Shown here: piece after piece, positions 1 through 64,000 of the stretch
Position numbering within the stretch: position 1 is the first letter of the stretch
Layout of the letters: every line of letters begins with the position of its first letter
Source of the DNA: Rhynchopus sp. YZ270_cl-10
Taxonomy: Eukaryota
Direction of reading: 5' to 3'
DNA: 64,000 nt
Assembly: GCA_964035575.1 (NCBI GenBank)
Contig: OZ037844.1
Location: 806,001-870,000 of the forward strand
The notes under the pieces: model-generated
Databases searched by the model: none
What the model saw: the letters and a program-made list of their open reading frames with translations, nothing else
Told to the model about the DNA's origin: nothing
Program-made: the position numbers and the translations under genes

Positions 1-1123
1 TAACATTGTACCAACTGAGGATTCAAAAAAAAAAAAGGAAAACAGCGTAACAGACAGATCGTTGGCTTTTTAAATATGTTCAGTTTTCAACAACACGTCG
101 TATATGCAGTGGGGAGGAGGGTGTGTGATCCGGGGTGGGGGAGAGGCGTATTCCAACCGCAAGGCAAGGCTGTGCTAAGGGAGAGGAAAAAGTTAGATCA
201 TATACTTTCAGTTCACAGAATTGAAAGTATATGAAAGAAAAAGGTGCAAATATATGGCATCTTATCACACCATCGTTCTATTCCAATATGCTGTCCCGTT
301 TAAAAATAACAACAAAATTGTCAAAGCCGGGGGAAAAAAAGGTGGAGGGGGTGAAATCACCTTCAAGTATTTGAGGGACTCATAAAAAACAAACAAACTG
401 TAGTTGTTTGATGCAGGCACACCTCCGACTGACCCACGTACGATGCCAGCCATCTGGATGAAAGCACAAACAAAAGGCGGTTCTTTCCCCCCCCCACCCT
501 CCCCGGAGCGAGGCTCCCACAGAATACATTGGTAAATTAATTTTCGTTCCATTTTTTCAATTTTTTTTTTCTGCACTTTTTTTTTAAACCACGAATCCTT
601 CTCTCTAAACAAAGCTACTCAAGGATGATGTGGTTGCCCCACCCCTCCCCTTTTCCCTGAGGGTGCAATTATGATTACCCTTTTATTTTTTGTTTTTGTT
701 GTATCGACAAACTACCCTACGAGCAAAAAAAAAAAACGGGCCAGATTTTTTGAAAACTTGGTTGTATTAGTGTAGACACCCGAGGATGAACTCCACTTTT
801 ATTCTTTCTTTTCTCCTTTTTCTTCGATAATCACTACAAATTGAGCATCTTCTTCTTTTCACCATATTTTTTTTTTTTGATATTTTCAATAGATCACTCA
901 CTCCAAGGACGGGTTTTCTCCGTACAACACAACGTCACATGACTAACGAATCTTAAAGGTAGATTCCCCATATTCCCTTCAGGGAAAACACATCTCTGTC
1001 CCTCCCCCTATCCCGGTGTTGGTTTAGTACAGCGCCCCAAAAGTTTAGTACAGGTTAAATACAAGTTTAGTACACCTGTTTTAAACACCTTTGGATTAAA
1101 CCTGCCAACACTGCCCGATCCCC

Positions 1124-4100
1124 TCATCTATCAGCATGCATGTCCCCGATGGGGGAGCCAGACCCAAGCTCGTGTGACAGCTCGGTTTCTTCGGGTGTGA
1201 AGTGCCGTCCTCTGTCAGCAGATGCAGTAGGTGACACTTCGAACTCTACACCGCCGTCGCTCAGATCCTCATCCATGACACCGTCACGTGAGAGCGTGTG
1301 GTACTGTAAGGGGTTTTTTTGCAGGGGGTTAAGATGGGTGGAAAAGAAGAATTCAGAAGGCCTTTTAAGGCGTAGTGTCCAAGAAGTTGGGGGGAAAAAG
1401 GTTGAGTTGAAATACAAAGCCCTCTCGTGAACAGTGTTGAACCGGGGGGAGGTGGACACCCAACCATGCAGGGCTACATCCATTTCGTGGTTTACTGAAA
1501 GGAAAGGGTTTGCTTCAAATACAAAAAAAACCTTCTCGTGGCACCCTTGGTGCACCCCCCCTCCATATGCAGTCCATGCATTTCTTATGATTTTGCATCG
1601 AAAAATACACATACGCATCTACAACCTTTTCAATGGTTATCTTATAAGAAAAATCATACCTGAGCGTTCATCAGACGATGTCTTGCGTATAGTCTGTAGA
1701 CAGTGAAGGAGCTGAGGAGGATGAGCCCCAGGGCAAAGAGGAGGACAGGGATAAGATAGGGAGAGTTCACAAAGGCTGTGGAGGTCGAGCAGGACCGTTC
1801 GAGGTCAGTCGAGGCATGGGAAGCGAGCCTCTCGACACAGTGCTGCGGGGCGTCCCCGAAGTTGAGGATACGCTGCTGCTTGCCTTCAATGCAATCGCTC
1901 CACGTCGACGACGCCTCACTGTAGCTATCACAGTCCATACACCCCGCAGGCCCTGCCGTCCGATACCCCTGCGTGCAGTCCGACCCTGTCGCATAAATTT
2001 CGATATCACTCTTCACACTAGAACACCCCACATCCACTACAACCCTTTGAGGTAAAAAGGGGTTAGCAACACACGGTTTTAAGGTGGTGAACACAAAGGA
2101 GAGGCCGTTCTCGGGGGCGGCGATTCCGTGGACCCCCCAGCCAAGCGCGACTTCATCCTCGCCGAGGACGTCAGTGGTGCACATGATTGCGCCGGATTGG
2201 CATTTCACGTCTCCACCGCAGCCAAAGGCAAATCGCATTCGAGAATATTCTGCGGAATGCGCATTGCTCACACGATGCTCCCCTTCGAGATGGCTGAGGT
2301 TATACTTCACCTCCTTTCCAGATGGCGAAAGGTGCACCATGCATGCCTCCTTTACCCCCACATCTGTCACTGTCTTTGGGATACACGAACTTCTCTCTGT
2401 GTTTGGCACAAAATTGTTTCCACAGAACCGACATTCCGCAGAAGGGTAGTACACTGCTACACTGTTTCCTGTACACGGCAGGCAAGCGTCATGAGGATCG
2501 GTACGTGTACGGTAGGTCCCTGGAGGGCAAAGTTGTGGTGTAGAGGTTGCGCAGAAGTACCCGGTAGGACAGCGTTGGCATCCTATCGCTAGGCCATCAG
2601 AGGCCCCATCTACGTCAAGGGAGCTTAGGACATACATTGCAGGTCCTCCTGAAAATGTCCACGCAGCGCTGTACCTCCCGACCAACAAAGGAAACGCAAA
2701 CCGTGTCGCGGCACCTACTTCACGGAAGTGCAGGGTCTCCGTCCGCACTGTCGCGAAGACACCAGCCCCAGCCCCGCTTTCCTCTTCGTCAGAGTCGGAT
2801 TCATCCTGCTCGAGGGTAAAGGTGATGCTAGCATTTCCTGCATTCTCCTTTGTTACATAGAATGTGATCATCCCTGGATGGTCCACCTCAAAGTCATATG
2901 TCAAACGGTTTGCTCCGGTTGTACTGTCGTTTGCCCCCACCGCAAAGACTGCCTTAGGTGTGTCGGAAGTATAACTCTGTAACCTCCACCCATTCCCATA
3001 AGCACAATCCGACAAACACATTGTAGTAAACGGCCCCAACCGGTCATGATGTTCTTGTTGAAGGTCTGCAAGGATTTGCGTCAAACTGTTAAACCCTGGA
3101 TACGTCGTCTGCTTCAAAAGCACCTCATTGTCTTTACACTTCGTGCACGCTGAGGAACCCTCCGCTGGCACTTCATTGTGCGGACACATAACGCACGTCG
3201 CTGTGGTGCCCTCTTTGATCCGATTCGCAGGCGACAGATTGATACAGAACGCTGGACTCTCAGGTCCGCATGGGAGCTCTGTTGTGGGGGGTGCTGTGCC
3301 CCCTACGCACTGTGTTGCATATGTCACGTTCAGGGTATGGGTCTCTTCACTGCATGCGGAGAGAACCGGGAGGAAGTCCTGCGTCGCACAGCTCTTCATC
3401 GCTACACACGAAGACGAACCCTGTGGAGACGTAGAACCTCCAAGACATTCCGAACAGCTGCTGGACCCTGCGTGGGAGAAGGTCCCAGGAGGGCAGACCT
3501 CGCACGAGTCGCTGTACTCAGAGGATTTGTATCCAGCAGGGCACGGTCTGCACCCATTCGAGGAGTACTTTGTCCCCTCCAGAATGATTTCCTTGATCGC
3601 AATCTTCCTGCGGTTCCGGTCCTTCGCCTGCGGTGTCTCCAGCACCATCTGGATAAACGCCATCTCATCCCTTTGCTCCTCCTTTCCAACCATCCCACTC
3701 ACCGAAGGCACATCCGAATCCGGGAAATCCTGCGAAAAGGTACGTTTATATACTTCCGCCAACGTTCGGAAATCTTCTAGCGTGATAGAAACGACAGGAA
3801 TCGTGAGGTTCGTGGATATCCCTTTCATGCGAAGATGACCCCCTTCTTTGTAGTCATATATGATGACCGCTGCGGCACCGTGAGACTGTGCATTGAGCGC
3901 CTTTTGTGTAAAGAAGCATCCGTGGCGGGGGATGAGCACCACTTTCCCGGACACTGCGTCGGTGATATTGTCAGGATCGCATCCGTCATTGTTGAGGTGG
4001 AAAAGCGTCTGCGGAGTAGCATCTGCAACAAGCGAGTTGGGAAAGTGTATATCCTCCGTATAAGGCTTGAAGTTGTTCCGTGTAACGCAGATGTCCACTA

Positions 4101-5370
4101 ATTGCTTCTCTGCATCACGCATCGAAAGATGCCATACACACTCTGTTCTGATAGGCAAAACGATTTCCTTCCAGGGCTGCACGCTCCCCTTTCGCACTGC
4201 AAACACAACCTTATCGTTGATTTGAACATAGAATGTTGCCTCTTCTTCCAACTCCATTTTATAGACAAATCGCAAATAGGCGGGCTGCGTCTTAACCACT
4301 GCACGGATATTCAAAAAAGTGATAGTATGTCTGTTAGGAGGCTGGTCACCTGAGAAGATAACACCGTCGTCGATCGCCCATTTCGCACATTCCGTTACAT
4401 TAACCGTGACAGGCTCCGCGTAACACCGGGTATGAAAATTTTCCGGCCACAGTTCCGGCATGTCGGAGATAAATGTGTTATAGATATCACCTCGTACAGA
4501 ATGTTGTCCCGGAGGACAAAATGCGCAATCCTGCATCGGGGCCGCCATAAACGTCCCACTGAGACACTCTGTGTTGCACGGCATCGTTTTGGCTGGAGGT
4601 AAATGCCAGCGAAACGCCACTGCGTCGGTCCTCCCAAACTCTACACGGTTTTCCCCTCTCAGATCCCCTGCTTCATCTACGACCTCTGCAAAGGGGCGGA
4701 GGTTCCATGATACAATCTCTTGCCCAATATGACGGCCAAAGTACGGCAACAACCGTCTTCCCACTGCTCTGACAACCGGTGCATCGGTTTCGTCTTCAAG
4801 GAGGATAAGGTACTCATTGTCCGCGGTATATCTCGCAATGTTTCGTGTCACCTCAATTTTGATTCCTTCTGGAATCATATCAAAGGTGATATCCCCGATT
4901 TCTCCTTCTCTGCATGGGTTAAGCCAATATGCGATGGCACGTTGGGTGTTAGTTTTTGAATCGCACGATGTATACTCAAATCCGATATCATCAGGGGTGC
5001 ATCCTGGGATTGTTGCACCATGTGGCAAGCGTTTGGCGTGATCTTGGGTGAATCCGGAGGTGGGATCACAGATTCCTTCTTCAGAGAGGGTATAGGTCGT
5101 AAGAAAGGTTCGATCCTCGCTCGCAAAGACGGGAACATAGTCTGCTAAGGTACAGTCGCAGCTTGCGTACCCATCCTCCACAAGCTCCTCCCCGAGACAC
5201 CGTCCCACCTCTACTCGCGGCTCCTTCACCCACGTCACCTTCCGCTTCCCCCCGTCGCATGGTGCAAGCTCCCTTCTATAGTCCTGTGAAGTGCATGCCG
5301 TCTTCGAAGAAGACAAAGCAACAAACATCTCAGTGCATAGGAGCACACCGAGAATGGGTTTTAGGTGCAT
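1124..5370 (-). CDS. ELAPOR/KIAA1324 (UPF0577)-like type I membrane protein with Cys-rich repeats, inserted PA domain and MRH-like region. Two exons (5370-1660, 1303-1124), about 1296 aa.
   Basis: Signal peptide, repeated C-T-x-x-D-[YF] and C-x-x-C-P-x-G motifs, PA motif GKVVLIPRHGCFFTQKALNAQSHGAAAVIIYD and a C-terminal TM helix. The ORF ends CAG|GTATGA. A GT-AG intron at 1659-1304 joins in phase 0 to an acidic tail starting YHTL (YxxL sorting motif). Confidence 0.8.
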
Positions 5371-7290
5371 CGTGTGGGGGAGGGGGGAGAGAGGAGGAGG
5401 AAGGGAGAGGGGAGGAAGGGAGGGAGGGGGGAAACTGTGTAAAAGGGAGAGGGGTAGTGGGGGGGTCTGTTGAGGGTGTTGAGAGAGTGAGGGGGGGTTT
5501 TTTTTGTGACAGAAAGTAACAGCAATGTATGTAGAAGAGCTGAATCGTGAGTTTGAGGTGGGTCAACAAACACTATTCCAACAATTCTTCAAAATGCTCG
5601 AGAGACTCGTTCCTCTTTGCTTAGTTTGCTCAAAAGACTATAAACAGGGGGGGAAAAAAATAAAGGTTGTTTGTTGTTCGCTTCCACCTGAGTAAAAGGA
5701 ACGGTTTTTTTTTCCGTTGATTGCTCAATTACCCTGTTGGAGGGGGGGGGGTAATTAGCGACCGTATCTGAGGAACCATTTCTCCTTTAAGCTACGCTTT
5801 GTAGGTATTAAAACAAAATCAAAACTGTTGTGTGGAACGTCAAGGGCAAATGGAGGGCGGGGGGGGTGTGTTTCTTTAAGTCGGTTGTGTGGGAGAAAGT
5901 TTGGGATGAAGCAGGGGGGCGATCCCGGAATAAAAAGAACAAGGGTTGGTAAGATGAACCTAGACCTCCTCTACAGCATCCCTTCAAACAAAAAAAAACA
6001 AAACAAAAAAAAATGAAGTTGAAAGTGCAAACGCCTCACCGTTCATCAGCGGGCGCAGGTACTGGCTGGAAAAAAAAATATATGAAAAATGAATGTACAT
6101 TCAGTAGGGGTACATACATCTCTTGGAGAGAGAGGGAAAAAAGACAAAAAAAAAAAAAATGTAGTTATTGACGCAGACATCACCGACCGATCTGTTGTGA
6201 GATGCCAACAGCAACTGGGGGGACTGCGATAACACGTCCAAAACAGTATACGTGTTATCGCGAACAAAAACGTACACATTTTCTTCTGATGAGATGCTTC
6301 CTCTCCGTACCTTGGACTCTCGAAAAAAATCCCCTAAAAAAGGGCTAATTTCGACGATTTGAGGTGTTATCGCAATTTACCCCCCAAAAAAACAAAATCA
6401 AAAAGTATTTTCATCATATGCAATCAATAAATTGATAGTATATGATAAAAACAAAAAACAAAAACAAAACTGGGGAAAAAACATGAACAAAACGTAAACA
6501 AAGAACAAATCGAGGCAAGAAACGGGGCAAAAAAAAAAAAAACTTTTGAAAGATGAAGGTGACTCACTGTGAATACACATCGAAAAAAATCCATAAAAGT
6601 TAGTAAAAATGATGTGAAACCTCTCGTGTTTAGCCACCTTGTTCTTGAATTGAAACACTTTGAAAGAAAAAAGAGAATTGCAAACACCTTGCCGGACATC
6701 GGCGGACTCAAGACTCAGGGCACTAAAGACATAGAAGGAACGGAGTGCACACGACCCCTCTTCTTCAGTTTAAAAAAAAGATCACACCTTGTGGGGAGGG
6801 GCGTTTTTTTTGTTGTATGAAACATGTTTCTTTTTTCAAAGCTAGAAATCTACAGTCTTTCCATTGGTACCACCCCTCCCACCCCTCCCACCCCCCCTCC
6901 AACGTGCTCCTCTAGACCTTTGACTACACTATGCAGGGGGAGAGCTTGAAAACGAATTTATTCACAACACGCCAAAAACATATCTCATCTTGGGTGTTGC
7001 GGGCCTGCAGACACGATGCCTTACTTCACCCTGGGTGACTCTACAGGGGTGAAGGCAGGTTGTTGTGTGTGGATAGAGTAGTCATGGCACAGTTCGTAAC
7101 ACGATGTATTGTATCACCTATCTCGGATAGGGGTGCATGCATCGAAAACGGGCCCCCACACATGGCTCAGTTCGTAAACGCGCACGTGACATCCAATACC
7201 ATCGCATTGGGTAGAGCGACCTGCCGTATGCATCAGATGACTTACGTAGTGGGGGGGATCTACGCGGACAGTGTAGAGGGGGTGGGGGTG

Positions 7291-10006
7291 TAAGAACCCC
7301 CCTGTCCTCTACGATTTTTGAAAAAGGACGAAAAAGACGAAAAAGGACGAAAAAGGACGAAAAAGGACGAAAAAGGACACTGTTAATGGTATACAGTAAC
7401 TAAGTTACCTCTCGCGCTCCTGGTACAAAAAAGCGTCTCACAACCCACTGATAGTTGACGCCTGTGTTTTCAAATTGATAAAAAAGTAAAAAAAAACACT
7501 TTTCAGTTTCTTGTTTTTGGCAATATATATTCCCTCTGATACCCCTTGCCCTAACCCTCGTGATAAACCCCCAACCCTTGTTTTATTTTTTTGCCTGCGC
7601 AAGCTTCGCTTTCTTTGCCGCCCTCTTCGTTGTCGTGCATATTGCCGTGACCTTGTGGAGTCTCTGCAAATCCATATTTTCCCTTCCTTCTGATTGCCAC
7701 CCCATCGTGCTGAACACCCGTTCCTGGACTGCTGTATGCGGGACAATGGAGCACAACTTTTTCGCTCGTGGTGGAAGAAGAAGATTAGGGTAGAGTTTCG
7801 ACGCAATTCCCCAAAACACTTCAGGTGCGGATTTCTCGTGACACCAAAGCATCTTCGAGTGGTACGGAGCCTCTCTTGAGAGGAAACACGAAATCTCCCT
7901 CAGAAGTTCTAGCTCAGCCTCCTCGTTGTCAGCCCACAGCTCCACTGCTTTTTCTGCCTGATCCATGAGGCTCTTTGGATCGAACGTCTCAAGGTACCTT
8001 CCCAAAACCCCACGAGGGACTTTGCCTTCTGCGTCAGGAATGTAGCACGTAGGGGACAAGATGGTGGCAAGAACACAGTGGCTGGTATCGACGTAGTACT
8101 TCTCTCGTTCATCCCTCGCCTTCTTGCACTTCTTGTGTCCAGGAACTTCCCCGTCAGGTGTAGTGCAGGCATTAAACACCTGCTTCAAAGCCCAGAACAT
8201 CGGGAGAATGTGGCCAATGCGAGCAGAGTCTTGTTCCATGTACCTGATGGCTTCTGTCGTCGAGCACACTAACTTCCGCACAAACATGAACTTCTCCCAA
8301 AAAGCGAGATCTCCGAACTTCTGCAGGGCGGGCATCTGGTTGTGGATGCTGGTTTCATTTTCGTCGTTCATGAGCGTCCGCATGGTGTTGAAGTTGTTGT
8401 TGATCCAATCCCAGGAGTCCCCAATCGTCAGCCAACGAGTATTGTTCCCAACGGGCGACACTTTCTCCACCATAGCCGATGCCGCTTGGATTGCATACAC
8501 AGCCTTCCTGATGTTCTCCGTGTTCTTTACCGCAGACACGATCTGGTTGCTCCACACGAAGTACGCGTTATACACGTTAGGTGTATCCTTCTTTGATACA
8601 GTGCGGGTTCCGATAATATCATTCAGCAGCCTGTTTAAAGCATGGCACACGCACACCAAGATGAGGATTGTCGGGTAAACGTCCTTCAGGTCTTTGGCAC
8701 CCTTCAAAATTGCCGACCCCGCGTCGACCAAAACGGCTGTCAGGTACTGCCCGATGCCCGTCTCCGAGATGATCTGCTTCAGCGCGGTGCAGTACTCCTC
8801 CCCGTCATGCGATCGTTGGGTCAGCGTGTGGCTCGCCAGCAGCTGTGGCTCAGGAGAACAGATGGACACGCTGAGGAGGTGCTGTTTCTTCAGCTTGGAT
8901 TCCCAAGCGTCGGCGTGCAGGGAGATCCCGGTACCGTTGTCCCGGGCAGCGTGCTTGATGCGAGTAATCTCATCAAGCACAATCTCCTCGTACGCCGCAT
9001 CCAGCAGCGGCCCACGAATGGCGTCCTCGTCTACCACCCTCCTCAGCGTGGGGCGAGTCGCCCGCATGGCCGCCTTAAACTCGGGGGAGGAGGCAAAACT
9101 GAAGGGGATACCTCCACAGTAGTAGGCCTTGGCCCAAGCTGAATCAATCAGCTTGTTCTCGGCCTCCGACACCCTGTCCACCACTCCAAGCAAAGATTGC
9201 TTGGGGTGGGCAGACCGAGTGTGTGCCTTGGGCACAGGCTTCGCCTTAGTAGATGTTGGGGCTGGGGCTGCTGGGGCTGGGGCTGAGGCTGCTGCTGAGG
9301 CTGCTGAGACTGCTGCTGGGGCTGCTGAGGCTGCTGCTGGAGCTACTGGGGCTGCTGCTGGGGCTGCTGAGGCTGCTGCTGGAGCTACTGGGGCTGCTGC
9401 TGGGGCTGCTGAGGCTGCTGCTGGGGCTGGGGCTGCTGCTGCTGGGGCTGAAACAATGGTGCAATCTGCATCTGCATCTGCTTCTGCATCTTCATCATCT
9501 TCTTCATCGACATCTTCAGCATCTTCCATCCGGCTGCGCTTCCTCTTCTTAGCCAATTCAGCCTGTAGAATATGTGTGTGAATATTTTCGAGTAAATTTA
9601 TTTTCAAACCTTGGCTTTGTTCTTGTAAACCTCCTCCGCATCTTTGCAGGACACAATGTGCTGCTTCCTCCTCTCCGCGTTCGACGCCTGGGCCATTGTC
9701 CCCTGGCATGCGTTGCACGTCAAAAACCTTCCGGTTTTTGAAAACAGCTCCCAAGTCCAGCATTTAGCTCTTGGCATGATTTGTTTTTTTTTCTTGTGTT
9801 TTTCTGTTGTTGGAGGACTTGAAATCAAGATTTTTTTTTTGGGGGGGGGATTTTTTTGGGTGAACAGTGTTTTTCCTGGTAATTTTTCTGTACTGTACTT
9901 CCTGTATTGTCCTTTTTCGTCCTTTTTCGTCCTTTTTCCCAGATCGAAAAAGGACGAAAAAGACGAAAAAGACGTAGAGGACGAAAAAGGACAAGGGGTA
10001 TTCTTA
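7291..10006 (-). mobile_element. Full-length autonomous hAT DNA transposon (2716 bp)
   Basis: Imperfect TIRs TAAGAACCCCCCTGTCC / TAAGAATACCCCTTGTCC. Perfect 8-bp TSD TGGGGGTG at 7283-7290 and 10007-10014. Subterminal (G)GACGAAAAA arrays at both ends. Encodes a transposase. Confidence 0.95.
7583..9777 (-). CDS. hAT transposase (BED zinc finger, DDE core, hATC dimerisation domain). Exons 9777-9610 and 9562-7583, about 715 aa.
   Basis: Exon 1 MPRAKCWTWELF..CNAC..HIVSC is a BED finger. A 47-nt GT-AG intron (9609-9563) joins it in frame. Core motifs LHADAW, VLVDAG, CVCH, TRW and QERVFS are present, with an Ala/Pro repeat linker. Confidence 0.92.
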
Positions 10007-10027
10007 TGGGGGTGTGGGTGTGGGGCA

Positions 10028-10388
10028 CACCACGACCTAGTTACCACCCATGACTAGTTACATGACAAGACTAAAAAATGACAAGACCCCCCCCTGTCAA
10101 ATGACAAGACCCCCCCTTGTCATTTGACAAGACCCCCCTTGTCAAATGACAAGACCCCCCCTGTCATTTGACAAGACCCCCCCTGTCAAATGACAAGACT
10201 TCCCCCTTGTCAAATAACAAGGCTCCTGTGTAAAATACGTGGCGTTTGGCCCTGTCATTTGACAGGGGGGGTCTTGTCAAATGACAAGGGGGGGTCTTGT
10301 CATTTGACAGGGGGGGGTCTTGTCATTTTTTAGTCTTGTCATGTAACTAGTCATACCCCCTTGTCATTGCCCATACTAGGTCGTGGTG
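10028..10388. mobile_element. Foldback MITE with TIR CACCACGACCTAGT (possibly CMC/CACTA-like)
   Basis: 14-bp outer inverted repeat flanked by CA on both sides. Long inner palindromic arms (about 10050-10145 and 10255-10354) built of TGACAAGAC/TGTCA units. Confidence 0.75.
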
Positions 10389-10660
10389 CAGCATTATACT
10401 ACCTGGCTTCTGAAGGGTGTCTTCCCTTGGGGATAACCGCGAAGTGCAATGCAGACTAGAAGTCATTTACAGGCAGCACATCTCACCCCCCTGGATGTGC
10501 AATAAGCTGGCCTGACTCCAGAAAAAGTTTTTCGAAGAAAAAAGTGAAGTTATTAATGCACCTCCTGCTGACCCACGATGCCAGCTGGATGAAAGCACAA
10601 GAAAAACAAAAAAGAAGAAACTACACTAGATGAGAAAATCGAAGATGCAAAAAAAATAAA

Positions 10661-11900
10661 ATGGGGTGTTCCGGGGTGTGGAATTTTGGGCACGTTCACA
10701 AGTTTTCACAAGTTTTCACAACATAGTATTTGCCATTTTTATGTGAAGAGTTGTGAAAAGTTGTGAAGAGTTGTGAATTGAAATGAAAATTTGGATGAAA
10801 AAAACACAGATGTTGTGAAGAGTTGTGAACAGTTGTGAAGAGTTGTGAATTGGATTAAAAAAAGGGGGGCTTTTTTTCCAGGGTTTTTTGCAGGACTGGT
10901 CAGGTCAAGTGTGCTGTGCACAGGGCTAGCTAGCGTGGGTCCGTGGGTCAAGTTGGCCGTACCACCCCACCCCCTGTGCGAGGAGGACGACGGAAGTCCG
11001 CGGCTAGTTCGCTTGTTGTCTTTTTTTTTCAACATGTTCGCAACTCATAAAAAAGTAGCGTACCGTGCGCCTGCGGCGCAGCTAAAAATTCCGAGTGGTA
11101 GCCCGCAGGTCTACCCGAAATGTTGCGCACTTTGGCTTCGCCAGAAAAGTTTTGGTGCTATTTTTGCCAGGGGGTGACCTGTTTTGCTTGCTCTGAGCTG
11201 GGGTCTAAACGGGAGACTATACTAGATACGACGACACCCACTTCGAAAAGTGGGTGATCCCTTGCTGCTGTCCCCAGTTTTTTGTCAGAGGGGAAAGAAG
11301 GTTTCAACGCTCCCAAGGCCCACCCACAAGACCTGTCAACTCCCTTGGGTCGAGAGCCTCCAGGGCCCTCCTCATAGTTTCGAGAGCTTGACGAGTGCTC
11401 CTCGTTTAGTGTTGAAGCCAAACCGGATTTTGGGGACAATTTTATCCGAAAATGGCCCCGCCTATTAATGACCGGGCTCATATTTTCCAAAAATTTAAGT
11501 GGTCATAAAATTGTCCAATTTTCAACATTGACCCCACCACTGCACGGGCGGATCCCAAAAATGCAAACCGATTAAAAAGTTGAAAAAAACACCTAAAAAC
11601 ACGTGGCCCGAAAGGGCCCAAATTGTCGGGTCAGCCACACCGTTTTAAGCACTTTTTGCACACAGAACCGCCTGTGTTGCCAAACAACGTCCGCCAAGGT
11701 GCCCTGTACCTACCTGGGTAGGTGGGTGCCCAGGCACCACCCAGACCTCGCCACGTCACAACTGTTCACAACTTTTCACAACTTTTCACAACTTTTCACA
11801 ACTCTTCACACGCACTTTTTTGTGAAGAGTTGTGAAAAGTTGTGAAGAGTTGTGAATTGAAATGAAAATTCCCAAAATTCCATACCCCGGAACACCCCAT
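10661..11900. mobile_element. Non-autonomous TIR element, Mutator/MULE-like
   Basis: 30-bp TIR ATGGGGTGTTCCGGGGT(G/A)TGGAATTTTGGG with 1 mismatch. 9-bp flanking duplication AAAAATAAA (low complexity). Subterminal TTGTGAA(A/G)AG arrays. Confidence 0.75.
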
Positions 11901-12506
11901 AAAAATAAAATTCAAAAAAAAAAAAAAAATCATATTGAGATGAAACACAGCAACTCTTTTGAGAAAAAAGCTGCCTTGAAAAAAATGAGAAAAGTCGGTA
12001 AGATGAGCCTACGCCCCTCCGCCCTCTTTGTGCTCAGCCACCAAACAAAAACGCAAAAAAAAACAGACTAATACCAGATAAAGGACGAAACGAAATGTGT
12101 TAACCAAAAAAGAGAGAAGCTGAAAGTGCAAACGCATCACCGTTCATCGGGCGGACGCAGACACTGGAAAAAAAAAATACTCTCCTTCTTTCCCCCTACC
12201 CCTCCCCCTCCCCTCTCCTGCGACGCAATCATGGATTTTTTTTTTATTTTTTTAGGTCCGCTTTTTGGACCATCTATGATCGTCTCCGTGAGACACGCAA
12301 CAATCTGTGAGAGCTTCGTGAGAGCCTGTGAGCACCCTACCGAGAGTTAAATGAAAAAAAAAATCTCTCCACACCCCACAGTATGTCAACCTCTTGAAAC
12401 AAAAGTTTCACTTGTCGTTCCCTCACCCACCCTCCTTCGTTGATGCGTTGACGCCCTTCCACTACTTTCCGCTCACAAAAGCGAATAAAAACACCCCCAA
12501 AAAAAA

Positions 12507-13298
12507 TCACGACGAACCTTCTGATGAGAGGCCCATTCTCTCTTGTTCTGAATCAAAAATTCTGTGGACCGCGTCGCCCGCCGTTTCATGCGACACTTGC
12601 TCTTCACTGAATGTATAAAACGAGTCTTCCAACGAAGACAGCTGCTTCCTACAGAGGGGGCACGTGGGCGACGGCTGCTCTGACCACGACATGATACATT
12701 GCGCACAGAAGGCATGCCCACAGGTTAGCACCAGGTCTACAGAGGACTCAATGCATACACAACAGGTTTTGTCGTGCTCATCGTGTACGCGAATTGGGGC
12801 CTCTTTTGCCTTGGCGTATGTCGCTCGGAGTAGTGCAAGAACCTCGTAGAACGCTGCACCACCGATCTGTTTGACCCCGTCACCACAGTGCACACCGATG
12901 CGGGTGTGTGCGAGGCGGCGCTCTGCGGTGCGACGCATTGAGAGGATGTGTTTTGCGGTGTGTGGTGGTGTTCGTCGAAAGGGGAAGGCAATACGACGCA
13001 CCTTGGGGTACGCTTCGACGAAGAAGACCAGAGGTTCGCCTCCCATGTCGGCAAGGCATCGTGCCAGCCTCGTAGCCTCAGACACATCCGCCTCTACCGC
13101 TGCCAGCGTGGCGTGGCATGGGGTGTGCCGTCCTACGCCCGCCCCCGACACCCACCGTACCACCTGTGACAGAATCCCAGCAGGACCCAAAAAGCTTCGC
13201 CCCGCAGCCTGTTCCGTACAATAAGGGAAATAGTCCAAAGAAGGCACGTCCTGCACAGACCCGCCCAAGTCTACAAAGTCGTTTGACGAATCTGCCAT
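12507..13298 (-). CDS. C3HC4 RING finger E3 ligase, RNF141/AIRP2-like (263 aa)
   Basis: CCVC..LTCGHAFCAQCIMSW..TCPLCR motif. Start MADSS follows a polypyrimidine tract. The longer ORF upstream runs into a transposon. Confidence 0.85.
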   Translation of the reverse strand: MADSSNDFVDLGGSVQDVPSLDYFPYCTEQAAGRSFLGPAGILSQVVRWVSGAGVGRHTPCHATLAAVEADVSEATRLARCLADMGGEPLVFFVEAYPKVRRIAFPFRRTPPHTAKHILSMRRTAERRLAHTRIGVHCGDGVKQIGGAAFYEVLALLRATYAKAKEAPIRVHDEHDKTCCVCIESSVDLVLTCGHAFCAQCIMSWSEQPSPTCPLCRKQLSSLEDSFYTFSEEQVSHETAGDAVHRIFDSEQERMGLSSEGSS

Positions 13299-13699
13299 AG
13301 TGTGTGGGGAGGGGGAGGGGGAGGGTACTGAGATGCATGAGGGGGTGTGAGGGGGTGTGAGGGAGTGTGAGGGAGGGGGGGGTGCGGTCAGGGCACTAGC
13401 TAGGTGCTTTTTTGCGGTTTCCGCGGTAACCGCAAAACCCCGGTTTTGCGGTTTGGCAGTGTTTTTTCTAAGGGGGTTGGAGGGGGGCGGTTTACACCCC
13501 TGGGATTTTTTGGGGGGAAAACCGCCCCCCTCGAGGGGGGCGGGGGTTTGGATTTTTTTTTGGGATTTCTGGGGGTTTAAAGACCACCACAGGTGGTCAA
13601 AAGTGCCAAATTTTGGTTTTAACGGCCTCAAATCGTCGAAATTAGCCTAAAATAGGGGGTCAATACCCGTCGGTCAAAGCAACAACGTCAAAGCTTCGG

Positions 13700-13984
13700 T
13701 TGAAGTATGCTTGTGCGAGAGAAGCAATGAGTCTGCCTGTGGCAGTTGCTGTGATGGTGTTGGTGGCCAGCTTTCCTGTCGGGACAGTTGATGTCGAGCG
13801 AGCTTTTTCTGTGCTGAAGCTCATCATGACCCCACTGCGGAACCGACTCCGACAGGACACACTTGACATGTTGATCAGAATCAAGATGGAAGGTACGGAA
13901 CAGCCAGGAGACGACTTTCTTGAGAAGGTCATCGACAGGTTTGTGAAGATGCAGACATTGTGTACTCTTTTCTGTTCGTTTTAG
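13700..13984 (+). pseudogene. hAT transposase C-terminal dimerisation-domain remnant
   Basis: FPVGTVDVERAFSVLKLIMTPLRNRL..TLDMLIRI matches the hATC motif. No upstream catalytic region is present. Confidence 0.85.
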
Positions 13985-14238
13985 TTTCACCCCCACCATT
14001 AAGTGCATGTTGCACGGTCCCATGTACAGTTCACCTAAAGACCCACAGCACCCCTCCCTGATGCCTTTTGATCAACATCCGCCCAAGAAAAAGCCCACAC
14101 TATTTGACTCATAAGCCCTGTGACTTGCAGGGAGACGCGCGCGAAGCGCGCAGGCGAGCGTTCTCACCAGGGAAAAAAAATTTTTTTTACGGCCCCCCTC
14201 GAAATGAAAAACCCAAATCCTAGAAAAAACACTGTTTG

Positions 14239-14927
14239 CAGGGTCCTCAAGGGGGTGCAAAAAAAAAATTTTTGCACCCAAAAAAAAAAAAAAAAAAATT
14301 CGGGGGGGTGCAAAAAATATTTTTGCACCCCCAAAAAAAAAAAAAGTTTTTTGGGGCGAAAAAAAATTTTTGAGGGGGGATTTCAGGCTTCAGCAGGGAT
14401 TCTCTGGCTTTTCGTCAGCACCACAACGGACACAGCCAAGCACCACTCGGTGGCTGTCACACTCACAATGTGTGAAAGTGGTGCCAGGGATGCTCCCTGC
14501 GATTGTCGCCACCTTTAGCAGTTCCAGGAAAGCAAGCGAAGTGATTATGTGGAAGTGTATTTCGTTATATGCATGGGTACTGAGTGTAATTTTCCGCTCG
14601 CTACGCTCGCGGAGGTACACCTTAAAATTTTTTCCCGCTCGCTTCGCTCGCGGAAAGACACCCCAATGTGAAAAAAAAACGGGCGCAGGAAAATTTTTTT
14701 GAGCCTCCCACGATTTCACAAAACCCATAGCGTCAGGCCCTGGTTTCCCCATTTTCCCGCGAATTTTCACACCTCTTCCAACTTTGTCAGGGAGGAGCGC
14801 GCGCGAAGCGCGCGCGACGACCGCTTGTGTGGGGAGAAAGCTCGGAATGGACTTTTCTGAAGGTTTTGTACAGAAAAATTTTTGCACCCCTAAAATTCCC
14901 AGAGGGGGGTGCAGGCTGAGGACCCTG
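14239..14927. mobile_element. hAT MITE nested in the 13389-15730 element
   Basis: 11-bp TIR CAGGGTCCTCA. 8-bp TSD ACTGTTTG at 14231-14238 and 14928-14935. Subterminal GGGGTGCA/TGCACCCC motifs. Confidence 0.88.
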
Positions 14928-15743
14928 ACTGTTTGGCGAAAAAAAAAAAAAAAAAACGGAAAATCTCGGGGCAGAAAGAAAAAAAAAAATGTGGGGGGTT
15001 TTGGGCACTGTTGGGGCCCCCTCGCCCGACCCCCACATGACTGACATGATGGCACCTCAATTTTTTTCTGCTCGCTGCGCTCACGGAAGTACACCCCAAA
15101 AAAATTTCCGCTCGCTTCGCTCGCGGAGTTAACCCATATTTTTTTTTGCCTGCGGCGCCATTTTCCTTTTTTGCTTCGCAAAAAAAAAGGATTTGTTGAG
15201 TGACTCTGGTGTAAAACCGGCATCTTTACACCGCACCCTATTTTTTTTTGCCTGCGGCGCCATTTATTGTTTTACAATGTCTTCGGGAATCCCCTTGCAA
15301 TTTGGACAGTTGCATTTTGCAACCGAAAATGCAATCGATTCAGGTAGAGGGGTGGTCCACGATCGGGGGGATTAAGTCAGAGCATAGTGAGCCGTGCCAC
15401 CGCGGACATGGAGGAGTATGTGATAGAATGGTCGACAGCAAACAGGAGACTGGGGGAGTATGTGCAAACGTCGGAAGCTGTGCAGACCATGCGGCAACAC
15501 ATGCACACGCACAGAAGCATTCTGATACATGCAATGAAGTTGACAGGAGATTCGACCAGGGGTCAGTCGGGTTTAACCCCGTAAAAAATATCCTGTAAAT
15601 AACCCCTTCCCAAAATCTCCCCGTCCCTCATTCGTGTGTTTTCCCTTCTAGTTTGTCGCCGCGCGAAAATTTTTTTTGAAACCGCAAAACCGCAAAAAAA
15701 CGGGGGAAAAAAAGTCTAGCTAGTGCCCTGGGTGCGGTGAGGG

Positions 15744-16399
15744 CAGTGCTGACGCTAAGGAAAAAGCCGGTCATATATGACCAAAAAAAAAAAGGAAAAA
15801 AAAAGTCTGAAAATATGCCGGTCATATATGACCGGTCATATATGACCGGTGTTGGGTGGGTGGGCAGGGTGGGGTAGGGGATGGTCGGAAGTCCCCCCCA
15901 GTTGGCACCTCACACGAGCCTCTGAGTGACCAGAAATGGCCTCAGGAACAAAGTGACCCCGTCACAGCCAGAACGCGACTCAATTGGTCAAATGCCGAAG
16001 GAAAAGGAATCAGGCAGCGTGGCGAAATAATAAAAGTAGCGTACCGTGCGCCTGCGGCGCAAGCTTGCCAACGCACCCTTCCCTTTGACATAGTATATCA
16101 GTAAAAATGTGCAATTTTAAGCGCATTTTTTTGAAATGTTGCGTACCGTGGCTTCGCCACGAACCTTTGGGTGCCATGACCGCCGTTTCTTATTGTAAAC
16201 TGATCCCACGCGTGCCTGGTGCAAATATCAGTGAAGTGCCGAACTCTGCAGAGGAATTCGCACATTCCGCCGGAGGCCCCCAACTTGAGCTGGGTTGGGG
16301 ACCCGGGCGCGCGAAGCGCGCCCGGGCTCGGCCGAAAAAAAAAAAAGTCAAAAAAAATTTTTTTATATGACCGGCCAGCCGGCCTTAGCGTCAGCACTG
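15744..16399. mobile_element. hAT MITE (656 bp)
   Basis: 17-bp TIR CAGTGCTGACGCTAAGG. 8-bp TSD GGTGAGGG at 15736-15743 and 16400-16407. Subterminal CCGGTCATATATGACCGG motifs. Confidence 0.92.
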
Positions 16400-16426
16400 G
16401 GTGAGGGTAAAAAAAAAAAGAGTTGA

Positions 16427-19400
16427 AATACAAAACCCTCTCGTGAACAGTGTAGATTGGTATACAAATGAGACCGGCTGTACCGGGGGTGGATACCCAC
16501 TATGCAGTCCTACATCCATTTTGTGGTTTACATCTGAAAAAAAGGGGGGTGGAGGTTAATATGATGAATCGAGTGCGGCAACATGTCCAGCAGTAAAGCA
16601 GGCTAGTGGAGGTCATGTTCGCATAGAAAAAGAACGTTTTCGTCTGAAGGGCAGAAATAAGCGAGTGCACAAAGGGGGAGAGGGAATAAAAAGTCTAAGG
16701 CACTTTGGGCCATCTCTGATCATCTCCGTGAGACACACAACAGGCTGTGAGAGCTTGTGAGGTCCTGTTCGTGAATGATGGGTTTGCTGTTGGTGGGTCT
16801 GCTTACACCGTGCTCGAGAGCACCTGCACCACACTTGTACGTTGTTTGCGCCTCGCAGCGGACAACGCAGTCTCACCGGCCCTCGTCTTGTGGTTCACGT
16901 CCACCTCAGGCAAGCCCACAAGATAGCGCACAGTCTCGGTACGTCCGAAATATGCCGCAAGGAAAAGACACGTGCGCCCGTCGTTGTCTGTGACACACAG
17001 TCCCGCACCTGCTTCGACCAACATCGTCACAAGTTCTAGTTCCCCTACCTCACAAGCACAAGCATGGTGAAGAGGTGAACGTCCCTCCTCGTCCTTTGCT
17101 TCGATGTCTGCACCTGCATCAATCAGCACCTGCACCACACTTGAGTGCTTCTTGAACACAGCGGTGTGCAGTGCAGTCCATGTGTTGTCAGCTGACTGAT
17201 TCACATCCACCTCAGGCATGCACAGAAGAGCACGTGCAGTCTCGGTGTGTCCAAAACGAACTGCATGCATAAGACATGTGTCTCCGTCATTGTCTGTGAC
17301 ACACACTTCCGCACCTGCTTTGACTAACACCTTCACCACATCGAGTGCCCCTTCCTGGCTGGCCAAGAGCACAGGCGATTCTTCATTCACGCCTTTCACC
17401 TCGATGTCTGCACCTGCATCAATGAGCACCTTCACCACTTCGGGATGGTTTTCTTGAGCTGCAAAGTGCAACGCAGTGAAGTTGTCCTCTTCTGAGTGAT
17501 TCACATCCACCTCAGGCAAGCCAACAAGATAGCGCACAGTCTCGGTGTGTCCGAAATATGCCGCAAGGGTAAGACACGTGTCACCTTCGTTGTCTGCGAC
17601 ACACACTTCCGCACCTGCTTTGACCAACACCTTTAGAACACGGAGATTCCCAAACTCACTCGCCTGGAAGAGTGGGGAACGTCCGTTGTTGTGCTTTACC
17701 TCAATGTCAGCCCCTGCATCAATGAGTACCTCCGCCACTTCAGGATGGTTTTCTTGAGCTGCAATGTGCAACGCAGTGAGGCTGTCATCCCCTGAGTGAT
17801 TCACATCCACCTCAGGCACGGTTACAAGATAGCGCACAGTCTCGGTGTGTCCGAAAGATGCCGCAAGGGTAAGACATGTGCCTCCTTCAGTGTCTGTGAC
17901 ACATACTTGCGCACCTGCTTTGACCAACATCTTCACAATGGCGAAGTTTCCTAAAATACTCGCCCTGTGCAGAGGTGAACGTCCTTCCTTATCCTTTACC
18001 TCGATGTCTGCACCTGCATCAATGAGCACCTGACACACTGCAGGGTCCTCCCACATGGCTGGACACGGTCTATTACCTTTGCTACGTAACTCTAACCCAT
18101 GTGGGACAAACGCAACGTCGCTGCAGACTGACTTCCAATGCTGCAAGAGGACCTCCGTGCACGCAGTGTGGTCTGCGTGGATGCACTCACTCAGCAGCAT
18201 CCCGAAGCCCATCTGCGTTGTCTCAACATACGGAAGAAGCAGTGCGAGGCATTCATCGTGGTTCCCTCTGCATGCCTCGTGCACAGCATCGAAGGCAACC
18301 GTTTTGCTGTCTGTGTCTGGGCCGAGCTTCTCAAGTCCCGCCCGCACGGCAGTCGTGTCGCCGTTCCTGGCAGCCTCCACCAAGACCTCGTCTGCAGAAA
18401 GTGTGGTGCTGTTTGATGCCTTCTCGTCAGGTGTGCTGTCTGCATGTTGCTCCTTTGACATGGTTTGTGAAGATGTTGATATTCAATGTTGTGTCTTTTA
18501 TGATGTTTCTTTTTGTGGAGGTTGTGAGGTGAGTGGTGGGTAATACTTGGGTAATACCTGTTTTTCTGCCTTGGCGTGACTGTGTAGAAGTGCTCCAAAC
18601 ACTCCACTCTGGGTGCCAATTGAGGTGTATGGGGAGAGGGAGGGGGAGGAAAAGAGGAAAGGTTGCTTCTGTCTGTATCGACGTTTGTCTATGTTCTGTT
18701 TCTGGATATTGCTTTTTTTCTTGGCGAGGAGAGAAGGTGTTCCTCGATCAGACGGAGAAAAAGAAAGAGGAGTTGAAACGTACTCAAACAACTCGGTCGT
18801 ACTCATGCTGGGTTAGGGTGGGACGTTCGAGCGTTCCGTACCGGGACGCAGGCACTGACACTCCGTGGGTTATCGAACCCCGGAGTGTTGCGCTTGGGAG
18901 TGGTTTACAGGGAAGCTGTAAGCAGGTAATCAGTCATTACCCCACCCTGCCCGGGAAGGGGGGACAACATGATTTAATACAAAAGCCCTCTCGTGAACAG
19001 TGTAGATTGGTACAAATGAGACCGGCTGTACCGGGGGTGGGTACCCACTATGCAGTCCTACATCCATTTTGTGGTTTACATCTGAAAAAAAGGGGGGTGG
19101 AGGTTAATATGATGAATCGAGTGCGGCAACATGTCCAGCAGTAAAGCAGGCTAGTGGAGGTCATGTTCGCATAGAAAAAGAACGTTTTCGTCTGAAGGGC
19201 AGAAATAAGCGAGTGCACAAAGGGGGAGAGGGAATAAAAAGTCTAAGGCACTTTGGGCCATCTCTGATCATCTCCGTGAGACACACAACAGGCTGTGAGA
19301 GCTTGTGAGGTCCTGTTCGTGAATGATGGGTTTGCTGTTGGTGGGTCTGCTTACACCGTGCTCGAGAGCACCTGCACCACACTTGTACGTTGTTTGCGCC

Positions 19401-20120
19401 TCGCAGCGGACAACGCAGTCTCACCGGCCCTCGTCTTGTGGTTCACGTCTACCTCAGGCAAGCCCACAAGATAGCGCACAGTCTCGATGTGTCCGAAATA
19501 TGCCGCAAGGAAAAGACACGTGCGCCCGTCGTTGTCTGTGACACACAGTCCCGCACCTGCTTCGACCAACATCTTCACAAGTTCTAGTTCCCCTACCTCA
19601 CAAGCACAAGCATGGTGAATAGGTGAACGTCCCTTGTCTTCCTTTGCCTCGATGTCTGCACCTGCATCAATCAGCACCTGCACCACACTTGAGTGCTTCT
19701 CCAACACAGCGGTGTGCAGTGCAGTCCAGGCGTCGCCAGCTGACTGATTCACATCCACCTCAGGCATGCACAGAAGAGCACGTGCAGTCTCGGTGTGTCC
19801 AAAACGAACTGCATGCATAAGACATGTGTCTCCGTCATTGTCTGTGACACACACTTCCGCACCTGCTTTGACTAACACCTTCACCACATCGAGTGCCCCT
19901 TCCTGGCTGGCCAAGAGCACAGGCGATTCTTCATTCACGCCTTTCACCTCGATGTCTGCCCCTGCATCAATGAGCACCTTCACCACTTCAGGATGGTTTT
20001 CTTGAGCTGCAAAGTGCAACGCAGTGAAGTTGTCATCTTCTGAGTGATTCACATCCACCTCAGGCAAGCCAACAAGATAGCGCACAGTCTCGGTGTGTCC
20101 AAAATATGCCGCAAGGATAA
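16427..20120. repeat. Tandem duplication: about 16427-17575 is near-identical to about 18976-20120 (offset about 2548)
   Basis: The 3' coding halves and 3' flanks of ANK1 and ANK2 match almost base for base. Confidence 0.9.
16803..18461 (-). CDS. Ankyrin-repeat family paralogue 1 (552 aa, 4 triplet modules)
   Basis: Shared constant N-terminus followed by repeated SPL/TCL/TALH ankyrin triplets. Confidence 0.9.
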   Translation of the reverse strand: MSKEQHADSTPDEKASNSTTLSADEVLVEAARNGDTTAVRAGLEKLGPDTDSKTVAFDAVHEACRGNHDECLALLLPYVETTQMGFGMLLSECIHADHTACTEVLLQHWKSVCSDVAFVPHGLELRSKGNRPCPAMWEDPAVCQVLIDAGADIEVKDKEGRSPLHRASILGNFAIVKMLVKAGAQVCVTDTEGGTCLTLAASFGHTETVRYLVTVPEVDVNHSGDDSLTALHIAAQENHPEVAEVLIDAGADIEVKHNNGRSPLFQASEFGNLRVLKVLVKAGAEVCVADNEGDTCLTLAAYFGHTETVRYLVGLPEVDVNHSEEDNFTALHFAAQENHPEVVKVLIDAGADIEVKGVNEESPVLLASQEGALDVVKVLVKAGAEVCVTDNDGDTCLMHAVRFGHTETARALLCMPEVDVNQSADNTWTALHTAVFKKHSSVVQVLIDAGADIEAKDEEGRSPLHHACACEVGELELVTMLVEAGAGLCVTDNDGRTCLFLAAYFGRTETVRYLVGLPEVDVNHKTRAGETALSAARRKQRTSVVQVLSSTV

Positions 20121-20697
20121 GACACGTGTCTCCTTCGTTGTCTGTAGTACGCACACCCGCACCTGCTTCAATCAACATCTTCACAACTGCGAACTTGCCT
20201 GAAATACTTGCCATGTGCAGAGGTGAACGTCCCCTGTCGTCCTTTGTCTCGATGTCTGCCCCTGCATCAATGAGCACCTGACACACTGCAGGGTCCTCCC
20301 ACATGGCTGGACAGGGTCGGTCTGCTTCTTCCTCCTGCCCGTGTGGGACAAACGCAACGTTGCTGCAGACTGACTTCCAATGCTGCAAGAGGACCTCCGT
20401 GCACGCAGTGTGGTCTGCGTGGATGCACTCACTCAGCAGCATCCCGAAGCCCATCTGCGTTGTCTCAACATACGGAAGAAGCAGTGCGAGGCATTCATCG
20501 TGGTTCCCTCTGCATGCCTCGTGCACAGCATCAAAGGAAACCGTTTTGCTGTCTGTGTCTGGGCCGAGCTTCTCAAGTCCCGCCCGCACGGCAGTCGTGT
20601 CGCCGTTCCTGGCAGCCTCCACCAAGACCTCGTCTGCAGAAAGCTTTCTTCTCTTTGGTGCCTTCTCTGCAGTGCTGTCTGTGTGTCGCTTCGACAT
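19351..20697 (-). CDS. Ankyrin-repeat family paralogue 2 (448 aa, 3 triplets)
   Basis: Start set at MSKRH by homology with the other paralogues (AAACCATG context). Confidence 0.9.
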   Translation of the reverse strand: MSKRHTDSTAEKAPKRRKLSADEVLVEAARNGDTTAVRAGLEKLGPDTDSKTVSFDAVHEACRGNHDECLALLLPYVETTQMGFGMLLSECIHADHTACTEVLLQHWKSVCSNVAFVPHGQEEEADRPCPAMWEDPAVCQVLIDAGADIETKDDRGRSPLHMASISGKFAVVKMLIEAGAGVRTTDNEGDTCLILAAYFGHTETVRYLVGLPEVDVNHSEDDNFTALHFAAQENHPEVVKVLIDAGADIEVKGVNEESPVLLASQEGALDVVKVLVKAGAEVCVTDNDGDTCLMHAVRFGHTETARALLCMPEVDVNQSAGDAWTALHTAVLEKHSSVVQVLIDAGADIEAKEDKGRSPIHHACACEVGELELVKMLVEAGAGLCVTDNDGRTCLFLAAYFGHIETVRYLVGLPEVDVNHKTRAGETALSAARRKQRTSVVQVLSSTV

Positions 20698-21183
20698 GGT
20701 TTGTGTGTCGTCTCTGTGTCTTTCTTTGGTGTTGAGGAGGGATGTCAAAAAGTTTTTGGAAAAATGAAGGATGGATACCACAGGTACTGTTGATTCTAAA
20801 AAACGGGGGGGGTAAAAATCGCGAATAGAAAAATGGCGAAAAGGTTGAAATGTTGGAACGCTTCATCACACTAAAATACAAAGGTTTGGGTTTTGAATGG
20901 GGTGGGTTCTTCTTCAGACGATGAAAAAACCTTCTTCTTTCTTCTTCTTTTTGCTCTTCCTATTTTATTTTTATTTTTTTGAAAAGTACAAAAACTTATC
21001 TCAAAATAGTTCAAGATCGAACAGAGAGAAAGAAGAAACCCGAAACCCTCTAAGACCAAATGGTCTAACCTGAAGTATTGATATAGCGTGGGGGAGAAGT
21101 GAGGAGGGCGAGAATCGTCTTCGTGAAGACTAAAATATTTCAGTGAAGTGGAGCCCCTGGTATTTGACTGATTCGCGTCCACC

Positions 21184-24100
21184 TCAGGCATGCACAGAAG
21201 AGTACGCACAGTCTCGGTGTGATTTGCTGTGGATGGGTCTGCTGCTGGTGGGTTTGCTGTTGGTGGGTTTGCTGTTGGTGGGTTTGCTGTTGGTGGGTTT
21301 GCTGTTGGTGGGTTTACTGTTGGTGGATGTGCTGTGGATGGGTCTGCTGCTGGTGGGTTTGCTGCTGGTGGGTTTGCTGTTGGTGGATGTGCTGTGGATG
21401 GGTTTGCTGCTGGTGGGTTTGCTGTTGGTGGGTTTGCTGCTGGTGGGTTTGCTGCTGGTGGGTTTGCTGTTGGTGGGTTTACTGTTGGTGGATGTGCTGT
21501 GGATGGGTTTGCTGTTGGTGGGTTTGCTGTTGGTGGGTTTGCTGCTGGTGGGTTTGCTGTTGGTGGGTTTGCTGTTGGTGGGTTTACTGTTGGTGGATGT
21601 GCTGTGGATGGGTTTGCTGCTGGTGGGTTTGCTGTTGGTGGGTTTGCTGTTGGTGGGTTTGCTGTTGGTGGATGTGCTGTGGATGGGTTTGCTGCTGGTG
21701 GGTTTGCTGTTGGTGGGTTTGCTGTTGGTGGGTTTACTGTTGGTGGATGTGCTGTGGATGGGTCTGCTGCTGGTGGGTTTGCTGTTTGTGGGTTTACTGT
21801 TGATGGGTCTGCTGTTGGTGGGTCTGCTGCGCACACCGTGCTTGAGTAGAACCTGCACCACACCTGCATGGTGTTCGTACCTCGCAACGGACAACGCAGT
21901 GTAACCAGCCCTCGTCTTGTGGTTCACATCCACACCCTTCAAACCCACAAGATAGCGCACAGTCTCGATGTGTCCAAATAGGGCGGCAATCATAAGGCAT
22001 GTGTATCCTCGCTTTTCTGTGGCGCACACGTTCGCCCCTACTTTGACCAACATCTTCACAACTGCGAGTGCCCCAGCACCACAAGCAATGTGCAGAAACG
22101 AAAATCCGTTTTCGTCCTTTGTCTCGATGTCTGCCCCTGCATCAAGCAACAAGTGCACAAGATAGCTCATAATCTCGGTTTGTCTACAACAAGCCGCAAG
22201 GAAAAGACACGTGCGCCCGTCGTTGTCTGTGACACACAGTCCCGCACCTGCTTCGACCAACATCGTCACAAGTTCTAGTTCCCCTACCTCACAAGCATGG
22301 TGAATAGGTGAACGTCCCTTGTATCCCTTTGCCTCGATGTCTGCACCTGCATCAATCAGCACCTGCACCACACTTGAGTGCTTCTCCAACACAGCGGTGT
22401 GCAGTGCAGTCCAGGCGTCGCCAGCTGACTGATTCACATCCACCTCAGGCATGCACAGAAGAGCACGCACAGTCTCGGTGTGTCCAAAACGAACTGCATG
22501 CATAAGACATGTGTCTCCTTTGTGGTTTGTGACACACACTCCCGCACCTGCTTTGACTAACACCTTCACAGCATCGAGTGCCCCTTCCTGGCTGGCTAAG
22601 AGCACAGGCGATTCTCCATTCTCGTTCTTTGCCTCGATGTCTGCACCTGCATCAATGAGCACCTCCACTACTTCAGAATAGTTTTCTTGAGCTGCAAAGT
22701 GCAACGCAGTGAAGTCCTCAGCATCCTTGTGATTCACGTCCACCTCACGCAAACTCACAAGATAACGCACAGTCTCGGTGTGTCCAAAATATGACGCAAG
22801 TGTAAGACATGTGTCTCCTTCGTTGTCTGTAGTACGCACTCTTGCACCTGCTTTGACCAACATCTTCACAGTGTCGAGAGACCCGTTCTTGCTGGCCACA
22901 CTCAGGGGCGAATATCCATGCACGTCCTTTGCCTCGATGTCTGCCCCTGCATCGATGAGCACCTTCACCACATCGATGTGTCTTTCGCTCGCTGCACAGT
23001 GCAACGCAGTGTAGCCGTTGTTCTCTGAGTAATTCATGTCCACCTCCGGCAAGCCCACAAGATAGCGCACAGTCTCGGTGTGTCCATTCCATGCCGCCAG
23101 GGTAAGACACGTGTCTCCTACGTCCGCACCTGCTTTGACCAACACCTTCACAGTGCCCAGTGCCCCTGCCTTGCTTGCCATGAGCAGAGGTGAACACCCC
23201 TCCTTGTCCTTTGTCTCGATGTCCGTCCCTGCATCAATCATCAAGTTCACAAGATAGCGCACAATCTCAGTATGCCCATTGGCTCCCGCAAGGAAAAGAC
23301 ACGTGCGCCCGTCGTTGTCTGTGACACACAGTCCCGCACCTGCTTCGACCAACATCTTCACAAGTTCTAGTTCCCCTACCCCACAAGCATAGTGAAGAGG
23401 TGAACGTCCCTTGTCTCCTTTTGCCTCGATGTCTGCACCTGCATCAATCAGCACCTGCACTACACTTGAGTGCTTCTCCAACACAGCGGTGTGCAGTGCA
23501 GTCCAGGCGTCGCCAGCTGACTGATTCACATCCACCTCCTTCAAGCCCACAAGATAGCGCACAGTCTCGGTGTGTCCATTAGCAGCCGCAGATAAAAGAC
23601 ATGTGTCTCCTTTGTTGTCCGCACCTGCTTTGACCAACACCTTCACAGCATCGAGTGCCCCTTCCCTGCAAGCACAGTGCACAGGTGAAGATCCGTCCTC
23701 GTCCTTTGCCTCGATGTCTGCCCCTGCATCAATGAGCACCTCCACCACTTCAGGATAGTTTTCTTGAGCTGCAAAGTGCAACGCAGTCAAGTTGTCATCT
23801 TCTGAGTGATTTACATCCACCTGCGGCACGCTCACAAGATAGCGCACAGTCTCGGTGTGTCCAAAATACGCCGCAAGGGTAAGACACGTGTCTCCTTCGT
23901 TGTCTGTAGTACGCACTCCCGCACCTGCTTTGACCAACATCTTCACAACTGCGAACTTGCCTGAAATACTCGCCCTGAGCAGAGGTGAACGTCCCCTCTC
24001 GTCCTTTGTCTCGATGTCTGCCCCTGCATCAATGAGCACCTGAAACACTGCAGGGTCCTCCCACATGGCTGGACACGGTATCTCATCGTCGCTGTCTTCC

Positions 24101-24465
24101 CCTATCCGGTGTGGGACAAAGGCGACGTTGCTGCAGACTGACTTCCAATGCTGCAAGAGGACCTCCGTGCACGCAGTGTGGTCTGCGTGGATGCACTCAC
24201 TCAGCAGCATCCCGAAACCCATCTGCGTTGTCTCAACATACGGAAGAAGCAGTGCGAGGCATTCATCGTGGTTCCCTCTGCATGCCTCATGCACAGCATC
24301 GAAGGCAACCGTTTTGCTGTCTGTGTCTGGGCTGAGCTTCTCAAGTCCTGTCCGCACGGCCGTCGTATCGCCGTTCCTGGCAGCCTCCACCAAGACCTCG
24401 TCGCCAAGATTTCTTCTCTTTGGTGCCTCATTCTCTGCAGTGCTGTCTGTGTGCTGCTTTGACAT
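21184..24465 (-). CDS. Ankyrin-repeat family paralogue 3 (1093 aa, 8 modules plus S/T/K/P-rich minisatellite tail)
   Basis: Start at MSKQH by homology. Ankyrin array followed by (SKPTN)n. Confidence 0.88.
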   Translation of the reverse strand: MSKQHTDSTAENEAPKRRNLGDEVLVEAARNGDTTAVRTGLEKLSPDTDSKTVAFDAVHEACRGNHDECLALLLPYVETTQMGFGMLLSECIHADHTACTEVLLQHWKSVCSNVAFVPHRIGEDSDDEIPCPAMWEDPAVFQVLIDAGADIETKDERGRSPLLRASISGKFAVVKMLVKAGAGVRTTDNEGDTCLTLAAYFGHTETVRYLVSVPQVDVNHSEDDNLTALHFAAQENYPEVVEVLIDAGADIEAKDEDGSSPVHCACREGALDAVKVLVKAGADNKGDTCLLSAAANGHTETVRYLVGLKEVDVNQSAGDAWTALHTAVLEKHSSVVQVLIDAGADIEAKGDKGRSPLHYACGVGELELVKMLVEAGAGLCVTDNDGRTCLFLAGANGHTEIVRYLVNLMIDAGTDIETKDKEGCSPLLMASKAGALGTVKVLVKAGADVGDTCLTLAAWNGHTETVRYLVGLPEVDMNYSENNGYTALHCAASERHIDVVKVLIDAGADIEAKDVHGYSPLSVASKNGSLDTVKMLVKAGARVRTTDNEGDTCLTLASYFGHTETVRYLVSLREVDVNHKDAEDFTALHFAAQENYSEVVEVLIDAGADIEAKNENGESPVLLASQEGALDAVKVLVKAGAGVCVTNHKGDTCLMHAVRFGHTETVRALLCMPEVDVNQSAGDAWTALHTAVLEKHSSVVQVLIDAGADIEAKGYKGRSPIHHACEVGELELVTMLVEAGAGLCVTDNDGRTCLFLAACCRQTEIMSYLVHLLLDAGADIETKDENGFSFLHIACGAGALAVVKMLVKVGANVCATEKRGYTCLMIAALFGHIETVRYLVGLKGVDVNHKTRAGYTALSVARYEHHAGVVQVLLKHGVRSRPTNSRPINSKPTNSKPTSSRPIHSTSTNSKPTNSKPTNSKPTSSKPIHSTSTNSKPTNSKPTNSKPTSSKPIHSTSTNSKPTNSKPTNSKPTSSKPTNSKPTNSKPIHSTSTNSKPTNSKPTSSKPTSSKPTNSKPTSSKPIHSTSTNSKPTSSKPTSSRPIHSTSTNSKPTNSKPTNSKPTNSKPTNSKPTSSRPIHSKSHRDCAYSSVHA
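21222..21828. repeat. 15-bp coding minisatellite (GGTGGGTTTGCTGTT and variants), about 40 units
   Basis: Directly visible, with higher-order patterning of variant units. Confidence 0.95.
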
Positions 24466-25169
24466 GGTTTGTGTGTCGTCTCTGTGTCTTTCTTTGGTTG
24501 TCTTTTTGAGGTGATGGGGGTGGTACCTGACACAAGGCGGAAGCAGATGAGAAAGCAAAGGTTGTCGATGTGCCACATGGACCGACAAACCGGACCAGGA
24601 CGCTTCCGAATTGAAACAAGATAGAACCTTTGGGGTCCAACAACTACTCCCACCCTCCTTTTTTTTCTTCCGTTTCCCTTTTTCGTTCCATAAGGCTAGA
24701 CATTCACTAAAGCTGTGTACTACACCGACTCTGCCTACTCACAGCCGAAGGTGAGTTCTGTACTCAACACACCTGCCCTCAACAGGCAAGATAGCATATT
24801 TGCAGGAAATGCACATCCCAACAGTGTCGCACTGACACCGACATACCCCCCCCTCCCCTTTGTTCCAGAGTCTGCAAACCAGAGGCCGTTATAACAACTT
24901 TTCTTGTCTTTTTTTTCCCCCCCCGCAATTAACAACCACCCCTCCCCTGCTTCACAGCCACGTGCTCCATGCTACGTTATACACAAGATAAATGTTACTC
25001 TCCCCCCCGCCCTCACACACCCTCCAATCACCTAGGGACTTTGCACAGTGTGTTCAAAATCCTTCAAAAGAACCCCATATTTTTTGTGAACTTCAAAAAT
25101 CCCCCCCATTTTTTGTAGTTTCGACAATCACCTGTCCGAGGACGGGTTCTGTACACAAAGTCGCCCGAA

Positions 25170-26704
25170 CAGGGTAGATCCTTATTTTCGCTAAAAACGC
25201 TAAAAATCCCAGATTTATTTTCGTTTTTTTCCTTTTTTTTTTCTCTCCCGTTTTTGAAATTTTTCCGCGCAGGCCTGACGCTAACTTTCAGGTTTTTGGG
25301 AAATCGTGGGGGTTGATGGTTTGTCCGCTCGCGCAGCGAGCGGAAAAATTGAGTGACGGTCTAAAAAAAAAAAACTAACAAGCAGGTTGGTACTGTACTG
25401 AGGCAGAATAGTGGTGTTTTTTTACACATCTCAGCTGTCGTAGAACTAAACCCCAGGGGATAATATAGGTTTTGGGGGTTTTCTCTGAAACTCGGTCGAG
25501 CCCAACCCAGCTCGTTAGGGCCTCCGGCGGAATGTGAGAATTGCTCGGTTATCCTACTGCGGAGTTCGGCACTGCATTGATATTTGCACCAGGCACGCGC
25601 AGTGACAGTATATTTACAAAAAGAAACGGCGGTCGTGGCACCCATGGCGAAGCCACGGTACACAACATTTCTGAAAATGTTGCCATAAAACGGCACTGTC
25701 GTTGGTAATTTTCAACAGTTACCGTAAATTTTACTTCCAGATTTTGCTGAAACGAAAGTTTCTGGCGAAGCCACGGTACGCAACATTTCAAAAAATTGCG
25801 CTCAAAATTGCACATTTTTACTGCCAAACAGGGCTGCAAGCTGCGCTGCAGGCGCACGGTACGCTACTTTTATTATTTCGCATGCTTCTTTTTCCTTCGG
25901 CATTTGAACAATTAAATCACATTCTGGCTGTGACCCTTGTCGGACACTGCGCCCTCTGACAAGGGTAATACTTTCTAGAAACATTCTGAAAAGTGGTAGT
26001 GCCCGGCATGAGCAAGAAAATTTTCAAAATTAAATAGGCACCAGCAGTTTGGGTAGGCGAGACCGCATTGGGTGAACCTCCGCGAGCGCAGCGAGCGGAA
26101 ATTTTTTTTTTGCAGTTTTTGGGCAAAGTTCAAAATCCCACCAAAAATTAAGTGGGGATTTTCGACAACAATACTGGGGCCCTATGGGTTTTTGGATTTT
26201 GGCCTAACAGTGTTGTGTTTCTGCCTTGGTCCGGTTGAAGTCTTTATTACTGGATCTATCGTACAGGTGACCCACACCTGACCTTTAACACACACGCACT
26301 TCTTCGAAACCTCCACCCTCAGCACCAACCCTTTTACAATGGTCCGCTTTGCGGGTTTGTGGACATAGTAATTGTGTTCTTCAAAAATATGCTTCAAAAT
26401 TGTCTTATGCAAGGTGACACTGACTCATTGGTCCTTGTCTTATGAAGTGAAGACAAATATTAAAGGGGCATTGGCGGGCCGAAGGCCAGCCAAAAAAACG
26501 GTAGCGAACTTTTACTTTTTTTCCTTTTGGTTTCCCCCTTATTTTGACTTTCCGGATCGATTGCGGACCGTGGTGGTGCCACTCTGTGGCTGGAAATTAG
26601 TAGGTAACCAAAAAAATGGGCCAGAGAAAAAAGGAAAAAAAAAAAGGAAAAAAAAATAAAAAATCTCGAATCCTTATTTTCACTTTCGCTAAGGATCTAC
26701 CCTG
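25170..26704. mobile_element. Non-autonomous hAT element (1535 bp)
   Basis: 15-bp TIR CAGGGTAGATCCTTA. TSD CGCCCGAA at 25162-25169 and 26705-26712. Empty paralogous site CGCCCGAAGGCTAAT at 61096-61110. Confidence 0.95.
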
Positions 26705-26728
26705 CGCCCGAAGGCTAATTTTTTTTTT

Positions 26729-27730
26729 TTATAGTCCCGAATCTAAGCTGTCGTCATCTTCATCATCTTCGGAGATAGAGACATCTTTGGACCTGGTGGG
26801 TTCGGACTCGGACTCGGAGTCTGATTGAATAACGGCTGTCCCACAACATTCTATGAGCGTGCACTGTGACTGTGGGATGAGGGGGGATACTTGAGACGAT
26901 GACGCATCCCACACAACCCCGTCCACAAGCACCTCTGCGACGGTGTTTGCCACATCCCCCGGGGTTTTGGTCACAACACCAAGACACCCTGCGCTTACCT
27001 TCCTCCCATTGTCAAATACTGTTGTCTCCAACACCTTAATGCACAGCCCCGGGAGGTAGATTGGGGTCAGCTTCGAGCACGCCTCTATGTACCCCCCATC
27101 GAGCGTCTGCAACCAATAGACCGCACCCTCCACTGCACGGAGAACACCGACACAGTCACCCCCAAGCACCCTTCGGAACACCGGAGACACGCGTGACGCT
27201 GCGCTATGCACATCGCACCCTACCCCAAGCACACGAAAGGTCGTCACCGGGTGAAGCAAAAGAGAGGTGTCCAGCTCCACCACATCCACCCCACTGCGTA
27301 CCGACACCACCCCTCCTTCTGGGGGTGCAGTAACGGTCACGCAGGTTCCTTCTGACAACATCGCGCCCTCCGATACGATGACAGTGTCGCCCACTACAAA
27401 TTTCCATGCCGTACCGTTCTCCGCAGATCGACGAGGTGATGCCATGCCCATCGGCTCTCCTGATGTTGCGGAGCGCAGCGCCTTTTCGGAATCTGGTGTA
27501 AAAGTGGTGTCGGGGGGGACCTGTGTGTCGGCAGCTGCTGTTCCAGCAAGCGATGCAACCCGATGTGCCGTCCACACGCCGATGCCCTTGATTGATTCAT
27601 ACCACTCCAAGCCTGTCGCTTTCATGCTTTTCATGCGGGTGCGTTGTTGTTGTGTATCAATCCTCTCATTCGCATCCTCCTCCTGCGATAGTGGAGGTGG
27701 ACCTGAAGAAGCAAGTGTCCCAGACATCAT
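26729..27730 (-). CDS. Hypothetical protein (333 aa)
   Basis: Long ORF on the gene-bearing strand with an upstream pyrimidine tract, beta-rich segments and an acidic C-terminus. No family recognised. Confidence 0.7.
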   Translation of the reverse strand: MMSGTLASSGPPPLSQEEDANERIDTQQQRTRMKSMKATGLEWYESIKGIGVWTAHRVASLAGTAAADTQVPPDTTFTPDSEKALRSATSGEPMGMASPRRSAENGTAWKFVVGDTVIVSEGAMLSEGTCVTVTAPPEGGVVSVRSGVDVVELDTSLLLHPVTTFRVLGVGCDVHSAASRVSPVFRRVLGGDCVGVLRAVEGAVYWLQTLDGGYIEACSKLTPIYLPGLCIKVLETTVFDNGRKVSAGCLGVVTKTPGDVANTVAEVLVDGVVWDASSSQVSPLIPQSQCTLIECCGTAVIQSDSESESEPTRSKDVSISEDDEDDDSLDSGL

Positions 27731-28185
27731 ACTAAAATCACCTCAAAAAGGAGCGTTGGGCCAAAGCTGGGTAAAAGAGGGGGAGAAAATGTTGGTCTTG
27801 AGAAGAAAAAATAAATGAGGGCAGCGATGTGCCGAAGCTGTGAAAGGGGAAAGGAGGGGGGGGAAATCGCAGTACCAACGAGATGGGAGGGAGGAGGGGA
27901 GAAATAGGGGATTTTTTTTTTTTTTTGGAGATAGGCGCAGAAGAGAGGTGGGGATGTGTAATCAGTTTCCTGTTGAGGGTGTGTGGTGTGGCGTGTGTGC
28001 GTGGGGGGATACATCTGATTTGGAGAGAGAAAGGTGTGCCAATGCAAAAGTCAGGGGCAAACTTTTTTTTATTATTATTCAGAAATCACGAAATGGACGA
28101 ATTGTTTTCACACGATGTTCATTTTAACGCAAAATGCAAAGTTCTGTCGATGGTCCCAAAAAAAAAACCCCCCCCCCCCCCCCCC

Positions 28186-29562
28186 TAGGGGGGCGGATTG
28201 TCCTCACAAAAAGTGAAATAAAAATTTTTTGCAACATAGAAACTCGTTTCCCGTGGAAAACTAGACACATACCCACCCCAAAAATGTTCGGAGGATCCAA
28301 TGAAACCATTTTTTTACACTTTGGTGGGCTCAGAAATACCCAAAATGGGGAAAATTAGTGAAAAATGGACTTTCCCCCCAAAATGGGCAAAAGTGGTTTT
28401 TTAGCAAAAAAATTGAGTTTTTTGGATCACCAGAGGTCTATTTGGGTGACTCTCTGGTGCAAATCGGGTCCCAGGGGTCCTGTGGACCTGATTTCAACGA
28501 CGAACAGACTTCTGGACCACTTACAAATGATTTTTTTTGAATTTTGGAGTCAAAAAAAGTGCCTGTCCAGTGCTTGTCCGGTGCCTGTCCTCTCCGTGAC
28601 TTTGTCCATAACCATCACATAAAGTAGGGTATGGTACAAATTTGGGTACATACCCCCCCCAAAAATGGTCCGCGGACCCAACGGAACCGGTTTTTTACCC
28701 TTTGGAGGACTTAGAAGCACCAGAAATGGGGAAAAGGAGTGAAAATTTGCCCTCCCCCCCAGAGAGGGGGGTAGGGCCGGGTTGTGGGCTAAAAAATGCC
28801 AAATTAGGGCCACCAGAGGCCTCTTGGGGCCACTCTCCGGTGGAAATCGTACTCCTGGGGGTCCTGTGGGCCTGGTTTCGACGAGCTGCACCCTTTTGGG
28901 CCCCTCTAACCGATCTTGGTTTGAAATATTGAGTCGAATATCACCCCCTGAACCCGTGCGTATGCGTGTAAAGTACCCCCCTCTCCCCTCCCCCCTCACT
29001 GCCCACCTTCTCCTCCCCTGACAGGCGTAACAAATAAAAAAACGGCCTCCCACTCACAAAAAGCGTCTGAGGATGCTGCTGAGTTCGTGAGGAGGTTCGC
29101 GGATGCAGAGTGGATCAGGGGTGTGTGCATGCGTGTCCTGATGAAGTGCTTCAGCTGCGCATCGAAATGCACGAGTGTGGGGGGAAGGCAGAAAATGTCA
29201 AATTAAGGCCGCCAGAGGCCTCTTGGGGTCACTCTCCGGTGGAAATCGTACTCCTGGGGGTCCTGTGGGCCTGATTTCGACGAACTGCACCCTTTTGGAC
29301 CCTTCGAACCGATCTTGGTTTGAAGTATTTAGTCAAATATGTCAAATTCCTCCAATCATAGGCTGTATACAGTACAAAATCATGAAAACACCAATAAAAC
29401 GGCATTTTTTTTCGTTTTTTCACGTTTTTTGCCGCAAAACCCCCCAAAAACCCCCGGAAACCCATTTTTGGGGTGGCACAGCGTGTGGGTCACCACTGAA
29501 ATGGCCCACCGGCGAAAAAATAATAAAAATTACATAAAAAACGTTAGCAATCCGCCCCCCTA
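28186..29562. mobile_element. Non-autonomous hAT-like element inserted in a poly-C run
   Basis: Perfect 15-bp TIR TAGGGGGGCGGATTG. Both flanks are poly-C, compatible with a C8 TSD. Internal direct repeats at about 28790-28935 and 29190-29335. Confidence 0.8.
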
Positions 29563-30787
29563 CCCCCCCCCCCCCCCCCCCCCTGCCAAGCCCCCTTTCT
29601 CGTGGCCATTCACGAGCACCATATGCATTATTCTTACTTTTTGTTGAAAACTTAGTTCGCAGTAGTGTAGACTGATTGAAGGGTTGCTTTGAAGCGAAGT
29701 TTTTGTTTACATCAATCGTTTTTGTTTTGTTTTTGCTTTGTTTCTCTGTGTTTTATACGCCGGACGGATTTACGCACCACCACTTTTTTTTGATAAATTG
29801 CTGAAGTAGTGTAGTTGGTTGTGCTGCAGCAGTTGTGCAACACAACCGAGGCAGGACATTTTTTTTTTTTTGAAAACCTTCTTGAGGAAATGATAACGCA
29901 GGTATCGAAACGCCGCCTTTAACGCGCCTGACAGTAGGTAATGACAGGCGGTGAGGGTGGGGAGGTTGGGGAATGACGTCATGGCCGGGGACAGCTTTTA
30001 TTAGAGCTGTCGGGATGTCTTCCAAACACACCGGTGAGCAAAGGCTCTGAGGGGGTGCACTCCGCCCCACATGACAAAAAGATGGGAGGGGAAGGCGGGG
30101 AGGGGCGGGGTGGGGGTTCAATCGCTTCCCGCACAGTGACTATGTGTCCCAGTAAACATGCGGAATAACATGACATTTGCATGATTGTTGACATGCACTT
30201 CATGCAAAAAGCATGTTACTTAGCATGTTAGTATTGCAGCATTGTATGGTACCATTTTATGTACTTGGAACACACTGGCAAACTTCCGTGGCATCTTCTA
30301 GCTTGCTACGTAACAAGGAATACAGCATGCTACTCAGGGCACGGGGGCACCGTGCGTTTTCATGATCGTATTTTCCATGTTTTTGTTCACACTTCGTGGG
30401 CGAGGAGGAGATGATGTGGCTCCATTCCTGGGCCATACCGTTCACCTCACACCGCTCTTTCCCTTTTGGGTTTCTTCACACACGACTTTGCACCTTCGCA
30501 CTCAATTGCAGAAACACGGTGGGGTTACTTCCAAGAAATTCAATTAGTATTCGTATTCTTTCAATTTATACACTTTCACATCTTCTGCAGTATGTCATAC
30601 ACTGCCCTTCAAGAGTGCAGTGTACCCGAGGATGAGCTCCACTATTTAGGAACGTTGCTGACAGAGCAATGCAAGACAAAGACTCATTATTATCTCAGTG
30701 TTGAACGATTATCTCATTGCATTCCATTTCCATGAGGGAGGGGTTTCAAAGAAATTCAGCAGCAATGATTCAGATCAACGCGGACAA

Positions 30788-33361
30788 TCAGGAAAGTTGT
30801 ATTTCCATTGGTGTCACCTCAGACGCGTTTGGATAGAGAAGAACCTGCGCCACACGATGTCCATGTCTACGTGATGCGACGTGCAACGCAGTCTCGCCCC
30901 CATTAGCTGCGTGATGCACATCCACCTCCGGCAAGCCCACAAGATAGCTCATAATCTCGGTGTGTCCAAAATATGATGCAAGCATGAGACACGTGTTTCC
31001 TACGCTGTCTGTGGTGCGAACTTCGGCACCTGCTTTGACCAACAGCTTCACAATTGCTATTTTCCTGCTCTCACAAGCCACGAGCAAAGGCGAACGACCC
31101 AAGCTGTTCTTTGCCTCAAGGTCTGCCCCTGCATCAACGAGCGCCTGCACCACAGCGGGATGTCCTTTCTTCTTGCCTTCCCAGTGCAACGCAGTCATCC
31201 CGTTCTCATCTGCGTGATTCACGTCCACCCCCGGCAAACCCGCAATATAGCGCAGCGTCTCGGTGCGTCCATAATATGACGCTATGTGAAGACATGTGGA
31301 CCCTTCGTTATCTGTAGCACGCACTTCGGCACCTGCTTTGACCAACATCTTCACAACTGCGATGTTCCCGTTCAGGCAAGCCGTGTGCAGAGGCGACCGC
31401 CCTTTGTCATCCGTTACCTCGATGTCTGCCCCTGCATCAATGAGCAGCTCCACCACGTCTGCAAAAACCTTATGTGACGCAATGTACAGTGCAGTGTCAC
31501 CCCCACTACCTCTGTGATTCACGTCCACCTCAGGTAAAGCAACAAGATAACGTACAGTCTCAGTGTGTCCAAAGTTTGCCGCAAGGATAAGACACGTGTC
31601 TCCTTCGTTGTCTGTGACACGCACTCCTGCACCTGCTTTCACCAACACCTTTATAATCGCAAGTTCCCCGTTCTCACTTGCCAAGTGCAGAGCCGAACGC
31701 CCAATGTTGTTCTTGGCCTCGATATCTGCCCCTGCATCAATGAGCACCTGCAATGCATGGGGATTATGTGTACAGACCAAAGCAGTCTTGCCTAGATTAT
31801 TTTTGCGATTCACGTCCACCTCTGGCAAGCCAAGAAGATAGCGCACAGTCTCAGTGTGTCCAAAAGCAGCCGCAAGGATAAGACACGTGTCACCATCCTG
31901 TCCTATGGCACGCACTTCCGCACCTGCTTTGACCAACAGCTTCACAATATCGAGATGACCTGAGCTACTTGCAAACAGCAGAGGTGAACATCCGTCCTCG
32001 TCTTTTGCCTCGATATCTGCCCCTGCATCGATGAGCACCTCCACCACAGCTGCATGCTTATGCTCCACTGCAGCGTGCAACACAGACAAGCAGTCGTCAG
32101 CTTTGTGATTCACATCCACATCCTTCAGGCCAACAAGATAGCGCACAGTCTCGGTACGTCCAAAATATGCCGCAAGTGTAAGACATGTGTCTCCTTCGTT
32201 GTCTGTGGCACGAACTTCCACACCTGCTTTGACCAACATCTTCACAATTGCTAGTGATCCTGAACGACAAGCAAAGTGCAGGGACGAATGCCCCATGTGG
32301 TCCTTTGCCTCGATATCTGCCCCTGCATCGATGAGCACCTCCACCACAGCTGCATGTTTATGCTCTACTGCAGCGTGCAACGCAGAACAGCGCTCGTCAG
32401 CTTTGCGATTCACATCCACATCCTTCAGGCCAACAAGATAGCGCACAGTTTCGGTGTGTCCACGAGCAGCCGTAGAGAAAAGACATGTGTCTCCATTGCG
32501 GCCCTTGACACACACCTTTGCACCTGCTTTGACCAACATCTTCACAACTGCGAGTGATCCTGAACGACAAGCCAAGTGCAGGGACGAACGCCCCATGTGG
32601 TCCTTTGCCTCGATATCTGCCCCTGCATCAATGAGCACCTCCACCACAGCTGCATGCTTATGCTCCACTGCAGCGTGCAACGCAGACAAGCAGTCGTCAA
32701 CTTTGCGATTCACATCCACATCCTTCAGGCTAACAAGATAGCGCACAGTTTCGGTGTGTCCATGAGCAGCCGTTGATAAAAGACACGTGTCTCCTTCGTG
32801 GTCCGTGACACACACACCCGCACCTGCTTTGACCAACATCTTCACAACTGCGAGTGCTCCTGAACGGCAAGCCAACTGTAGGGACGAACGCCCCAGGTCA
32901 TCCTTTGTCTCGATGTCTGCCCCTGCATCAATGAACACCTGACACACTGCAGGGTCCTCCCACATGGCTGGACAGGGTTGGTCTGCTTCTTCCTCCTGCC
33001 CATGTGGGACAAACGCAACGTTGCTGCAGACTGACTTCCAATGCTGCAAGAGGACCTCCGTGCACGCAGTGTGGTCTGCGTGGATGCACTCACTCAGCAG
33101 CATCCCGAAGCCCATCTGCGTTGTCTCAACGTACGGAAGAAGCAGTGCGAGGCATTCATCGTGGTTCCCTCTGCATGCCTCGTGCACAGCATCGAAGGCA
33201 ACCGTTTTGCTGTCTGTGTCTGGTCTGAGCTTCTCAAGTCCCGCCCGCACGGCAGTCGTGTCGCCGTTCCTGGCAGCCTCCACCAAGACCTCGTCTGCAG
33301 AAATCTTTCTTCTCTTTGGTGCCTTCTCGTCAGGTGTGCTGTCTGCGTGTCGCTTCGACAT
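30788..33361 (-). CDS. Ankyrin-repeat family paralogue 4 (857 aa, 7 triplets)
   Basis: Constant N-terminus. Exact 300-bp periodicity is visible at 32041, 32341 and 32641. Confidence 0.92.
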   Translation of the reverse strand: MSKRHADSTPDEKAPKRRKISADEVLVEAARNGDTTAVRAGLEKLRPDTDSKTVAFDAVHEACRGNHDECLALLLPYVETTQMGFGMLLSECIHADHTACTEVLLQHWKSVCSNVAFVPHGQEEEADQPCPAMWEDPAVCQVFIDAGADIETKDDLGRSSLQLACRSGALAVVKMLVKAGAGVCVTDHEGDTCLLSTAAHGHTETVRYLVSLKDVDVNRKVDDCLSALHAAVEHKHAAVVEVLIDAGADIEAKDHMGRSSLHLACRSGSLAVVKMLVKAGAKVCVKGRNGDTCLFSTAARGHTETVRYLVGLKDVDVNRKADERCSALHAAVEHKHAAVVEVLIDAGADIEAKDHMGHSSLHFACRSGSLAIVKMLVKAGVEVRATDNEGDTCLTLAAYFGRTETVRYLVGLKDVDVNHKADDCLSVLHAAVEHKHAAVVEVLIDAGADIEAKDEDGCSPLLFASSSGHLDIVKLLVKAGAEVRAIGQDGDTCLILAAAFGHTETVRYLLGLPEVDVNRKNNLGKTALVCTHNPHALQVLIDAGADIEAKNNIGRSALHLASENGELAIIKVLVKAGAGVRVTDNEGDTCLILAANFGHTETVRYLVALPEVDVNHRGSGGDTALYIASHKVFADVVELLIDAGADIEVTDDKGRSPLHTACLNGNIAVVKMLVKAGAEVRATDNEGSTCLHIASYYGRTETLRYIAGLPGVDVNHADENGMTALHWEGKKKGHPAVVQALVDAGADLEAKNSLGRSPLLVACESRKIAIVKLLVKAGAEVRTTDSVGNTCLMLASYFGHTEIMSYLVGLPEVDVHHAANGGETALHVASRRHGHRVAQVLLYPNASEVTPMEIQLS

Positions 33362-34985
33362 GGTTTGTGAAGATGTTGATATTCAATGGTGTGTATTTTT
33401 ATGCTGTTTTGGTATGCTTTTTGTGGAGGTTGTGAGGTGGATAGTGGGAACCCTCAGGTAGGTAACCGAGACCTCCTTGGAACAACTCCACGAACGCATC
33501 CCTTTCCACGTTGCGGCAAAGAAATGTGCCCGTTGCAGATTGCCGTAACCTTGGGAAAGGAATGCGCCCACGTGGGCACACCGTAACATCTTCCGTTCGT
33601 GCTGTCCTGAGGGCATGCCACTTGCAAACGCCTTCTCCCCATTTGCAGTGACCCGTCATCCGCACAAATCTAATAATTTTTTCCCTTCCTTTCAACAGAT
33701 TCGTTGTCAATCCGTGAATTATTCAACACAAAAGCAACAAAGGGGAGGGAAACAGTCTTTTTATTGACGTCAATCACAACCTCAACCAGGAAAACGCACA
33801 GTGGTTGAAAATCGGGAAACAAGTGTGTGTGGTGGGGATACATTAGATGGAGAGAAAAGCGAGAAAGAAGTGTAATAATACAAAACACAAATAGGGTTGA
33901 AGTGGGCTTTTGAGGGGTTAAATAGGGTGTGGCAGACATGACCACGGTTTTATGTTTCTTTTCTGTATGCTTTACGCAGGGATTGAAACAGCGTTTCGTG
34001 TTTTTCAACAAAACTCGGTCACAACTCAATGTCGGCTGAAGCCAATGTACTGCAGAAGGTATAGCCACAGTACGCATACCACATCGTTGCCCAGGGTAAG
34101 TGAAAACAACACCGAAACAAAGCCAAGGTCAGCACTGGTCGCTCGCAAACTGACAAGAGTACGTCTTTCTTGTCACACAATAACGCCTTTGATTACCACT
34201 TCACAGATTTCATTCATTTCAATTCAGACGTGAAGGTGGCTGCACGATTACAACAGAAAGCCCTGCCCTGTGAGGCAAAGAGATGAGAGGGAGAACTGAA
34301 CATACAATGTGTAAAGGTTATGACACTGGCCCGTCGCAGAGCCTGAGGACGAGGCTTCTGCTTCCAGTGTGTTAGGGGGTGTCGCTACTCACCTGTCCGA
34401 GGACAGCTGTCCTTATGAGTGCGTGTGGTGTAATGTACATGTGGTGTAGGGGAGGGGAGGGGAAGGTGTGGGGTGTGGTGTGGTGGGGGTTCAATCGCTT
34501 CCCGCACGGTGACCATGCACCCCAGTAATTTCATGATCGTACTTTCCATGTTTTTGTTCACACTTCGTGGGCGAGGAGGAGATGATGTGGCTCCATTCCT
34601 GGGCCATACCGTTCACCTCACACCGCTCTTTCCCTTTTGGGTTTCTTCACACACGTCTTTGCACCTTCGCACTCAATTGCAGAATCAATGGAAACAGCAT
34701 AATTCAGATAGTAATAGAACGACGTTGTTGCTCTTTCACCACTGATACATACGACCATTTCCCATGCACTCACAAAGGAAATAATACTTCACAATTAAAA
34801 ACTTTCTGATAGACTTCATGAACAATAACCGACGTGTTACCTCAAGACTGCCTCATATCTGAAATATAAAAGTAAACGTCCCACTGTTGTTTGGCAAATA
34901 CTCTTTCTTGAAATAAGCACCTGAGAAACAGACGATAAGTGCTAAACACACAGGAACAACAGTCTCATCCACCTCCGTGCATCTC

Positions 34986-37523
34986 TCACAGTCCTTTGCC
35001 TTCATCTTTGCGTTGTGCCTTTTTCAAACTTTCGATCTCCTCCTTCATCTCCTCCGCAAGCCGCTTACTCTCCTCTGCCATCTTCACGATGTGCTCGCTG
35101 CACTGCCTCACTGTCTCCCTCATCTCAGCACATTCCGCTCTGAGCTCTGCCATGCCGCCTTGTTCCGGCTGCTCCGAGACCGGCGCCGTCTGCTGTGTCG
35201 GCCCCAGCACCCCCTTCTGTGCCTCCAACATCTCCTTCTGCTGGTCCATAACACTCTTCATCATTTCCTGCAGTGCTTTCATTTCCTCCTTCATCGCATT
35301 GCCTTGCTCCAGCGCTGCTTCCAGTGCAGTGTTCCCCAACTTGTCTGTCTGCTTCACGTCCACTTCCGGCAGGTTCATAAGATAGCGCACAGTGTCGGTG
35401 TGCCCTTTAGCAGACGCAATGTCAATATACGTGTCGCCTTCGTTTTGTGCGACACGCACATCCGCACCTGCTTTGACCAACATCTTCACAATTGCCATAT
35501 TCCCGTTCTCGCTAGCCACGTGCAGAGGCGTACGACCCATTTCGTCCTTTGCCTCGATGTCTGCCCCTGCAGCAATGAGCACCTGCACCACATCGACATG
35601 TCCTTCGTCCACCGCACTGTGCAACGCAGTGAAGTCTTTCTCATCTGCAATATTCACATCCACCTCAGGCAAGCCCACAAGATAGCGCACAGTCTCCGTG
35701 CGTCCATTGGCAGCCGTAAGGGAAAGACACGTGTCACCTTTGTTGTCTGTGACACACACATCCGCACCTGCTTTGACCAACACCTTCACAATATCGAGCT
35801 TGCCTCGTTTCCAAGCCCAGAACAGAGGGGAACGTCCCATGTTGTTCTTTGCGTCGATGTCTGCCCCTGCATCAATGAGCACCTGCACCACATCTACATG
35901 TCCTTTGTCCACGGCACTGTGCAACGCAGTGTATCCTTTATCATCTGCAATATTCACATCCACATCCTTCAAGCCCACAAGATAGCGCACAGTCTCCGTA
36001 CGTCCCTTAGCAGACACAATGTGAAGACATGTGCCTCCTGTGTTGTCAGTGGCACATACTTTCGCACCTGCTTTGATCAACAACTTCACTATGCCGAGCT
36101 CGCGTACGCCACTAGCGTAGTGTAGAGGCGAACGTCCCATCTCGTCCTTCACCTCGATGTCTGCCCCTGCATCAATGAGCACCTGCATGAAATCAGGATC
36201 GCTTCCCCAGAAGGATATGGCGTGGAACACCACACTGCAGCCGTCACGCATTTCATTCACATCCACCTGTGGCAAGGCTGCAAGGTAGCGCACCGTCTCA
36301 GTGTGTTTTTTAATCACTGCGAGCTTGAGACAGCCTGCGTCAGCAACTGCGCCTGCTTCGACCAACATCTTCACACGCAAGAGATCGCCACACATGCTCG
36401 CTTTTTCCAGAAGTGAATATCCCCTCTCGTCCTCTACCTCGATGTCTGCCCCTGCATCAACGAGCACCTTCACCACATCTGTACGCTGACGGCGTAGTGC
36501 AGTGAGCAATGCAGAGCGGCGCCCGTTATTGTAGTTCACATCCACCTCCTCCAAGCCCGCAAGGTAGCGCACAGTCTCAGTGTGCTCACTAGTAGACGCA
36601 ACGATAAGACACGTGTCATCTAGATTGTCCGTGGCACGCACACTTGCACCTGCTTCGACCAACATCTTCACAATGTCGAGCTCGCCTAAAGCACTGGCCA
36701 CGTGCAGAGGCGTACGACCCCACTGGCTCTTTGTCTCGATGTATGCCCCTGCATCAATGAGCACCTGCACCACATCTAGGTGTCCTCCGTGCACCGCACT
36801 GTGTAACGCTATGGGGTATTTTCCTTCGCATACGTCCCAATTAGAGCTTTCTTTATTCACATCCACCTGCGGCAAGCCAACAAGATAGCGCACAGTCTCG
36901 GTACGTCCAAAATAGGCCGCAAGCATAAGACACGTGTTACCTTTGTTGTCTGTGGTGCACACTTCCGCACCTGCTTCAACCAACATCTTCACAACTGCGA
37001 GTGCTCCTGATAGACTGCTCATCTTGAGCAGAGGTGAACGTCCCCTCTCATCCTTTACCTCGATGCCTGCCCCTGCATCAATGAGCACCTGACACACTGC
37101 AGGGTCCTCCCACATGGCTGGACAGGGATGAGATGTCTGACCTTCGCAGCCATCCATGTGCCCGTGTGGAACAAACGCAACGTTGCTGCAGACTGACTTC
37201 CAATGCCGCAAGAGGACCTCCGTGCACGCAGTGTGGTCTGCGTGGATGCACTCACTCAGCAGCATCCCGAAACCCATCTGCGTTGTCTCAACATACGGAA
37301 GAAGCAGTGCGAGGCATTCATCGTGGTTCCCTCTGCATGCCTCGTGCACAGCATCGAACGAAACTGTTTTGCTGTCTGTGTCTGGTCTGAGCTTCTCAAG
37401 TCCCTCCAGCACGGCAGTCGTGTCGCCGTTCCTGGCAGCCTCCACCAAGACCTCGTCTGCAGAAAACTTTCTTCTCTTTGGTGCCTTCTTGTCAGGTGTG
37501 CTGTCTGCGTGTCGCTTCGACAT
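34986..37523 (-). CDS. Ankyrin-repeat family paralogue 5 (845 aa, 6 triplets plus C-terminal coiled coil)
   Basis: Constant N-terminus, ankyrin array and E/K/M-rich heptad-like tail. Confidence 0.92.
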   Translation of the reverse strand: MSKRHADSTPDKKAPKRRKFSADEVLVEAARNGDTTAVLEGLEKLRPDTDSKTVSFDAVHEACRGNHDECLALLLPYVETTQMGFGMLLSECIHADHTACTEVLLRHWKSVCSNVAFVPHGHMDGCEGQTSHPCPAMWEDPAVCQVLIDAGAGIEVKDERGRSPLLKMSSLSGALAVVKMLVEAGAEVCTTDNKGNTCLMLAAYFGRTETVRYLVGLPQVDVNKESSNWDVCEGKYPIALHSAVHGGHLDVVQVLIDAGAYIETKSQWGRTPLHVASALGELDIVKMLVEAGASVRATDNLDDTCLIVASTSEHTETVRYLAGLEEVDVNYNNGRRSALLTALRRQRTDVVKVLVDAGADIEVEDERGYSLLEKASMCGDLLRVKMLVEAGAVADAGCLKLAVIKKHTETVRYLAALPQVDVNEMRDGCSVVFHAISFWGSDPDFMQVLIDAGADIEVKDEMGRSPLHYASGVRELGIVKLLIKAGAKVCATDNTGGTCLHIVSAKGRTETVRYLVGLKDVDVNIADDKGYTALHSAVDKGHVDVVQVLIDAGADIDAKNNMGRSPLFWAWKRGKLDIVKVLVKAGADVCVTDNKGDTCLSLTAANGRTETVRYLVGLPEVDVNIADEKDFTALHSAVDEGHVDVVQVLIAAGADIEAKDEMGRTPLHVASENGNMAIVKMLVKAGADVRVAQNEGDTYIDIASAKGHTDTVRYLMNLPEVDVKQTDKLGNTALEAALEQGNAMKEEMKALQEMMKSVMDQQKEMLEAQKGVLGPTQQTAPVSEQPEQGGMAELRAECAEMRETVRQCSEHIVKMAEESKRLAEEMKEEIESLKKAQRKDEGKGL

Positions 37524-38956
37524 GGTTTGTGAAGATGTTGATATTCAATGTTGTGTCTTTTATGCTGTTTCTTTTTGTGGAGGTTGTGACGTGAGTGGTG
37601 AATGTCTGCATACCCAATCGCAAGCACACCACAGGACTGCCGAGAAACAGTATGCAGGTTGCGTGCATAACAAAAGGTTCTCACACAGGCACCGAAAAAA
37701 AATACATGTAGTCGCACACCCCAAAATGTCATTGGTAAACATTTGTGGGCAAATCGCGATAGCACATACAAAACAGTACACCAGCGAGTGTGGCAAGGCA
37801 GAGTTAACCTCCTTGGTCTGACCCCCAAAGAATGAATTATCCAACACAAAAGTAACAAAGGGGAGGGAAACAGTCTTTTTATTGACGTCAATCACAACCT
37901 CAAAGAAGAAAACGCACAGTGGTTGAAAATCAAAAGGGTTGAAGTGGGTTTTTGAGGGGTTAAATAGGGTGTGGCAGACATGACCACGGTTTTATGTTTC
38001 TTTTCTGTATGCTTTACGCAGGGCTTGAAACAGCGTTTCGTGGTTTTCAACAAAACTCGGTCACAACTCAATGTCGGCTGAAGCCAATGTACTGCAGAAG
38101 GTATAGCCACAGTACGCATACCACATCGTTGCCCAAGGGTAAGTGAAAACAACACCGAAACAAAACCAAGGTCTGCACTGGTCCCTCGCAAACTGACAAG
38201 AGCACGTCTTTCTTGTCACACAATAACGCTTTTGATTACCACTTCACAGATTTCACTCATTTCAATTCAGACGTGAAGGTGGCTGCACGATTACAACAGA
38301 AAGCCCTGCCCTGTGAGGCAAAGAGATGAGAGGGAGAACTGAACATACAATGTGTAAAGGTTATGACACTGGCCCGTCGCAGAGCCTGAGGACGAGGCTT
38401 CTGCTTCCAGTGTGCTAGGGGGCACCTGTCCGAGGACAGCTGTCCTTATGAGTGCGTGTGGTGTAATGTACATGCGGTGTAGGGGAGGGGGATGTTTTTG
38501 TTCACACTTCGTGGGCGAGGAGGAGATGATGTGACTCCATTCCTGGGCCATACCGTTCACCTCACACCGCTCTTTCCCTTTTGGGTTTCTTCACACACGT
38601 CTTTGCACCTTCGCACTCAATTGCAGAATCAATGGAAACAGCATAATTCAGATAATAACAGAACGACGTTGTTGCTCTTTCCACTGATACGACCATTTCC
38701 CATGCACTCCACAAAGGAAGGAATAAGATTATTATTTCGCAATTAAAAACTTTCTGATAGACTAATGAACAAAAATCGACGTGTTACCCCAAGACTGAGA
38801 AACAGACGAGAAGTGCTCAGCACACAGGAACAACAGTCAGCAGCTCTGTCACGTTGCTGCACACTACTTTGAGTGGGCAAGGCCCGCAGTCGTGAATAAT
38901 ACGACCCTTCACTTCGTCTGCCATTCCCGCTCTCATCCACCTCCGTGCTCTCACAG

Positions 38957-41761
38957 TCATTTGCCTTCATCTTTGCGGTGTGCCTTTTTCAGACTCTCGT
39001 TCTCCTCCGCAAGTCGCTTACTCTCCTCTGCCAGCTTCACGATGTGCTCGCTGCACTGCCTCACTGTCTCCCTCATCTCAGCACATTCCGCTCTGAGCTC
39101 TGCCATGCCGCCTTGTTCCGGCTGCTCCAAGACCGGCGCCGTCTGCTGTGTCGGCCCCAGCACCCCCTTCTGTGCCTCCAACATCTCCTTCTGCTGGTCC
39201 ATAACACTCTTCATCATTTCCTGCAGTGCTTTCATTTCCTCCTTCATCGCATTGCCCTGCTCCAGCGCTGCTTCCAGTGCAGTGTTCCCCAACCTGTCTG
39301 TCTGCTTCACGTCCACTTCCGGCAGGTTCACAAGATAGCGCACAGTGTCGGTGTGCCCTTTAGCAGACGCAATGTCAATATACGTGTCGCCTTTGTTTTG
39401 TGCGACACGCACATCCGCACCTGCTTTGACCAACATCTTCACAATTGCCTTATTCCCGTTCTCGCTGGCCACGTGCAGAGGCGTACGACCCATGTCGTCC
39501 TTTGCCTCGATGTTTGCCCCTGCATCAATAAGCACCTGCACCACATCGACATGTCCTTTGTCCACCGCACTGTGCAACGCAGTGTAGTCTTCATCATCTG
39601 CAATGTTCACATCCACCTCAGGCAAGCCCACAAGATAGCGCACAGTCTCGGTGTGTCCCTTAGCAGCCGCAATGTTAAGACATGTATTAACTTCGTCGTT
39701 TGCGACACACACTTTCGCACCTGCTCTGACCAACACCTTCACAATGTCGAGCTTGCCTTCTGTACTAGCCGAGAACAGAGGCGTACGACCCATGCCGTCC
39801 TTTGTCATGACGTCTGCCCCTGCATCAATGAGCACCTGCGCCACATCGACACATCCTTTGTACACCGCATGGTACAACGCAGTGTATCCTTTATCATCTG
39901 CCATATTCACATCCACATCCTTCAATCCTGCAAGATAGCGCACAGTCTCACTGTGACCCTGTTGTGCCGCAATGTTAAGACATGTGGCACCTTCGTCGTT
40001 TGTGACACACACATCCGCACCTGCGTTGACCAACACCTTCACAATGCCGAGCTTGCCTCGGTCACTAGCCCTGAACAGAGGCGAGCACCCCTCCTTATCC
40101 TTTGTCTCGATGTCTGCCCCTGCATCAATGAGCGCCTGCATGATTTCAGGATCTTCTTCTGCCCAGAAGTGGGGTAATGCACAGAACACCGCACTGTTGC
40201 CGTCACGCACTTCATCCACGTCCACCTGTGGCAAGCCTGCAAGGTAACGCACCACCTTAGTGTGCCCATTACGCACTGCCATCATAAGACAGGAGTATCT
40301 GCTCTTGTCTGCGTCAGCAACTGCTACGCCTGCCTTGACCAACATCTTCACACGAACGAGATCGCCATACCTGCTCCCACTTTTCAGAAGTGAATATCCT
40401 TCCTCATCCTTTACCTCGGTGTCTGCCCCTGCATCAATGAGCACCTGCACCACATCTGCATGCTTTTTCTGTACTGCGTAGAACAACGCAGTGCGGTTCC
40501 AGTTCCCGTGATTCACGTCCACCTCCGGCAAGCCCACAAGATAGCGCACAGTCTTGATACGTCCCAATCGGGCCGCATGCATAAGACACGTGTCTCCTTT
40601 GTTGTCTGTGGTGCACACTTCCGCACCTGCTTTGACCAACATCTTTACTTTCGCAATTTTCCCGTTCGTGCAAGCCACAAGCAGAGGCGAACGGCCCGTG
40701 TCATCCTTTATTTCGATGTCTGCACCTGCATCAATGAGCACCTGCATCACAGCTGCATGCTTTTCATATACTGCACATAACAACGCTGTGCGGTTCCCGT
40801 TCTTGTGATTCACATCCACCTGCGGCAAGCCCACGAGAAAGCGCACAGTCTCGGTGTGTCCAAAATGCGACGCAAGGGTAAGACATGTGTATCCTCTGTT
40901 ATCTGTGACACACACTCCCGCACCTGCTTTGACCAACAACTTCACAGCATCGAGTGCCCCTTCCCTGCAAGCACGGTGCAGAGGTGAAGATCCCTCCACG
41001 TCCTTTGCCTCGATGTCTGCACCTGCATCAATGAGCACCTCCACCACTTCGGGATAGTTTTCTTGAGCTGCAAAGTGCAACGCAGTGAAGTTGTCATCTT
41101 CTGAGTGATTCACATCCACCCTCCGCAAGCTCGCAAGATAGCGCACAGTCTCGGTACGTCCTAATCGGGCCGCAAGGGTAAGACACGTGTCTCCTGTACT
41201 GTCAGTGGCACGCACTCCCGCACCTGCTTCAACCAACAACTTCACAACTACGAGTGCTCCTGATATACTGCTCGCCCTGTGCAGAGGAGAACGTCCACTC
41301 TCATCCTTTGTCTCGATGTCTGCCCCTGCATCAATGAGCACCTGACTCACTGCAGGGTCCTCCCACATGGCTGGACAGGGTCGGTCTTTCTTGTCCTCCT
41401 GCCCGTGTGGGACAAACGCAACGTTGCTGCAGACTGACTTCCAATGCTGCAAGAGGACCTCCGTGCACGCAGTGTAGTCTGCGTGGACGCACTCACTCAG
41501 CAGCATCCCAAAGCCCATCTGCGTTGTCTCAACATACGGAAGAAGCAGTGCGAGGCATTCATCGTGGTTCCCTCTGCATGCCTCGTGCACAGCATCGAAC
41601 GCAATCTTACTGCTGTCTGTGTGTGAGCTGAGCTTCTCAAGTCCCGCCCGCACGGCAGTCGTGTCGCCGTTCCTGGCAGCCTCCACCAAGACCTCGTCTG
41701 CAGAAAACTTTCTTCTCTTTGGTGCCTTCACTGCAGTGCTGTCTGCGCGTCGCTTCCCCAT
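38957..41761 (-). CDS. Ankyrin-repeat family paralogue 6 (934 aa, 7 triplets plus C-terminal coiled coil)
   Basis: Same architecture as paralogue 5, with a near-identical tail. Confidence 0.92.
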   Translation of the reverse strand: MGKRRADSTAVKAPKRRKFSADEVLVEAARNGDTTAVRAGLEKLSSHTDSSKIAFDAVHEACRGNHDECLALLLPYVETTQMGFGMLLSECVHADYTACTEVLLQHWKSVCSNVAFVPHGQEDKKDRPCPAMWEDPAVSQVLIDAGADIETKDESGRSPLHRASSISGALVVVKLLVEAGAGVRATDSTGDTCLTLAARLGRTETVRYLASLRRVDVNHSEDDNFTALHFAAQENYPEVVEVLIDAGADIEAKDVEGSSPLHRACREGALDAVKLLVKAGAGVCVTDNRGYTCLTLASHFGHTETVRFLVGLPQVDVNHKNGNRTALLCAVYEKHAAVMQVLIDAGADIEIKDDTGRSPLLVACTNGKIAKVKMLVKAGAEVCTTDNKGDTCLMHAARLGRIKTVRYLVGLPEVDVNHGNWNRTALFYAVQKKHADVVQVLIDAGADTEVKDEEGYSLLKSGSRYGDLVRVKMLVKAGVAVADADKSRYSCLMMAVRNGHTKVVRYLAGLPQVDVDEVRDGNSAVFCALPHFWAEEDPEIMQALIDAGADIETKDKEGCSPLFRASDRGKLGIVKVLVNAGADVCVTNDEGATCLNIAAQQGHSETVRYLAGLKDVDVNMADDKGYTALYHAVYKGCVDVAQVLIDAGADVMTKDGMGRTPLFSASTEGKLDIVKVLVRAGAKVCVANDEVNTCLNIAAAKGHTETVRYLVGLPEVDVNIADDEDYTALHSAVDKGHVDVVQVLIDAGANIEAKDDMGRTPLHVASENGNKAIVKMLVKAGADVRVAQNKGDTYIDIASAKGHTDTVRYLVNLPEVDVKQTDRLGNTALEAALEQGNAMKEEMKALQEMMKSVMDQQKEMLEAQKGVLGPTQQTAPVLEQPEQGGMAELRAECAEMRETVRQCSEHIVKLAEESKRLAEENESLKKAHRKDEGK

Positions 41762-41952
41762 GGTTTGTAAAGATGTTGATATTCAATGTTGTGTCTTTTA
41801 TGCTGTTTCTTTTTGTGGAGCTTGTGAGGGGAGTGGTGAATGTCTGCATACCCAATCGCAAGCACACCACAGGACTGCCGAGAAGCAGTATGCAGGTTGC
41901 GTGCATAACAAAAGGTTCCCACAGAGGCACTGAAAAAAAATACATGTAGTCG

Positions 41953-42911
41953 GGGGTGGCATCAAAACAAAAAACGCGGACAATGTCCGCGTTTTTGGGG
42001 GGGGAGGGGGGGGGTCTGAAATTCCAGAAAACGCGGACATTTTGGGGTTTTTTTTTCCTCGAAAATTTTTTTCTTCACTGGGGTTGTACACGATTTTGAC
42101 CAAAATTTATAAAAACTCGTCCATTTCGGCAAATTGACCCCACCACAGAACCGGCGGATTCAGGAAATGCAAATGCCGGTGTTTTCGGGCAAAATAAAAA
42201 ATACAAGATGCCCGCGTTTTTTTGCAAAATGTACACGAATGGGGGGCCCTTAAACCCCTGCTACCATGTGCTTCTACAGGCAAATACTTGGACCCCTTTA
42301 CCTTACACTGACGGGTTTTGACAAAATCAAGAACTTGTCCATTTTGGCAAATTGACCCCACCACAGAACGGACGGATTCCGGAAATGCAAATGCCGGTGT
42401 TTTTGCACATTTTCATGGTTTCAGCATCAGAGAGAGAAAATCTGGGTTGTGGGGTTTACCTTGGCCCCTTTACCTTACACTCATTTTGACCAAAACCAAG
42501 AACTTGGCCATTTCGGCAAATTGACCCCACCACAGCGCGGACAGATCCCGGAAATGCCAATCGCGGCATGTTTTGGGGCTGAAAAATTTTCACCTGAAAA
42601 ATTTTTTCAGCAGCATTTTTTGTCCGAAAATGGGCCCCACGTATTAGTGACCGGGCTCATATTTTCAAAAATTTAAGTGGTCAAAAAATTGTCCAATTTT
42701 CGAGATTGACCCCACCACTTTCTGGACGGATTCCGGAAATGCCAAAAAACTGTGTTTTGGGTCACGAATTTGCACCCCGTCACCCAAAAACCAGCAAAAA
42801 ATAGGGGAAAAAAAAACAAAAAATGTCCGCGTTTTGGGGGGGGGAGGGGGGGGGTCTGAAATTCCCCAAAAACGCGGACATTGTCCGCGTTTTTTGTTTT
42901 GATGCCACCCC
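41953..42911. mobile_element. Non-autonomous TIR element with 3-bp TSD (PIF/Harbinger-like)
   Basis: TIR GGGGTGGCATCAAAACAAAAAACGCGGACAATGTCCGCG... with TSD TCG. Empty site TACATGTAGTCGCACACCCC in the paralogous flank at about 37703-37722. Confidence 0.9.
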
Positions 42912-45900
42912 TCGCACACCCCACCTTTTTTTATTTCTTTTCCTTCTTCGTTCTTTTGAAAGTTGACCAAGTGTAATAATCACCCTATGATCTCTGTGTT
43001 TTGTGCTTTCTCGCCCCAAAATGTTTGAATAGTACCTCATTGCCCCCCTCCAATCTCATGGGATTGCTTGGAGATCGGGGGCGGAAATTACAATACAAAA
43101 CCATAAAAAGAGGCACATGACCCCTACAACACACATAGGAAAGGAGTGAAGTGCCCTGACACCCACCCATCCCACCACACCACACCCCACCTCACTCCAC
43201 CCCATGGACAACTAACAAGAAGCAGTAGTCCACGACTTCCTTGCAACATAAAACAGAAAGAGGGAGACCCGAAACAAAATGGGCGTTGACCCCCCCACCT
43301 TCCTGAACCCACTCTGCTACATACTCGGCACACTGGTTTTGAAGGGGAGTTTGTAGATGGTTGTTATGTTTTGTACTGTTTTTTTTTTTTTGCTATTTTG
43401 TGTTTTTTAAGCTTTTTATATCCTTAATGAAAGCGATGTGAACCTTAATGTCGTTTCCATCCTACTTCGCAGTGGTATTGAACGGGAGATGTGAACGGAG
43501 ATGAGCAAACCGGATGGGGAGGTGTTTTGTTCCTTTTTTTGTTGTGTCGACAATCGCCGAGTAATCCCATCAAGAGTGGGATAATTCAGGTCTGTACTCA
43601 ATTGTCCGAAGCCTTTGTACTACAGAAGGTATAGACGGCATTCTTCCCTCAATCCTTAAGAGCAACTTTTATTGAACAGAACCTTCAAAGGAGAGGTAGC
43701 TTTTTTTAAAAATACCGTGATGCACACAATAGCATCGGAACGCAGATTACCACACAACAAATTTGAATAGTAAGAATAAAATATGATAGCGTGGAATAGA
43801 CATAAACAAAAGCCAAGGGACACAGGAGAAAGCGAAGTGGCGCCAGAACTATAAAAAAATGACAGTTCGTTTTGAAAGACTGAGCGCGGCTGTGTCCACA
43901 AGGAGTCAAATAAAATTAAAAAGAAAGGGGAAAAATGTCAGCCACCTTGGACGGGATATCCCGCCGAATGTTGGCCGTATTGAGATATTGTGAGATGCAT
44001 AATTTCCACCTCTTAACACAATACCATTACCATATGCACACCATCACCACCACTCTTTTTTTTGCTATTTTTTTACAGCCCCTTGTGATATTTTTTTTTC
44101 TCCAAAGTTGAAACCCAAAAAAAAATTGTAGAGTGGTGTTCATCTTCGGGTGTCACTAATACAGCCAAGTTTTCAACAATAAAAAAAAAAAAAAAAAAAG
44201 AGAGAGAGAGAGAGAGAGAAAAAGGAGATCTAGGGAAGAATCAGTGTACCTGTTGGTTGTAGTTGTAGTTGAGTGAAGTCCTGCGAGGTCGAAAAATCAA
44301 ACTATCGGGGGGAGTAGGGTGGGGTGCTGTCTTTTACGTACGGGGGGAGTGAGATCGAATTCCCCTTCCAACCTTACTTGAGTAAGTGGCAAAAAGTAAT
44401 AAAATAACCTCGGTTTCAAGCTCTTTCAAGATTCTGATAGATCCCTAGATCTCCCTAGACGTAGCAAAGCTACTTCACTAGTGACTTTAAAAAAAAACAA
44501 TCGGACGGAGAATATAAGCCTAGAGCTATTCTCAACTAATCTAAAACGTCAGCCTGCTCTGGTATTTTGAGCAATGCATCAGGTAAAAAAAAAAAATGCG
44601 GTCTTTTCATGAAAGAAGCACATACGATCCTAGGACTTAAGTACCACTGTGATAAGATTGTTGGAACAGCGCAGTTTGACGCTCTCTCTTCTGCAAAGCT
44701 GCTGCTTTTCCCTCAAATCATTTCACGTAACATCTTAGGATTCGAGTCACGAACACCGGCGAAAATTCAAAACAGGGGTTTCAGAGTAAAAGAAATAATT
44801 ATTTAAAACAGGGGGAAAGGGGGGGAGAATCTGACTTCAGGATATGACAAGTGAATAAAAAAGAAAACAAACTTTTATAGTGTTGAAAAAAAAACCATAC
44901 ATTGCTTTGTTCTTCCATTTTTTGTTTTCCAACATTTTTATTCATTTTCTTTGAGTTGTTTGGGAGACATGACCCGGTTCTGTGGGGGAAAAAATGGCAC
45001 GGAACCACCGGTGTGCTGCCCCTTTTTCATGTCTATCCAGGGAGAAATTAAAAAAATTTGGTCAGGGAGGGGGTATGGTGAAGCAGCTTGACCGCACCTT
45101 CATGAGGGCACATAAGAAGAAGAAAATAGCGGAAGTCGAGGGACATTTGTCTCTCTGCAGGAAATTGGTAGTGAAAAAACCCACGACACTGATACGCCTT
45201 GTGGTATTTTTTTTTTTTTGATAGTTTGACAGGAAAGGTTGCTGAAAACGAAAAGAAAAGAAAAGAACCGCTGCTCGTACACCCATTTAACGTCACCAAC
45301 AAAGTGAAGTTGGGTAGTGCAAAACGCAAAACGCCTCTGGGACGCAGACACTGACACTCTATAGGCTATATATAGAGACCCAGGGTGTAGTGTTCGGGAA
45401 CAAAAAGAATGTTGGGCTGTCCGAAAAAAAAAGAGGAAAAAAAATGAAATACAAAGCCCTCTCGTGACAGTGTACCTTTAAAAAGGAAAAATTCTCAAGT
45501 TGGGCCAAAAAAGCTCCACAAGAAAACCAAGGAGGGAGCCCCGTAAACACTGAACAATAGCCACCGTCAACAGATCTCTATCTAAAATGAGGGAAAAGGC
45601 GAGAGGTGTATTGGTTTTTTTTTCTCCCCCTTCTTCTTTTCCTCATTGAACACAACCTAAAAGAGGTTGCCGAATTTCGGTTTTGGAAAATGATTTGTAG
45701 TTTCGAGATCGCTCGTTGACTTGCGTTTTGTTCCGGTTTTGAATGACATTTCATGTAAGGAACAATTTATAAAAAAAAAACCCCCCATACGGTATCTGGA
45801 AATATGGGCAAAAAATGCACCGAAGAAACAGGCTTGATATACGTTCGCCTCAGATAGTCAGAGACGGGGTACGAACGGAAATGTAAAAATAACAATAAAA

Positions 45901-47092
45901 AAAGTTGAATGATGAACATGCGTCACAAGTGCACACATCTTTTAAGAAATGAATACAAGAGAGCAGTTGGAAGAGCAAAGCGTTTTACCGGGGGGGAGCG
46001 TAGATGGACGCGGGCACTGGGCCTCCGCGGACATGATTTTTTTTTTGATTTTGATTGAACCTCCAGTTGACGATGTAGTGGACCACAAATAAAAAAATCA
46101 CAAAAAAAAGGGGGGGGATTTTCTGTGTTTGTTTTGTGAGCTTCCCATCGCCATCCCAAAGGCACAAAAATGAATTTTATAGTGCAAAAAAAGCACAAAG
46201 GTTTGTATTATGAATGTACCCTCTCGCACATTAGAAGAAGTATTTTCATCATATGCAATCAATAAATTGATAGTATATGGTGAGGGATCAACAAAAATGG
46301 TCCCATCTTTCTTTTTATGTTGTGTGTTTTGCAAAACGTAGAAAAGAAAAGTAAAATGCTTCGTGCACAAGTTGAAACTTCAGTAGATTGGTTTCTGATA
46401 TTAACCCTGTTTCAGTCCTAAGAATCATACAGTTGTATTCAAAAGGGTGGACATCTTCAGTGATTTCCCTTTAAATGGTGGGTGAATATCGTGAAACCGA
46501 TGTTCGTGTGAACATTTGGTACCTTCTACTTCAGTTTTTTGTTTCGGGAATACACAAAATACAAAAGTTTTTTTTTTCTTTTTTCTTATTCCTTTCTCTG
46601 TCCTTACTGGATGTAATGTCTGATCACCAGGAGGAAGAGTAACCTAAAGAGTCTTGGTCTTGATGGCTGCCGTGTATACGTAAAGTATTCCGTGCAATAA
46701 TTGCTACCAATCCAAACAAATACCAACACATCCTGTCTGTGTATCAGATAGAAAACCTCAGCAAACACACAAGAAAGAGAAATAAAATAAAAGTAAAAAA
46801 TAGAAAAGTGAAAAACATACTGAATTTTCTGGACTTAGTAGTTCGCCGTCCAAGCAATGATTAAAACCAGTTTAATCATCCATTGTCCATTGTATTGAAA
46901 CACCTACACAAAGACTAGAGTACAAAGAGATAGAAGAGATAGAAGAAGAAAAAAAAGAATCCTCTAAAAAAAAAAAAAAAAACACTAGGAAACCACGTAC
47001 GATAAATGTGTCTCACATGTACACTACACACAAAAAAACAAAAAATCAAACAATAACAACGAAACTCTCCGTAGTGTCGGAGCTACTGTCTT

Positions 47093-47290
47093 CGGTGAAG
47101 TAAACGACATGACATGTGATTTACATGTAACTTTTTTCACATGGAAAACACATGTCATTTTACATGTAAAGTGACATATACCACAGGTAAAACGACCTGT
47201 TGAGTACATGTCATTTTTATGTGGCATGTCACTGCTTCTCACATGTCATTTTACATGTAAAAGGCACATGTCATGTCATTTACTTCACCG
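47093..47290. mobile_element. 198-bp MITE
   Basis: 26-bp TIR CGGTGAAGTAAA(C/T)GACATGACATGTG with internal ACATGT motifs. No clean TSD. Confidence 0.75.
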
Positions 47291-47542
47291 TCGTGTTCCC
47301 GCCCCGCCCCCCCGCCCCCCTTTTAACCCACCCCTCAACACAAATACAAAACACACACATTTCCCTCTGCCTCTTGATTTTTTCAAAAAACAACAGCAAC
47401 CCTTCGAGGTCACCATACTCTCCCACCACACACATTTTTTTTTTTTTTAGGGCAATATTCTGCGCAACGAATTACCCCACAGTTTTTTTTTTTTCTTCAG
47501 TCACAGACACACACACACCATTTATGGACAACATTTCACTCT

Positions 47543-50279
47543 GGGGGATCCGTAAATAGACCGGCAACGACCAGACACGTAATTAGTGTGTATAGCCGGT
47601 CTTTAGCCGGTCTTTAGGGTCCGTAAAAAGACCGGCTCTTAAGGATTACCGGCTATAAGGGCCGGTCCTACCCACCCTCGAAAAAGACCGGCAGACCGGG
47701 TGTACAATTGTACACACAAAAAATACCCGATTTTTTGGAAAAAACCAAAGGGGGGACCCTTTGGTCGTCGAAATTCCCCAGCCAAAATTGGTCGCAAAAT
47801 CGGCCGATTTTTCAAAAATCTCAAAAAAAAAAAAATCCCAAAAATTTTTTTCACAAGTGTTTTTGAGGCCTGCTCACTACACCCTAGGCACCCTTCTGGG
47901 ACCAAAAAAGCAAAAAAAGCAAGAATTGGGCTGTTTTGAGCATCTAGAGTTTATTCCCCAGCCATTTTCTGCACCACCAGTGCATTTTGTATGGGCCAGC
48001 GCCTTGTCAAAAATCGAAAAACAGGCCTTTTGCTAACTTTGGGATTTTCCCCCTGAATGGCATGATGGTCAAAAAAAAATAATTTCCTGGAAAAAAAGTA
48101 CATTCCGAGCTTTCCCACCTGGTAAAAGCGGTCGTCGCGCGCTTCGCGCGCGCCTCCCTGCCAGCCACAGGGTGGAGAGGCGAAGGGTCAGCTTTGCAAG
48201 CTAACAAAAACGGAATCTAATCCTTTATTAACGGTGCTTGGTCTTGCGCCTTACGTACACTAACCGTACAAAATCAATACGTCTTCCAGAAGCAGGGGCT
48301 GTTGCAACAGTTGGGTCACTTTGAAATAACAATGTTCAATTTTTTGCAGCTTGGGTCAAGTTTCATTTCTGGCTGCAAAATGCAAGGGAATCCCCTTAGA
48401 CATTGTAAAATGGCATCGTAGGCAGGATAGCGTACAGCGCGAGCGAAGCGAGCGGGAATTTTTTTTGAGGTATACCTCCGCGAGCGCAGCGAGCAGAAAA
48501 ATTTCAAGGTGCCATCATGCCATCATGCCATCATGCCATCATGCCATCATGCCATCATGCCATCATGCCATCATGCCATCATGCCATCATGCCATCATGC
48601 CATCATGCCATCATGCCATCATGCCATCATGCCATCATGCCATCATGCCATCATGCCATCATGCCATCATGCCATCATGCCATCATGCCATCATGCCATC
48701 ATGCCATCATGCCATCATGCCATCATGCCATCATGCCATCATGCCATCATGCCATCATGCCATCATGCCATCATGCCATCATGCCATCATGCCATCATGC
48801 CATCATGCCATCATGCCATCATGCCATCATGCCATCTGGGGGGAAATCCCCAGGTGATGCAGAGCGAAAGCCCCCCCGTGGCATGATGGTGGCATGATGG
48901 AAAAAAAAATAAAAAACGCCCAAAAACGTGGCATGATGGCATGATGGTTAGCAAAAGGCCTGATCGAAAAATCTCAAAAAAAAAAAAAAATCCCAATTTT
49001 TTTTCACAAGTGTTTTTGAGGCCTGCTCACTACACCCTAGGCACCCTTCTGGGACCAAAAAGTCAAAAAAAGCAAGAATTGAGCTGTTTTGAGCATCTAG
49101 AGTTTATTCCCCGGCCATTTTTATGCACCACCAGTGCATTTTGTATGGGCCAGCGCCTTGTCAAAAATCGAAAAATCTCAAAAAAAAAAATTTTTTTTTC
49201 GGGAAAATTTCGACCCCTGAGTTGGGTTTTTGGGCACCAAAAAGTGCAAAAAAACGCAAAAATCGGGTGTTTTGACGATCTGGGGGTAAACCATATGCAT
49301 TATGCACCTTATGCATTACTACAGGGGCCCACAATTTCGACTTTTCCTTAGCAAATTCCGTCACAATTTTTTTTTCGATTTTGGCAAAGGCAAATCTCAG
49401 GCAAAAAAAATCACCCCGATAGTGGGTCCTTGGGTGTCCAAAGATGCCAAAAACACAAAAAAATTGATGTTTTGACCATCGGTGGGCACCTAAAACGCAC
49501 TTTTCTGCCCAAAAAATGAATATCGATTTTTTCCTTAGCGTTCTTATAGCCGCGATTTTTCAGTTTTTTTTCGCAAAGGGTGAAAAAAAAATTCACCGAA
49601 AATAGTGTGTCCTTGGGAGACCAAAAACGCAAAAAAACGCAAAATTTTGGTGTTTTGACCCTTCAGAAGCACCCAAAACGCACTTTTGTGTACAAAAACA
49701 CGCATATTTCACATTTCCTTAGCAATTCCTTTCACAAGTACAAGGCGATTTTTGACCAGACAAAAAAATTTTTATTGCTCAAAAACGGGCGTGGTAGGCA
49801 CCCGAAGTCATAAAATGGCCCAAAGAATCTAAAAACCTCAGAAATACATGTTCGTGAAAAACATTTGCAAGTCAAAATTCAACCACAATACGGTCATTTT
49901 GTGCATACCCTGTGACTGTAGTGGTTAGAGAACACGCATGCAGACCTGTTCCTTGCAATTTCCAGTGTTGTGTTTATCAATGCATGCATCCAGAGGACCT
50001 CTGGTTTACGTAATCGTAGGCACTCCTGAGCAAAAATGAAGTCGGTTTTTGACCCAAAATCGGGGTGTGTGGGCCCTAATTTGCTCCAAATTTGGCCGAA
50101 AATTGGGATTTTTCTGAAAATTTCATTGTGCTCAGCAAAAATCCTTGCTTTTTTGAAGAATTTTCCAAAAAATATGCTATACCCCCTATGACTGGACCCA
50201 ACTCCCCTCACCCCTTTTTTTTTTTCACCCAAAAGGGCCGGAAATTTTACACACTAATACACAAACTTACGGACCCCCC
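47543..50279. mobile_element. Non-autonomous element with 3-bp TSD (Harbinger-like), carrying a satellite
   Basis: Imperfect TIR GGGGG(A/G)TCCGTAA plus a subterminal ATTAGTGTGTA/TACACACTAAT pair. TCT on both flanks. Internal direct repeat at about 47810-48020 and 48965-49172. Confidence 0.7.
48510..48836. repeat. Perfect 8-bp tandem repeat (TGCCATCA)n, about 41 copies
   Basis: Directly visible. Confidence 0.98.
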
Positions 50280-50454
50280 TCTCAATAACCTGTTTTTTCT
50301 TTCTTTCAAACACCCCCCCTGAGTGACCCCCCCCTCCCCTTCCCTCCCTTCCCCCCCTCACCCTTATCACCCCCCTATCCCCTCTTGATTGCCGTACCCA
50401 CCTCTTTATGTCACAAATGTTTTTTTTTTCTTTTTTTTTTTCCATTTTTTTTTC

Positions 50455-52445
50455 TCATTCAACAAAGTAATACTGCAGAAGATACGCCGATGTGAACGAC
50501 GCGGTGCTGGCAATGACAATCTCACGTGTCGACACATCGCCTGCTGCCTCCGTGAGCAGCTCCTTAAATGCCACCCATAACATTGCACCACTCGCGAAGC
50601 CTAACCCTATGGGCAGAACCGGAAGGAACGACTCCACAAAGATAAACGCTGGCACCGCCATCAGGGGTTGAGGAAGCGATGTGAGCACACACCACAACGT
50701 TGCGTTTAATTTGCTCACCCCACGGGGGACGAGAACCAACGCTACGGCGAGCCCTTCGGGAATATTATGAATCGTCAGACACACTGCAATACAGAAGCCT
50801 ACACTTGCCCCACGCTCCCCTCCGAATGCCACACCAATACCGACACCTTCAGTAAATGAATGCAACGTCATGACTACCATAATCAACAATACCTTCTTCG
50901 CGTCCATCCCAGAGAGATCTCCAAAATGGACGTCGTCGTGACCATCTAACACCTTCTTCGTGGCGATGATGAAGAGAAAGCCCAATACAACCCCCGCCGC
51001 GCATCGGGTAAAAGGGGAGCTGAAAAGCAAAAGAGGGCACTCCGGGCATGGGTCCGCCGCAATCGCTTCAAGAAAGAGTTGTGCCGAGGCGCAAGACATC
51101 ATACCGGCAGCGACAGCGTTCGCGATGCCCAGGTACTGTTTGCTCACGGAGTGGAAGAACAGAAAGGGGATCACACCCAAGCCAGTTGCCAGGTCTGAGG
51201 GATGAGAGAGAGGGGGTTTTGAATGGGTTTTTATGAATTATTTGTTTGCGAGAGGGTGACGGGGTGGAGGGGGAGTGATTGGCGACCGTATCTGAGGAAC
51301 CATTTCCCCGTAGAAAAAGGGGAGTGAACGATGCAAAAAAGGGTCAAAAAAAAATATACCTGTGACCCAAGCGTAGAAGAAGACGTGCATGACGGTGGCC
51401 CGTTTGGTGGTAAGGTGTGTTGGGACGGAGAAGAAGGTGACAACCAGGAGGAGGCAGACCACAGCAAGGCTGCGCTTGGAGTGGCGGAGGGAGCTGAAGA
51501 GGCTGGGGGCCTTCTTTTCGTCGTCGTGGAGTGCGCTGTTGTCGACGTCGTCGCCGTCACCATCACCGTGGGCATGTCTCTGCCGCACAGCGCCATTCCG
51601 TTCGCTGCTATTGCCCGACGCTCCCGACCCCGCCTTCACGCCCAAAGCAGACTCACCCGACGCACAACCAGAGTCCACCAGAACATTCACTTCAGACTGA
51701 GAACGTGAACTGCTATCCCCATCCTCCTCAGGTGACACACAGAACGTCAAAAAGAGGACCTGTTTTGGAAAATAAATTGGGCGGGGGGGGAAAAAATCGA
51801 TTTGAAATAACAACAACCTGCACAGTGTTTTTTGGGGGCTAGCTAGGAGGTAATCCCTTACACCTGTATTATTTTGTGCTATTTTTTCCCATTTTTTGGC
51901 AATCACCACCTGATTTTTACCCCGCGTATAGGCGCGTAAAGGCCCATACAGGCTTATCAGCGGCAATACCAAATAACACTGGTAGCTTTTCAAAAAAAAA
52001 GTCTCTCCCACCCTCCTCATCACCCACCCCAAAGCAGTTGAATTCAACAAATTATGTAAAAAGCATTTTAAAAACTCCCCTCCCTCTTCCCAAAACATAC
52101 CACAGCCAGACACTGCAGGCCTGCAAGCACCAACACCGGCGGTCGTGACGACCTTCTACCCGTGGATGAGGACGACGATGCGTCGCTATCACTACCACCA
52201 CCACCCCTTGCCCCTATCCCGTTTGCGCTGTCCCCGTTGACCCCTGCATCTGATATGGAATGTATGTTGAAGTGGACATCCTTGTGTGTGGGCACGTTGT
52301 TGCGGAGCTCTGCATCCACTTCACCTTCACCACGTAAATGAAGTGTATCCACTGCCGCCGCCGCACTCAGCGCAAGCAGCAGCACGTACAGACCCAGCCA
52401 CGAGGGCCCCGGGTCGCCCCCCGCAGTCTTCTTCTCCTCCCCCAT
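50455..52445 (-). CDS. ZIP-family (ZupT/GufA-type) metal transporter. Exons 52445-52101, 51759-51360 and 51194-50455, about 494 aa.
   Basis: TLHSFTEGVGIG and IHNIPEGLAV signature motifs. Two GT-AG introns (52100-51760 phase 0, 51359-51195 phase 1) join three open frames. Confidence 0.85.
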
Positions 52446-52533
52446 CGCCCTGCACTGCGCTTCCTGCCGGCACTCCACCTCGGGGGTGATATCAAAAGAA
52501 CACAAAAAAAGAGGGAAAACGAGAGAGAAGAAG

Positions 52534-52711
52534 AGGGCAGGGGAGAGGTGTAACGGTACGTTCTATAGGGCAGGGGAGAGGTGTAACGGTACGTTCTATA
52601 GGGCAGGGGAGAGGTGTAACGGTACGTTCTATAGGGCAGGGGAGAGGTGTAACGGTACGTTCTATAGGGCAGGGGAGAGGTGTAACGGTACGTTCTATAG
52701 GGCAGGGGAGA
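52534..52711. repeat. 33-bp minisatellite, about 5.4 copies (AGGGCAGGGGAGAGGTGTAACGGTACGTTCTAT)
   Basis: Perfect head-to-tail copies with no spacers. Confidence 0.95.
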
Positions 52712-53075
52712 TGTCGGGTGGGAGATGGGGTGGGCTATGTGAGGTGAATCGAGTGAGGGGGGCTTAGAAAAATGTGGTAAGAAAAATGGTTGGTTCTCTC
52801 TGTATTGCTTTGGAAAATGGGAGGGGTTTTTTTTTCTGAAAAAGGCGGTCATGAATTGTCTTGTTGGTGGTGTTCAAAGTTTTACTCATGATATGCCTTT
52901 ATTTACATAAACTGGACAGAGCAGGGGGGTACGTTACGGTGCACATGAAAAGCACTTATTTTTCTTTGTCGACATCAAGAGAATGAGGGGGGGCAATGAC
53001 TTTGCTTGAGATTACAACTCATCCATATCAAAACTAGTTTTTTTCTTCTTCTTCTTTTGCTACTTTAATTTTAGT

Positions 53076-54473
53076 TTAGTTTTTGTTTGCAGGTTTCTTC
53101 CGCTTGCGGACTTCATTGGATGCTTCGTCTCGTCTCCGTTTCGGACGGGCCCCCACAACACTCAGCCCAGCCTTTTTCACAGCTTTCGACACAACAGCGC
53201 TGCACCCAGAGAGCTGGATGCTCTGCAAGCTTGGCAACCGGAAGAAGTCTTTCCCGATGTGCGTAACGCCGCTCAATGCAGAAAGGTCCAGCTCGGTTAA
53301 ACCGCTGCATCCATACAGAAAGTCGTCCCCAATCTGCGTCAGATTGTTGAGCGAAGACAAATCGAGCGACGTTACCCCGGCAGACTCGCAGAGGAAGCAG
53401 TCCCCAACCTGCGTGAGGTTGCTGAGTGGGGACACATCCAGCGCTGGCAAATGGTTTTGATCGAGAAAGTGCGTCCCAACATGGGTAAGGCTGCTGAGCG
53501 GGGACAGGTCCAGAGCGGATAGAGATCTGCAGTAGGAGAGGAAGTAACCTTCGATGTGCGTGACGCTGGTGAGTGAATCCAGGTTGAGGTCTGTTAGACT
53601 TGTGCATCCGGAGAGAAAATGGGTCCCAATGCGCGTCAAACTGTTGAGCGAAGGCAAGGCTAACGCTGTCACAGCGCATTCGTATAGAAAGCAGTCACCA
53701 AGTTGGGTAAGATTGTTGAGCGGAGGCAAGGTGAGCGCCGTTAAATTGCGGGTCCCGTATAGGAAGGAACTCCCTATACTTGTAAGGCTGTTGAGTGAAG
53801 AGAAGTTGACGGTTGCCACGATTGTAGAGGTGAAGAAGAAGTCTCCAATGTGCATCAGGTTGGGTGCCGACAAGTTGAACGTTTTTAGGCTCCGATTTTC
53901 ATACAGAAAATATTCCCCGATGTGCGTAAGACTGTTGAGTGAAGTCATGTCGAGAGTAGTTAACCTCCCGCAGTTGCAGAGAAACCAGTCCCCTATGTGC
54001 GTCAGGTTAGTGAGTGAAGACAGGTTGAGGGCTGACAAGCCTCCGTCCATCAGGAAGCATTCCCCAATCCGCGTGACAGCCGAGACAGCACTGAGATCAA
54101 GTTGCGTCAACGATGCGCCCCCCAAGAAATCATTTGGAATCACAGTCGTCACCTCTGCCTGCAGAAGCAGACACGCGACCTCAGGATCCTTCACAGTGTC
54201 CAACCTCTCTGGCACCAGGTCTGTCTCACCCAACGCACGAAGCGCTTCTCTGGCCTCGAATTTCTTCGCCTTCGATAAGACAATAATATCTCCAGCACTC
54301 AGCTGTGTCATGTCCGCTCCTACACCCATCGCTTCGCCTCCGAAACTCATGCCAAAGCTGTCTTCTGGAAGCCCCACTGCAGACGCCACCTTCCTCCGCA
54401 TGTCCGTAGTTGTGTCAGCCAGAGCCACCTCGATTACATGCGTATCATCGAAGGCCTCTACGATAATATCCAT
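53076..54473 (-). CDS. Ubiquitin-like domain plus leucine-rich repeat (BspA-like) protein with basic C-terminal NLS-like tail (465 aa)
   Basis: Ubl-like N-terminus MDIIVEAF..MRRKVASAVGLP. About 25-aa repeats LxxLdLssLxxLTxIGxxFLxxC. Tail RPKRRR..RKRKK. Confidence 0.85.
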   Translation of the reverse strand: MDIIVEAFDDTHVIEVALADTTTDMRRKVASAVGLPEDSFGMSFGGEAMGVGADMTQLSAGDIIVLSKAKKFEAREALRALGETDLVPERLDTVKDPEVACLLLQAEVTTVIPNDFLGGASLTQLDLSAVSAVTRIGECFLMDGGLSALNLSSLTNLTHIGDWFLCNCGRLTTLDMTSLNSLTHIGEYFLYENRSLKTFNLSAPNLMHIGDFFFTSTIVATVNFSSLNSLTSIGSSFLYGTRNLTALTLPPLNNLTQLGDCFLYECAVTALALPSLNSLTRIGTHFLSGCTSLTDLNLDSLTSVTHIEGYFLSYCRSLSALDLSPLSSLTHVGTHFLDQNHLPALDVSPLSNLTQVGDCFLCESAGVTSLDLSSLNNLTQIGDDFLYGCSGLTELDLSALSGVTHIGKDFFRLPSLQSIQLSGCSAVVSKAVKKAGLSVVGARPKRRRDEASNEVRKRKKPANKN

Positions 54474-55094
54474 ATTTTGTACAGCCTAAGTCCTGATGTA
54501 TAGTTTGATGGTTTGATGGTTGCCGCATCGGGGGGAGGCTTATAGTTTGAAAATAGAAACTAACTTCCGGTTCTGAATAAAAAGAAAACAATGAAAAACA
54601 ACTTTTTCGTTTATCGCTCCGCAAGCTTGTTGTGTTTTTTCGCTGAAGTGTGTGTTGTATGATAGAGAAAAAATAATGAGGGAGAAAACACAAGCTGGCG
54701 GGCACGCACCTTCCGTCGTTTCTATTTCCTATTGTCAAGTACCTTGATTTACAAAAAAAAACACATTTGTTTTGTTCTTCCGTTTTTTGCTTCCAAGATT
54801 TTCATTCATTTGCTTTTTAGTTGTTTGGCTCTGTAGAAAAACACGGAACCACCTGTGTGCTGCCCCTTGCCATATCTATCCATGGAAACTATCACTATAC
54901 GATACTGGCTTCATTCCAGAGGACCAAAGAGAACCAAGATAAACACCTCAACAACGTGCATTATAAAAATGGAACATAACAAAAAAACACACGTGAACAA
55001 CCAACAACCTTTTTCCCCCTTCCCCAGCAGTTTTACTTTTGAGAAATATTTCTGAGGCTAACTGACACAACTCCCCTCCCTCTAACCCTCTTTT

Positions 55095-55670
55095 TTATTC
55101 CCGTTTTTTGTGACGCCCTTGGGATTTATGCGCGGTGCCGTTTTGTACAGGGACAAAGTCGTTGGTTTCTAATACTTCAAGCGTGACGGGCCAGTTGTTG
55201 CAGTACGCGAGGTCTTGGGTGTGGATGCGTCCAACCTGGACGCTACCGTGGGCAATCTTTTCTCCTGCGTCGTTTACAATGTGGTACACCACTTCGGCAC
55301 CACCTGGAAGGGGGCCGTGCAGGGTGAACTGCACCTGGTGTTGGTTCGCATTCGCGACCCCCGCCGCAGTGTCGAAATGCCACTCAACCCTCCACCGTTC
55401 GCTGCTCAGACGTTTCGCCGCCTTCGCCACACCACACCCCACTGCCACAGCCCCCACCCCCACCCCCACCGCCGCGACCCCTGCCTTCCAGTAGTCCCAC
55501 GTCCCCCATCCCTCCATCTTCTTCTTCGGTTCCTCGGGCCTCTCCTCGAGTATCCCTTCTTTGGCAGGGGAGGGCTCTTCCTCAGGTGCTTCTGAAGGGG
55601 TGTTTGTCGAGAGTGTGTCTTCCTCTTTTTGCTCCACAAATTTCTCAAACGATTCTTCCTTATTTTCCAT
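55095..55670 (-). CDS. Hypothetical protein (191 aa) with acidic N-terminus and a Gly/Val/Ala hydrophobic segment
   Basis: ORF following a pyrimidine tract and AG. Start MENKEE is inferred. Confidence 0.6.
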   Translation of the reverse strand: MENKEESFEKFVEQKEEDTLSTNTPSEAPEEEPSPAKEGILEERPEEPKKKMEGWGTWDYWKAGVAAVGVGVGAVAVGCGVAKAAKRLSSERWRVEWHFDTAAGVANANQHQVQFTLHGPLPGGAEVVYHIVNDAGEKIAHGSVQVGRIHTQDLAYCNNWPVTLEVLETNDFVPVQNGTAHKSQGRHKKRE

Positions 55671-56917
55671 TCCTGGGGGATAGTGTTGTGCGGGGAGGGG
55701 GAGGGAGGATGGGGAAGGAATGAGGTCAGGACAGTGAAGTAAGTTGGACGATGTGAAAAGAGTGAGCTTGGCGTTTTCCAGTAGAGGTAGAGTGGGGCAA
55801 ATATAGGCGGTACACTTGTACAAATACCCACGATGTGACCCACTGTGTCACACTATGTAAATTAAAGTCCTAGGTGGCCATAAGGCTCAAACCCTCGGAA
55901 CAACAAGGCTCCTCGAAGTGTTACGCCCGCCAGTCCATTCGGACTCGTATAGACCCGGTTGGAGGTAAAAAGATTAAAAAAATATGTCACTTGAGGGGGG
56001 GTTTTCCAGATTTACAAAAAAAGCTACGCTGGGTAGAGAGAGAGAGGGGTAACAGTACAAATAAAAAGAGAAAATTTTGGTAAAGATGATTCTAAGTATC
56101 ACGTACTTAGGTCACACCTACAATAAAAAGTGGAGATTTGCACAAAACTGCGGCAACACAACCGAGGCAACTACACTCCAACAATTTATCAAAAAAAAAA
56201 AAGAAAAAAAAGGTGGGTAAGATGAATCTAAGCATCTGTTCAATCACCTTTGAAGTGGGGAAAAGTCTGTCGTGATGTTTTGTTTGAGACAAAAAAAATT
56301 GAAGCGGGGCCGGAAAGTGAATCCGGAAGACCCGTTGATGCTTCGTGGGGGATGGGAATATGGGCTCTAAATACACACAAAACACATAGCATGCGACATG
56401 GGTGGTGGGGGGTGGGGAAGAGGGGGGGGTGACAGCTGTCCTAGCTGCTGAGGCGGCGTACGGGGTGGGTGGTGTCCTCCAGAGCTGGGTGGCTGGGCTG
56501 TTTAGGAACCTTGCTCGCAGGTGTCTTTGAGGGGCAGGGTTGGATACGTTCAGTTCGTGGAGACAAAACGCAGGGCAGAAAGCACAAAGCACAATGCCCG
56601 CAGCTATCGCGCAATTCCCTTTCCACTACGCTCAGAGAAGAGGAGTGTTCATGCGAGCCTGTTAAGGGGTGGGTATTGCTTTATGGTACACGCTATTACA
56701 GACTGAACAGAAATCCTGTTTGCAGGCGCGCAATTTTAAATACACAATGGAACGGTGCATAAAAGTATGGCAGATATGCAATTACATTTTCTGAAGAAGG
56801 CGCTAAATTATAAAACCACATCTGGGGATATTCCACACCTTGCCCCAAAAACTGTTGCAACATCAGCACCAACCCATAACAAAAAAAAAAAAAATGATTT
56901 ATTATTTTGACCACTCT

Positions 56918-57598
56918 TCATACCTGCGCTACTGCCAGCTTTTCTGTCCACTGAAGGGTGCTCCACTCTTGCCCCCAGAGGCCTTCTAGCTGCTCGAGAA
57001 TTGCACGAGGGAAGCCGAGCACTTGCGTTTTTGCGAGCTGCTGGATGGCACCTCGCGTTGCGCTGCCCGCCTCTGCCACGGGCGACGGGAGTAGGTCAGC
57101 GTCCATCTCACGCTCACCACCACCACCACTTGGCAGCACATCATCAAACTCATAGTACTCGCTGGCGTCGCCCACCAGGGGGTACTGGCGCTCGGGCGAG
57201 CGGCTCGCGTTGTGCGCAAGCTCTGTGCTCTGACGGAAGGAGCTGCGCTGTGCTGGGGACGCTGATACCGACGCAACTGAAGCTGACGCTGGGGCTGGGG
57301 GTGCAGCCGCCACCCCTCTGCCGTCAGGCGCACCCTGTGGTGCGACCCTGCCCTGTGCACCTGCACCTTCCTCTGTCCTTCCCCTCTGGACAGACTCGCT
57401 CCAGTCCAGGAGCGGACATCCACCGTTGCTGTCGAGCGCTGGAACTTCATAGCGGCGCGACAGTGATGCGGGCACCGAACCTACAGTTGCCGCAGCAGCA
57501 GCACCACATGGCGCACGCACGGTGCGCAGTGGTGAGCTGTACCTGCTCTGCGTAGAAGACATGTGGTACTGCAGGTACGACGCGCTTGTTGGAAGCAT
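56918..57598 (-). CDS. Hypothetical protein (possibly a first exon only)
   Basis: GC-rich ORF after a pyrimidine tract. It ends CAG|GTATGA, like a splice donor, but no downstream exon was resolved. Confidence 0.55.
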   Translation of the reverse strand: MLPTSASYLQYHMSSTQSRYSSPLRTVRAPCGAAAAATVGSVPASLSRRYEVPALDSNGGCPLLDWSESVQRGRTEEGAGAQGRVAPQGAPDGRGVAAAPPAPASASVASVSASPAQRSSFRQSTELAHNASRSPERQYPLVGDASEYYEFDDVLPSGGGGEREMDADLLPSPVAEAGSATRGAIQQLAKTQVLGFPRAILEQLEGLWGQEWSTLQWTEKLAVAQV

Positions 57599-58068
57599 TG
57601 GAAAAAATAATGTGTGTCTTTTTTTTTTTTTGCTCCCCTGAGTGTTGAATGAGGAGGGAAGGAGAGGGTGGGGGAGTGATGCATATGCAGATGGGAGCGT
57701 GAGTCTCGGTGTTTGCACCGCCGTAACGACGGTTGGGTTAGCGCGCCACTGAGCTGAGTCTCAAGGCGGGGGTTAAGGAGCTGCGCCAGAACCTGTACCG
57801 GCACGTAGACGGCAGCACAGCCTAAATCGAAATTCTCATGAGAAAATATTGGCCTGCGGTGGGTTCGTTGTGGGTGTTGGAGCAAGAAAGATTGCACTCG
57901 TGATGGGGCGATGGTGAAGCAGCTGAGGCCAGACGACCGCCACAGTGGGATGAGCAACACCATCCGCAAATACGATGCCTTCAGTGGTAGCCTCTCTCGT
58001 GGTCGTGCGCTGTGGGAAGCAAAGATTCTCTCTCGAACACAGCGGTGTGCAGTGGAGTCCAGGCGTCG

Positions 58069-59163
58069 CTAACTGGCATCGGTGTCAGTATCAGTGTCAT
58101 CACATTCAGCACCAACGTCTGCCCCTGCATCAATGAGCAACTTCGACACATCTGAGTGCTTCATTGACACTGCGTAGTGCAGTGGAGTTAAGCCGCTGTT
58201 ATTTGACTGATTCATATCCACCTCAGGCATGCACAGAAGAGTGCGCACAGTCTCGGTGTGTCCACAGTACGCTGCGTACACAAGACATGTGTCTCCTATG
58301 TTGTCTGTGACGCACACTTCCGCACCTGCTTTGACCAACAACTTCACAGCATCGAGTGACCCTTCCCTACAAGCACGGTGCAAAGGTGAAGATCCATCCT
58401 CGTCCTTTGCCTCGATGTCTGCACCTGCATCAATGAGCACCTCCACCGCTTCAGTATAGTTTTCTTGAGCTGCAAAGTGCAACGCAGTGAAGTTCTCATC
58501 TTCTGAGTGATGCACATCCACCTCAGGCACGGTCACAAGATAGCGCACAGTCTCGGTGCGTCCGAAACATGCCGCAAGCGTAAGACATGTGCCTCCTTCG
58601 TTGTCTGTGACACACACTCCCGCACCTGCTTTGACCAACATCTTCACAACTGTGATCGTGCCTGAAATGCTCGCCCTAAGCATAGGTGAACGTCCATCCT
58701 CATCCTTTGTCTCGATGTCTGCCCCTGCATCAATGAGCACCTGAAACACTGCAGGGTCCTCCCACATGGCTGGACAGGGACGAGGTGCATTACCTTGGAC
58801 CTGCCCGTGTGGAACAAACGCAACGTTGCTGCAGACTGACTTCCAATGCTGCAAGAGGACCTCCGTGCACGCAGTGTGGTCTGCGTGGACGCACTCACTC
58901 AGCAGCATCCCGAAGCCCATCTGCGTTGTCTCAACATACGGAAGAAGCAGTGCGAGGCATTCATCGTGGTTCCCTCTGCATGCCTCGTGCACAGCATCGA
59001 AGGAAACCGTTTTGCTGTCTGTGTCTGGGCTGAGCTTCTCAAGTCCCGCCCGCACAGCAGTCGTGTCGCCGTTCCTGGCAGCCTCCACCAAGACCTCGTC
59101 TGCAGAAAGCTTTCTTCCCTTTGGTGCCTTCTCTGCAGTGCTGTCTGCGTGTCGCTTCGACAT
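58069..59163 (-). CDS. Ankyrin-repeat family paralogue 7 (364 aa, 2 triplets)
   Basis: Constant N-terminus plus ankyrin repeats. Confidence 0.88.
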   Translation of the reverse strand: MSKRHADSTAEKAPKGRKLSADEVLVEAARNGDTTAVRAGLEKLSPDTDSKTVSFDAVHEACRGNHDECLALLLPYVETTQMGFGMLLSECVHADHTACTEVLLQHWKSVCSNVAFVPHGQVQGNAPRPCPAMWEDPAVFQVLIDAGADIETKDEDGRSPMLRASISGTITVVKMLVKAGAGVCVTDNEGGTCLTLAACFGRTETVRYLVTVPEVDVHHSEDENFTALHFAAQENYTEAVEVLIDAGADIEAKDEDGSSPLHRACREGSLDAVKLLVKAGAEVCVTDNIGDTCLVYAAYCGHTETVRTLLCMPEVDMNQSNNSGLTPLHYAVSMKHSDVSKLLIDAGADVGAECDDTDTDTDAS

Positions 59164-59852
59164 GGTTTGTGTGTGGTCTCTGTATCTTGCGTGGTGTGGC
59201 CTTTTTGAGGTGGGTGATGCACACCCTATTCGATTCTACGGCAGGGCAATGCATTGTGGGGGTTGAATAAACACAGTTTTTTTCTCTATTCTTTTTCAAA
59301 TCTCATTCTATTCATACAAAAGGCTAGATATTCGCATTGCTGAACGTACATTTCTCTCCTATTTTTCTCCCCATCTGAACCCCACCCCCATCCCCTCCCT
59401 CCTCCTTTCCCCTTCACCCATCCACACAGATGAAGTGCATGCCGTTTACCTTCATGAACCCAGACAGAACGGAGGTGCCCACAACTGCGCCAGATATTGA
59501 AGTTGCAGTACTACAAGCTCCGCCAGAACCTGTACCGGCACGTAGACGGAAGCACGGCCCAATGCGAAATACTCTCATGAGAAAATCGGGGCCTGCGGTG
59601 GGTTCGTAGTGGTGTTGGCGCAAGAAAGATTGCACTCGTGATGGGGCGATGGTGAAGCAGCTGAGGCCAGACGACCGCCACAGTGGGATGAGCAACACCA
59701 TCCACAAATACGATGCCTTCAGTGGTAGCCTCTCTCGTGGTCGTGCGCTGTGGGAAGCAAAGACTCTCTCTCGAACACAGCGGTGTGAAGTGGAGTCCAG
59801 GCGTCGCTAACTGGCATCGGTGTCAGTATCAGTGTCATCATCAGTGCCATCA

Positions 59853-60911
59853 TCAATCAACCTCTGCCCCTGCATCAATGAGCAACTTCGACACATCTGA
59901 GTGCTTCCTTGACACTGCACGGCGCAGTGGAGTGAGGCCACTGTTATTTGACTGATTCACATCCACCTCAGGCATGCACAGAAGAGCACGCACAGTCTCG
60001 GTGTGCCCCCAGTACACTGCGTACATAAGACATGTGTCTCCTATGTTTTCTGTGACACACACTCTCGCACCTGCTTTGACCAACAACTTCACAGCATCGA
60101 GTGCCCCTTCCCTGCAGGCACGGTGCAGAGGTGAAGATCCTTCCTCGTCCTTTGCCTCGATGTCTGCACCTGCATCAATGAGCACCTCCGCCACTTGAGG
60201 ATGGTTTTCTTGAGCTGCAAAGTGCAACGCAGTGAGGTTGTCCTCTTCTGAGTGATTCACATCCACCTCAGGCAAACTCACAAGATAACGCACAGTCTCG
60301 GTGTGTCCGAAATATGCCGCAAGCGTAAGACACGTGTCTCCTTCGTTGTCTGTAGTACGCACTCTTGCACCTGCTTCAACCAACATCTTCACAACTGCGA
60401 ACTTTCCTGAAGGACTCGCCCTAAGCAGAGGTGAACGTCCCCTCTCGTCCTTTGTCTCGATGTCTGCCCCTGCATCAATGAGCACCTGACACACTGCAGG
60501 GTCCGCCCACATGGCTGGACACGGTCTATTACCTTTGCTATCTTCCGCTAACCCATGTGGGACAAACGCAACGTTGCTGCAGACTGACTTCCAATGTTGC
60601 AAGAGGACCTCCGTGCACGCAGTGTGGTCTGCGTGGACGCACTCACTCAGCAGCATCCCGAAGCCCATCTGCGTTGTCTCAACATACGGAAGAAGCAGTG
60701 CGAAGCATTCATCGTGGTTCCCTCTGCATGCCTCGTGCACAGCATCGAAGGAAACCGTTTTGCTGTCTGTGTGTGAGCTGAGCATCTCAAGTCCCGCCCG
60801 CACGGCAGTCGTGTCGCCGTTCCTGGCAGCCTCCACCAAGACCTCGTCTGCAGAAATCTTTCTTCTCTTTGGTGCCTTCTCTGCAGTGCTGTCTGTGTGT
60901 CGCTTCCCCAT
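59853..60911 (-). CDS. Ankyrin-repeat family paralogue 8 (352 aa, 2 triplets)
   Basis: Constant N-terminus plus ankyrin repeats. Confidence 0.88.
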   Translation of the reverse strand: MGKRHTDSTAEKAPKRRKISADEVLVEAARNGDTTAVRAGLEMLSSHTDSKTVSFDAVHEACRGNHDECFALLLPYVETTQMGFGMLLSECVHADHTACTEVLLQHWKSVCSNVAFVPHGLAEDSKGNRPCPAMWADPAVCQVLIDAGADIETKDERGRSPLLRASPSGKFAVVKMLVEAGARVRTTDNEGDTCLTLAAYFGHTETVRYLVSLPEVDVNHSEEDNLTALHFAAQENHPQVAEVLIDAGADIEAKDEEGSSPLHRACREGALDAVKLLVKAGARVCVTENIGDTCLMYAVYWGHTETVRALLCMPEVDVNQSNNSGLTPLRRAVSRKHSDVSKLLIDAGAEVD

Positions 60912-61569
60912 GGTTTGTGTGTGGTCTCTGTGTCTTTCTTGGTATGGTCTTTTTGAGGTGGGTGATGCACACCCTATTCGATTCTACAGCAGGGCAATGC
61001 AATGTGGGATTCAATAAACACAGTTTTTTATTCTCTGTTATTTTTTTAGTAGTTTCGACAATCACGTGCCCGAGGACGGGTTCTGTACACAAATCCGCCC
61101 GAAGGCTAATGAATATCAAAGGTATTGATGCAGATCATCCTCAACCCAAAGAAATCTCTTTTAAATTTTTCTTTTAAATGAAACAACACATGGTTGCTGT
61201 TTACTCCGCACTGAAACAATGAAACACGGGAGGGCGCACACACTCTGATGAGGAAGAAAGACAGCCAGTGGGTCCATCATAAGGGATGTCTTGAAGTGGG
61301 AAAGGGTTTACGACACGGTTGTCGTAGGGGGCTATTTTATTTTTTTGATCAAATAGAAGTGAAATTCTATTATTTCAGGCACGATGCTGTAGGCTGTAGA
61401 AGGGGGGGGGGGGGGGTCTCAACTGAAGGCAACGGGGGGGTTTTTATTTTTCCTTCCTTCAAAACTCACAACGCTTTTTGGTTTTTGGGAGACACAACAA
61501 GGTGCCAGGTTCTATGATATGCACGGAACCACCCTACACCTGTTTGTCATGTTGTTTCCCGTGCAATAC

Positions 61570-62095
61570 ATGGAGAAACGTTTCGCGCTCGAAACTAGGG
61601 AAACAATGACAAACAGGTGCAGGGTTTTTTTTTTTGAATTTGCTGCATTTGCATATTTTTCTGATTTATGACAAAGAACAAGAGATACGTATGAAAAATT
61701 CACTAAAATGGGCGTGCCTGGCCGCAAATCGCCCTGGGGATCACTCATATATTTCAATAAACCACCTGACGACCTTGACAGAGCATTTTTTGTCCCAAAA
61801 GAAAATACATGTTTTGTGAAAAAAAGCCCAAGAACTGCGTCACGTTTGCGTCACGCTTTGGTGCCAAAATTGAACACTTGCCAAGAAATTCCTCCAATCA
61901 GACAAAACTCCTTCTAAACACCTGAAAACCACTTCAGTCGACACCCGCTGGGGGTCCCGGGGTGGAAATGTATGGAGGGAAACATGGGAAACATTTCGCA
62001 CTTGAAACTAGGGAAATAATGACAACACAGGTGCAGGGGTTTTTGAATTTGATGCGTTTTGCAGTATTTTTTTTATGACAAAGAACAAGAGATAA
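61570..62095. repeat. Imperfect direct repeat of about 115 bp (about 61570-61688 and 61987-62093)
   Basis: GAAAC..TTTCGC..GAAACTAGGGAAA.AATGACAA..CAGGTGCAGGG..ATGACAAAGAACAAGAGATA occurs twice. Confidence 0.7.
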
Positions 62096-62187
62096 GCAAG
62101 AAGGGCAACGATTGGCTATGTGCCGACAGAGCTAAAAGAAGCATGTATCCAGCTGCTCCAGAGGGAGGTATCAGAGAAACGTCATTA

Positions 62188-62428
62188 CCGACCCTCCCCC
62201 GTGAAATTGTCCCCCCTGGGAGAAAAAGTGAGGGGGGGACAATATCACGTACGGCAAAAAGGGGGGACAATTTCTCGTACTGTAGGGGGATGGCCGTTTT
62301 GGTGTGAAGAAGGGGGAGCAAAGGTTGTCCCTGCGACTCCCTTGAAATTGCCCCCCCCTGCCTTGAAATTGTCCGTCGGGGCAAAATACCGGTTTTTTGG
62401 GGGGGACAATTTCACGGGGGAGGGTCGG
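62188..62428. mobile_element. 241-bp MITE (superfamily uncertain)
   Basis: 29-bp TIR CCGACCCTCCCCCGTGAAATTGTCCCCCC with internal GGGGGACAAT motifs. Flanks are TA and CA. Confidence 0.78.
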
Positions 62429-62463
62429 CAAAAAAAAAAAAAAAAAAAACGCCACGTCGAGCG

Positions 62464-63339
62464 CAGGGCTCGCGCTAAAGTCCATCCCTCATCCCGGGAT
62501 TTTTGGGGGTTTTGGTAGGAACGTTTTTTTTTTGCAGTACGGGGATTTCATTAAGAAACCAGAAGTTCTAATATTGTTGAGTAAGACCACCACATAGTGG
62601 ACTTGCATATACATGTGACCCCGCCGTGGAACGCAATTGGCTCGGAAAGTCAAAAGAAAGAGGAGAAAAAAGAAAAGGAAAAAAAAAAAAAAAAGTTGGT
62701 TACCGTGCGCCTGCGGCGCTGCCTGTTCCCTTCCAGTTTCTACAGGCAAACACTTGCCCCCTTTACCTTACACTGACGGGTTTTGACCAAAACCAAGAAC
62801 TTGTCCATTTCGGCAAATTGACCCCACCACACAACGGACGAATTCCGGAAATGCAAATGCCGGTGTTTTCGGGCATTTTCATGTTGCAAGACGTCAGGAT
62901 CAGGGAGAGAAAATCTGGTTGTGGGATTTACATTGGCCCTCTTTACCCACATGGATTTTGACCAAAACCAAAAAATTGGCCATTTCGGCAAAGTGACCCC
63001 ACCACAGCGCGGACGGATTCCGGAAATTCCAATCGCGGTATGTTTTGGGGCTGAAAACCCACTGATTTTCAGGAGAAAAATTGCTTCCAAATCTCCGAAT
63101 TTTCCGAATTTTCCTGAAAATGACCCTTGTTTACGAGTATGGGTTCATATTTTGCGAAAATTTAAGTCACTAAAATTTTGTCCATTTTTCCGTATATACC
63201 CCACCACAAGCCGGGATTGGCCCGGAAATGCCACAAAACGGGGTTTCCGGGCCTCCCCAGCTAACCTTTTCAAGGAACGTTTTTCCGTACCCGAAATCCA
63301 TTTTTTCCCCATTTTTTCCCATAATTAGCGCGACCACTG
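62464..63339. mobile_element. Non-autonomous hAT element (876 bp)
   Basis: TIRs CAGGGCTCGCGCTAA / CAGTGGTCGCGCTAA. 8-bp TSD GTCGAGCG at 62456-62463 and 63340-63347. Confidence 0.88.
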
Positions 63340-64000
63340 GTCGAGCGTGGCAGAAATATCGCAAGAAAATCACCTGAAAACGTTAGCAAGCATCCAGTAC
63401 TCCATACTAAGAGAACCCTAGAGCACTACTCATGAAACACTCACTAACATTCACGGAGCAGAGGGAGCGAAGGGTGCACATAGCACCGAGAAAGAAACAC
63501 AAAAGACCACCTGAGCATCCCGTACTCTGCCTACGAGAGACCACAAGCTCTCTTCCCAGGACAGGCGAGCCCATCAGTGCTCTGTCCAATCCACGAGATC
63601 AACCAGGATCTTAACAAAACTACCACAGGTTGGTGTGACCTATACAGGGGTAGTGGTATACCTTAGAAGGACCTTAGAAGGACCTTTTTTACACCTTTTT
63701 TTTTGGGGGGTGCTAAAATTATTTTGTGTACATTTTTTTGGTGGTTTTTTGTGGCCAGAAATTTTCCCCAGAAATTTTTACCCCCAAAAAATCAAAAAAA
63801 TATTTTTTTGATTTCGGTGCACCGGAGCCTGTGCGTGCTGTGATGGGGTCACTTTGAGCTCAGAAATGAGTATTTTTGACCTCAAATGCATGTGTCAGTT
63901 TTTACAGGCCATTTTCAAGTTTTGTGTGCAAAATATGGTCAGTACTTGACTCCTGAAGGAAAAGTACAAAATGAACGTGGGGCAAGTTTGCGTAGATGCG

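Follow-up and report, generated by a model that had tools for sequence, protein, structure and literature searches.

A non-coding repeat core shared by non-autonomous transposons with different ends in Rhynchopus sp. YZ270_cl-10

Capture of DNA has been described for all main superfamilies of TIR elements, through either tandem insertion and re-mobilisation or template switching (PMC8903248, PMC8277862). Pack-TYPE or Pack-TIR transposons (Pack-MULE, Pack-CACTA, Pack-hAT, Pack-PIF) resemble the elements described here in that TIRs and TSDs of several superfamilies enclose an interior not derived from the autonomous parent, and some are reported to multiply after capture, smaller elements also fusing into AB and BB types (PMC8903248, PMC8277862). 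However, Pack-TYPE cargo is a gene or unique chromosomal DNA that differs per element, whereas here the same non-coding, high-copy repeat lies between different ends. HINEs (DINE-1, HINE-Mo, Cg_HINE) likewise include short dispersed arrays with monomers of roughly 140-220 nt in non-autonomous elements, are modular in make-up, and have a 3′ hairpin near T-rich DNA, as does the module M1 described below (PMC4067079, PMC7492417). Unlike HINEs, which have subterminal inverted repeats of 11-15 bp and no TSD, the arrays here lie within TIR elements with TSDs, and no subterminal inverted repeat was found; the oyster HINE, with related ends and unlike repeats within one superfamily, is the reverse of the present case (PMC7492417).

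Two further systems come close. Xenopus miDNA4 and the Xmix/Xstir MITEs are TIR elements with one or several repeat units, for which capture of a pre-existing repeat has been proposed (PMC12628747, PMC9659126); as described there, satellite-carrying MITEs represent one MITE family each, whereas the unit reported here is found with two or more types of terminus. SINE superfamilies (CORE, V, MESC, Nin-DC) also combine a conserved non-coding middle with ends for different mobilising enzymes (PMC4758252), but SINEs are retroelements of the Pol III kind whose domains persist between phyla, whereas the core here has neither an A/B box nor a conserved fold. The part of the Diplonema papillatum paper drawn on describes abundant dispersed repeats without the core among them, and the parts drawn on of PMC4423477 and PMC11136912 contain nothing specific on a shared core. 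Our literature search, outside which most subscription papers, Repbase reports and supplements fell, turned up no paper in which DNA transposons from different superfamilies have a non-coding core in common.

We analysed a 64,000-nt stretch of the Rhynchopus genome (contig OZ037844.1, positions 806,001 to 870,000; hereafter the window), in which three gene-less TIR elements with unlike ends, A, B and C, each hold pieces of one non-coding repeat (Table 1). The original prediction of an internal core common to elements with different termini was confirmed by BLASTN within the window, together with its two alignments. The match of 42272-42590 to 62737-63060 belongs to a collinear block about 170 nt longer than first stated (B 42272-42757 and C 62738-63246; 79.5% over 517 columns, E about 1e-121), and that of 42620-42735 to 11445-11555 was recovered as B 42618-42745 against A 11440-11567 (86.0% over 129, E about 1e-36). 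Internal segments common to elements with another TIR occur in seven of the 11 TIR elements compared in the window, the core itself being absent from eight. Nested and adjacent insertions are common: the element at 13389 adjoins that at 15744, and one at 10050 lies within another at 10027. Genes in the window are co-oriented and apparently intron-less.

Table 1 Features of the shared-core elements and their relatives in the window.
Feature	Position	Strand	Remarks
Element A, non-autonomous TIR element	10661..11900		Long TIR built of 10-bp subrepeats in tandem; ambiguous TSD
M1 in A, GNA-triloop hairpin	11047..11083	-	T-run about 12 nt further on
M1b in A, second hairpin	11117..11161	-	Same build; common to 15744 and 25170
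A-subfamily-specific interior	11190..11422		About 30-180 times flank depth
Core unit in A	11423..11570	+	Type II; resembles B unit 4
Element with CAG...GCTAG ends	13389..15730		8-bp TSD; hAT dimerisation-domain fragment 13646-13984 (+)
hAT-type element	15744..16399		8-bp TSD; M1 and M1b, no core unit
hAT-type element	25170..26704		8-bp TSD; M1 plus M1b in two copies, minus strand; no strong core unit
Empty site of B	37700..37725	+	Paralogous ankyrin-gene region
Element B	41953..42911		48-bp perfect TIR; GGGG ends; subterminal palindromes; 3-bp TSD TCG
Core unit B1	42078..42185	+	Type I
Three-unit core block of B (B2, B3, B4)	42272..42757	+	Collinear with C
Element C, hAT-type, non-autonomous	62464..63339		TIR CAG...GCTAA 13/15; 8-bp TSD GTCGAGCG
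M1 in C	62689..62722	-	About 15 nt before core block
Three-unit core block of C (C1, C2, C3)	62738..63246	+	
Diverged core unit outside A, B and C	63822..63868	-	16 bits; upstream part matches loose-end variant in runs

A profile search of the window returned eight strong core units at 76-93 bits (four in B, three in C and one in A), which match by construction since the profile was built from them; the diverged unit at 63822-63868 scored 16 bits, against a top score of 7.9 bits in one reversed and ten locally shuffled windows. Successive units lie 218, 169 and 185 nt apart in B and, in C, 175 and 202 nt apart; the spacers are unlike each other, and the core arrays were not reported by Tandem Repeats Finder. 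Units pair by position and not by host (B2-C1 95%, B3-C2 89%, B4-A1 86%), with tree support of 100/99 for type I versus type II. B is mosaic-like, resembling C in units 2-3 and lying nearer A in unit 4: identity between B and C is 281/305 columns in units 2-3 versus 106/135 in unit 4 (Fisher p=1e-4), and within unit 4 A sides with B at 31 sites and B with C at 6 (p=4e-5). Since C3 forms a long branch (0.41), this pattern may reflect fast divergence of C3 alone. Among the 40 of 84 rows listed, ten sites of B/C difference had the base of C as a variant (five majority and five minority, three of the minority sites being adjacent), and allele frequencies at such sites do not point to a donor. Only about 2% of the window consists of core units; finding them in A as well as B would therefore be more than uniform random capture readily gives.

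The termini had been proposed to be of hAT, Harbinger-like and MULE-like type, of which the first stands. GTCGAGCG flanks C at 62464-63339 on both sides, in agreement with the 8-nt TSD of hAT elements (PMC8903248), and CAG...GCTA[AG] ends are common to C and the elements at 13389, 15744 and 48022. Because the element at 13389 contains a hAT dimerisation-domain fragment (PF05699, E 3.1e-6), this terminus type can be tied to hAT; the full-length hAT of the window (7291-10006) has TAAGAA ends, unlike C. No hAT protein locus was found in a collection scan of viral contigs. The 3-bp duplication of B is confirmed by the paralogous empty site read symmetrically; an asymmetric 2-bp reading fits too, but the perfect TIR is then broken. 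Its TSD has the length seen in PIF/Harbinger, and the name 'Harbinger-like' applies to this length only, the one copy seen having TCG and not Harbinger's TWA. Zator elements also have 3-bp TSDs and GG ends, and we take B to fit these equally well. Among plant PIF elements, by comparison, 52-81% have a TTA/TAA TSD (PMC8903248).

The TIR of A, identical at 29/30 positions at its tips, extends about 117-130 bp (74% overall) and shows the long-TIR feature of MULE/MuDR. MULE/MuDR transposons have 9-bp TSDs, and the TSD of A, set in an A-rich tract, can be read as 9 bp (AAAAATAAA), 5 bp (TAAAA) or 2 bp (AT); the label 'MULE-like' is therefore unproven. Clearly distinct terminus types established here are two only, those with 8-bp and 3-bp TSDs. 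With the 2-bp reading, A and B would both start with GGGGTG, and the two could then form one clan in which A has a 2-bp AT duplication, the unit was passed on by descent, and a single transfer took place to or from a hAT family. The unit of A is nearest B4, as such descent would have it, and one other A-family contig aligns only to 10662 and not to 10661 (run X5), so that an ATGGGG end is not favoured. However, past the first six bases BLAST shows A and B to be unrelated in their TIRs and subterminal repeats, the hairpin modules M1 and M1b of A are absent from B, and the 9-bp TSD reading of A is an exact match; we consider a common clan very unlikely.

An ordinary nested insertion of the core would be expected to show a TIR and TSD of its own, and a border scan found none in A or C, nor, among the matches listed, in B; the borders differ among the three elements. 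The best inner-border case, A 11425-11564 (10/12 inverted, AAACC on both sides), was not taken as a core TIR and TSD because AAACC recurs upstream but not downstream in other copies. A coding passenger such as Fanzor was rejected, the longest ATG ORFs being 107, 40 (that of the non-coding B) and 125 aa, and none of the four ORFs tested (three of A, one of C) matching a Pfam family. A and B thus share with Pack-TYPE elements a TIR and TSD around DNA that is also found outside the family, in several copies, but not the gene-derived cargo. A structured RNA was likewise rejected: the plus-strand consensus fold of the units has four pairs with a covariation term of 0.02, DNA folds of single units gave z from +0.02 to -4.28 with unlike structures, and no Rfam family reached its gathering score in the window, the six sub-threshold hits in the region of B including none centred on the core. 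The core contains no match to Pol III A or B box consensus patterns, and 10-bp A-tract phasing indicative of bent DNA was not convincing (p 0.16, 0.047, 0.30, 0.09). Beyond the window, the core was found only in the sequencing runs of this genome: collection scans gave no match for it in prokaryote genomes and none for it or M1 in viral contigs, and three metagenome matches to a core 19-mer were put down to chance, as none extends beyond about 21 nt.

Abundance was estimated for the regions of A and B from four of 12 sequencing runs as the depth of summed contigs over that of the flank, a rough proxy and not a copy number, with short contigs fitting several units. X1 and X3 come from one study, any of the runs may be the source of the window, and X5 was left out of the ratios as its coverage looks too low (A interior only ~2 times flank). 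In the remaining three, the unit centre lies at about 6,000-14,000 times flank depth (14116 in X1, 8750 in X3, 11771 in X4), most B-specific parts at 100-600 and A-specific parts at 30-800. For X1, X3 and X4 respectively, the ratios are 1675, 1347 and 1442 for the B/C-type spacer, 452, 573 and 368 for the right TIR of B, 267, 299 and 158 for the B-only spacer, 29, 50 and 49 for the A interior, and 157, 357 and 266 for A 11590-11639. The core thereby exceeds the host-specific parts of A and B in depth by a factor of roughly 10 to several hundred. A itself lies inside another repeat, and the stretch at 10540-10639 beside it is deep as well.

The outer TIR pairs recur as families in the case of A and B, whose specific sequences are joined to the core by contigs from further copies. 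Junctions between B-specific sequence and core are spanned by substitution-bearing contigs whose depth is several times that of the flank (42218-42337: 1248 in X1, 1262 in X4; 42035-42128: 924 in X3), contigs with 0-1 differences connect the A interior to M1 and to the core unit, and a 266-nt contig of X5 connects that interior with its unit without a difference. In the runs, what most often follows the unit differs from its continuations in A, B and C: TAAGGACCCTTTTTAA, or a variant of it in X5, comes after the unit in 51, 90, 57 and 9 contigs of the four runs, with differing tails. The main reservoir family of the unit is probably outside the window.

M1 is a second abundant module (about 8,600-15,000 times flank depth), present in A, C and the hAT-type elements at 15744 and 25170, the latter two without the core, and absent from B. 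Further hairpin modules are also common to elements with different TIRs, and GNA-triloop hairpins are in excess within elements (16 in 13.2 kb versus 1.06 in shuffles, maximum 4) and not outside them (4 versus 4.48). M1 ends in CTAC or CAAC, beyond which the sequence is heterogeneous (loose-end agreement 0.51-0.56). Its build bears on whether the core is the body of a TSD-less mobile element of its own, rolling-circle and Helentron/HINE-like with M1 as the 3′ hairpin end, that inserted into A, B and C and left them with eroded nested insertions. The 169-218-nt spacing resembles the central repeats of oyster HINEs (140-180 bp, mostly 2-5 monomers; PMC7492417), M1 lies about 15 nt from the core in C, and its hairpin, with a T-run about 12 nt away and heterogeneous sequence thereafter, recalls HINE 3′ palindromes, which lie 8-35 bp from a T-rich end (PMC4067079); the TAAGGACCCTTTTTAA continuation with its differing tails may also represent an end. 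However, the loose ends have a median of 12-18 nt, so that this 'end' may be the next conserved block, and subterminal inverted repeats (11 nt, at most one mismatch) were found in none of the three elements searched (C, A and 15744). Helitron-type 3′ ends read CTRR, which the ends of M1 do not. With B lacking M1, two elements having M1 without the core, and unlike borders among A, B and C, we regard such an origin as unlikely.

The recurrence of modules across TIR types in 7/11 elements raises another reading, namely that core and hairpins are cis-acting parts (in host-factor binding, DNA bending or protection from silencing) that would help any non-autonomous element to succeed and that families with unrelated ends were selected to acquire and keep. 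Non-autonomous transposons of this genome would then be assembled from a shared kit of short non-coding modules, namely the unit and GNA-loop hairpins at roughly ten thousand copies each, working in cis whatever the transposase, as a 'CORE domain' and DNA-transposon counterpart of SINE central domains. In keeping with this, the unit centre is conserved across unit types and about 6-8 times deeper than the spacers, the GNA-triloop excess is confined to elements, and A and B were both amplified with the core. On the other hand, all unit types map to the centre and its excess depth follows simply from that, the units have diverged to 78-95%, the core is missing from eight of 11 TIR elements, and neither a consensus fold nor convincing A-tract phasing was found. 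Selection for such a kit therefore seems to us improbable, as do the cis-acting role itself and its likeness to SINE central domains.

On balance, we lean towards the explanation that these cut-and-paste elements probably took up the core from repeat DNA nearby, after which the transposases recognising each family's own ends likely amplified it. Since the units group by position, the three-unit array may have arisen once; it could have come to lie between new TIR pairs through template switching in gap repair, or else through an insertion, nested or adjacent, and subsequent deletion or joint mobilisation, routes already proposed for Pack-TYPE and Pack-TIR elements. B would have become mosaic through later exchange between copies, and the core would be tolerated cargo that no transposase needs. 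Against capture, neither a capture event nor a donor locus was seen within the window. The original prediction had offered two inferences, which fared differently. A pool of modular DNA agrees with the excess depth of the core, the A and B families with core attached, the second module and the sharing among 7/11 elements, while a single passenger swapping termini is not borne out by the lone unit of A, the mosaic-like B and a commonest continuation that belongs to none of A, B or C.

That TIR elements capture DNA is known; what differs here is that one non-coding repeat lies in families whose ends are unlike. Non-autonomous DNA elements are generally taken to derive by deletion from an autonomous parent of their own, and similarity is the basis of their classification. 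Between the families with 8-bp and with 3-bp duplications, half the length is shared, so that annotation by similarity would merge these families or mislabel them. It appears that new families can form when existing ends come to surround DNA of other repeats. Should the modules turn out to act in cis across superfamilies, a host factor or a general factor in transposition would be implied, which is directly testable; if they are cargo, the genome would still offer a clear natural example of modules being shuffled between families that are young and datable.

B 42272-42757 and C 62738-63246 agree at 79.5% over 517 columns, and the stretch of A at 11440-11567 is 86% identical to B 42618-42745. 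A, B and C, three non-autonomous TIR elements with different ends, hold parts of the same internal core, as originally predicted. A profile search of the window found four core units in B, three in C and one in A, numbered here within each host, together with a ninth, diverged unit at 63822-63868 (minus strand); shuffled controls reached a top score of 7.9 bits. The units are of two types, which pair across hosts according to position (B2-C1, 95%; B3-C2, 89%), with B4, A1 and C3 grouping together. Agreement between B and C falls from 281 of 305 columns in units 2-3 to 106 of 135 in unit 4, where A is nearer B (31 sites versus 6). This drop suggests exchange between copies, although it would also be expected if C3 had simply diverged fast. 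In keeping with the prediction, no convincing pair of TIR and TSD turned up when the borders of the core were scanned in A, B and C (for B, among the matches listed).

Elements carrying the core and positions of GNA-triloop hairpins in the window
Feature	Position	TIR	TSD
Element A	10661-11900	long	readable as 9, 5 or 2 bp
Element B	41953-42911	perfect, 48 bp	TCG
Element C	62464-63339	13/15	8 bp
GNA-triloop DNA mini-hairpins	TIR elements at 10661, 13389, 15744, 25170, 48022, 62464, 7291		

C is hAT-type, as proposed, since other window elements, one of which has a hAT dimerisation domain, carry matching CAG...GCTAA ends, and its 8-bp duplication agrees with this class. The Harbinger-like label for B holds for the 3-bp TSD, confirmed by an empty site in a paralogous ankyrin region, but TCG departs from the TTA/TAA TSD that passages of PMC8903248 give as a feature of plant PIF/Harbinger elements. 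The 9-bp reading behind the putative MULE-like label for A fits; because the flank is A-rich, 5 or 2 bp fit too.

In contigs from four public sequencing runs aligned to B and A, depth relative to the unique flank of B, a rough ratio (summed contig depth does not measure copy number, and the source of the window may be among the runs), was ~14,100 (X1), ~8,800 (X3) and ~11,800 (X4) at the core unit centre. Across these three runs the ratio was ~1,300-1,700 for the B/C-type spacer, 370-570 for the right TIR of B, 100-300 for segments found only in B, 29-181 for the young interior of A and ~50-800 for the wider A family. The junctions between B-specific sequence and core are spanned, at a depth several times that of the flank, by contigs with several substitutions; the interior of A, from M1, a second abundant module, through to the unit, is tiled by contigs that differ from it at 0-1 positions. 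Both composites, A-core and B-core, have therefore multiplied, and their outer ends recur as families with the core, as the prediction implied. The most frequent continuation after the unit in these contigs, TAAGGACCCTTTTTAA, is absent from A, B, C and the whole window, and the main reservoir of the unit therefore probably lies elsewhere.

M1, at ~8,600-15,000 times the depth of the flank, is a 35-nt segment common to A, C and the hAT-type elements 15744 and 25170 (named by start). Read on the minus strand, it forms a GNA-triloop hairpin followed by a T-run ~12 nt on. Such hairpins are enriched ~15-fold inside elements (16 in 13.2 kb versus 1.06 in shuffles) and show no enrichment outside them (4 versus 4.48). 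This excess speaks for reading the core as a selected cis module, like the SINE central domains (PMC4758252); however, the units have no shared fold (consensus folded for the plus strand), their bending signal is not clear and no RNA family was matched, and we regard this reading as quite improbable. It is unlikely, too, that the core forms the main part of a rolling-circle element that leaves no TSD: the central repeats of HINEs (PMC4067079, PMC7492417) are a parallel, but a search of A, C and 15744 turned up no subterminal inverted repeats, and M1 does not go consistently with the core. Internal segments are shared with an element of different TIR by 7 of the 11 TIR elements compared, and those common among hAT-type elements may reflect plain descent. 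Within 25170, a motif scan found a hAT-type left end (CAGG...GCTAAC, 25270) with no matching right end, which on this motif evidence is a trace of nesting.

In this eukaryotic window, whose GC content is 49%, many TIR elements lie between host genes, which are long ORFs, nearly all on the minus strand, encoding ankyrin arrays, an LRR protein (from a family of hundreds of relatives), a ZIP transporter and a RING protein. Throughout the window the minus-strand genes are co-oriented and apparently intron-less, resembling euglenozoan gene clusters. The ankyrin-repeat genes (16803-41782 and 58069-60983) are a tandem family with a common N-terminal domain, and one (21184-24738, minus strand) terminates in a repeat of 15 bp that translates in frame to (PTNSK)n. 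A full-length hAT-like element at 7291-10006 (TAAGAA ends, 8-bp TSD TGGGGGTG) has an uninterrupted 726-aa DUF659 ORF whose protein cluster counts 11 members on long contigs, and is therefore probably young. Element 48022-48962 has hAT-type CAGG...GCTAA ends yet a 9-bp duplication, backed by an empty site copy in the adjoining tandem unit (~49170-49190), and contains 41 perfect copies of one 8-mer. The TAGGGGGG-ended element at 28186-29562, within a C-run, has dispersed internal units of its own (130-240 nt), of the same architecture as the core and unrelated in sequence. A CACCA-ended element at 10027-10388, with an apparent 2-bp CA duplication, encloses a fold-back element (10050-10354; 4-bp TSD ACCC, 22-bp repeats).

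The ends of non-autonomous TIR elements determine which transposase mobilises them. The interior would be largely unconstrained, and DNA copied in or enclosed could therefore be carried and amplified. We lean slightly towards an origin in which, we infer, the core was captured into TIR elements by copying during gap repair, or alternatively enclosed through nested and adjacent insertions, and was then amplified along with its host; a repeat present thousands of times, in clusters with other transposons, would be a likely donor. Passages of PMC8903248 and PMC8277862 propose the same two routes for how Pack-TYPE and Pack-TIR elements gain their interiors. Capture by TIR elements (passages of the same sources) and repeat arrays within non-autonomous elements are already known; an incomplete literature search found no report of family-level sharing of one non-coding core by DNA transposons of different TSD lengths. 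The shared core across A, B and C is a real feature, and if A and B formed a single GGGGTG-ended clan, which we consider very unlikely, the case would reduce to one transfer.

Follow-up and report, generated by a model that had tools for sequence, protein, structure and literature searches.

A cluster of eight ankyrin genes with a constant head and shuffled, positively selected modules: a candidate library of intracellular binders

The 64-kb stretch of DNA analysed here (the window) carries on its minus strand eight ankyrin ORFs, G1 to G8, whose reading frames are intact. Each is a complete, intronless ORF with its own head and stop, and the cluster does not form one block, unrelated genes being interspersed among the eight. 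The head is followed by modules of about 100 aa, each made of three ankyrin repeats (A-B-C) and encoded by a unit of about 300 bp, which occur in 4, 3, 8, 7, 6, 7, 2 and 2 copies from G1 to G8 (39 in total). This architecture, a near-invariant head combined with that set of module counts, had been put forward in a preliminary description and is borne out by the ORFs, by tblastn and, for the repeat unit, by TRF (tandem periods of 285-303 bp). A tblastn search over the window returned eight heads, 39 modules and a single orphan fragment (30 aa, 21135-21224), with no ninth head in the 64 kb. The Pfam ankyrin matches are far beyond chance (E-values of 1e-50 to 1e-145 in the three window genes scanned), and Pfam, an AlphaFold model (pLDDT 88) and Foldseek all point to 33-residue helix-loop-helix repeats stacked in a solenoid. 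Amino-acid identity among the eight genes is 0.88-0.98 (mean 0.94) for the core of the head and 0.35-0.95 (mean 0.57) for the modules. The framework motifs highlighted earlier are real but were worded too strictly, their exact forms being found in 13 (GHTETVRYL), 27 (LIDAGADIE) and 32 (LV[KE]AGA) of the 39 modules.

G1 (16803..18461, 552 aa) consists of the head and four modules and bears KASNSTT in place of the basic motif of the head, and G2 (19351..20697, 448 aa) has three modules; the two genes are 94.5% identical at the DNA level across 1.3 kb, including the 3' flank. G3 (21184..24465, 1093 aa) has eight modules, an internal duplication and two modules lacking repeat C (70 aa each). Its SKPTN tail is the read-through of a minus-strand minisatellite (21223..21829; 15-bp unit, about 40 copies), which rules it out as a domain; an out-of-frame ankyrin fragment comes after the minisatellite. 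In G4 (30788..33361, 857 aa; seven modules) modules 1-3 are recent internal duplicates. G5 (34986..37523, 845 aa) carries six modules and a tail of about 100 aa that looks coiled-coil-like from its sequence, and G6 (38957..41761, 934 aa) combines seven modules with a tail of the same type. G7 (58069..59163, 364 aa; two modules and an acidic tail) has a tandem duplicate in G8 (59853..60911, 352 aa; two modules), the pair being 91% identical across 1.5 kb. An A/C-rich leader of about 55-70 nt, existing in two variants, lies upstream of all eight start codons (60912..60980, minus strand, for G8).

The neighbours are ordinary nuclear genes, one of which has a spliceosomal-type GT-AG intron. The one-strand gene cluster, the intron and the short leader resemble diplonemid features reported in PMC10161547. 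The window also contains an intact gene for a hAT-type transposase and a 1238-aa neighbour protein without a relative among viral or metagenome contigs; neither Rfam nor tRNA searches gave a match in it. Two DNA runs (X1 and X4) behave over positions 48900-62600 as the same strain, with unique stretches at about 94-110x, and all 16 pieces listed show no letter differing from the assembly, which is thus supported at those stretches. From runs X6 and X7 came no more than short pieces at low depth over this interval. Several intergenic stretches are matched by a very large number of contigs from the DNA runs.

The head itself is a three-repeat ankyrin unit with a nearly invariant equivalent of the binding face. 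In G8 it spans 60492..60851 (minus strand) and comprises three degenerate ankyrin repeats, a variable linker (5-19 aa and rich in indels in the family) and a half repeat. It resembles ankyrin in a protein atlas search and matches the fold of RFXANK (Z 11.8, rmsd 2.5, 86 residues aligned); the matches listed in the fold search are ankyrins only, which leaves other folds possible. At face-equivalent positions the entropy is 0.33 in the head versus 3.09 in the modules, and a feature of the head pattern, E at position 10, is missing from the nearest outlying relative (P0217). The constancy attributed to the head earlier holds, but it comes largely from low synonymous divergence: dS is 0.067 in the head versus 0.31 in the core of module 1 for matched gene pairs, and omega of the head (0.39-0.40; p=0.003 for the value of 0.39) is no lower than the core value of the modules (0.43). 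Homogenisation or youth could account for much of this constancy with no need of a shared partner. The N-terminal basic segment (60852..60911, minus strand, in G8) fits KR-x10-KRRK, which we take to be a bipartite NLS pattern. NLS-like patterns occur in five of the eight window genes, the same number that have the exact KAPKRRK said to be usual in the head; among 199 heads a search with the bipartite pattern finds it in 89 and one with the monopartite pattern in 95, and a non-basic segment stands in its place in 26. Since only around one head in two has the motif, the suggestion that the proteins are probably nuclear is weakened, and their import is putative.

The eight genes belong to a much larger family. 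Counting members, as the preliminary description had advised, yields far more than eight: at least 311 database proteins (240 of 193-616 aa and 71 of 617-2000 aa), all from ENA contigs, of about 39 different lengths by a hand count among 191 matches listed, that probably represent the genome of one intron-poor, presumably diplonemid-like and likely single-celled eukaryote. A library of 1.84 billion sequences gave 63 matches, 29 of them at E<=1e-10 and the rest mostly generic ankyrins at 29-43% identity, and the head has no relatives among viral or metagenome contigs. Head and modules cover almost all residues in 216 proteins. A crude pattern for a cap-like helix finds one at the end of only 116 of 199 head-bearing proteins, so many members may be pseudogenes. 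Tails are short or of low complexity across the family, and the variable tails noted in the window do vary, but are mostly caps, truncations, minisatellite read-through or a single type resembling a coiled coil, and no signalling domain is among them. Pfam detected no effector, F-box, PRANC, SOCS or NOD domain, nor NACHT or NB-ARC, in three window genes and ten relatives; non-ankyrin Pfam matches in relatives were rejected as additional domains, having no passing stretch. None of the eight window proteins has a hydrophobic stretch within its N-terminal 25 aa (maximum KD 0.01) or a clear membrane helix. A literature search, mostly outside subscription journals and in a field where supplements may mention ankyrin expansions, retrieved no description of the family.

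New arrays are created by tandem duplication and repeat-level recombination. The A, B and C repeats of one module differ in their nearest relatives, a mosaicism for which the AU tests are not relied upon, as they compare each segment's own best tree and had too few replicates. Linkage falls off with distance (p=0.0005; p=0.006 at third positions). The proposed shuffling of modules is thus borne out, and extends to single repeats exchanged between genes. Internal identity of at least 85% over at least 100 aa is found in none of the eight genes (best 0.84), and among 189 multi-module family proteins just 14 contain two modules with 85% identity or more.

Diversifying selection acts on residues of the beta-turn and of helix 1, within a conserved framework. 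It was measured on the 39 modules of the window genes, i.e. on paralogs of one genome, with four site classes fixed a priori. Pairwise dN/dS is 2.02 (site bootstrap 1.38-2.91) at positions 2, 3, 5, 13, 14 and 33, 2.20 at positions 9-10, 0.86 on the outer surface and 0.43 in the core, by an estimator biased upward by about 13% under the null; none of 549 neutral-face simulations with recombination attained the value observed for the first class. Codon ML with a separate tree per repeat and a class-specific synonymous rate gives a face omega of 1.82 (p=2e-4); in this strictest test, positions 9-10 by themselves fall short of significance (p=0.07). M8 is preferred to M8a (2dL=85.9; omega 2.5 for 19% of sites), with PP>0.95 at 13 of 100 sites, ten of which coincide with the 18 library-randomised positions of PMC3308923 (Fisher p=6e-7). 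For the four classes, taken in the order given above, family-wide entropy over 755 modules is 3.06, 2.79, 1.41 and 1.01 bits. Local hypermutation is ruled out as the source of face variability, dS being 0.43, 0.46, 0.31 and 0.45 in the four classes and so no higher on the face than in the core; a multi-nucleotide artefact is ruled out by persistence of the signal when double and triple hits are permitted (omega 1.81, p=1e-4), and indel misalignment by the masking of cells adjoining indels. The claim that the ankyrin binding face is under diversifying selection is thus upheld (dN/dS of 1.8-2.0 on the concave face, 0.6-0.9 on the outer face and 0.4 in the core), and the contrary outcome named in advance, variation spread uniformly with a face dN/dS of 1 or less, is not what these modules exhibit. 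A loop of variable length adjoins the binding face.

Several known systems invite comparison. PRANC proteins and Legionella AnkB join ankyrin repeats to an F-box, ASB proteins join them to a SOCS box, and lamprey VLRs are modular repeat receptors whose incomplete germline gene is completed somatically from cassettes. The window family likewise has ankyrin arrays of the substrate-binding kind, without F-box or SOCS box, and its members are complete germline ORFs and not cassettes for somatic assembly, a 30-aa fragment being the only orphan in 64 kb. NLR/STAND receptors are defined by a nucleotide-binding NACHT or NB-ARC domain, and their sensor repeats are shuffled and positively selected on the concave side, as are the repeats here; with no NOD domain or F-box found and with complete germline ORFs, however, the family is neither NLR nor VLR, so that the earlier analogy to these repertoires stands for how the repeats evolve and fails for membership. 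In the account of Podospora Pa_3_8560 and Pa_2_8180 by Dyrka et al. (2014, PMC4986451), repeats recombine and the concave helix and beta-hairpin are positively selected. Variable repeat number, inter-repeat recombination and a selected concave inner helix and beta-hairpin are thus common to both systems, whereas the Podospora arrays as described there are built of nearly identical single repeats and come with NACHT and effector domains. Our family differs in its three-repeat unit, its low internal identity (below the fungal high-conservation threshold of 85% over 100 aa), its constant head made of ankyrin repeats and its paralogs numbering in the hundreds, and no NOD domain was found in it. 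Nematode F-box adaptors, proposed to act on microbial proteins (PMC8120010, and Thomas 2006 cited therein), similarly form, as presented there, a large lineage-specific family with a constant N-terminal part subject to purifying selection and a positively selected substrate-binding part, but they possess an F-box, and the constant part of our proteins is itself ankyrin. By analogy, the family would work like the fungal NLR ankyrin arrays or these adaptors. The Tetrahymena LRR genes with 90-bp exons, which Xiong et al. (2019, PMC6564038) propose to respond to biological challenge, are in that account another species-specific repertoire of a unicellular eukaryote with repeat number varying through ectopic recombination; they have one exon per LRR, as opposed to intronless ankyrin ORFs with a 300-bp unit, and the phrase "positive selection" does not appear in the main text of that paper. 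The best PDB match by both sequence and fold is a DARPin. DARPin libraries as outlined in PMC3308923 and PMC8229355 likewise combine a cap with a variable count of framework-constant repeats diversified at positions 2, 3, 5, 10, 13 and 14; our arrays differ in being natural, in having three distinct repeat types, in a constant position 33 in repeat C and in selection also at A16, A29 and B9.

The binding surface is reshuffled and selected at the spots randomised in DARPins, and we therefore regard the germline family as a likely repertoire of binders that act inside the cell on rapidly changing proteins of foreign or selfish origin, with a probability of roughly 0.55. Each array would have a target of its own. 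The constant head would dock on a host partner common to all members, making the protein an adaptor comparable to F-box or KRAB proteins; alternatively, the protein might simply sequester its target. Roughly half of the members may enter the nucleus. Positive selection shows an arms race, the identity of the opponent lying outside its reach; invaders are the presumed driver, with viruses, endosymbiont effectors and transposon products as candidates.

The arrays might instead track fast-evolving proteins encoded by the host itself (selfish elements, drive or toxin-antidote factors, chromatin proteins), as in the parallel case of KRAB zinc fingers. Such internal conflict predicts an identical selection signal and agrees with the presence of an NLS-like motif in roughly every second head, with the intact transposase gene and with the intergenic stretches that draw so many contigs; it is nevertheless doubtful, given that ankyrins bind protein and not DNA, that no repressor domain was found and that 26 of 199 heads have a non-basic segment for the motif. 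Offensive effectors sent into prey or host cells, whose NLS would aim at a foreign nucleus, are improbable: all eight proteins lack a hydrophobic signal stretch and a clear membrane helix, and the genes sit among ordinary, in one case intron-bearing, nuclear genes, even if the motif is present and ankyrin proteins are described as enriched in symbionts and intracellular bacteria (PMC4986451).

Self/non-self or mating recognition within the species, as with fungal het genes, would account for an evolutionary regime like that described for the Podospora arrays (PMC4986451), but hundreds of paralogs in place of a few multi-allelic loci, the absence of a death or NOD domain and the scarcity of near-identical module pairs (14 of 189 proteins) make it quite improbable. 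Neutral or selfish expansion by unequal crossing over, the face varying because it is unconstrained, would fit the many truncated members, the nearly neutral outer surface (0.63-0.86) and the general tendency of ankyrin alignments to vary most on the face; it is highly improbable and, for the eight genes, largely refuted by a face omega above 1 in four analyses without raised dS, together with purifying selection on the core (0.43) and head (0.39).

The recognition of viruses, endosymbionts and selfish elements within the cells of free-living protists is a largely open question. To it, the family brings an arms-race signature at residue level, single members usable to fish for targets and a constant head that offers one bait for downstream machinery; as a natural arrival at the DARPin design, its 755 modules also document the residues that evolution has placed at every position of the paratope. 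A bolder and rather doubtful extension is an NLR-free, antibody-like intracellular recognition on two independent scaffolds, in which more than 300 ankyrin and more than 300 ubiquitin-like/LRR proteins, each a constant docking head with an NLS and a recombining selected face, would pass foreign proteins in the nucleus on to a common machinery of disposal. The second family comprises at least 312 proteins with a ubiquitin-like head (atlas leads all under 0.9), variable LRRs and an NLS-like tail, and one of its members is located inside the window.

The eight ankyrin ORFs claimed in the preliminary description are present on the minus strand between positions 16803 and 60911. Use of the LIDAGADIE-type anchor as the cutting point delimits their modules, i.e. 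triplets of ankyrin repeats A, B and C that are mostly exactly 100 aa long (33+34+33), and confirms the set of module counts given there: 4, 3, 8, 7, 6, 7, 2 and 2 in G1–G8 (the genes by ascending coordinate), 39 in total. A tblastn search of the window found eight heads, the near-constant N-terminal parts, and one orphan fragment. Mean identity is 94% in the head core versus 57% in the modules; the head was described as usually carrying KAPKRRK, and the exact motif occurs in five of the eight genes.

Site classes were set before testing: positions 2, 3, 5, 13, 14 and 33, which we take to be the DARPin positions, for the concave binding face, helix-1 positions 9–10, the outer surface and the core. 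All selection tests, conducted on the eight window genes, are purpose-written implementations rather than PAML. Tree-free pairwise dN/dS is 2.02 (1.38–2.91; dS 0.43) for the face, 2.20 (1.60–3.35; dS 0.46) for positions 9–10, 0.86 (dS 0.31) for the outer surface and 0.43 (dS 0.45) for the core; dN/dS falls to 1.29 when the 30 closest pairs are compared. With a separate tree fitted to each repeat, codon ML gives a face omega of 1.83 (p=2e-12), which becomes 1.82 (p=2e-4; positions 9–10, p=0.07) with a class-specific synonymous rate and 1.81 (p=1e-4) when multi-nucleotide changes are permitted. Diversifying selection on the face, as originally proposed, is thus borne out, with dN/dS of about 1.8–2.0 there and 0.43 in the core. 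The site mixture, evaluated over a grid and with branch lengths that were derived from nucleotides, favours M8 over M8a (2dL 85.9) and yields 13 sites with PP>0.95: A2 (position 2 of repeat A, and so forth), A3, A10, A13, A14, A16, A29, B3, B9, B13, C5, C10 and C13. The repeat register was checked afterwards with a DARPin alignment and a published library described as randomising positions 2, 3, 5, 10, 13 and 14 (PMC3308923); ten of the 13 sites fall among its 18 positions (p=6e-7). In 755 modules from 198 proteins, protein entropy draws the same map as selection does; nearly all modules are unique, which is in part a product of the 90% clustering of the database.

The modules had also been called shuffled 300-bp units, rightly so, because the repeats within a single module differ in their nearest relatives, linkage decays and duplicates share flanks; exchange reaches inside modules as well. 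An example is the second module of G3: its repeat A is closest to G8/G6 module 2 (94% identity), its repeat B to G4 module 1 (85%) and its repeat C to module 2 of G2 and module 6 of G3 (99%). The farther apart two sites lie, the weaker their linkage (p=0.0005, and p=0.006 for third positions), and family-wide about 16 of 53 cross-protein pairs with near-identical A (30%) have C less than 70% identical. G1/G2, G5/G6 and G7/G8 are tandem whole-gene duplicates with common flanks.

A head search returned 240 proteins of 193–616 aa (120 listed) and 71 of 617–2000 aa. The relatives listed are all ENA entries on contigs of about 39 different lengths (hand count), many of them sharing the length of the window's own contig, and we infer that the family's relatives derive from one assembly. 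An exhaustive search with the head gave generic ankyrins after about 29 matches, except for three related proteins: P0217 (43%), and P0194 and P0234, which retain the NLS-like motif together with the first head repeat and then join directly to repeat B, most of the head being missing. Among 216 proteins examined, head plus four modules (51) and head plus three (44) are the commonest architectures, module number reaches 10, 14 have two heads, and long tails are rare and of low complexity. A search of ten family members for non-ankyrin Pfam domains left none surviving. In another database protein, P0201, the head is fused to an unrelated 250-aa region without a Pfam match.

In the AlphaFold model the repeats form one uninterrupted solenoid (pLDDT 88), and its best match in the PDB is a DARPin (for background, see PMC10542815 and PMC8229355). 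The head modelled alone (pLDDT 80.5) comprises three short-looped ankyrin repeats, a disordered linker and a half repeat; it has a weak Pfam match to Ank_2 and matches the RFXANK structure (Z 11.8, rmsd 2.5, 86 aligned). Its linker is variable (118 distinct sequences in 141 scored), and entropy at positions 9, 10, 13 and 14 is 0.33 in the repeats of 199 heads versus 3.09 in modules. Head omega is 0.39 (p=0.003). But the heads are also younger or homogenised, since in the same 28 gene pairs their dS is 0.067 versus 0.31 in the module-1 core, and a partner common to all heads is plausible at most. A bipartite NLS pattern stands at the N-terminus of 89 of 199 heads, with a non-basic replacement in 26.

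Judged from its sequences, a second family repeats this design on another scaffold. The gene at 53076–54473 (minus strand) encodes BspA-type LRR_5 repeats, and its first 120 aa match at least 312 proteins. Among the 120 listed, all are ENA entries, some have a ubiquitin Pfam match and several lie on contigs of lengths also seen in the ankyrin family. In these 120 proteins the ubiquitin-like head is constant (entropy 0.79), four adjacent LRR positions are hypervariable (3.2–3.8 bits; 356 units) and 86 have a C-terminal bipartite NLS-like motif.

Many different binding faces have been built onto one constant frame through birth-and-death duplication of genes, exchange of repeats and diversifying selection. 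The accounts of fungal NLR ankyrin arrays (PMC4986451), Tetrahymena LRR genes (PMC6564038) and nematode F-box genes (PMC8120010) describe the same evolutionary regime; however, the NOD, F-box and somatic assembly that define the known systems are absent here, and the ankyrin family therefore falls outside them. The word ‘ankyrin’ is absent from the main text of PMC10161547 and of bioRxiv 10.64898/2026.01.29.702485. The original observation is real, with support beyond what the preliminary description could offer, and what is new is an effector-less ankyrin repertoire with selection measured on the DARPin face in eight genes.

We favour, with a probability of roughly 0.55, the reading that the arrays bind invaders. 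The faces would track fast-evolving non-self or selfish proteins within the cell, and the head may bring in a common host complex, or else the whole protein may sequester its target. Internal conflict is a distinctly less probable setting. Export of the proteins as effectors is unlikely, and a search for a signal peptide-like stretch in the eight window genes found none; a role in allorecognition seems more doubtful still. That the variation is neutral is very improbable: neutral-face simulations on six different trees average 1.13 and none of 549 reaches 2.02, the observed value for positions 9–10 alone being reached in 2%.

All recognisable protein genes across the 64 kb lie on the minus strand and most are intronless, a single-strand layout as in co-transcribed gene clusters. 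In this layout and in its scarcity of introns the window resembles Diplonema papillatum, for which PMC10161547 reports co-transcribed clusters, introns in 41% of genes and 5′ UTRs near 70 bp, and a diplonemid-like host is somewhat more likely than not. The DNA is eukaryotic, as seen from a ZIP zinc transporter gene (50455–51800, minus strand) that is split by a GT-AG intron of 165 nt (about 51195–51359) and from its neighbours. Among these are genes for a RING protein and for a 1238-aa intronless PA-domain membrane protein (1654–5370, minus strand) with hydrophobic ends and cysteine-rich repeats, presumably resembling the KIAA1324/ELAPOR type; relatives of the latter were sought in metagenome contigs and none was found. 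An intact DUF659 (hAT-type) transposase ORF of 726 aa (7583–9763) sits between two arrays of a 10-bp unit in inverted orientation (7320–7378 and 9909–9938), and the element at 7320–9938 is likely a young DNA transposon. The intergenic stretches 48900–50270, 51642–52098, 53927–54840, 55755–56211 and 61239–62600 match very many contigs in DNA runs, with many loose ends and in one case a poly-T end near 51906; they are likely high-copy SINE- or MITE-like elements. At 48510–48836 an 8-bp unit is repeated perfectly in tandem about 41 times, and DNA runs X1 and X4 show zero differences from the window in the unique stretches listed.

What the first reader, a model, noticed from the sequence alone, without database searches (positions are those of the whole stretch)
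16980..60240. Ankyrin modules are mosaics exchanged between paralogues
Seen: the block ESPVLLASQEGALD..MHAVRFGHTET..WTALHTAV..GRTCLFLA occurs in ANK1, ANK2 and ANK3. AGDAWTALHTAVLEKHSS is in ANK2 and twice in ANK3. SSPLHRACREG is in ANK6, ANK7 and ANK8. GRSPLLVAC is in ANK4 and ANK6. ANK5 and ANK6 have near-identical flanks and tails but different internal modules. A conserved DNA block (TCGATGTCTGC(A/C)CCTGCATCAATGAGCACCT) recurs in nearly every module. Inference: unequal crossover or gene conversion anchored on that block.
Basis: partly seen in the sequence, partly recalled or inferred. Interest (0 to 1): 0.7.

Follow-up and report, generated by a model that had tools for sequence, protein, structure and literature searches.

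The report
Recombining ankyrin-repeat library in a diplonemid
Eight neighbouring ankyrin-repeat genes, part of a family of hundreds in what is likely a marine diplonemid protist, are patchworks of DNA pieces swapped between copies at many points inside the repeats, which likely keeps a constant scaffold while reshuffling the predicted binding surface into a large set of different binders whose targets are untested.

Summary
Eight intronless ankyrin genes (- strand, 16803-60911) share a 98-codon N-cap and carry 39 three-repeat, ~100-aa modules. Mosaicism is confirmed: 19 of 39 modules give a recombination statistic of 30 or more, against at most 1 in each of 50 non-recombining simulations. N-cap and module trees reject each other. 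ANK2 carries a clean ANK3-type conversion patch on an ANK1 backbone. The 'anchored on one block' idea fails: 7 of 9 robust window breakpoints and 53 of 62 family-wide lie elsewhere, and a second framework stretch is equally conserved at silent sites. The family has at least 288 members; 20 relatives scanned show no ATPase or effector domain. Variation concentrates on the ankyrin groove (dN/dS about 1 against 0.5; above 1 not shown). Host likely a diplonemid other than D. papillatum. Short contigs could not bridge junctions, so local assembly error is unlikely but not excluded. Known process (fungal HIC-NLR repeat exchange); effector-less ankyrin variant not found in my searches. The scan noted similar shuffling in a giant-virus family.

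The parts
16803..18461 (-). ANK1: N-cap + 4 three-repeat modules (552 aa); no basic N-terminal cluster
   Evidence: AlphaFold model mean pLDDT 86.7, all-helical repeat solenoid
19351..20697 (-). ANK2: N-cap + 3 modules; four-part mosaic (ANK4-like N-cap end, ANK3-like start of module 1, ANK1-like body, ANK3-like patch)
21184..24465 (-). ANK3: N-cap + 8 modules (two are 70-aa truncated; internal duplication m2-m3/m6-m7), then a tail encoded by a 15-bp repeat array
30788..33361 (-). ANK4: N-cap 97.4% identical to ANK2's, but module 1 only 76%; 7 modules, m1-m3 locally triplicated (86-90%)
34986..37523 (-). ANK5: N-cap + 6 modules + charged helical tail shared with ANK6
38957..41761 (-). ANK6: N-cap + 7 modules + tail; m1-m2 start related to ANK7/8, back end related to ANK5
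58069..59163 (-). ANK7: N-cap + 2 modules; tandem pair with ANK8 (91% over 1.5 kb)
59853..60911 (-). ANK8: N-cap + 2 modules
19620..19736 (-). Minimal gene-conversion tract in ANK2. Of 12 ANK1/ANK2 differences in 19588-19978, 11 lie here and all 11 equal the ANK3 base. The tract contains a block copy (19649-19679); its ends lie outside it
   Evidence: (ends bounded by 19783 and 19501)
20107..20131 (-). Strongest breakpoint: ANK2 module 1 switches from ANK3-like (35 of 36 informative sites) to ANK1-module-2-like (47 of 51) at module nt 147-171, p 9e-17
32128..32217 (-). Short foreign insert in ANK4 module 3, between breakpoints at module nt 122 and 208-211
   Evidence: p 7.8e-8 and 1.6e-9
23536..23539 (-). 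Breakpoint in ANK3 module 2 (module nt 216-219) into the ANK3m6/ANK2m2-type third repeat
   Evidence: p 7.6e-8
58502..58523 (-). Breakpoint in ANK7 module 1 (module nt 218-239), ANK1m1-like to ANK6m1-like
   Evidence: p 1e-8
17101..60487 (+). Span holding the 36 copies of the 31-nt block, one at the start of 36 of 39 modules; coding sequence of the outer helix-turn of every third repeat, not a stand-alone element
16463..17582 (-). ANK1 3' part and downstream flank, near-identical to 19011-20130 (ANK2): recent tandem duplication or long conversion
21111..21221 (-). Out-of-frame remnant of an ANK7/8-type module behind the 15-bp repeat array of ANK3

Best explanation
These genes are recombinant patchworks within a family of hundreds of ankyrin-only genes, and the patchwork likely arises by ordinary homology-driven ectopic recombination (gene conversion plus unequal crossover) between misaligned 300-bp modules at any conserved framework stretch, which likely homogenises the scaffold while re-assorting a hypervariable, predicted binding groove. 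Shown: mosaic tracts of about 30-400 nt, breakpoints spread through the module, module gains and losses, incongruent trees, silent-site homogeneity of framework and N-cap, and amino-acid hypervariability at loop and inner-helix positions. Inferred: the repair pathway, that the 300-bp three-repeat period sets the register and keeps the frame, and that selection for varied binding specificity (intracellular, often nuclear, recognition of foreign or fast-evolving partners) maintains the variety.
For: 19 of 39 modules reach a triplet chi-square of 30 or more (max 63.6), against at most 1 of 39 in each of 50 non-recombining simulations (max 40.0). 9 of 36 donor switches stay significant after correction for cut points and about 1,500 donor pairs. 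ANK2 patch: 11 of 11 clustered differences from ANK1 match ANK3. AU tests reject all six cross-partition trees for N-cap, module 1 and module 2 (p 0.049 to 6e-6). Among 92 family genes, the 122 of 4186 pairs with N-cap at least 95% identical have modules no closer than random pairs (0.64, 0.56, 0.57 against 0.62, 0.56, 0.57). 62 breakpoints in 37 of 122 genes, spread over all zones. N-cap silent divergence pS 0.071 while upstream flanks align over only 12-191 of 300 nt; module pS 0.36. Codon choice is position-fixed (Asp GAT 38 of 38 at module position 4, GAC 32 of 36 at position 8), so not general codon bias. 17 of 20 hypervariable positions fall in the hairpin loops and inner helix or its end turn. 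dN/dS is 1.30 [0.82-1.96] at 18 DARPin-type positions (numbering recalled) against 0.48 [0.37-0.63] at the other 76. Silent divergence at conserved residues rises next to hypervariable codons (0.45 against 0.19; 28 of 10000 permutations). 78 of 120 family proteins have a basic cluster resembling a nuclear localisation signal near the start.
Against: PHI over all 39 modules is not significant (119 of 2000 permutations; third positions 844 of 2000). dN/dS at groove positions is not significantly above 1 and falls to 0.84-1.02 among close pairs, so relaxed constraint fits as well. A four-combination test on common segment types found 0 of 150. The protein set is clustered at 90% identity, which removes concordant near-duplicates and inflates discordance; only 120 of 288 hits were in hand. 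The N-cap and module-1 trees have low bootstrap support and four AU p-values are marginal (0.014-0.049). The neighbour effect on silent sites could come from multi-nucleotide or context-dependent mutation. No contig bridged a junction with 31 letters on both sides. Function and expression are untested.
Confidence: 0.72

Rival explanations
1. Neutral birth-and-death: the same recombination runs as a by-product of tandem repeats, and groove positions vary only because they are unconstrained; there is no selected repertoire.
For: dN/dS intervals at groove positions include 1. Truncated modules, a module remnant and odd tails are present. The region is repeat-rich, with a hAT-like transposase gene nearby.
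Against: All eight genes keep long open frames and fold as intact solenoids. N-cap pN 0.026 against pS 0.071 and framework dN/dS 0.48 show purifying selection. Silent diversity tracks the groove.
Confidence: 0.3
2. Block-anchored or site-specific exchange: the 31-nt block is a recombination signal at which whole modules are swapped.
For: The block is in 36 of 39 modules and has low silent divergence. 2 of 9 robust breakpoints are there. Family breakpoint weight in the block is 0.12 against 0.05 in the null. The ANK2 tract spans a block, so initiation there with resolution at a distance is not excluded.
Against: 7 of 9 and 53 of 62 breakpoints lie elsewhere. The first family run gave 0.08 against 0.11. 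Framework 2 is equally conserved at silent sites. All 36 copies are inside coding modules.
Confidence: 0.08
3. Assembly or polishing artefact: reads from paralogues were mixed into chimeric consensus sequences.
For: A family of hundreds of similar copies; short patches are what mis-mapped polishing can make. No contig bridges a junction.
Against: Most tracts differ from their best donor by 1-7%. Frames are intact. The contig is 2.7 Mb. Contigs of public runs match module-specific stretches without a difference (e.g. 23759-23859 in X2, 19754-19867 in X3). The flank shared by ANK1 and ANK2 has about twice the per-contig depth of ANK2's unique flank in X1 (228 and 217 against 99) and X2 (136 against 73); X1 or X2 may be the window's own source. 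Mosaicism recurs across family proteins from many contigs.
Confidence: 0.06
4. Duplication and internal deletion only, with convergence under selection mimicking mosaics.
For: ANK1/ANK2/ANK3 module order is colinear, ANK5/ANK6 back ends are colinear, and ANK4 m1-m3 are local triplicates.
Against: Simulations with site-specific base frequencies and rates do not reach the observed statistics. An internal conversion patch with ANK1 sequence on both sides cannot come from one deletion.
Confidence: 0.04

Closest known systems
Fungal NLRs with high-internal-conservation (HIC) repeats (HNWD/het-e WD40; TPR and ANK NLRs of Podospora; PMC13449251, passages and sections 11-12 read)
   Same: Internally conserved repeats with a few hypervariable positions, gain, loss and shuffling of repeats, and exchange between paralogues attributed to unequal crossover and ectopic conversion.
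   Different: No NACHT/NB-ARC or cell-death effector domain here. The unit is a three-repeat 100-aa supermodule, mean module identity is lower (57% aa family-wide), tracts are sub-module, and the family has hundreds of genes. That paper found its three ANK-repeat NLR genes well separated, without exchange.
Bodo saltans virus ankyrin expansion (148 genes; PMC5871332, passages read)
   Same: Large tandem, same-direction ankyrin arrays with variable repeat number and recent duplications, read as an arms-race accordion in a euglenozoan host-virus system.
   Different: This window is cellular (50% GC, eukaryotic neighbours with a diplonemid best named hit). No viral-gene fragments were seen at the N-terminus by Pfam. 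Homology to the BsV genes was not tested.
Wolbachia ANK genes WD0766/WD0550 (PMC3287509, passages read)
   Same: Variable ankyrin repeat number by duplication and loss.
   Different: There the order is mostly conserved, with one clear shuffle among orthologues; here exchange between paralogues is pervasive.
DARPin libraries (PMC8683736, passages read; position numbers recalled, not in those passages)
   Same: Constant capped framework with variable surface positions; 12 of 18 DARPin-type positions are among the 20 most variable here.
   Different: DARPins are engineered; binding by these natural proteins is untested.
Diplonemid ankyrin orthogroup OG0000001 (PMC10161547 supplement file 5, rows read)
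   Same: Listed under diplonemid expansions: 393 members in D. papillatum, 585 in R. humris.
   Different: A broad catch-all orthogroup. 'Ankyrin repeat' has 0 occurrences in the main text by the search listing. No named D. papillatum protein was among the 120 listed N-cap hits.

Membership tests
Ankyrin-repeat proteins | Tandem 33-aa helix-turn-helix repeats scoring above Pfam cut-offs | tested here: met
   PF12796 and PF00023 far above cut-off in the 4 of 8 genes scanned; model with paired helices, pLDDT 86.7
HIC-repeat NLR (HNWD-like) | Central NACHT or NB-ARC ATPase | tested here: not met
   None in 4 window ANK proteins, in the precomputed domains of 120 hits or in 20 more distant or longer relatives
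HIC-repeat NLR (HNWD-like) | N-terminal cell-death effector domain | tested here: not met
   The N-domain is helical repeats whose distant hits are ankyrin proteins
HIC-repeat NLR (HNWD-like) | High internal conservation of repeats (80-100% in HNWD; Psim at least 0.7) | tested here: inconclusive
   Modules average 71% nt in the window and 57% aa family-wide; some within-gene pairs reach 86-90%; T-REKS Psim not computed
HIC-repeat NLR (HNWD-like) | Repeat exchange between paralogues | tested here: met
HIC-repeat NLR (HNWD-like) | Hypervariable positions under positive selection | tested here: inconclusive
   Hypervariable yes; dN/dS 1.30 [0.82-1.96] over all pairs, 0.92-1.02 in close pairs
HIC-repeat NLR (HNWD-like) | Allele-length polymorphism between strains | tested here: inconclusive
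   Only short contigs; per-contig depth of the ANK1/2 shared flank is about 2x in X1 and X2 and about 1x in X4, a weak hint
Site-specific recombination cassette system | Breakpoints fixed at one motif | tested here: not met
Diversity-generating retroelement-type hypermutation | Adenine-biased variation at target codons | tested here: not met
   Non-majority fraction at hypervariable codons A 0.40, C 0.50, G 0.40, T 0.49; no reverse transcriptase among the 12 ORFs scanned
Immune or recognition repertoire | Binding of foreign ligands with a phenotype | not testable with these tools
   Needs experiments

The most novel reading that the evidence does not exclude
A free-living protist keeps a natural DARPin library: hundreds of effector-less ankyrin proteins with a homogenised cap, an on/off nuclear-targeting tip and a binding groove re-assorted by ongoing sub-repeat gene conversion. 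It acts as an evolving intracellular recognition repertoire against giant viruses, bacterial endosymbionts or mobile elements.
Probability: 0.3. Interest if true: 0.75.

Novelty: new variant of a known kind. Interest (0 to 1): 0.45.

Why it matters
Diplonemids are among the most abundant marine protists, and how they recognise viruses or symbionts is not known to me from the papers read. A large ankyrin family that recombines below the repeat level gives a concrete, testable candidate. It also extends HIC-type repeat exchange to ankyrin repeats without an NLR body. If the variation is merely neutral, it is an ordinary, well-resolved case of ectopic conversion in a tandem repeat-gene family.

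Tried and rejected
No whole genome is held, so DNA-level tests cover only the 8 window genes. PHI was not significant. The permutation p-values of the triplet scan hit their floor (5e-5) against 27,620 triplets, so they were replaced. The first family painting suggested a deficit of breakpoints in repeat 1 (37 breakpoints in 28 of 122 genes). With the N-cap junction, a looser site threshold and a chain-matched null it vanished, except for module aa 31-39; I do not claim it. Four-combination test: 0 of 150. Rows dropped: 5 database copies of window genes were replaced by the window's own; 46 of 438 modules outside 90-112 aa were left out; 92 genes had N-cap, m1, m2 and last module. No RNA holder was listed. 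Contigs of 4 of 9 listed runs were laid on two stretches: no piece bridged a junction with 31 letters on both sides, and 23461-23502 and 23587-23607 had no cover at 98%; holes prove nothing. The ESM Atlas and fold search did not complete. An adenine-biased mutator was rejected. Literature: searches found no paper on mosaic ankyrin genes in diplonemids (timed out); subscription journals and bioRxiv supplements are not covered and may hold one. Earlier findings near this place: none.
Full report
Setting. The window is eukaryotic, about 50% GC, with genes on the minus strand. A neighbouring ZIP transporter has Diplonema papillatum as best named hit at 70% and an unnamed transcriptome protein at 81%. 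The host is therefore likely a diplonemid other than D. papillatum (inference). No whole genome is held.

Anatomy. Eight intronless ankyrin genes (ANK1-8, 16803-60911) share an N-terminal domain of about 142 aa (86-97% nt) and carry 39 modules of about 100 aa, three repeats each; TRF sees the 300-bp period. A model of ANK1 from a 40-sequence alignment is a continuous helical-pair solenoid including the N-domain, which behaves as a degenerate ankyrin cap (mean pLDDT 86.7; distant hits are ankyrin proteins). The N-domain finds 288 proteins of 303-966 aa, most of the 120 listed on the window's own 2.7-Mb contig or a 584-kb contig. Only 31 representatives score at E up to 1e-10 among 1.84 billion, so the family is lineage-restricted. 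No ATPase, kinase or effector domain was found. 78 of 120 proteins have a basic cluster near the start, 32 lack it and 10 had no canonical start.

Observation check. Part of the evidence is only shared descent: ANK1m3, ANK2m2 and ANK3m6 are 92-98% identical and followed by the same next module, and ANK5 and ANK6 are colinear over their last four modules (79-97%). The ANK4/ANK6 motif joins modules at the background 71%.

Is it recombination? Yes. Copy-model painting splits most genes into tracts of about 30-400 nt with different donors. Of 36 donor switches tested, 9 survive correction for cut points and about 1,500 donor pairs. 19 of 39 modules exceed a triplet chi-square of 30, against at most 1 in each of 50 tree-like simulations, 25 of them with site-specific base frequencies. 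The clearest case: ANK1 and ANK2 are near-identical over 1.1 kb except for 11 clustered sites (19620-19736), at all of which ANK2 equals ANK3. ANK2 and ANK4 share a 97.4% N-domain but a 76% first module, while ANK2 and ANK3 show 88.8% and 94%. AU tests reject all six cross-partition trees, four only marginally. Family-wide, N-cap identity says almost nothing about module identity (Spearman 0.19, 0.17, 0.03), with the caveat that 90% clustering removes concordant twins. Against: PHI over all modules was not significant, and a four-combination test was empty.

Is it anchored on the block? Not in these data. Two of 9 robust window breakpoints touch it, and five lie at module nt 195-242. In 122 genes, 9 of 62 intervals touch it, against 21 of 221 in a uniform null; block weight is 0.12 against 0.05 in that run and 0.08 against 0.11 in an earlier one. 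The block encodes the best-conserved framework turn, and framework 2 is as invariant at silent sites (0.133 against 0.134; whole module 0.26). Initiation at the block with distant resolution is not excluded.

What is being shuffled. Twenty positions carry at least 2.5 bits of entropy; 17 are in the hairpin loops and inner helix or its end turn on the model's secondary structure. That is the usual ankyrin binding groove (established knowledge); 12 coincide with the 18 DARPin-type positions (numbering recalled; PMC8683736 passages confirm only that surface positions are randomised). dN/dS there is 1.30 [0.82-1.96] over all 741 pairs and 0.92-1.02 in the 30-55 closest pairs, against about 0.5 elsewhere: relaxed or diversifying, not proven positive. 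Silent differences at conserved residues are higher next to hypervariable codons (0.45, n=13) than away from them (0.19, n=18; 28 of 10000 within-residue permutations), and codons are fixed by position, not by general bias. The N-cap core has pS 0.071 although upstream flanks barely align and fall into two classes that cut across the coding trees. This pattern is expected if conversion homogenises cap and framework while old groove variants persist (inference); multi-nucleotide mutation is an alternative.

Artefact test. Nine runs were listed, none on record as RNA; four were laid. Their contigs match module-specific stretches exactly, and in X1 and X2 the flank shared by ANK1 and ANK2 has about twice the per-contig depth of a unique flank. 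No contig bridged a junction by the tool's criterion, and X1 or X2 may be the source sample. Local chimerism is unlikely but formally open.

Mechanism. Most likely (0.72): misalignment of 300-bp modules within and between tandem paralogues, followed by homologous repair, gives conversion patches, crossovers and module gain or loss, always in register and in frame. Shown: mosaics, dispersed breakpoints, homogenised framework, variable groove. Inferred: the pathway, and selection for a binding repertoire (about even odds against neutral drift of unconstrained sites).

Comparison. It works like fungal HIC-repeat NLR sensors (PMC13449251: passages, sections 11 and 12), but it fails membership: no ATPase, no effector. 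That paper saw no exchange among its three ANK NLRs. The Bodo saltans virus accordion (PMC5871332, passages) and Wolbachia ANK genes (PMC3287509, passages) are looser analogues. An ankyrin orthogroup is listed as expanded in diplonemids (PMC10161547, supplement file 5 rows). Seven answered searches found no description of mosaic ankyrin genes in this lineage. An earlier scan note (e1-5625318, unchecked) reached a similar 'ordinary shuffling' verdict for a giant-virus repeat family.

Verdict. The feature is real and the mosaicism confirmed; the anchor hypothesis is not supported. The process is known, and the effector-less, DARPin-like, several-hundred-member form is a new variant. Interest 0.45.

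Noticed in passing
window 53076-54473 (-): 465-aa protein with a weak ubiquitin-like N-terminus (aa 10-55), BspA-type LRRs and a basic C-terminal cluster; possibly a member of a second variable-repeat family.
   Followed up: partly
window 21223-21829: 15-bp array of 40.5 copies, in frame with ANK3, giving a Pro/Thr/Asn/Ser/Lys-rich tail; it abuts an out-of-frame ankyrin module remnant at 21111-21221.
   Followed up: partly
window 18843-19085: Intergenic stretch with very high summed contig depth and loose ends at both edges in the runs laid, likely a dispersed high-copy element; part is copied at 16427-16572 and weakly at 1411-1508.
   Followed up: partly
window 7583-9763 (-): DUF659 (hAT-transposase-like, by recall) ORF of 726 aa flanked by short tandem arrays.
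   Followed up: no
window 48510-48836 and 52534-52711: Perfect tandem arrays: 8-bp unit x 40.9 and 33-bp unit x 5.4, 100% matches, suggesting recent expansion.
   Followed up: no
proteins P0001-P0013: Family members with about 390 aa before the first module; P0006 matches the N-cap in three stretches, so the cap itself can be tandemly multiplied.
   Followed up: partly
window 18461 upward and the upstream flanks of the other ANK genes: Two 5' flank classes: ANK1/4/5/6 share about 77 nt; ANK2/3/7/8 share about 32-48 nt; the classes do not follow N-cap similarity.
   Followed up: partly
window 34986-35282 and 38957-39235 (-): ANK5 and ANK6 end in a shared charged, helix-like tail of about 100 aa (coiled-coil by eye, not tested).
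   Followed up: no
window 1654-5370 (-): 1238-aa protein with a signal-like start, PA domain, cysteine-rich segments and a C-terminal hydrophobic stretch; only one relative (30%) found.
   Followed up: partly
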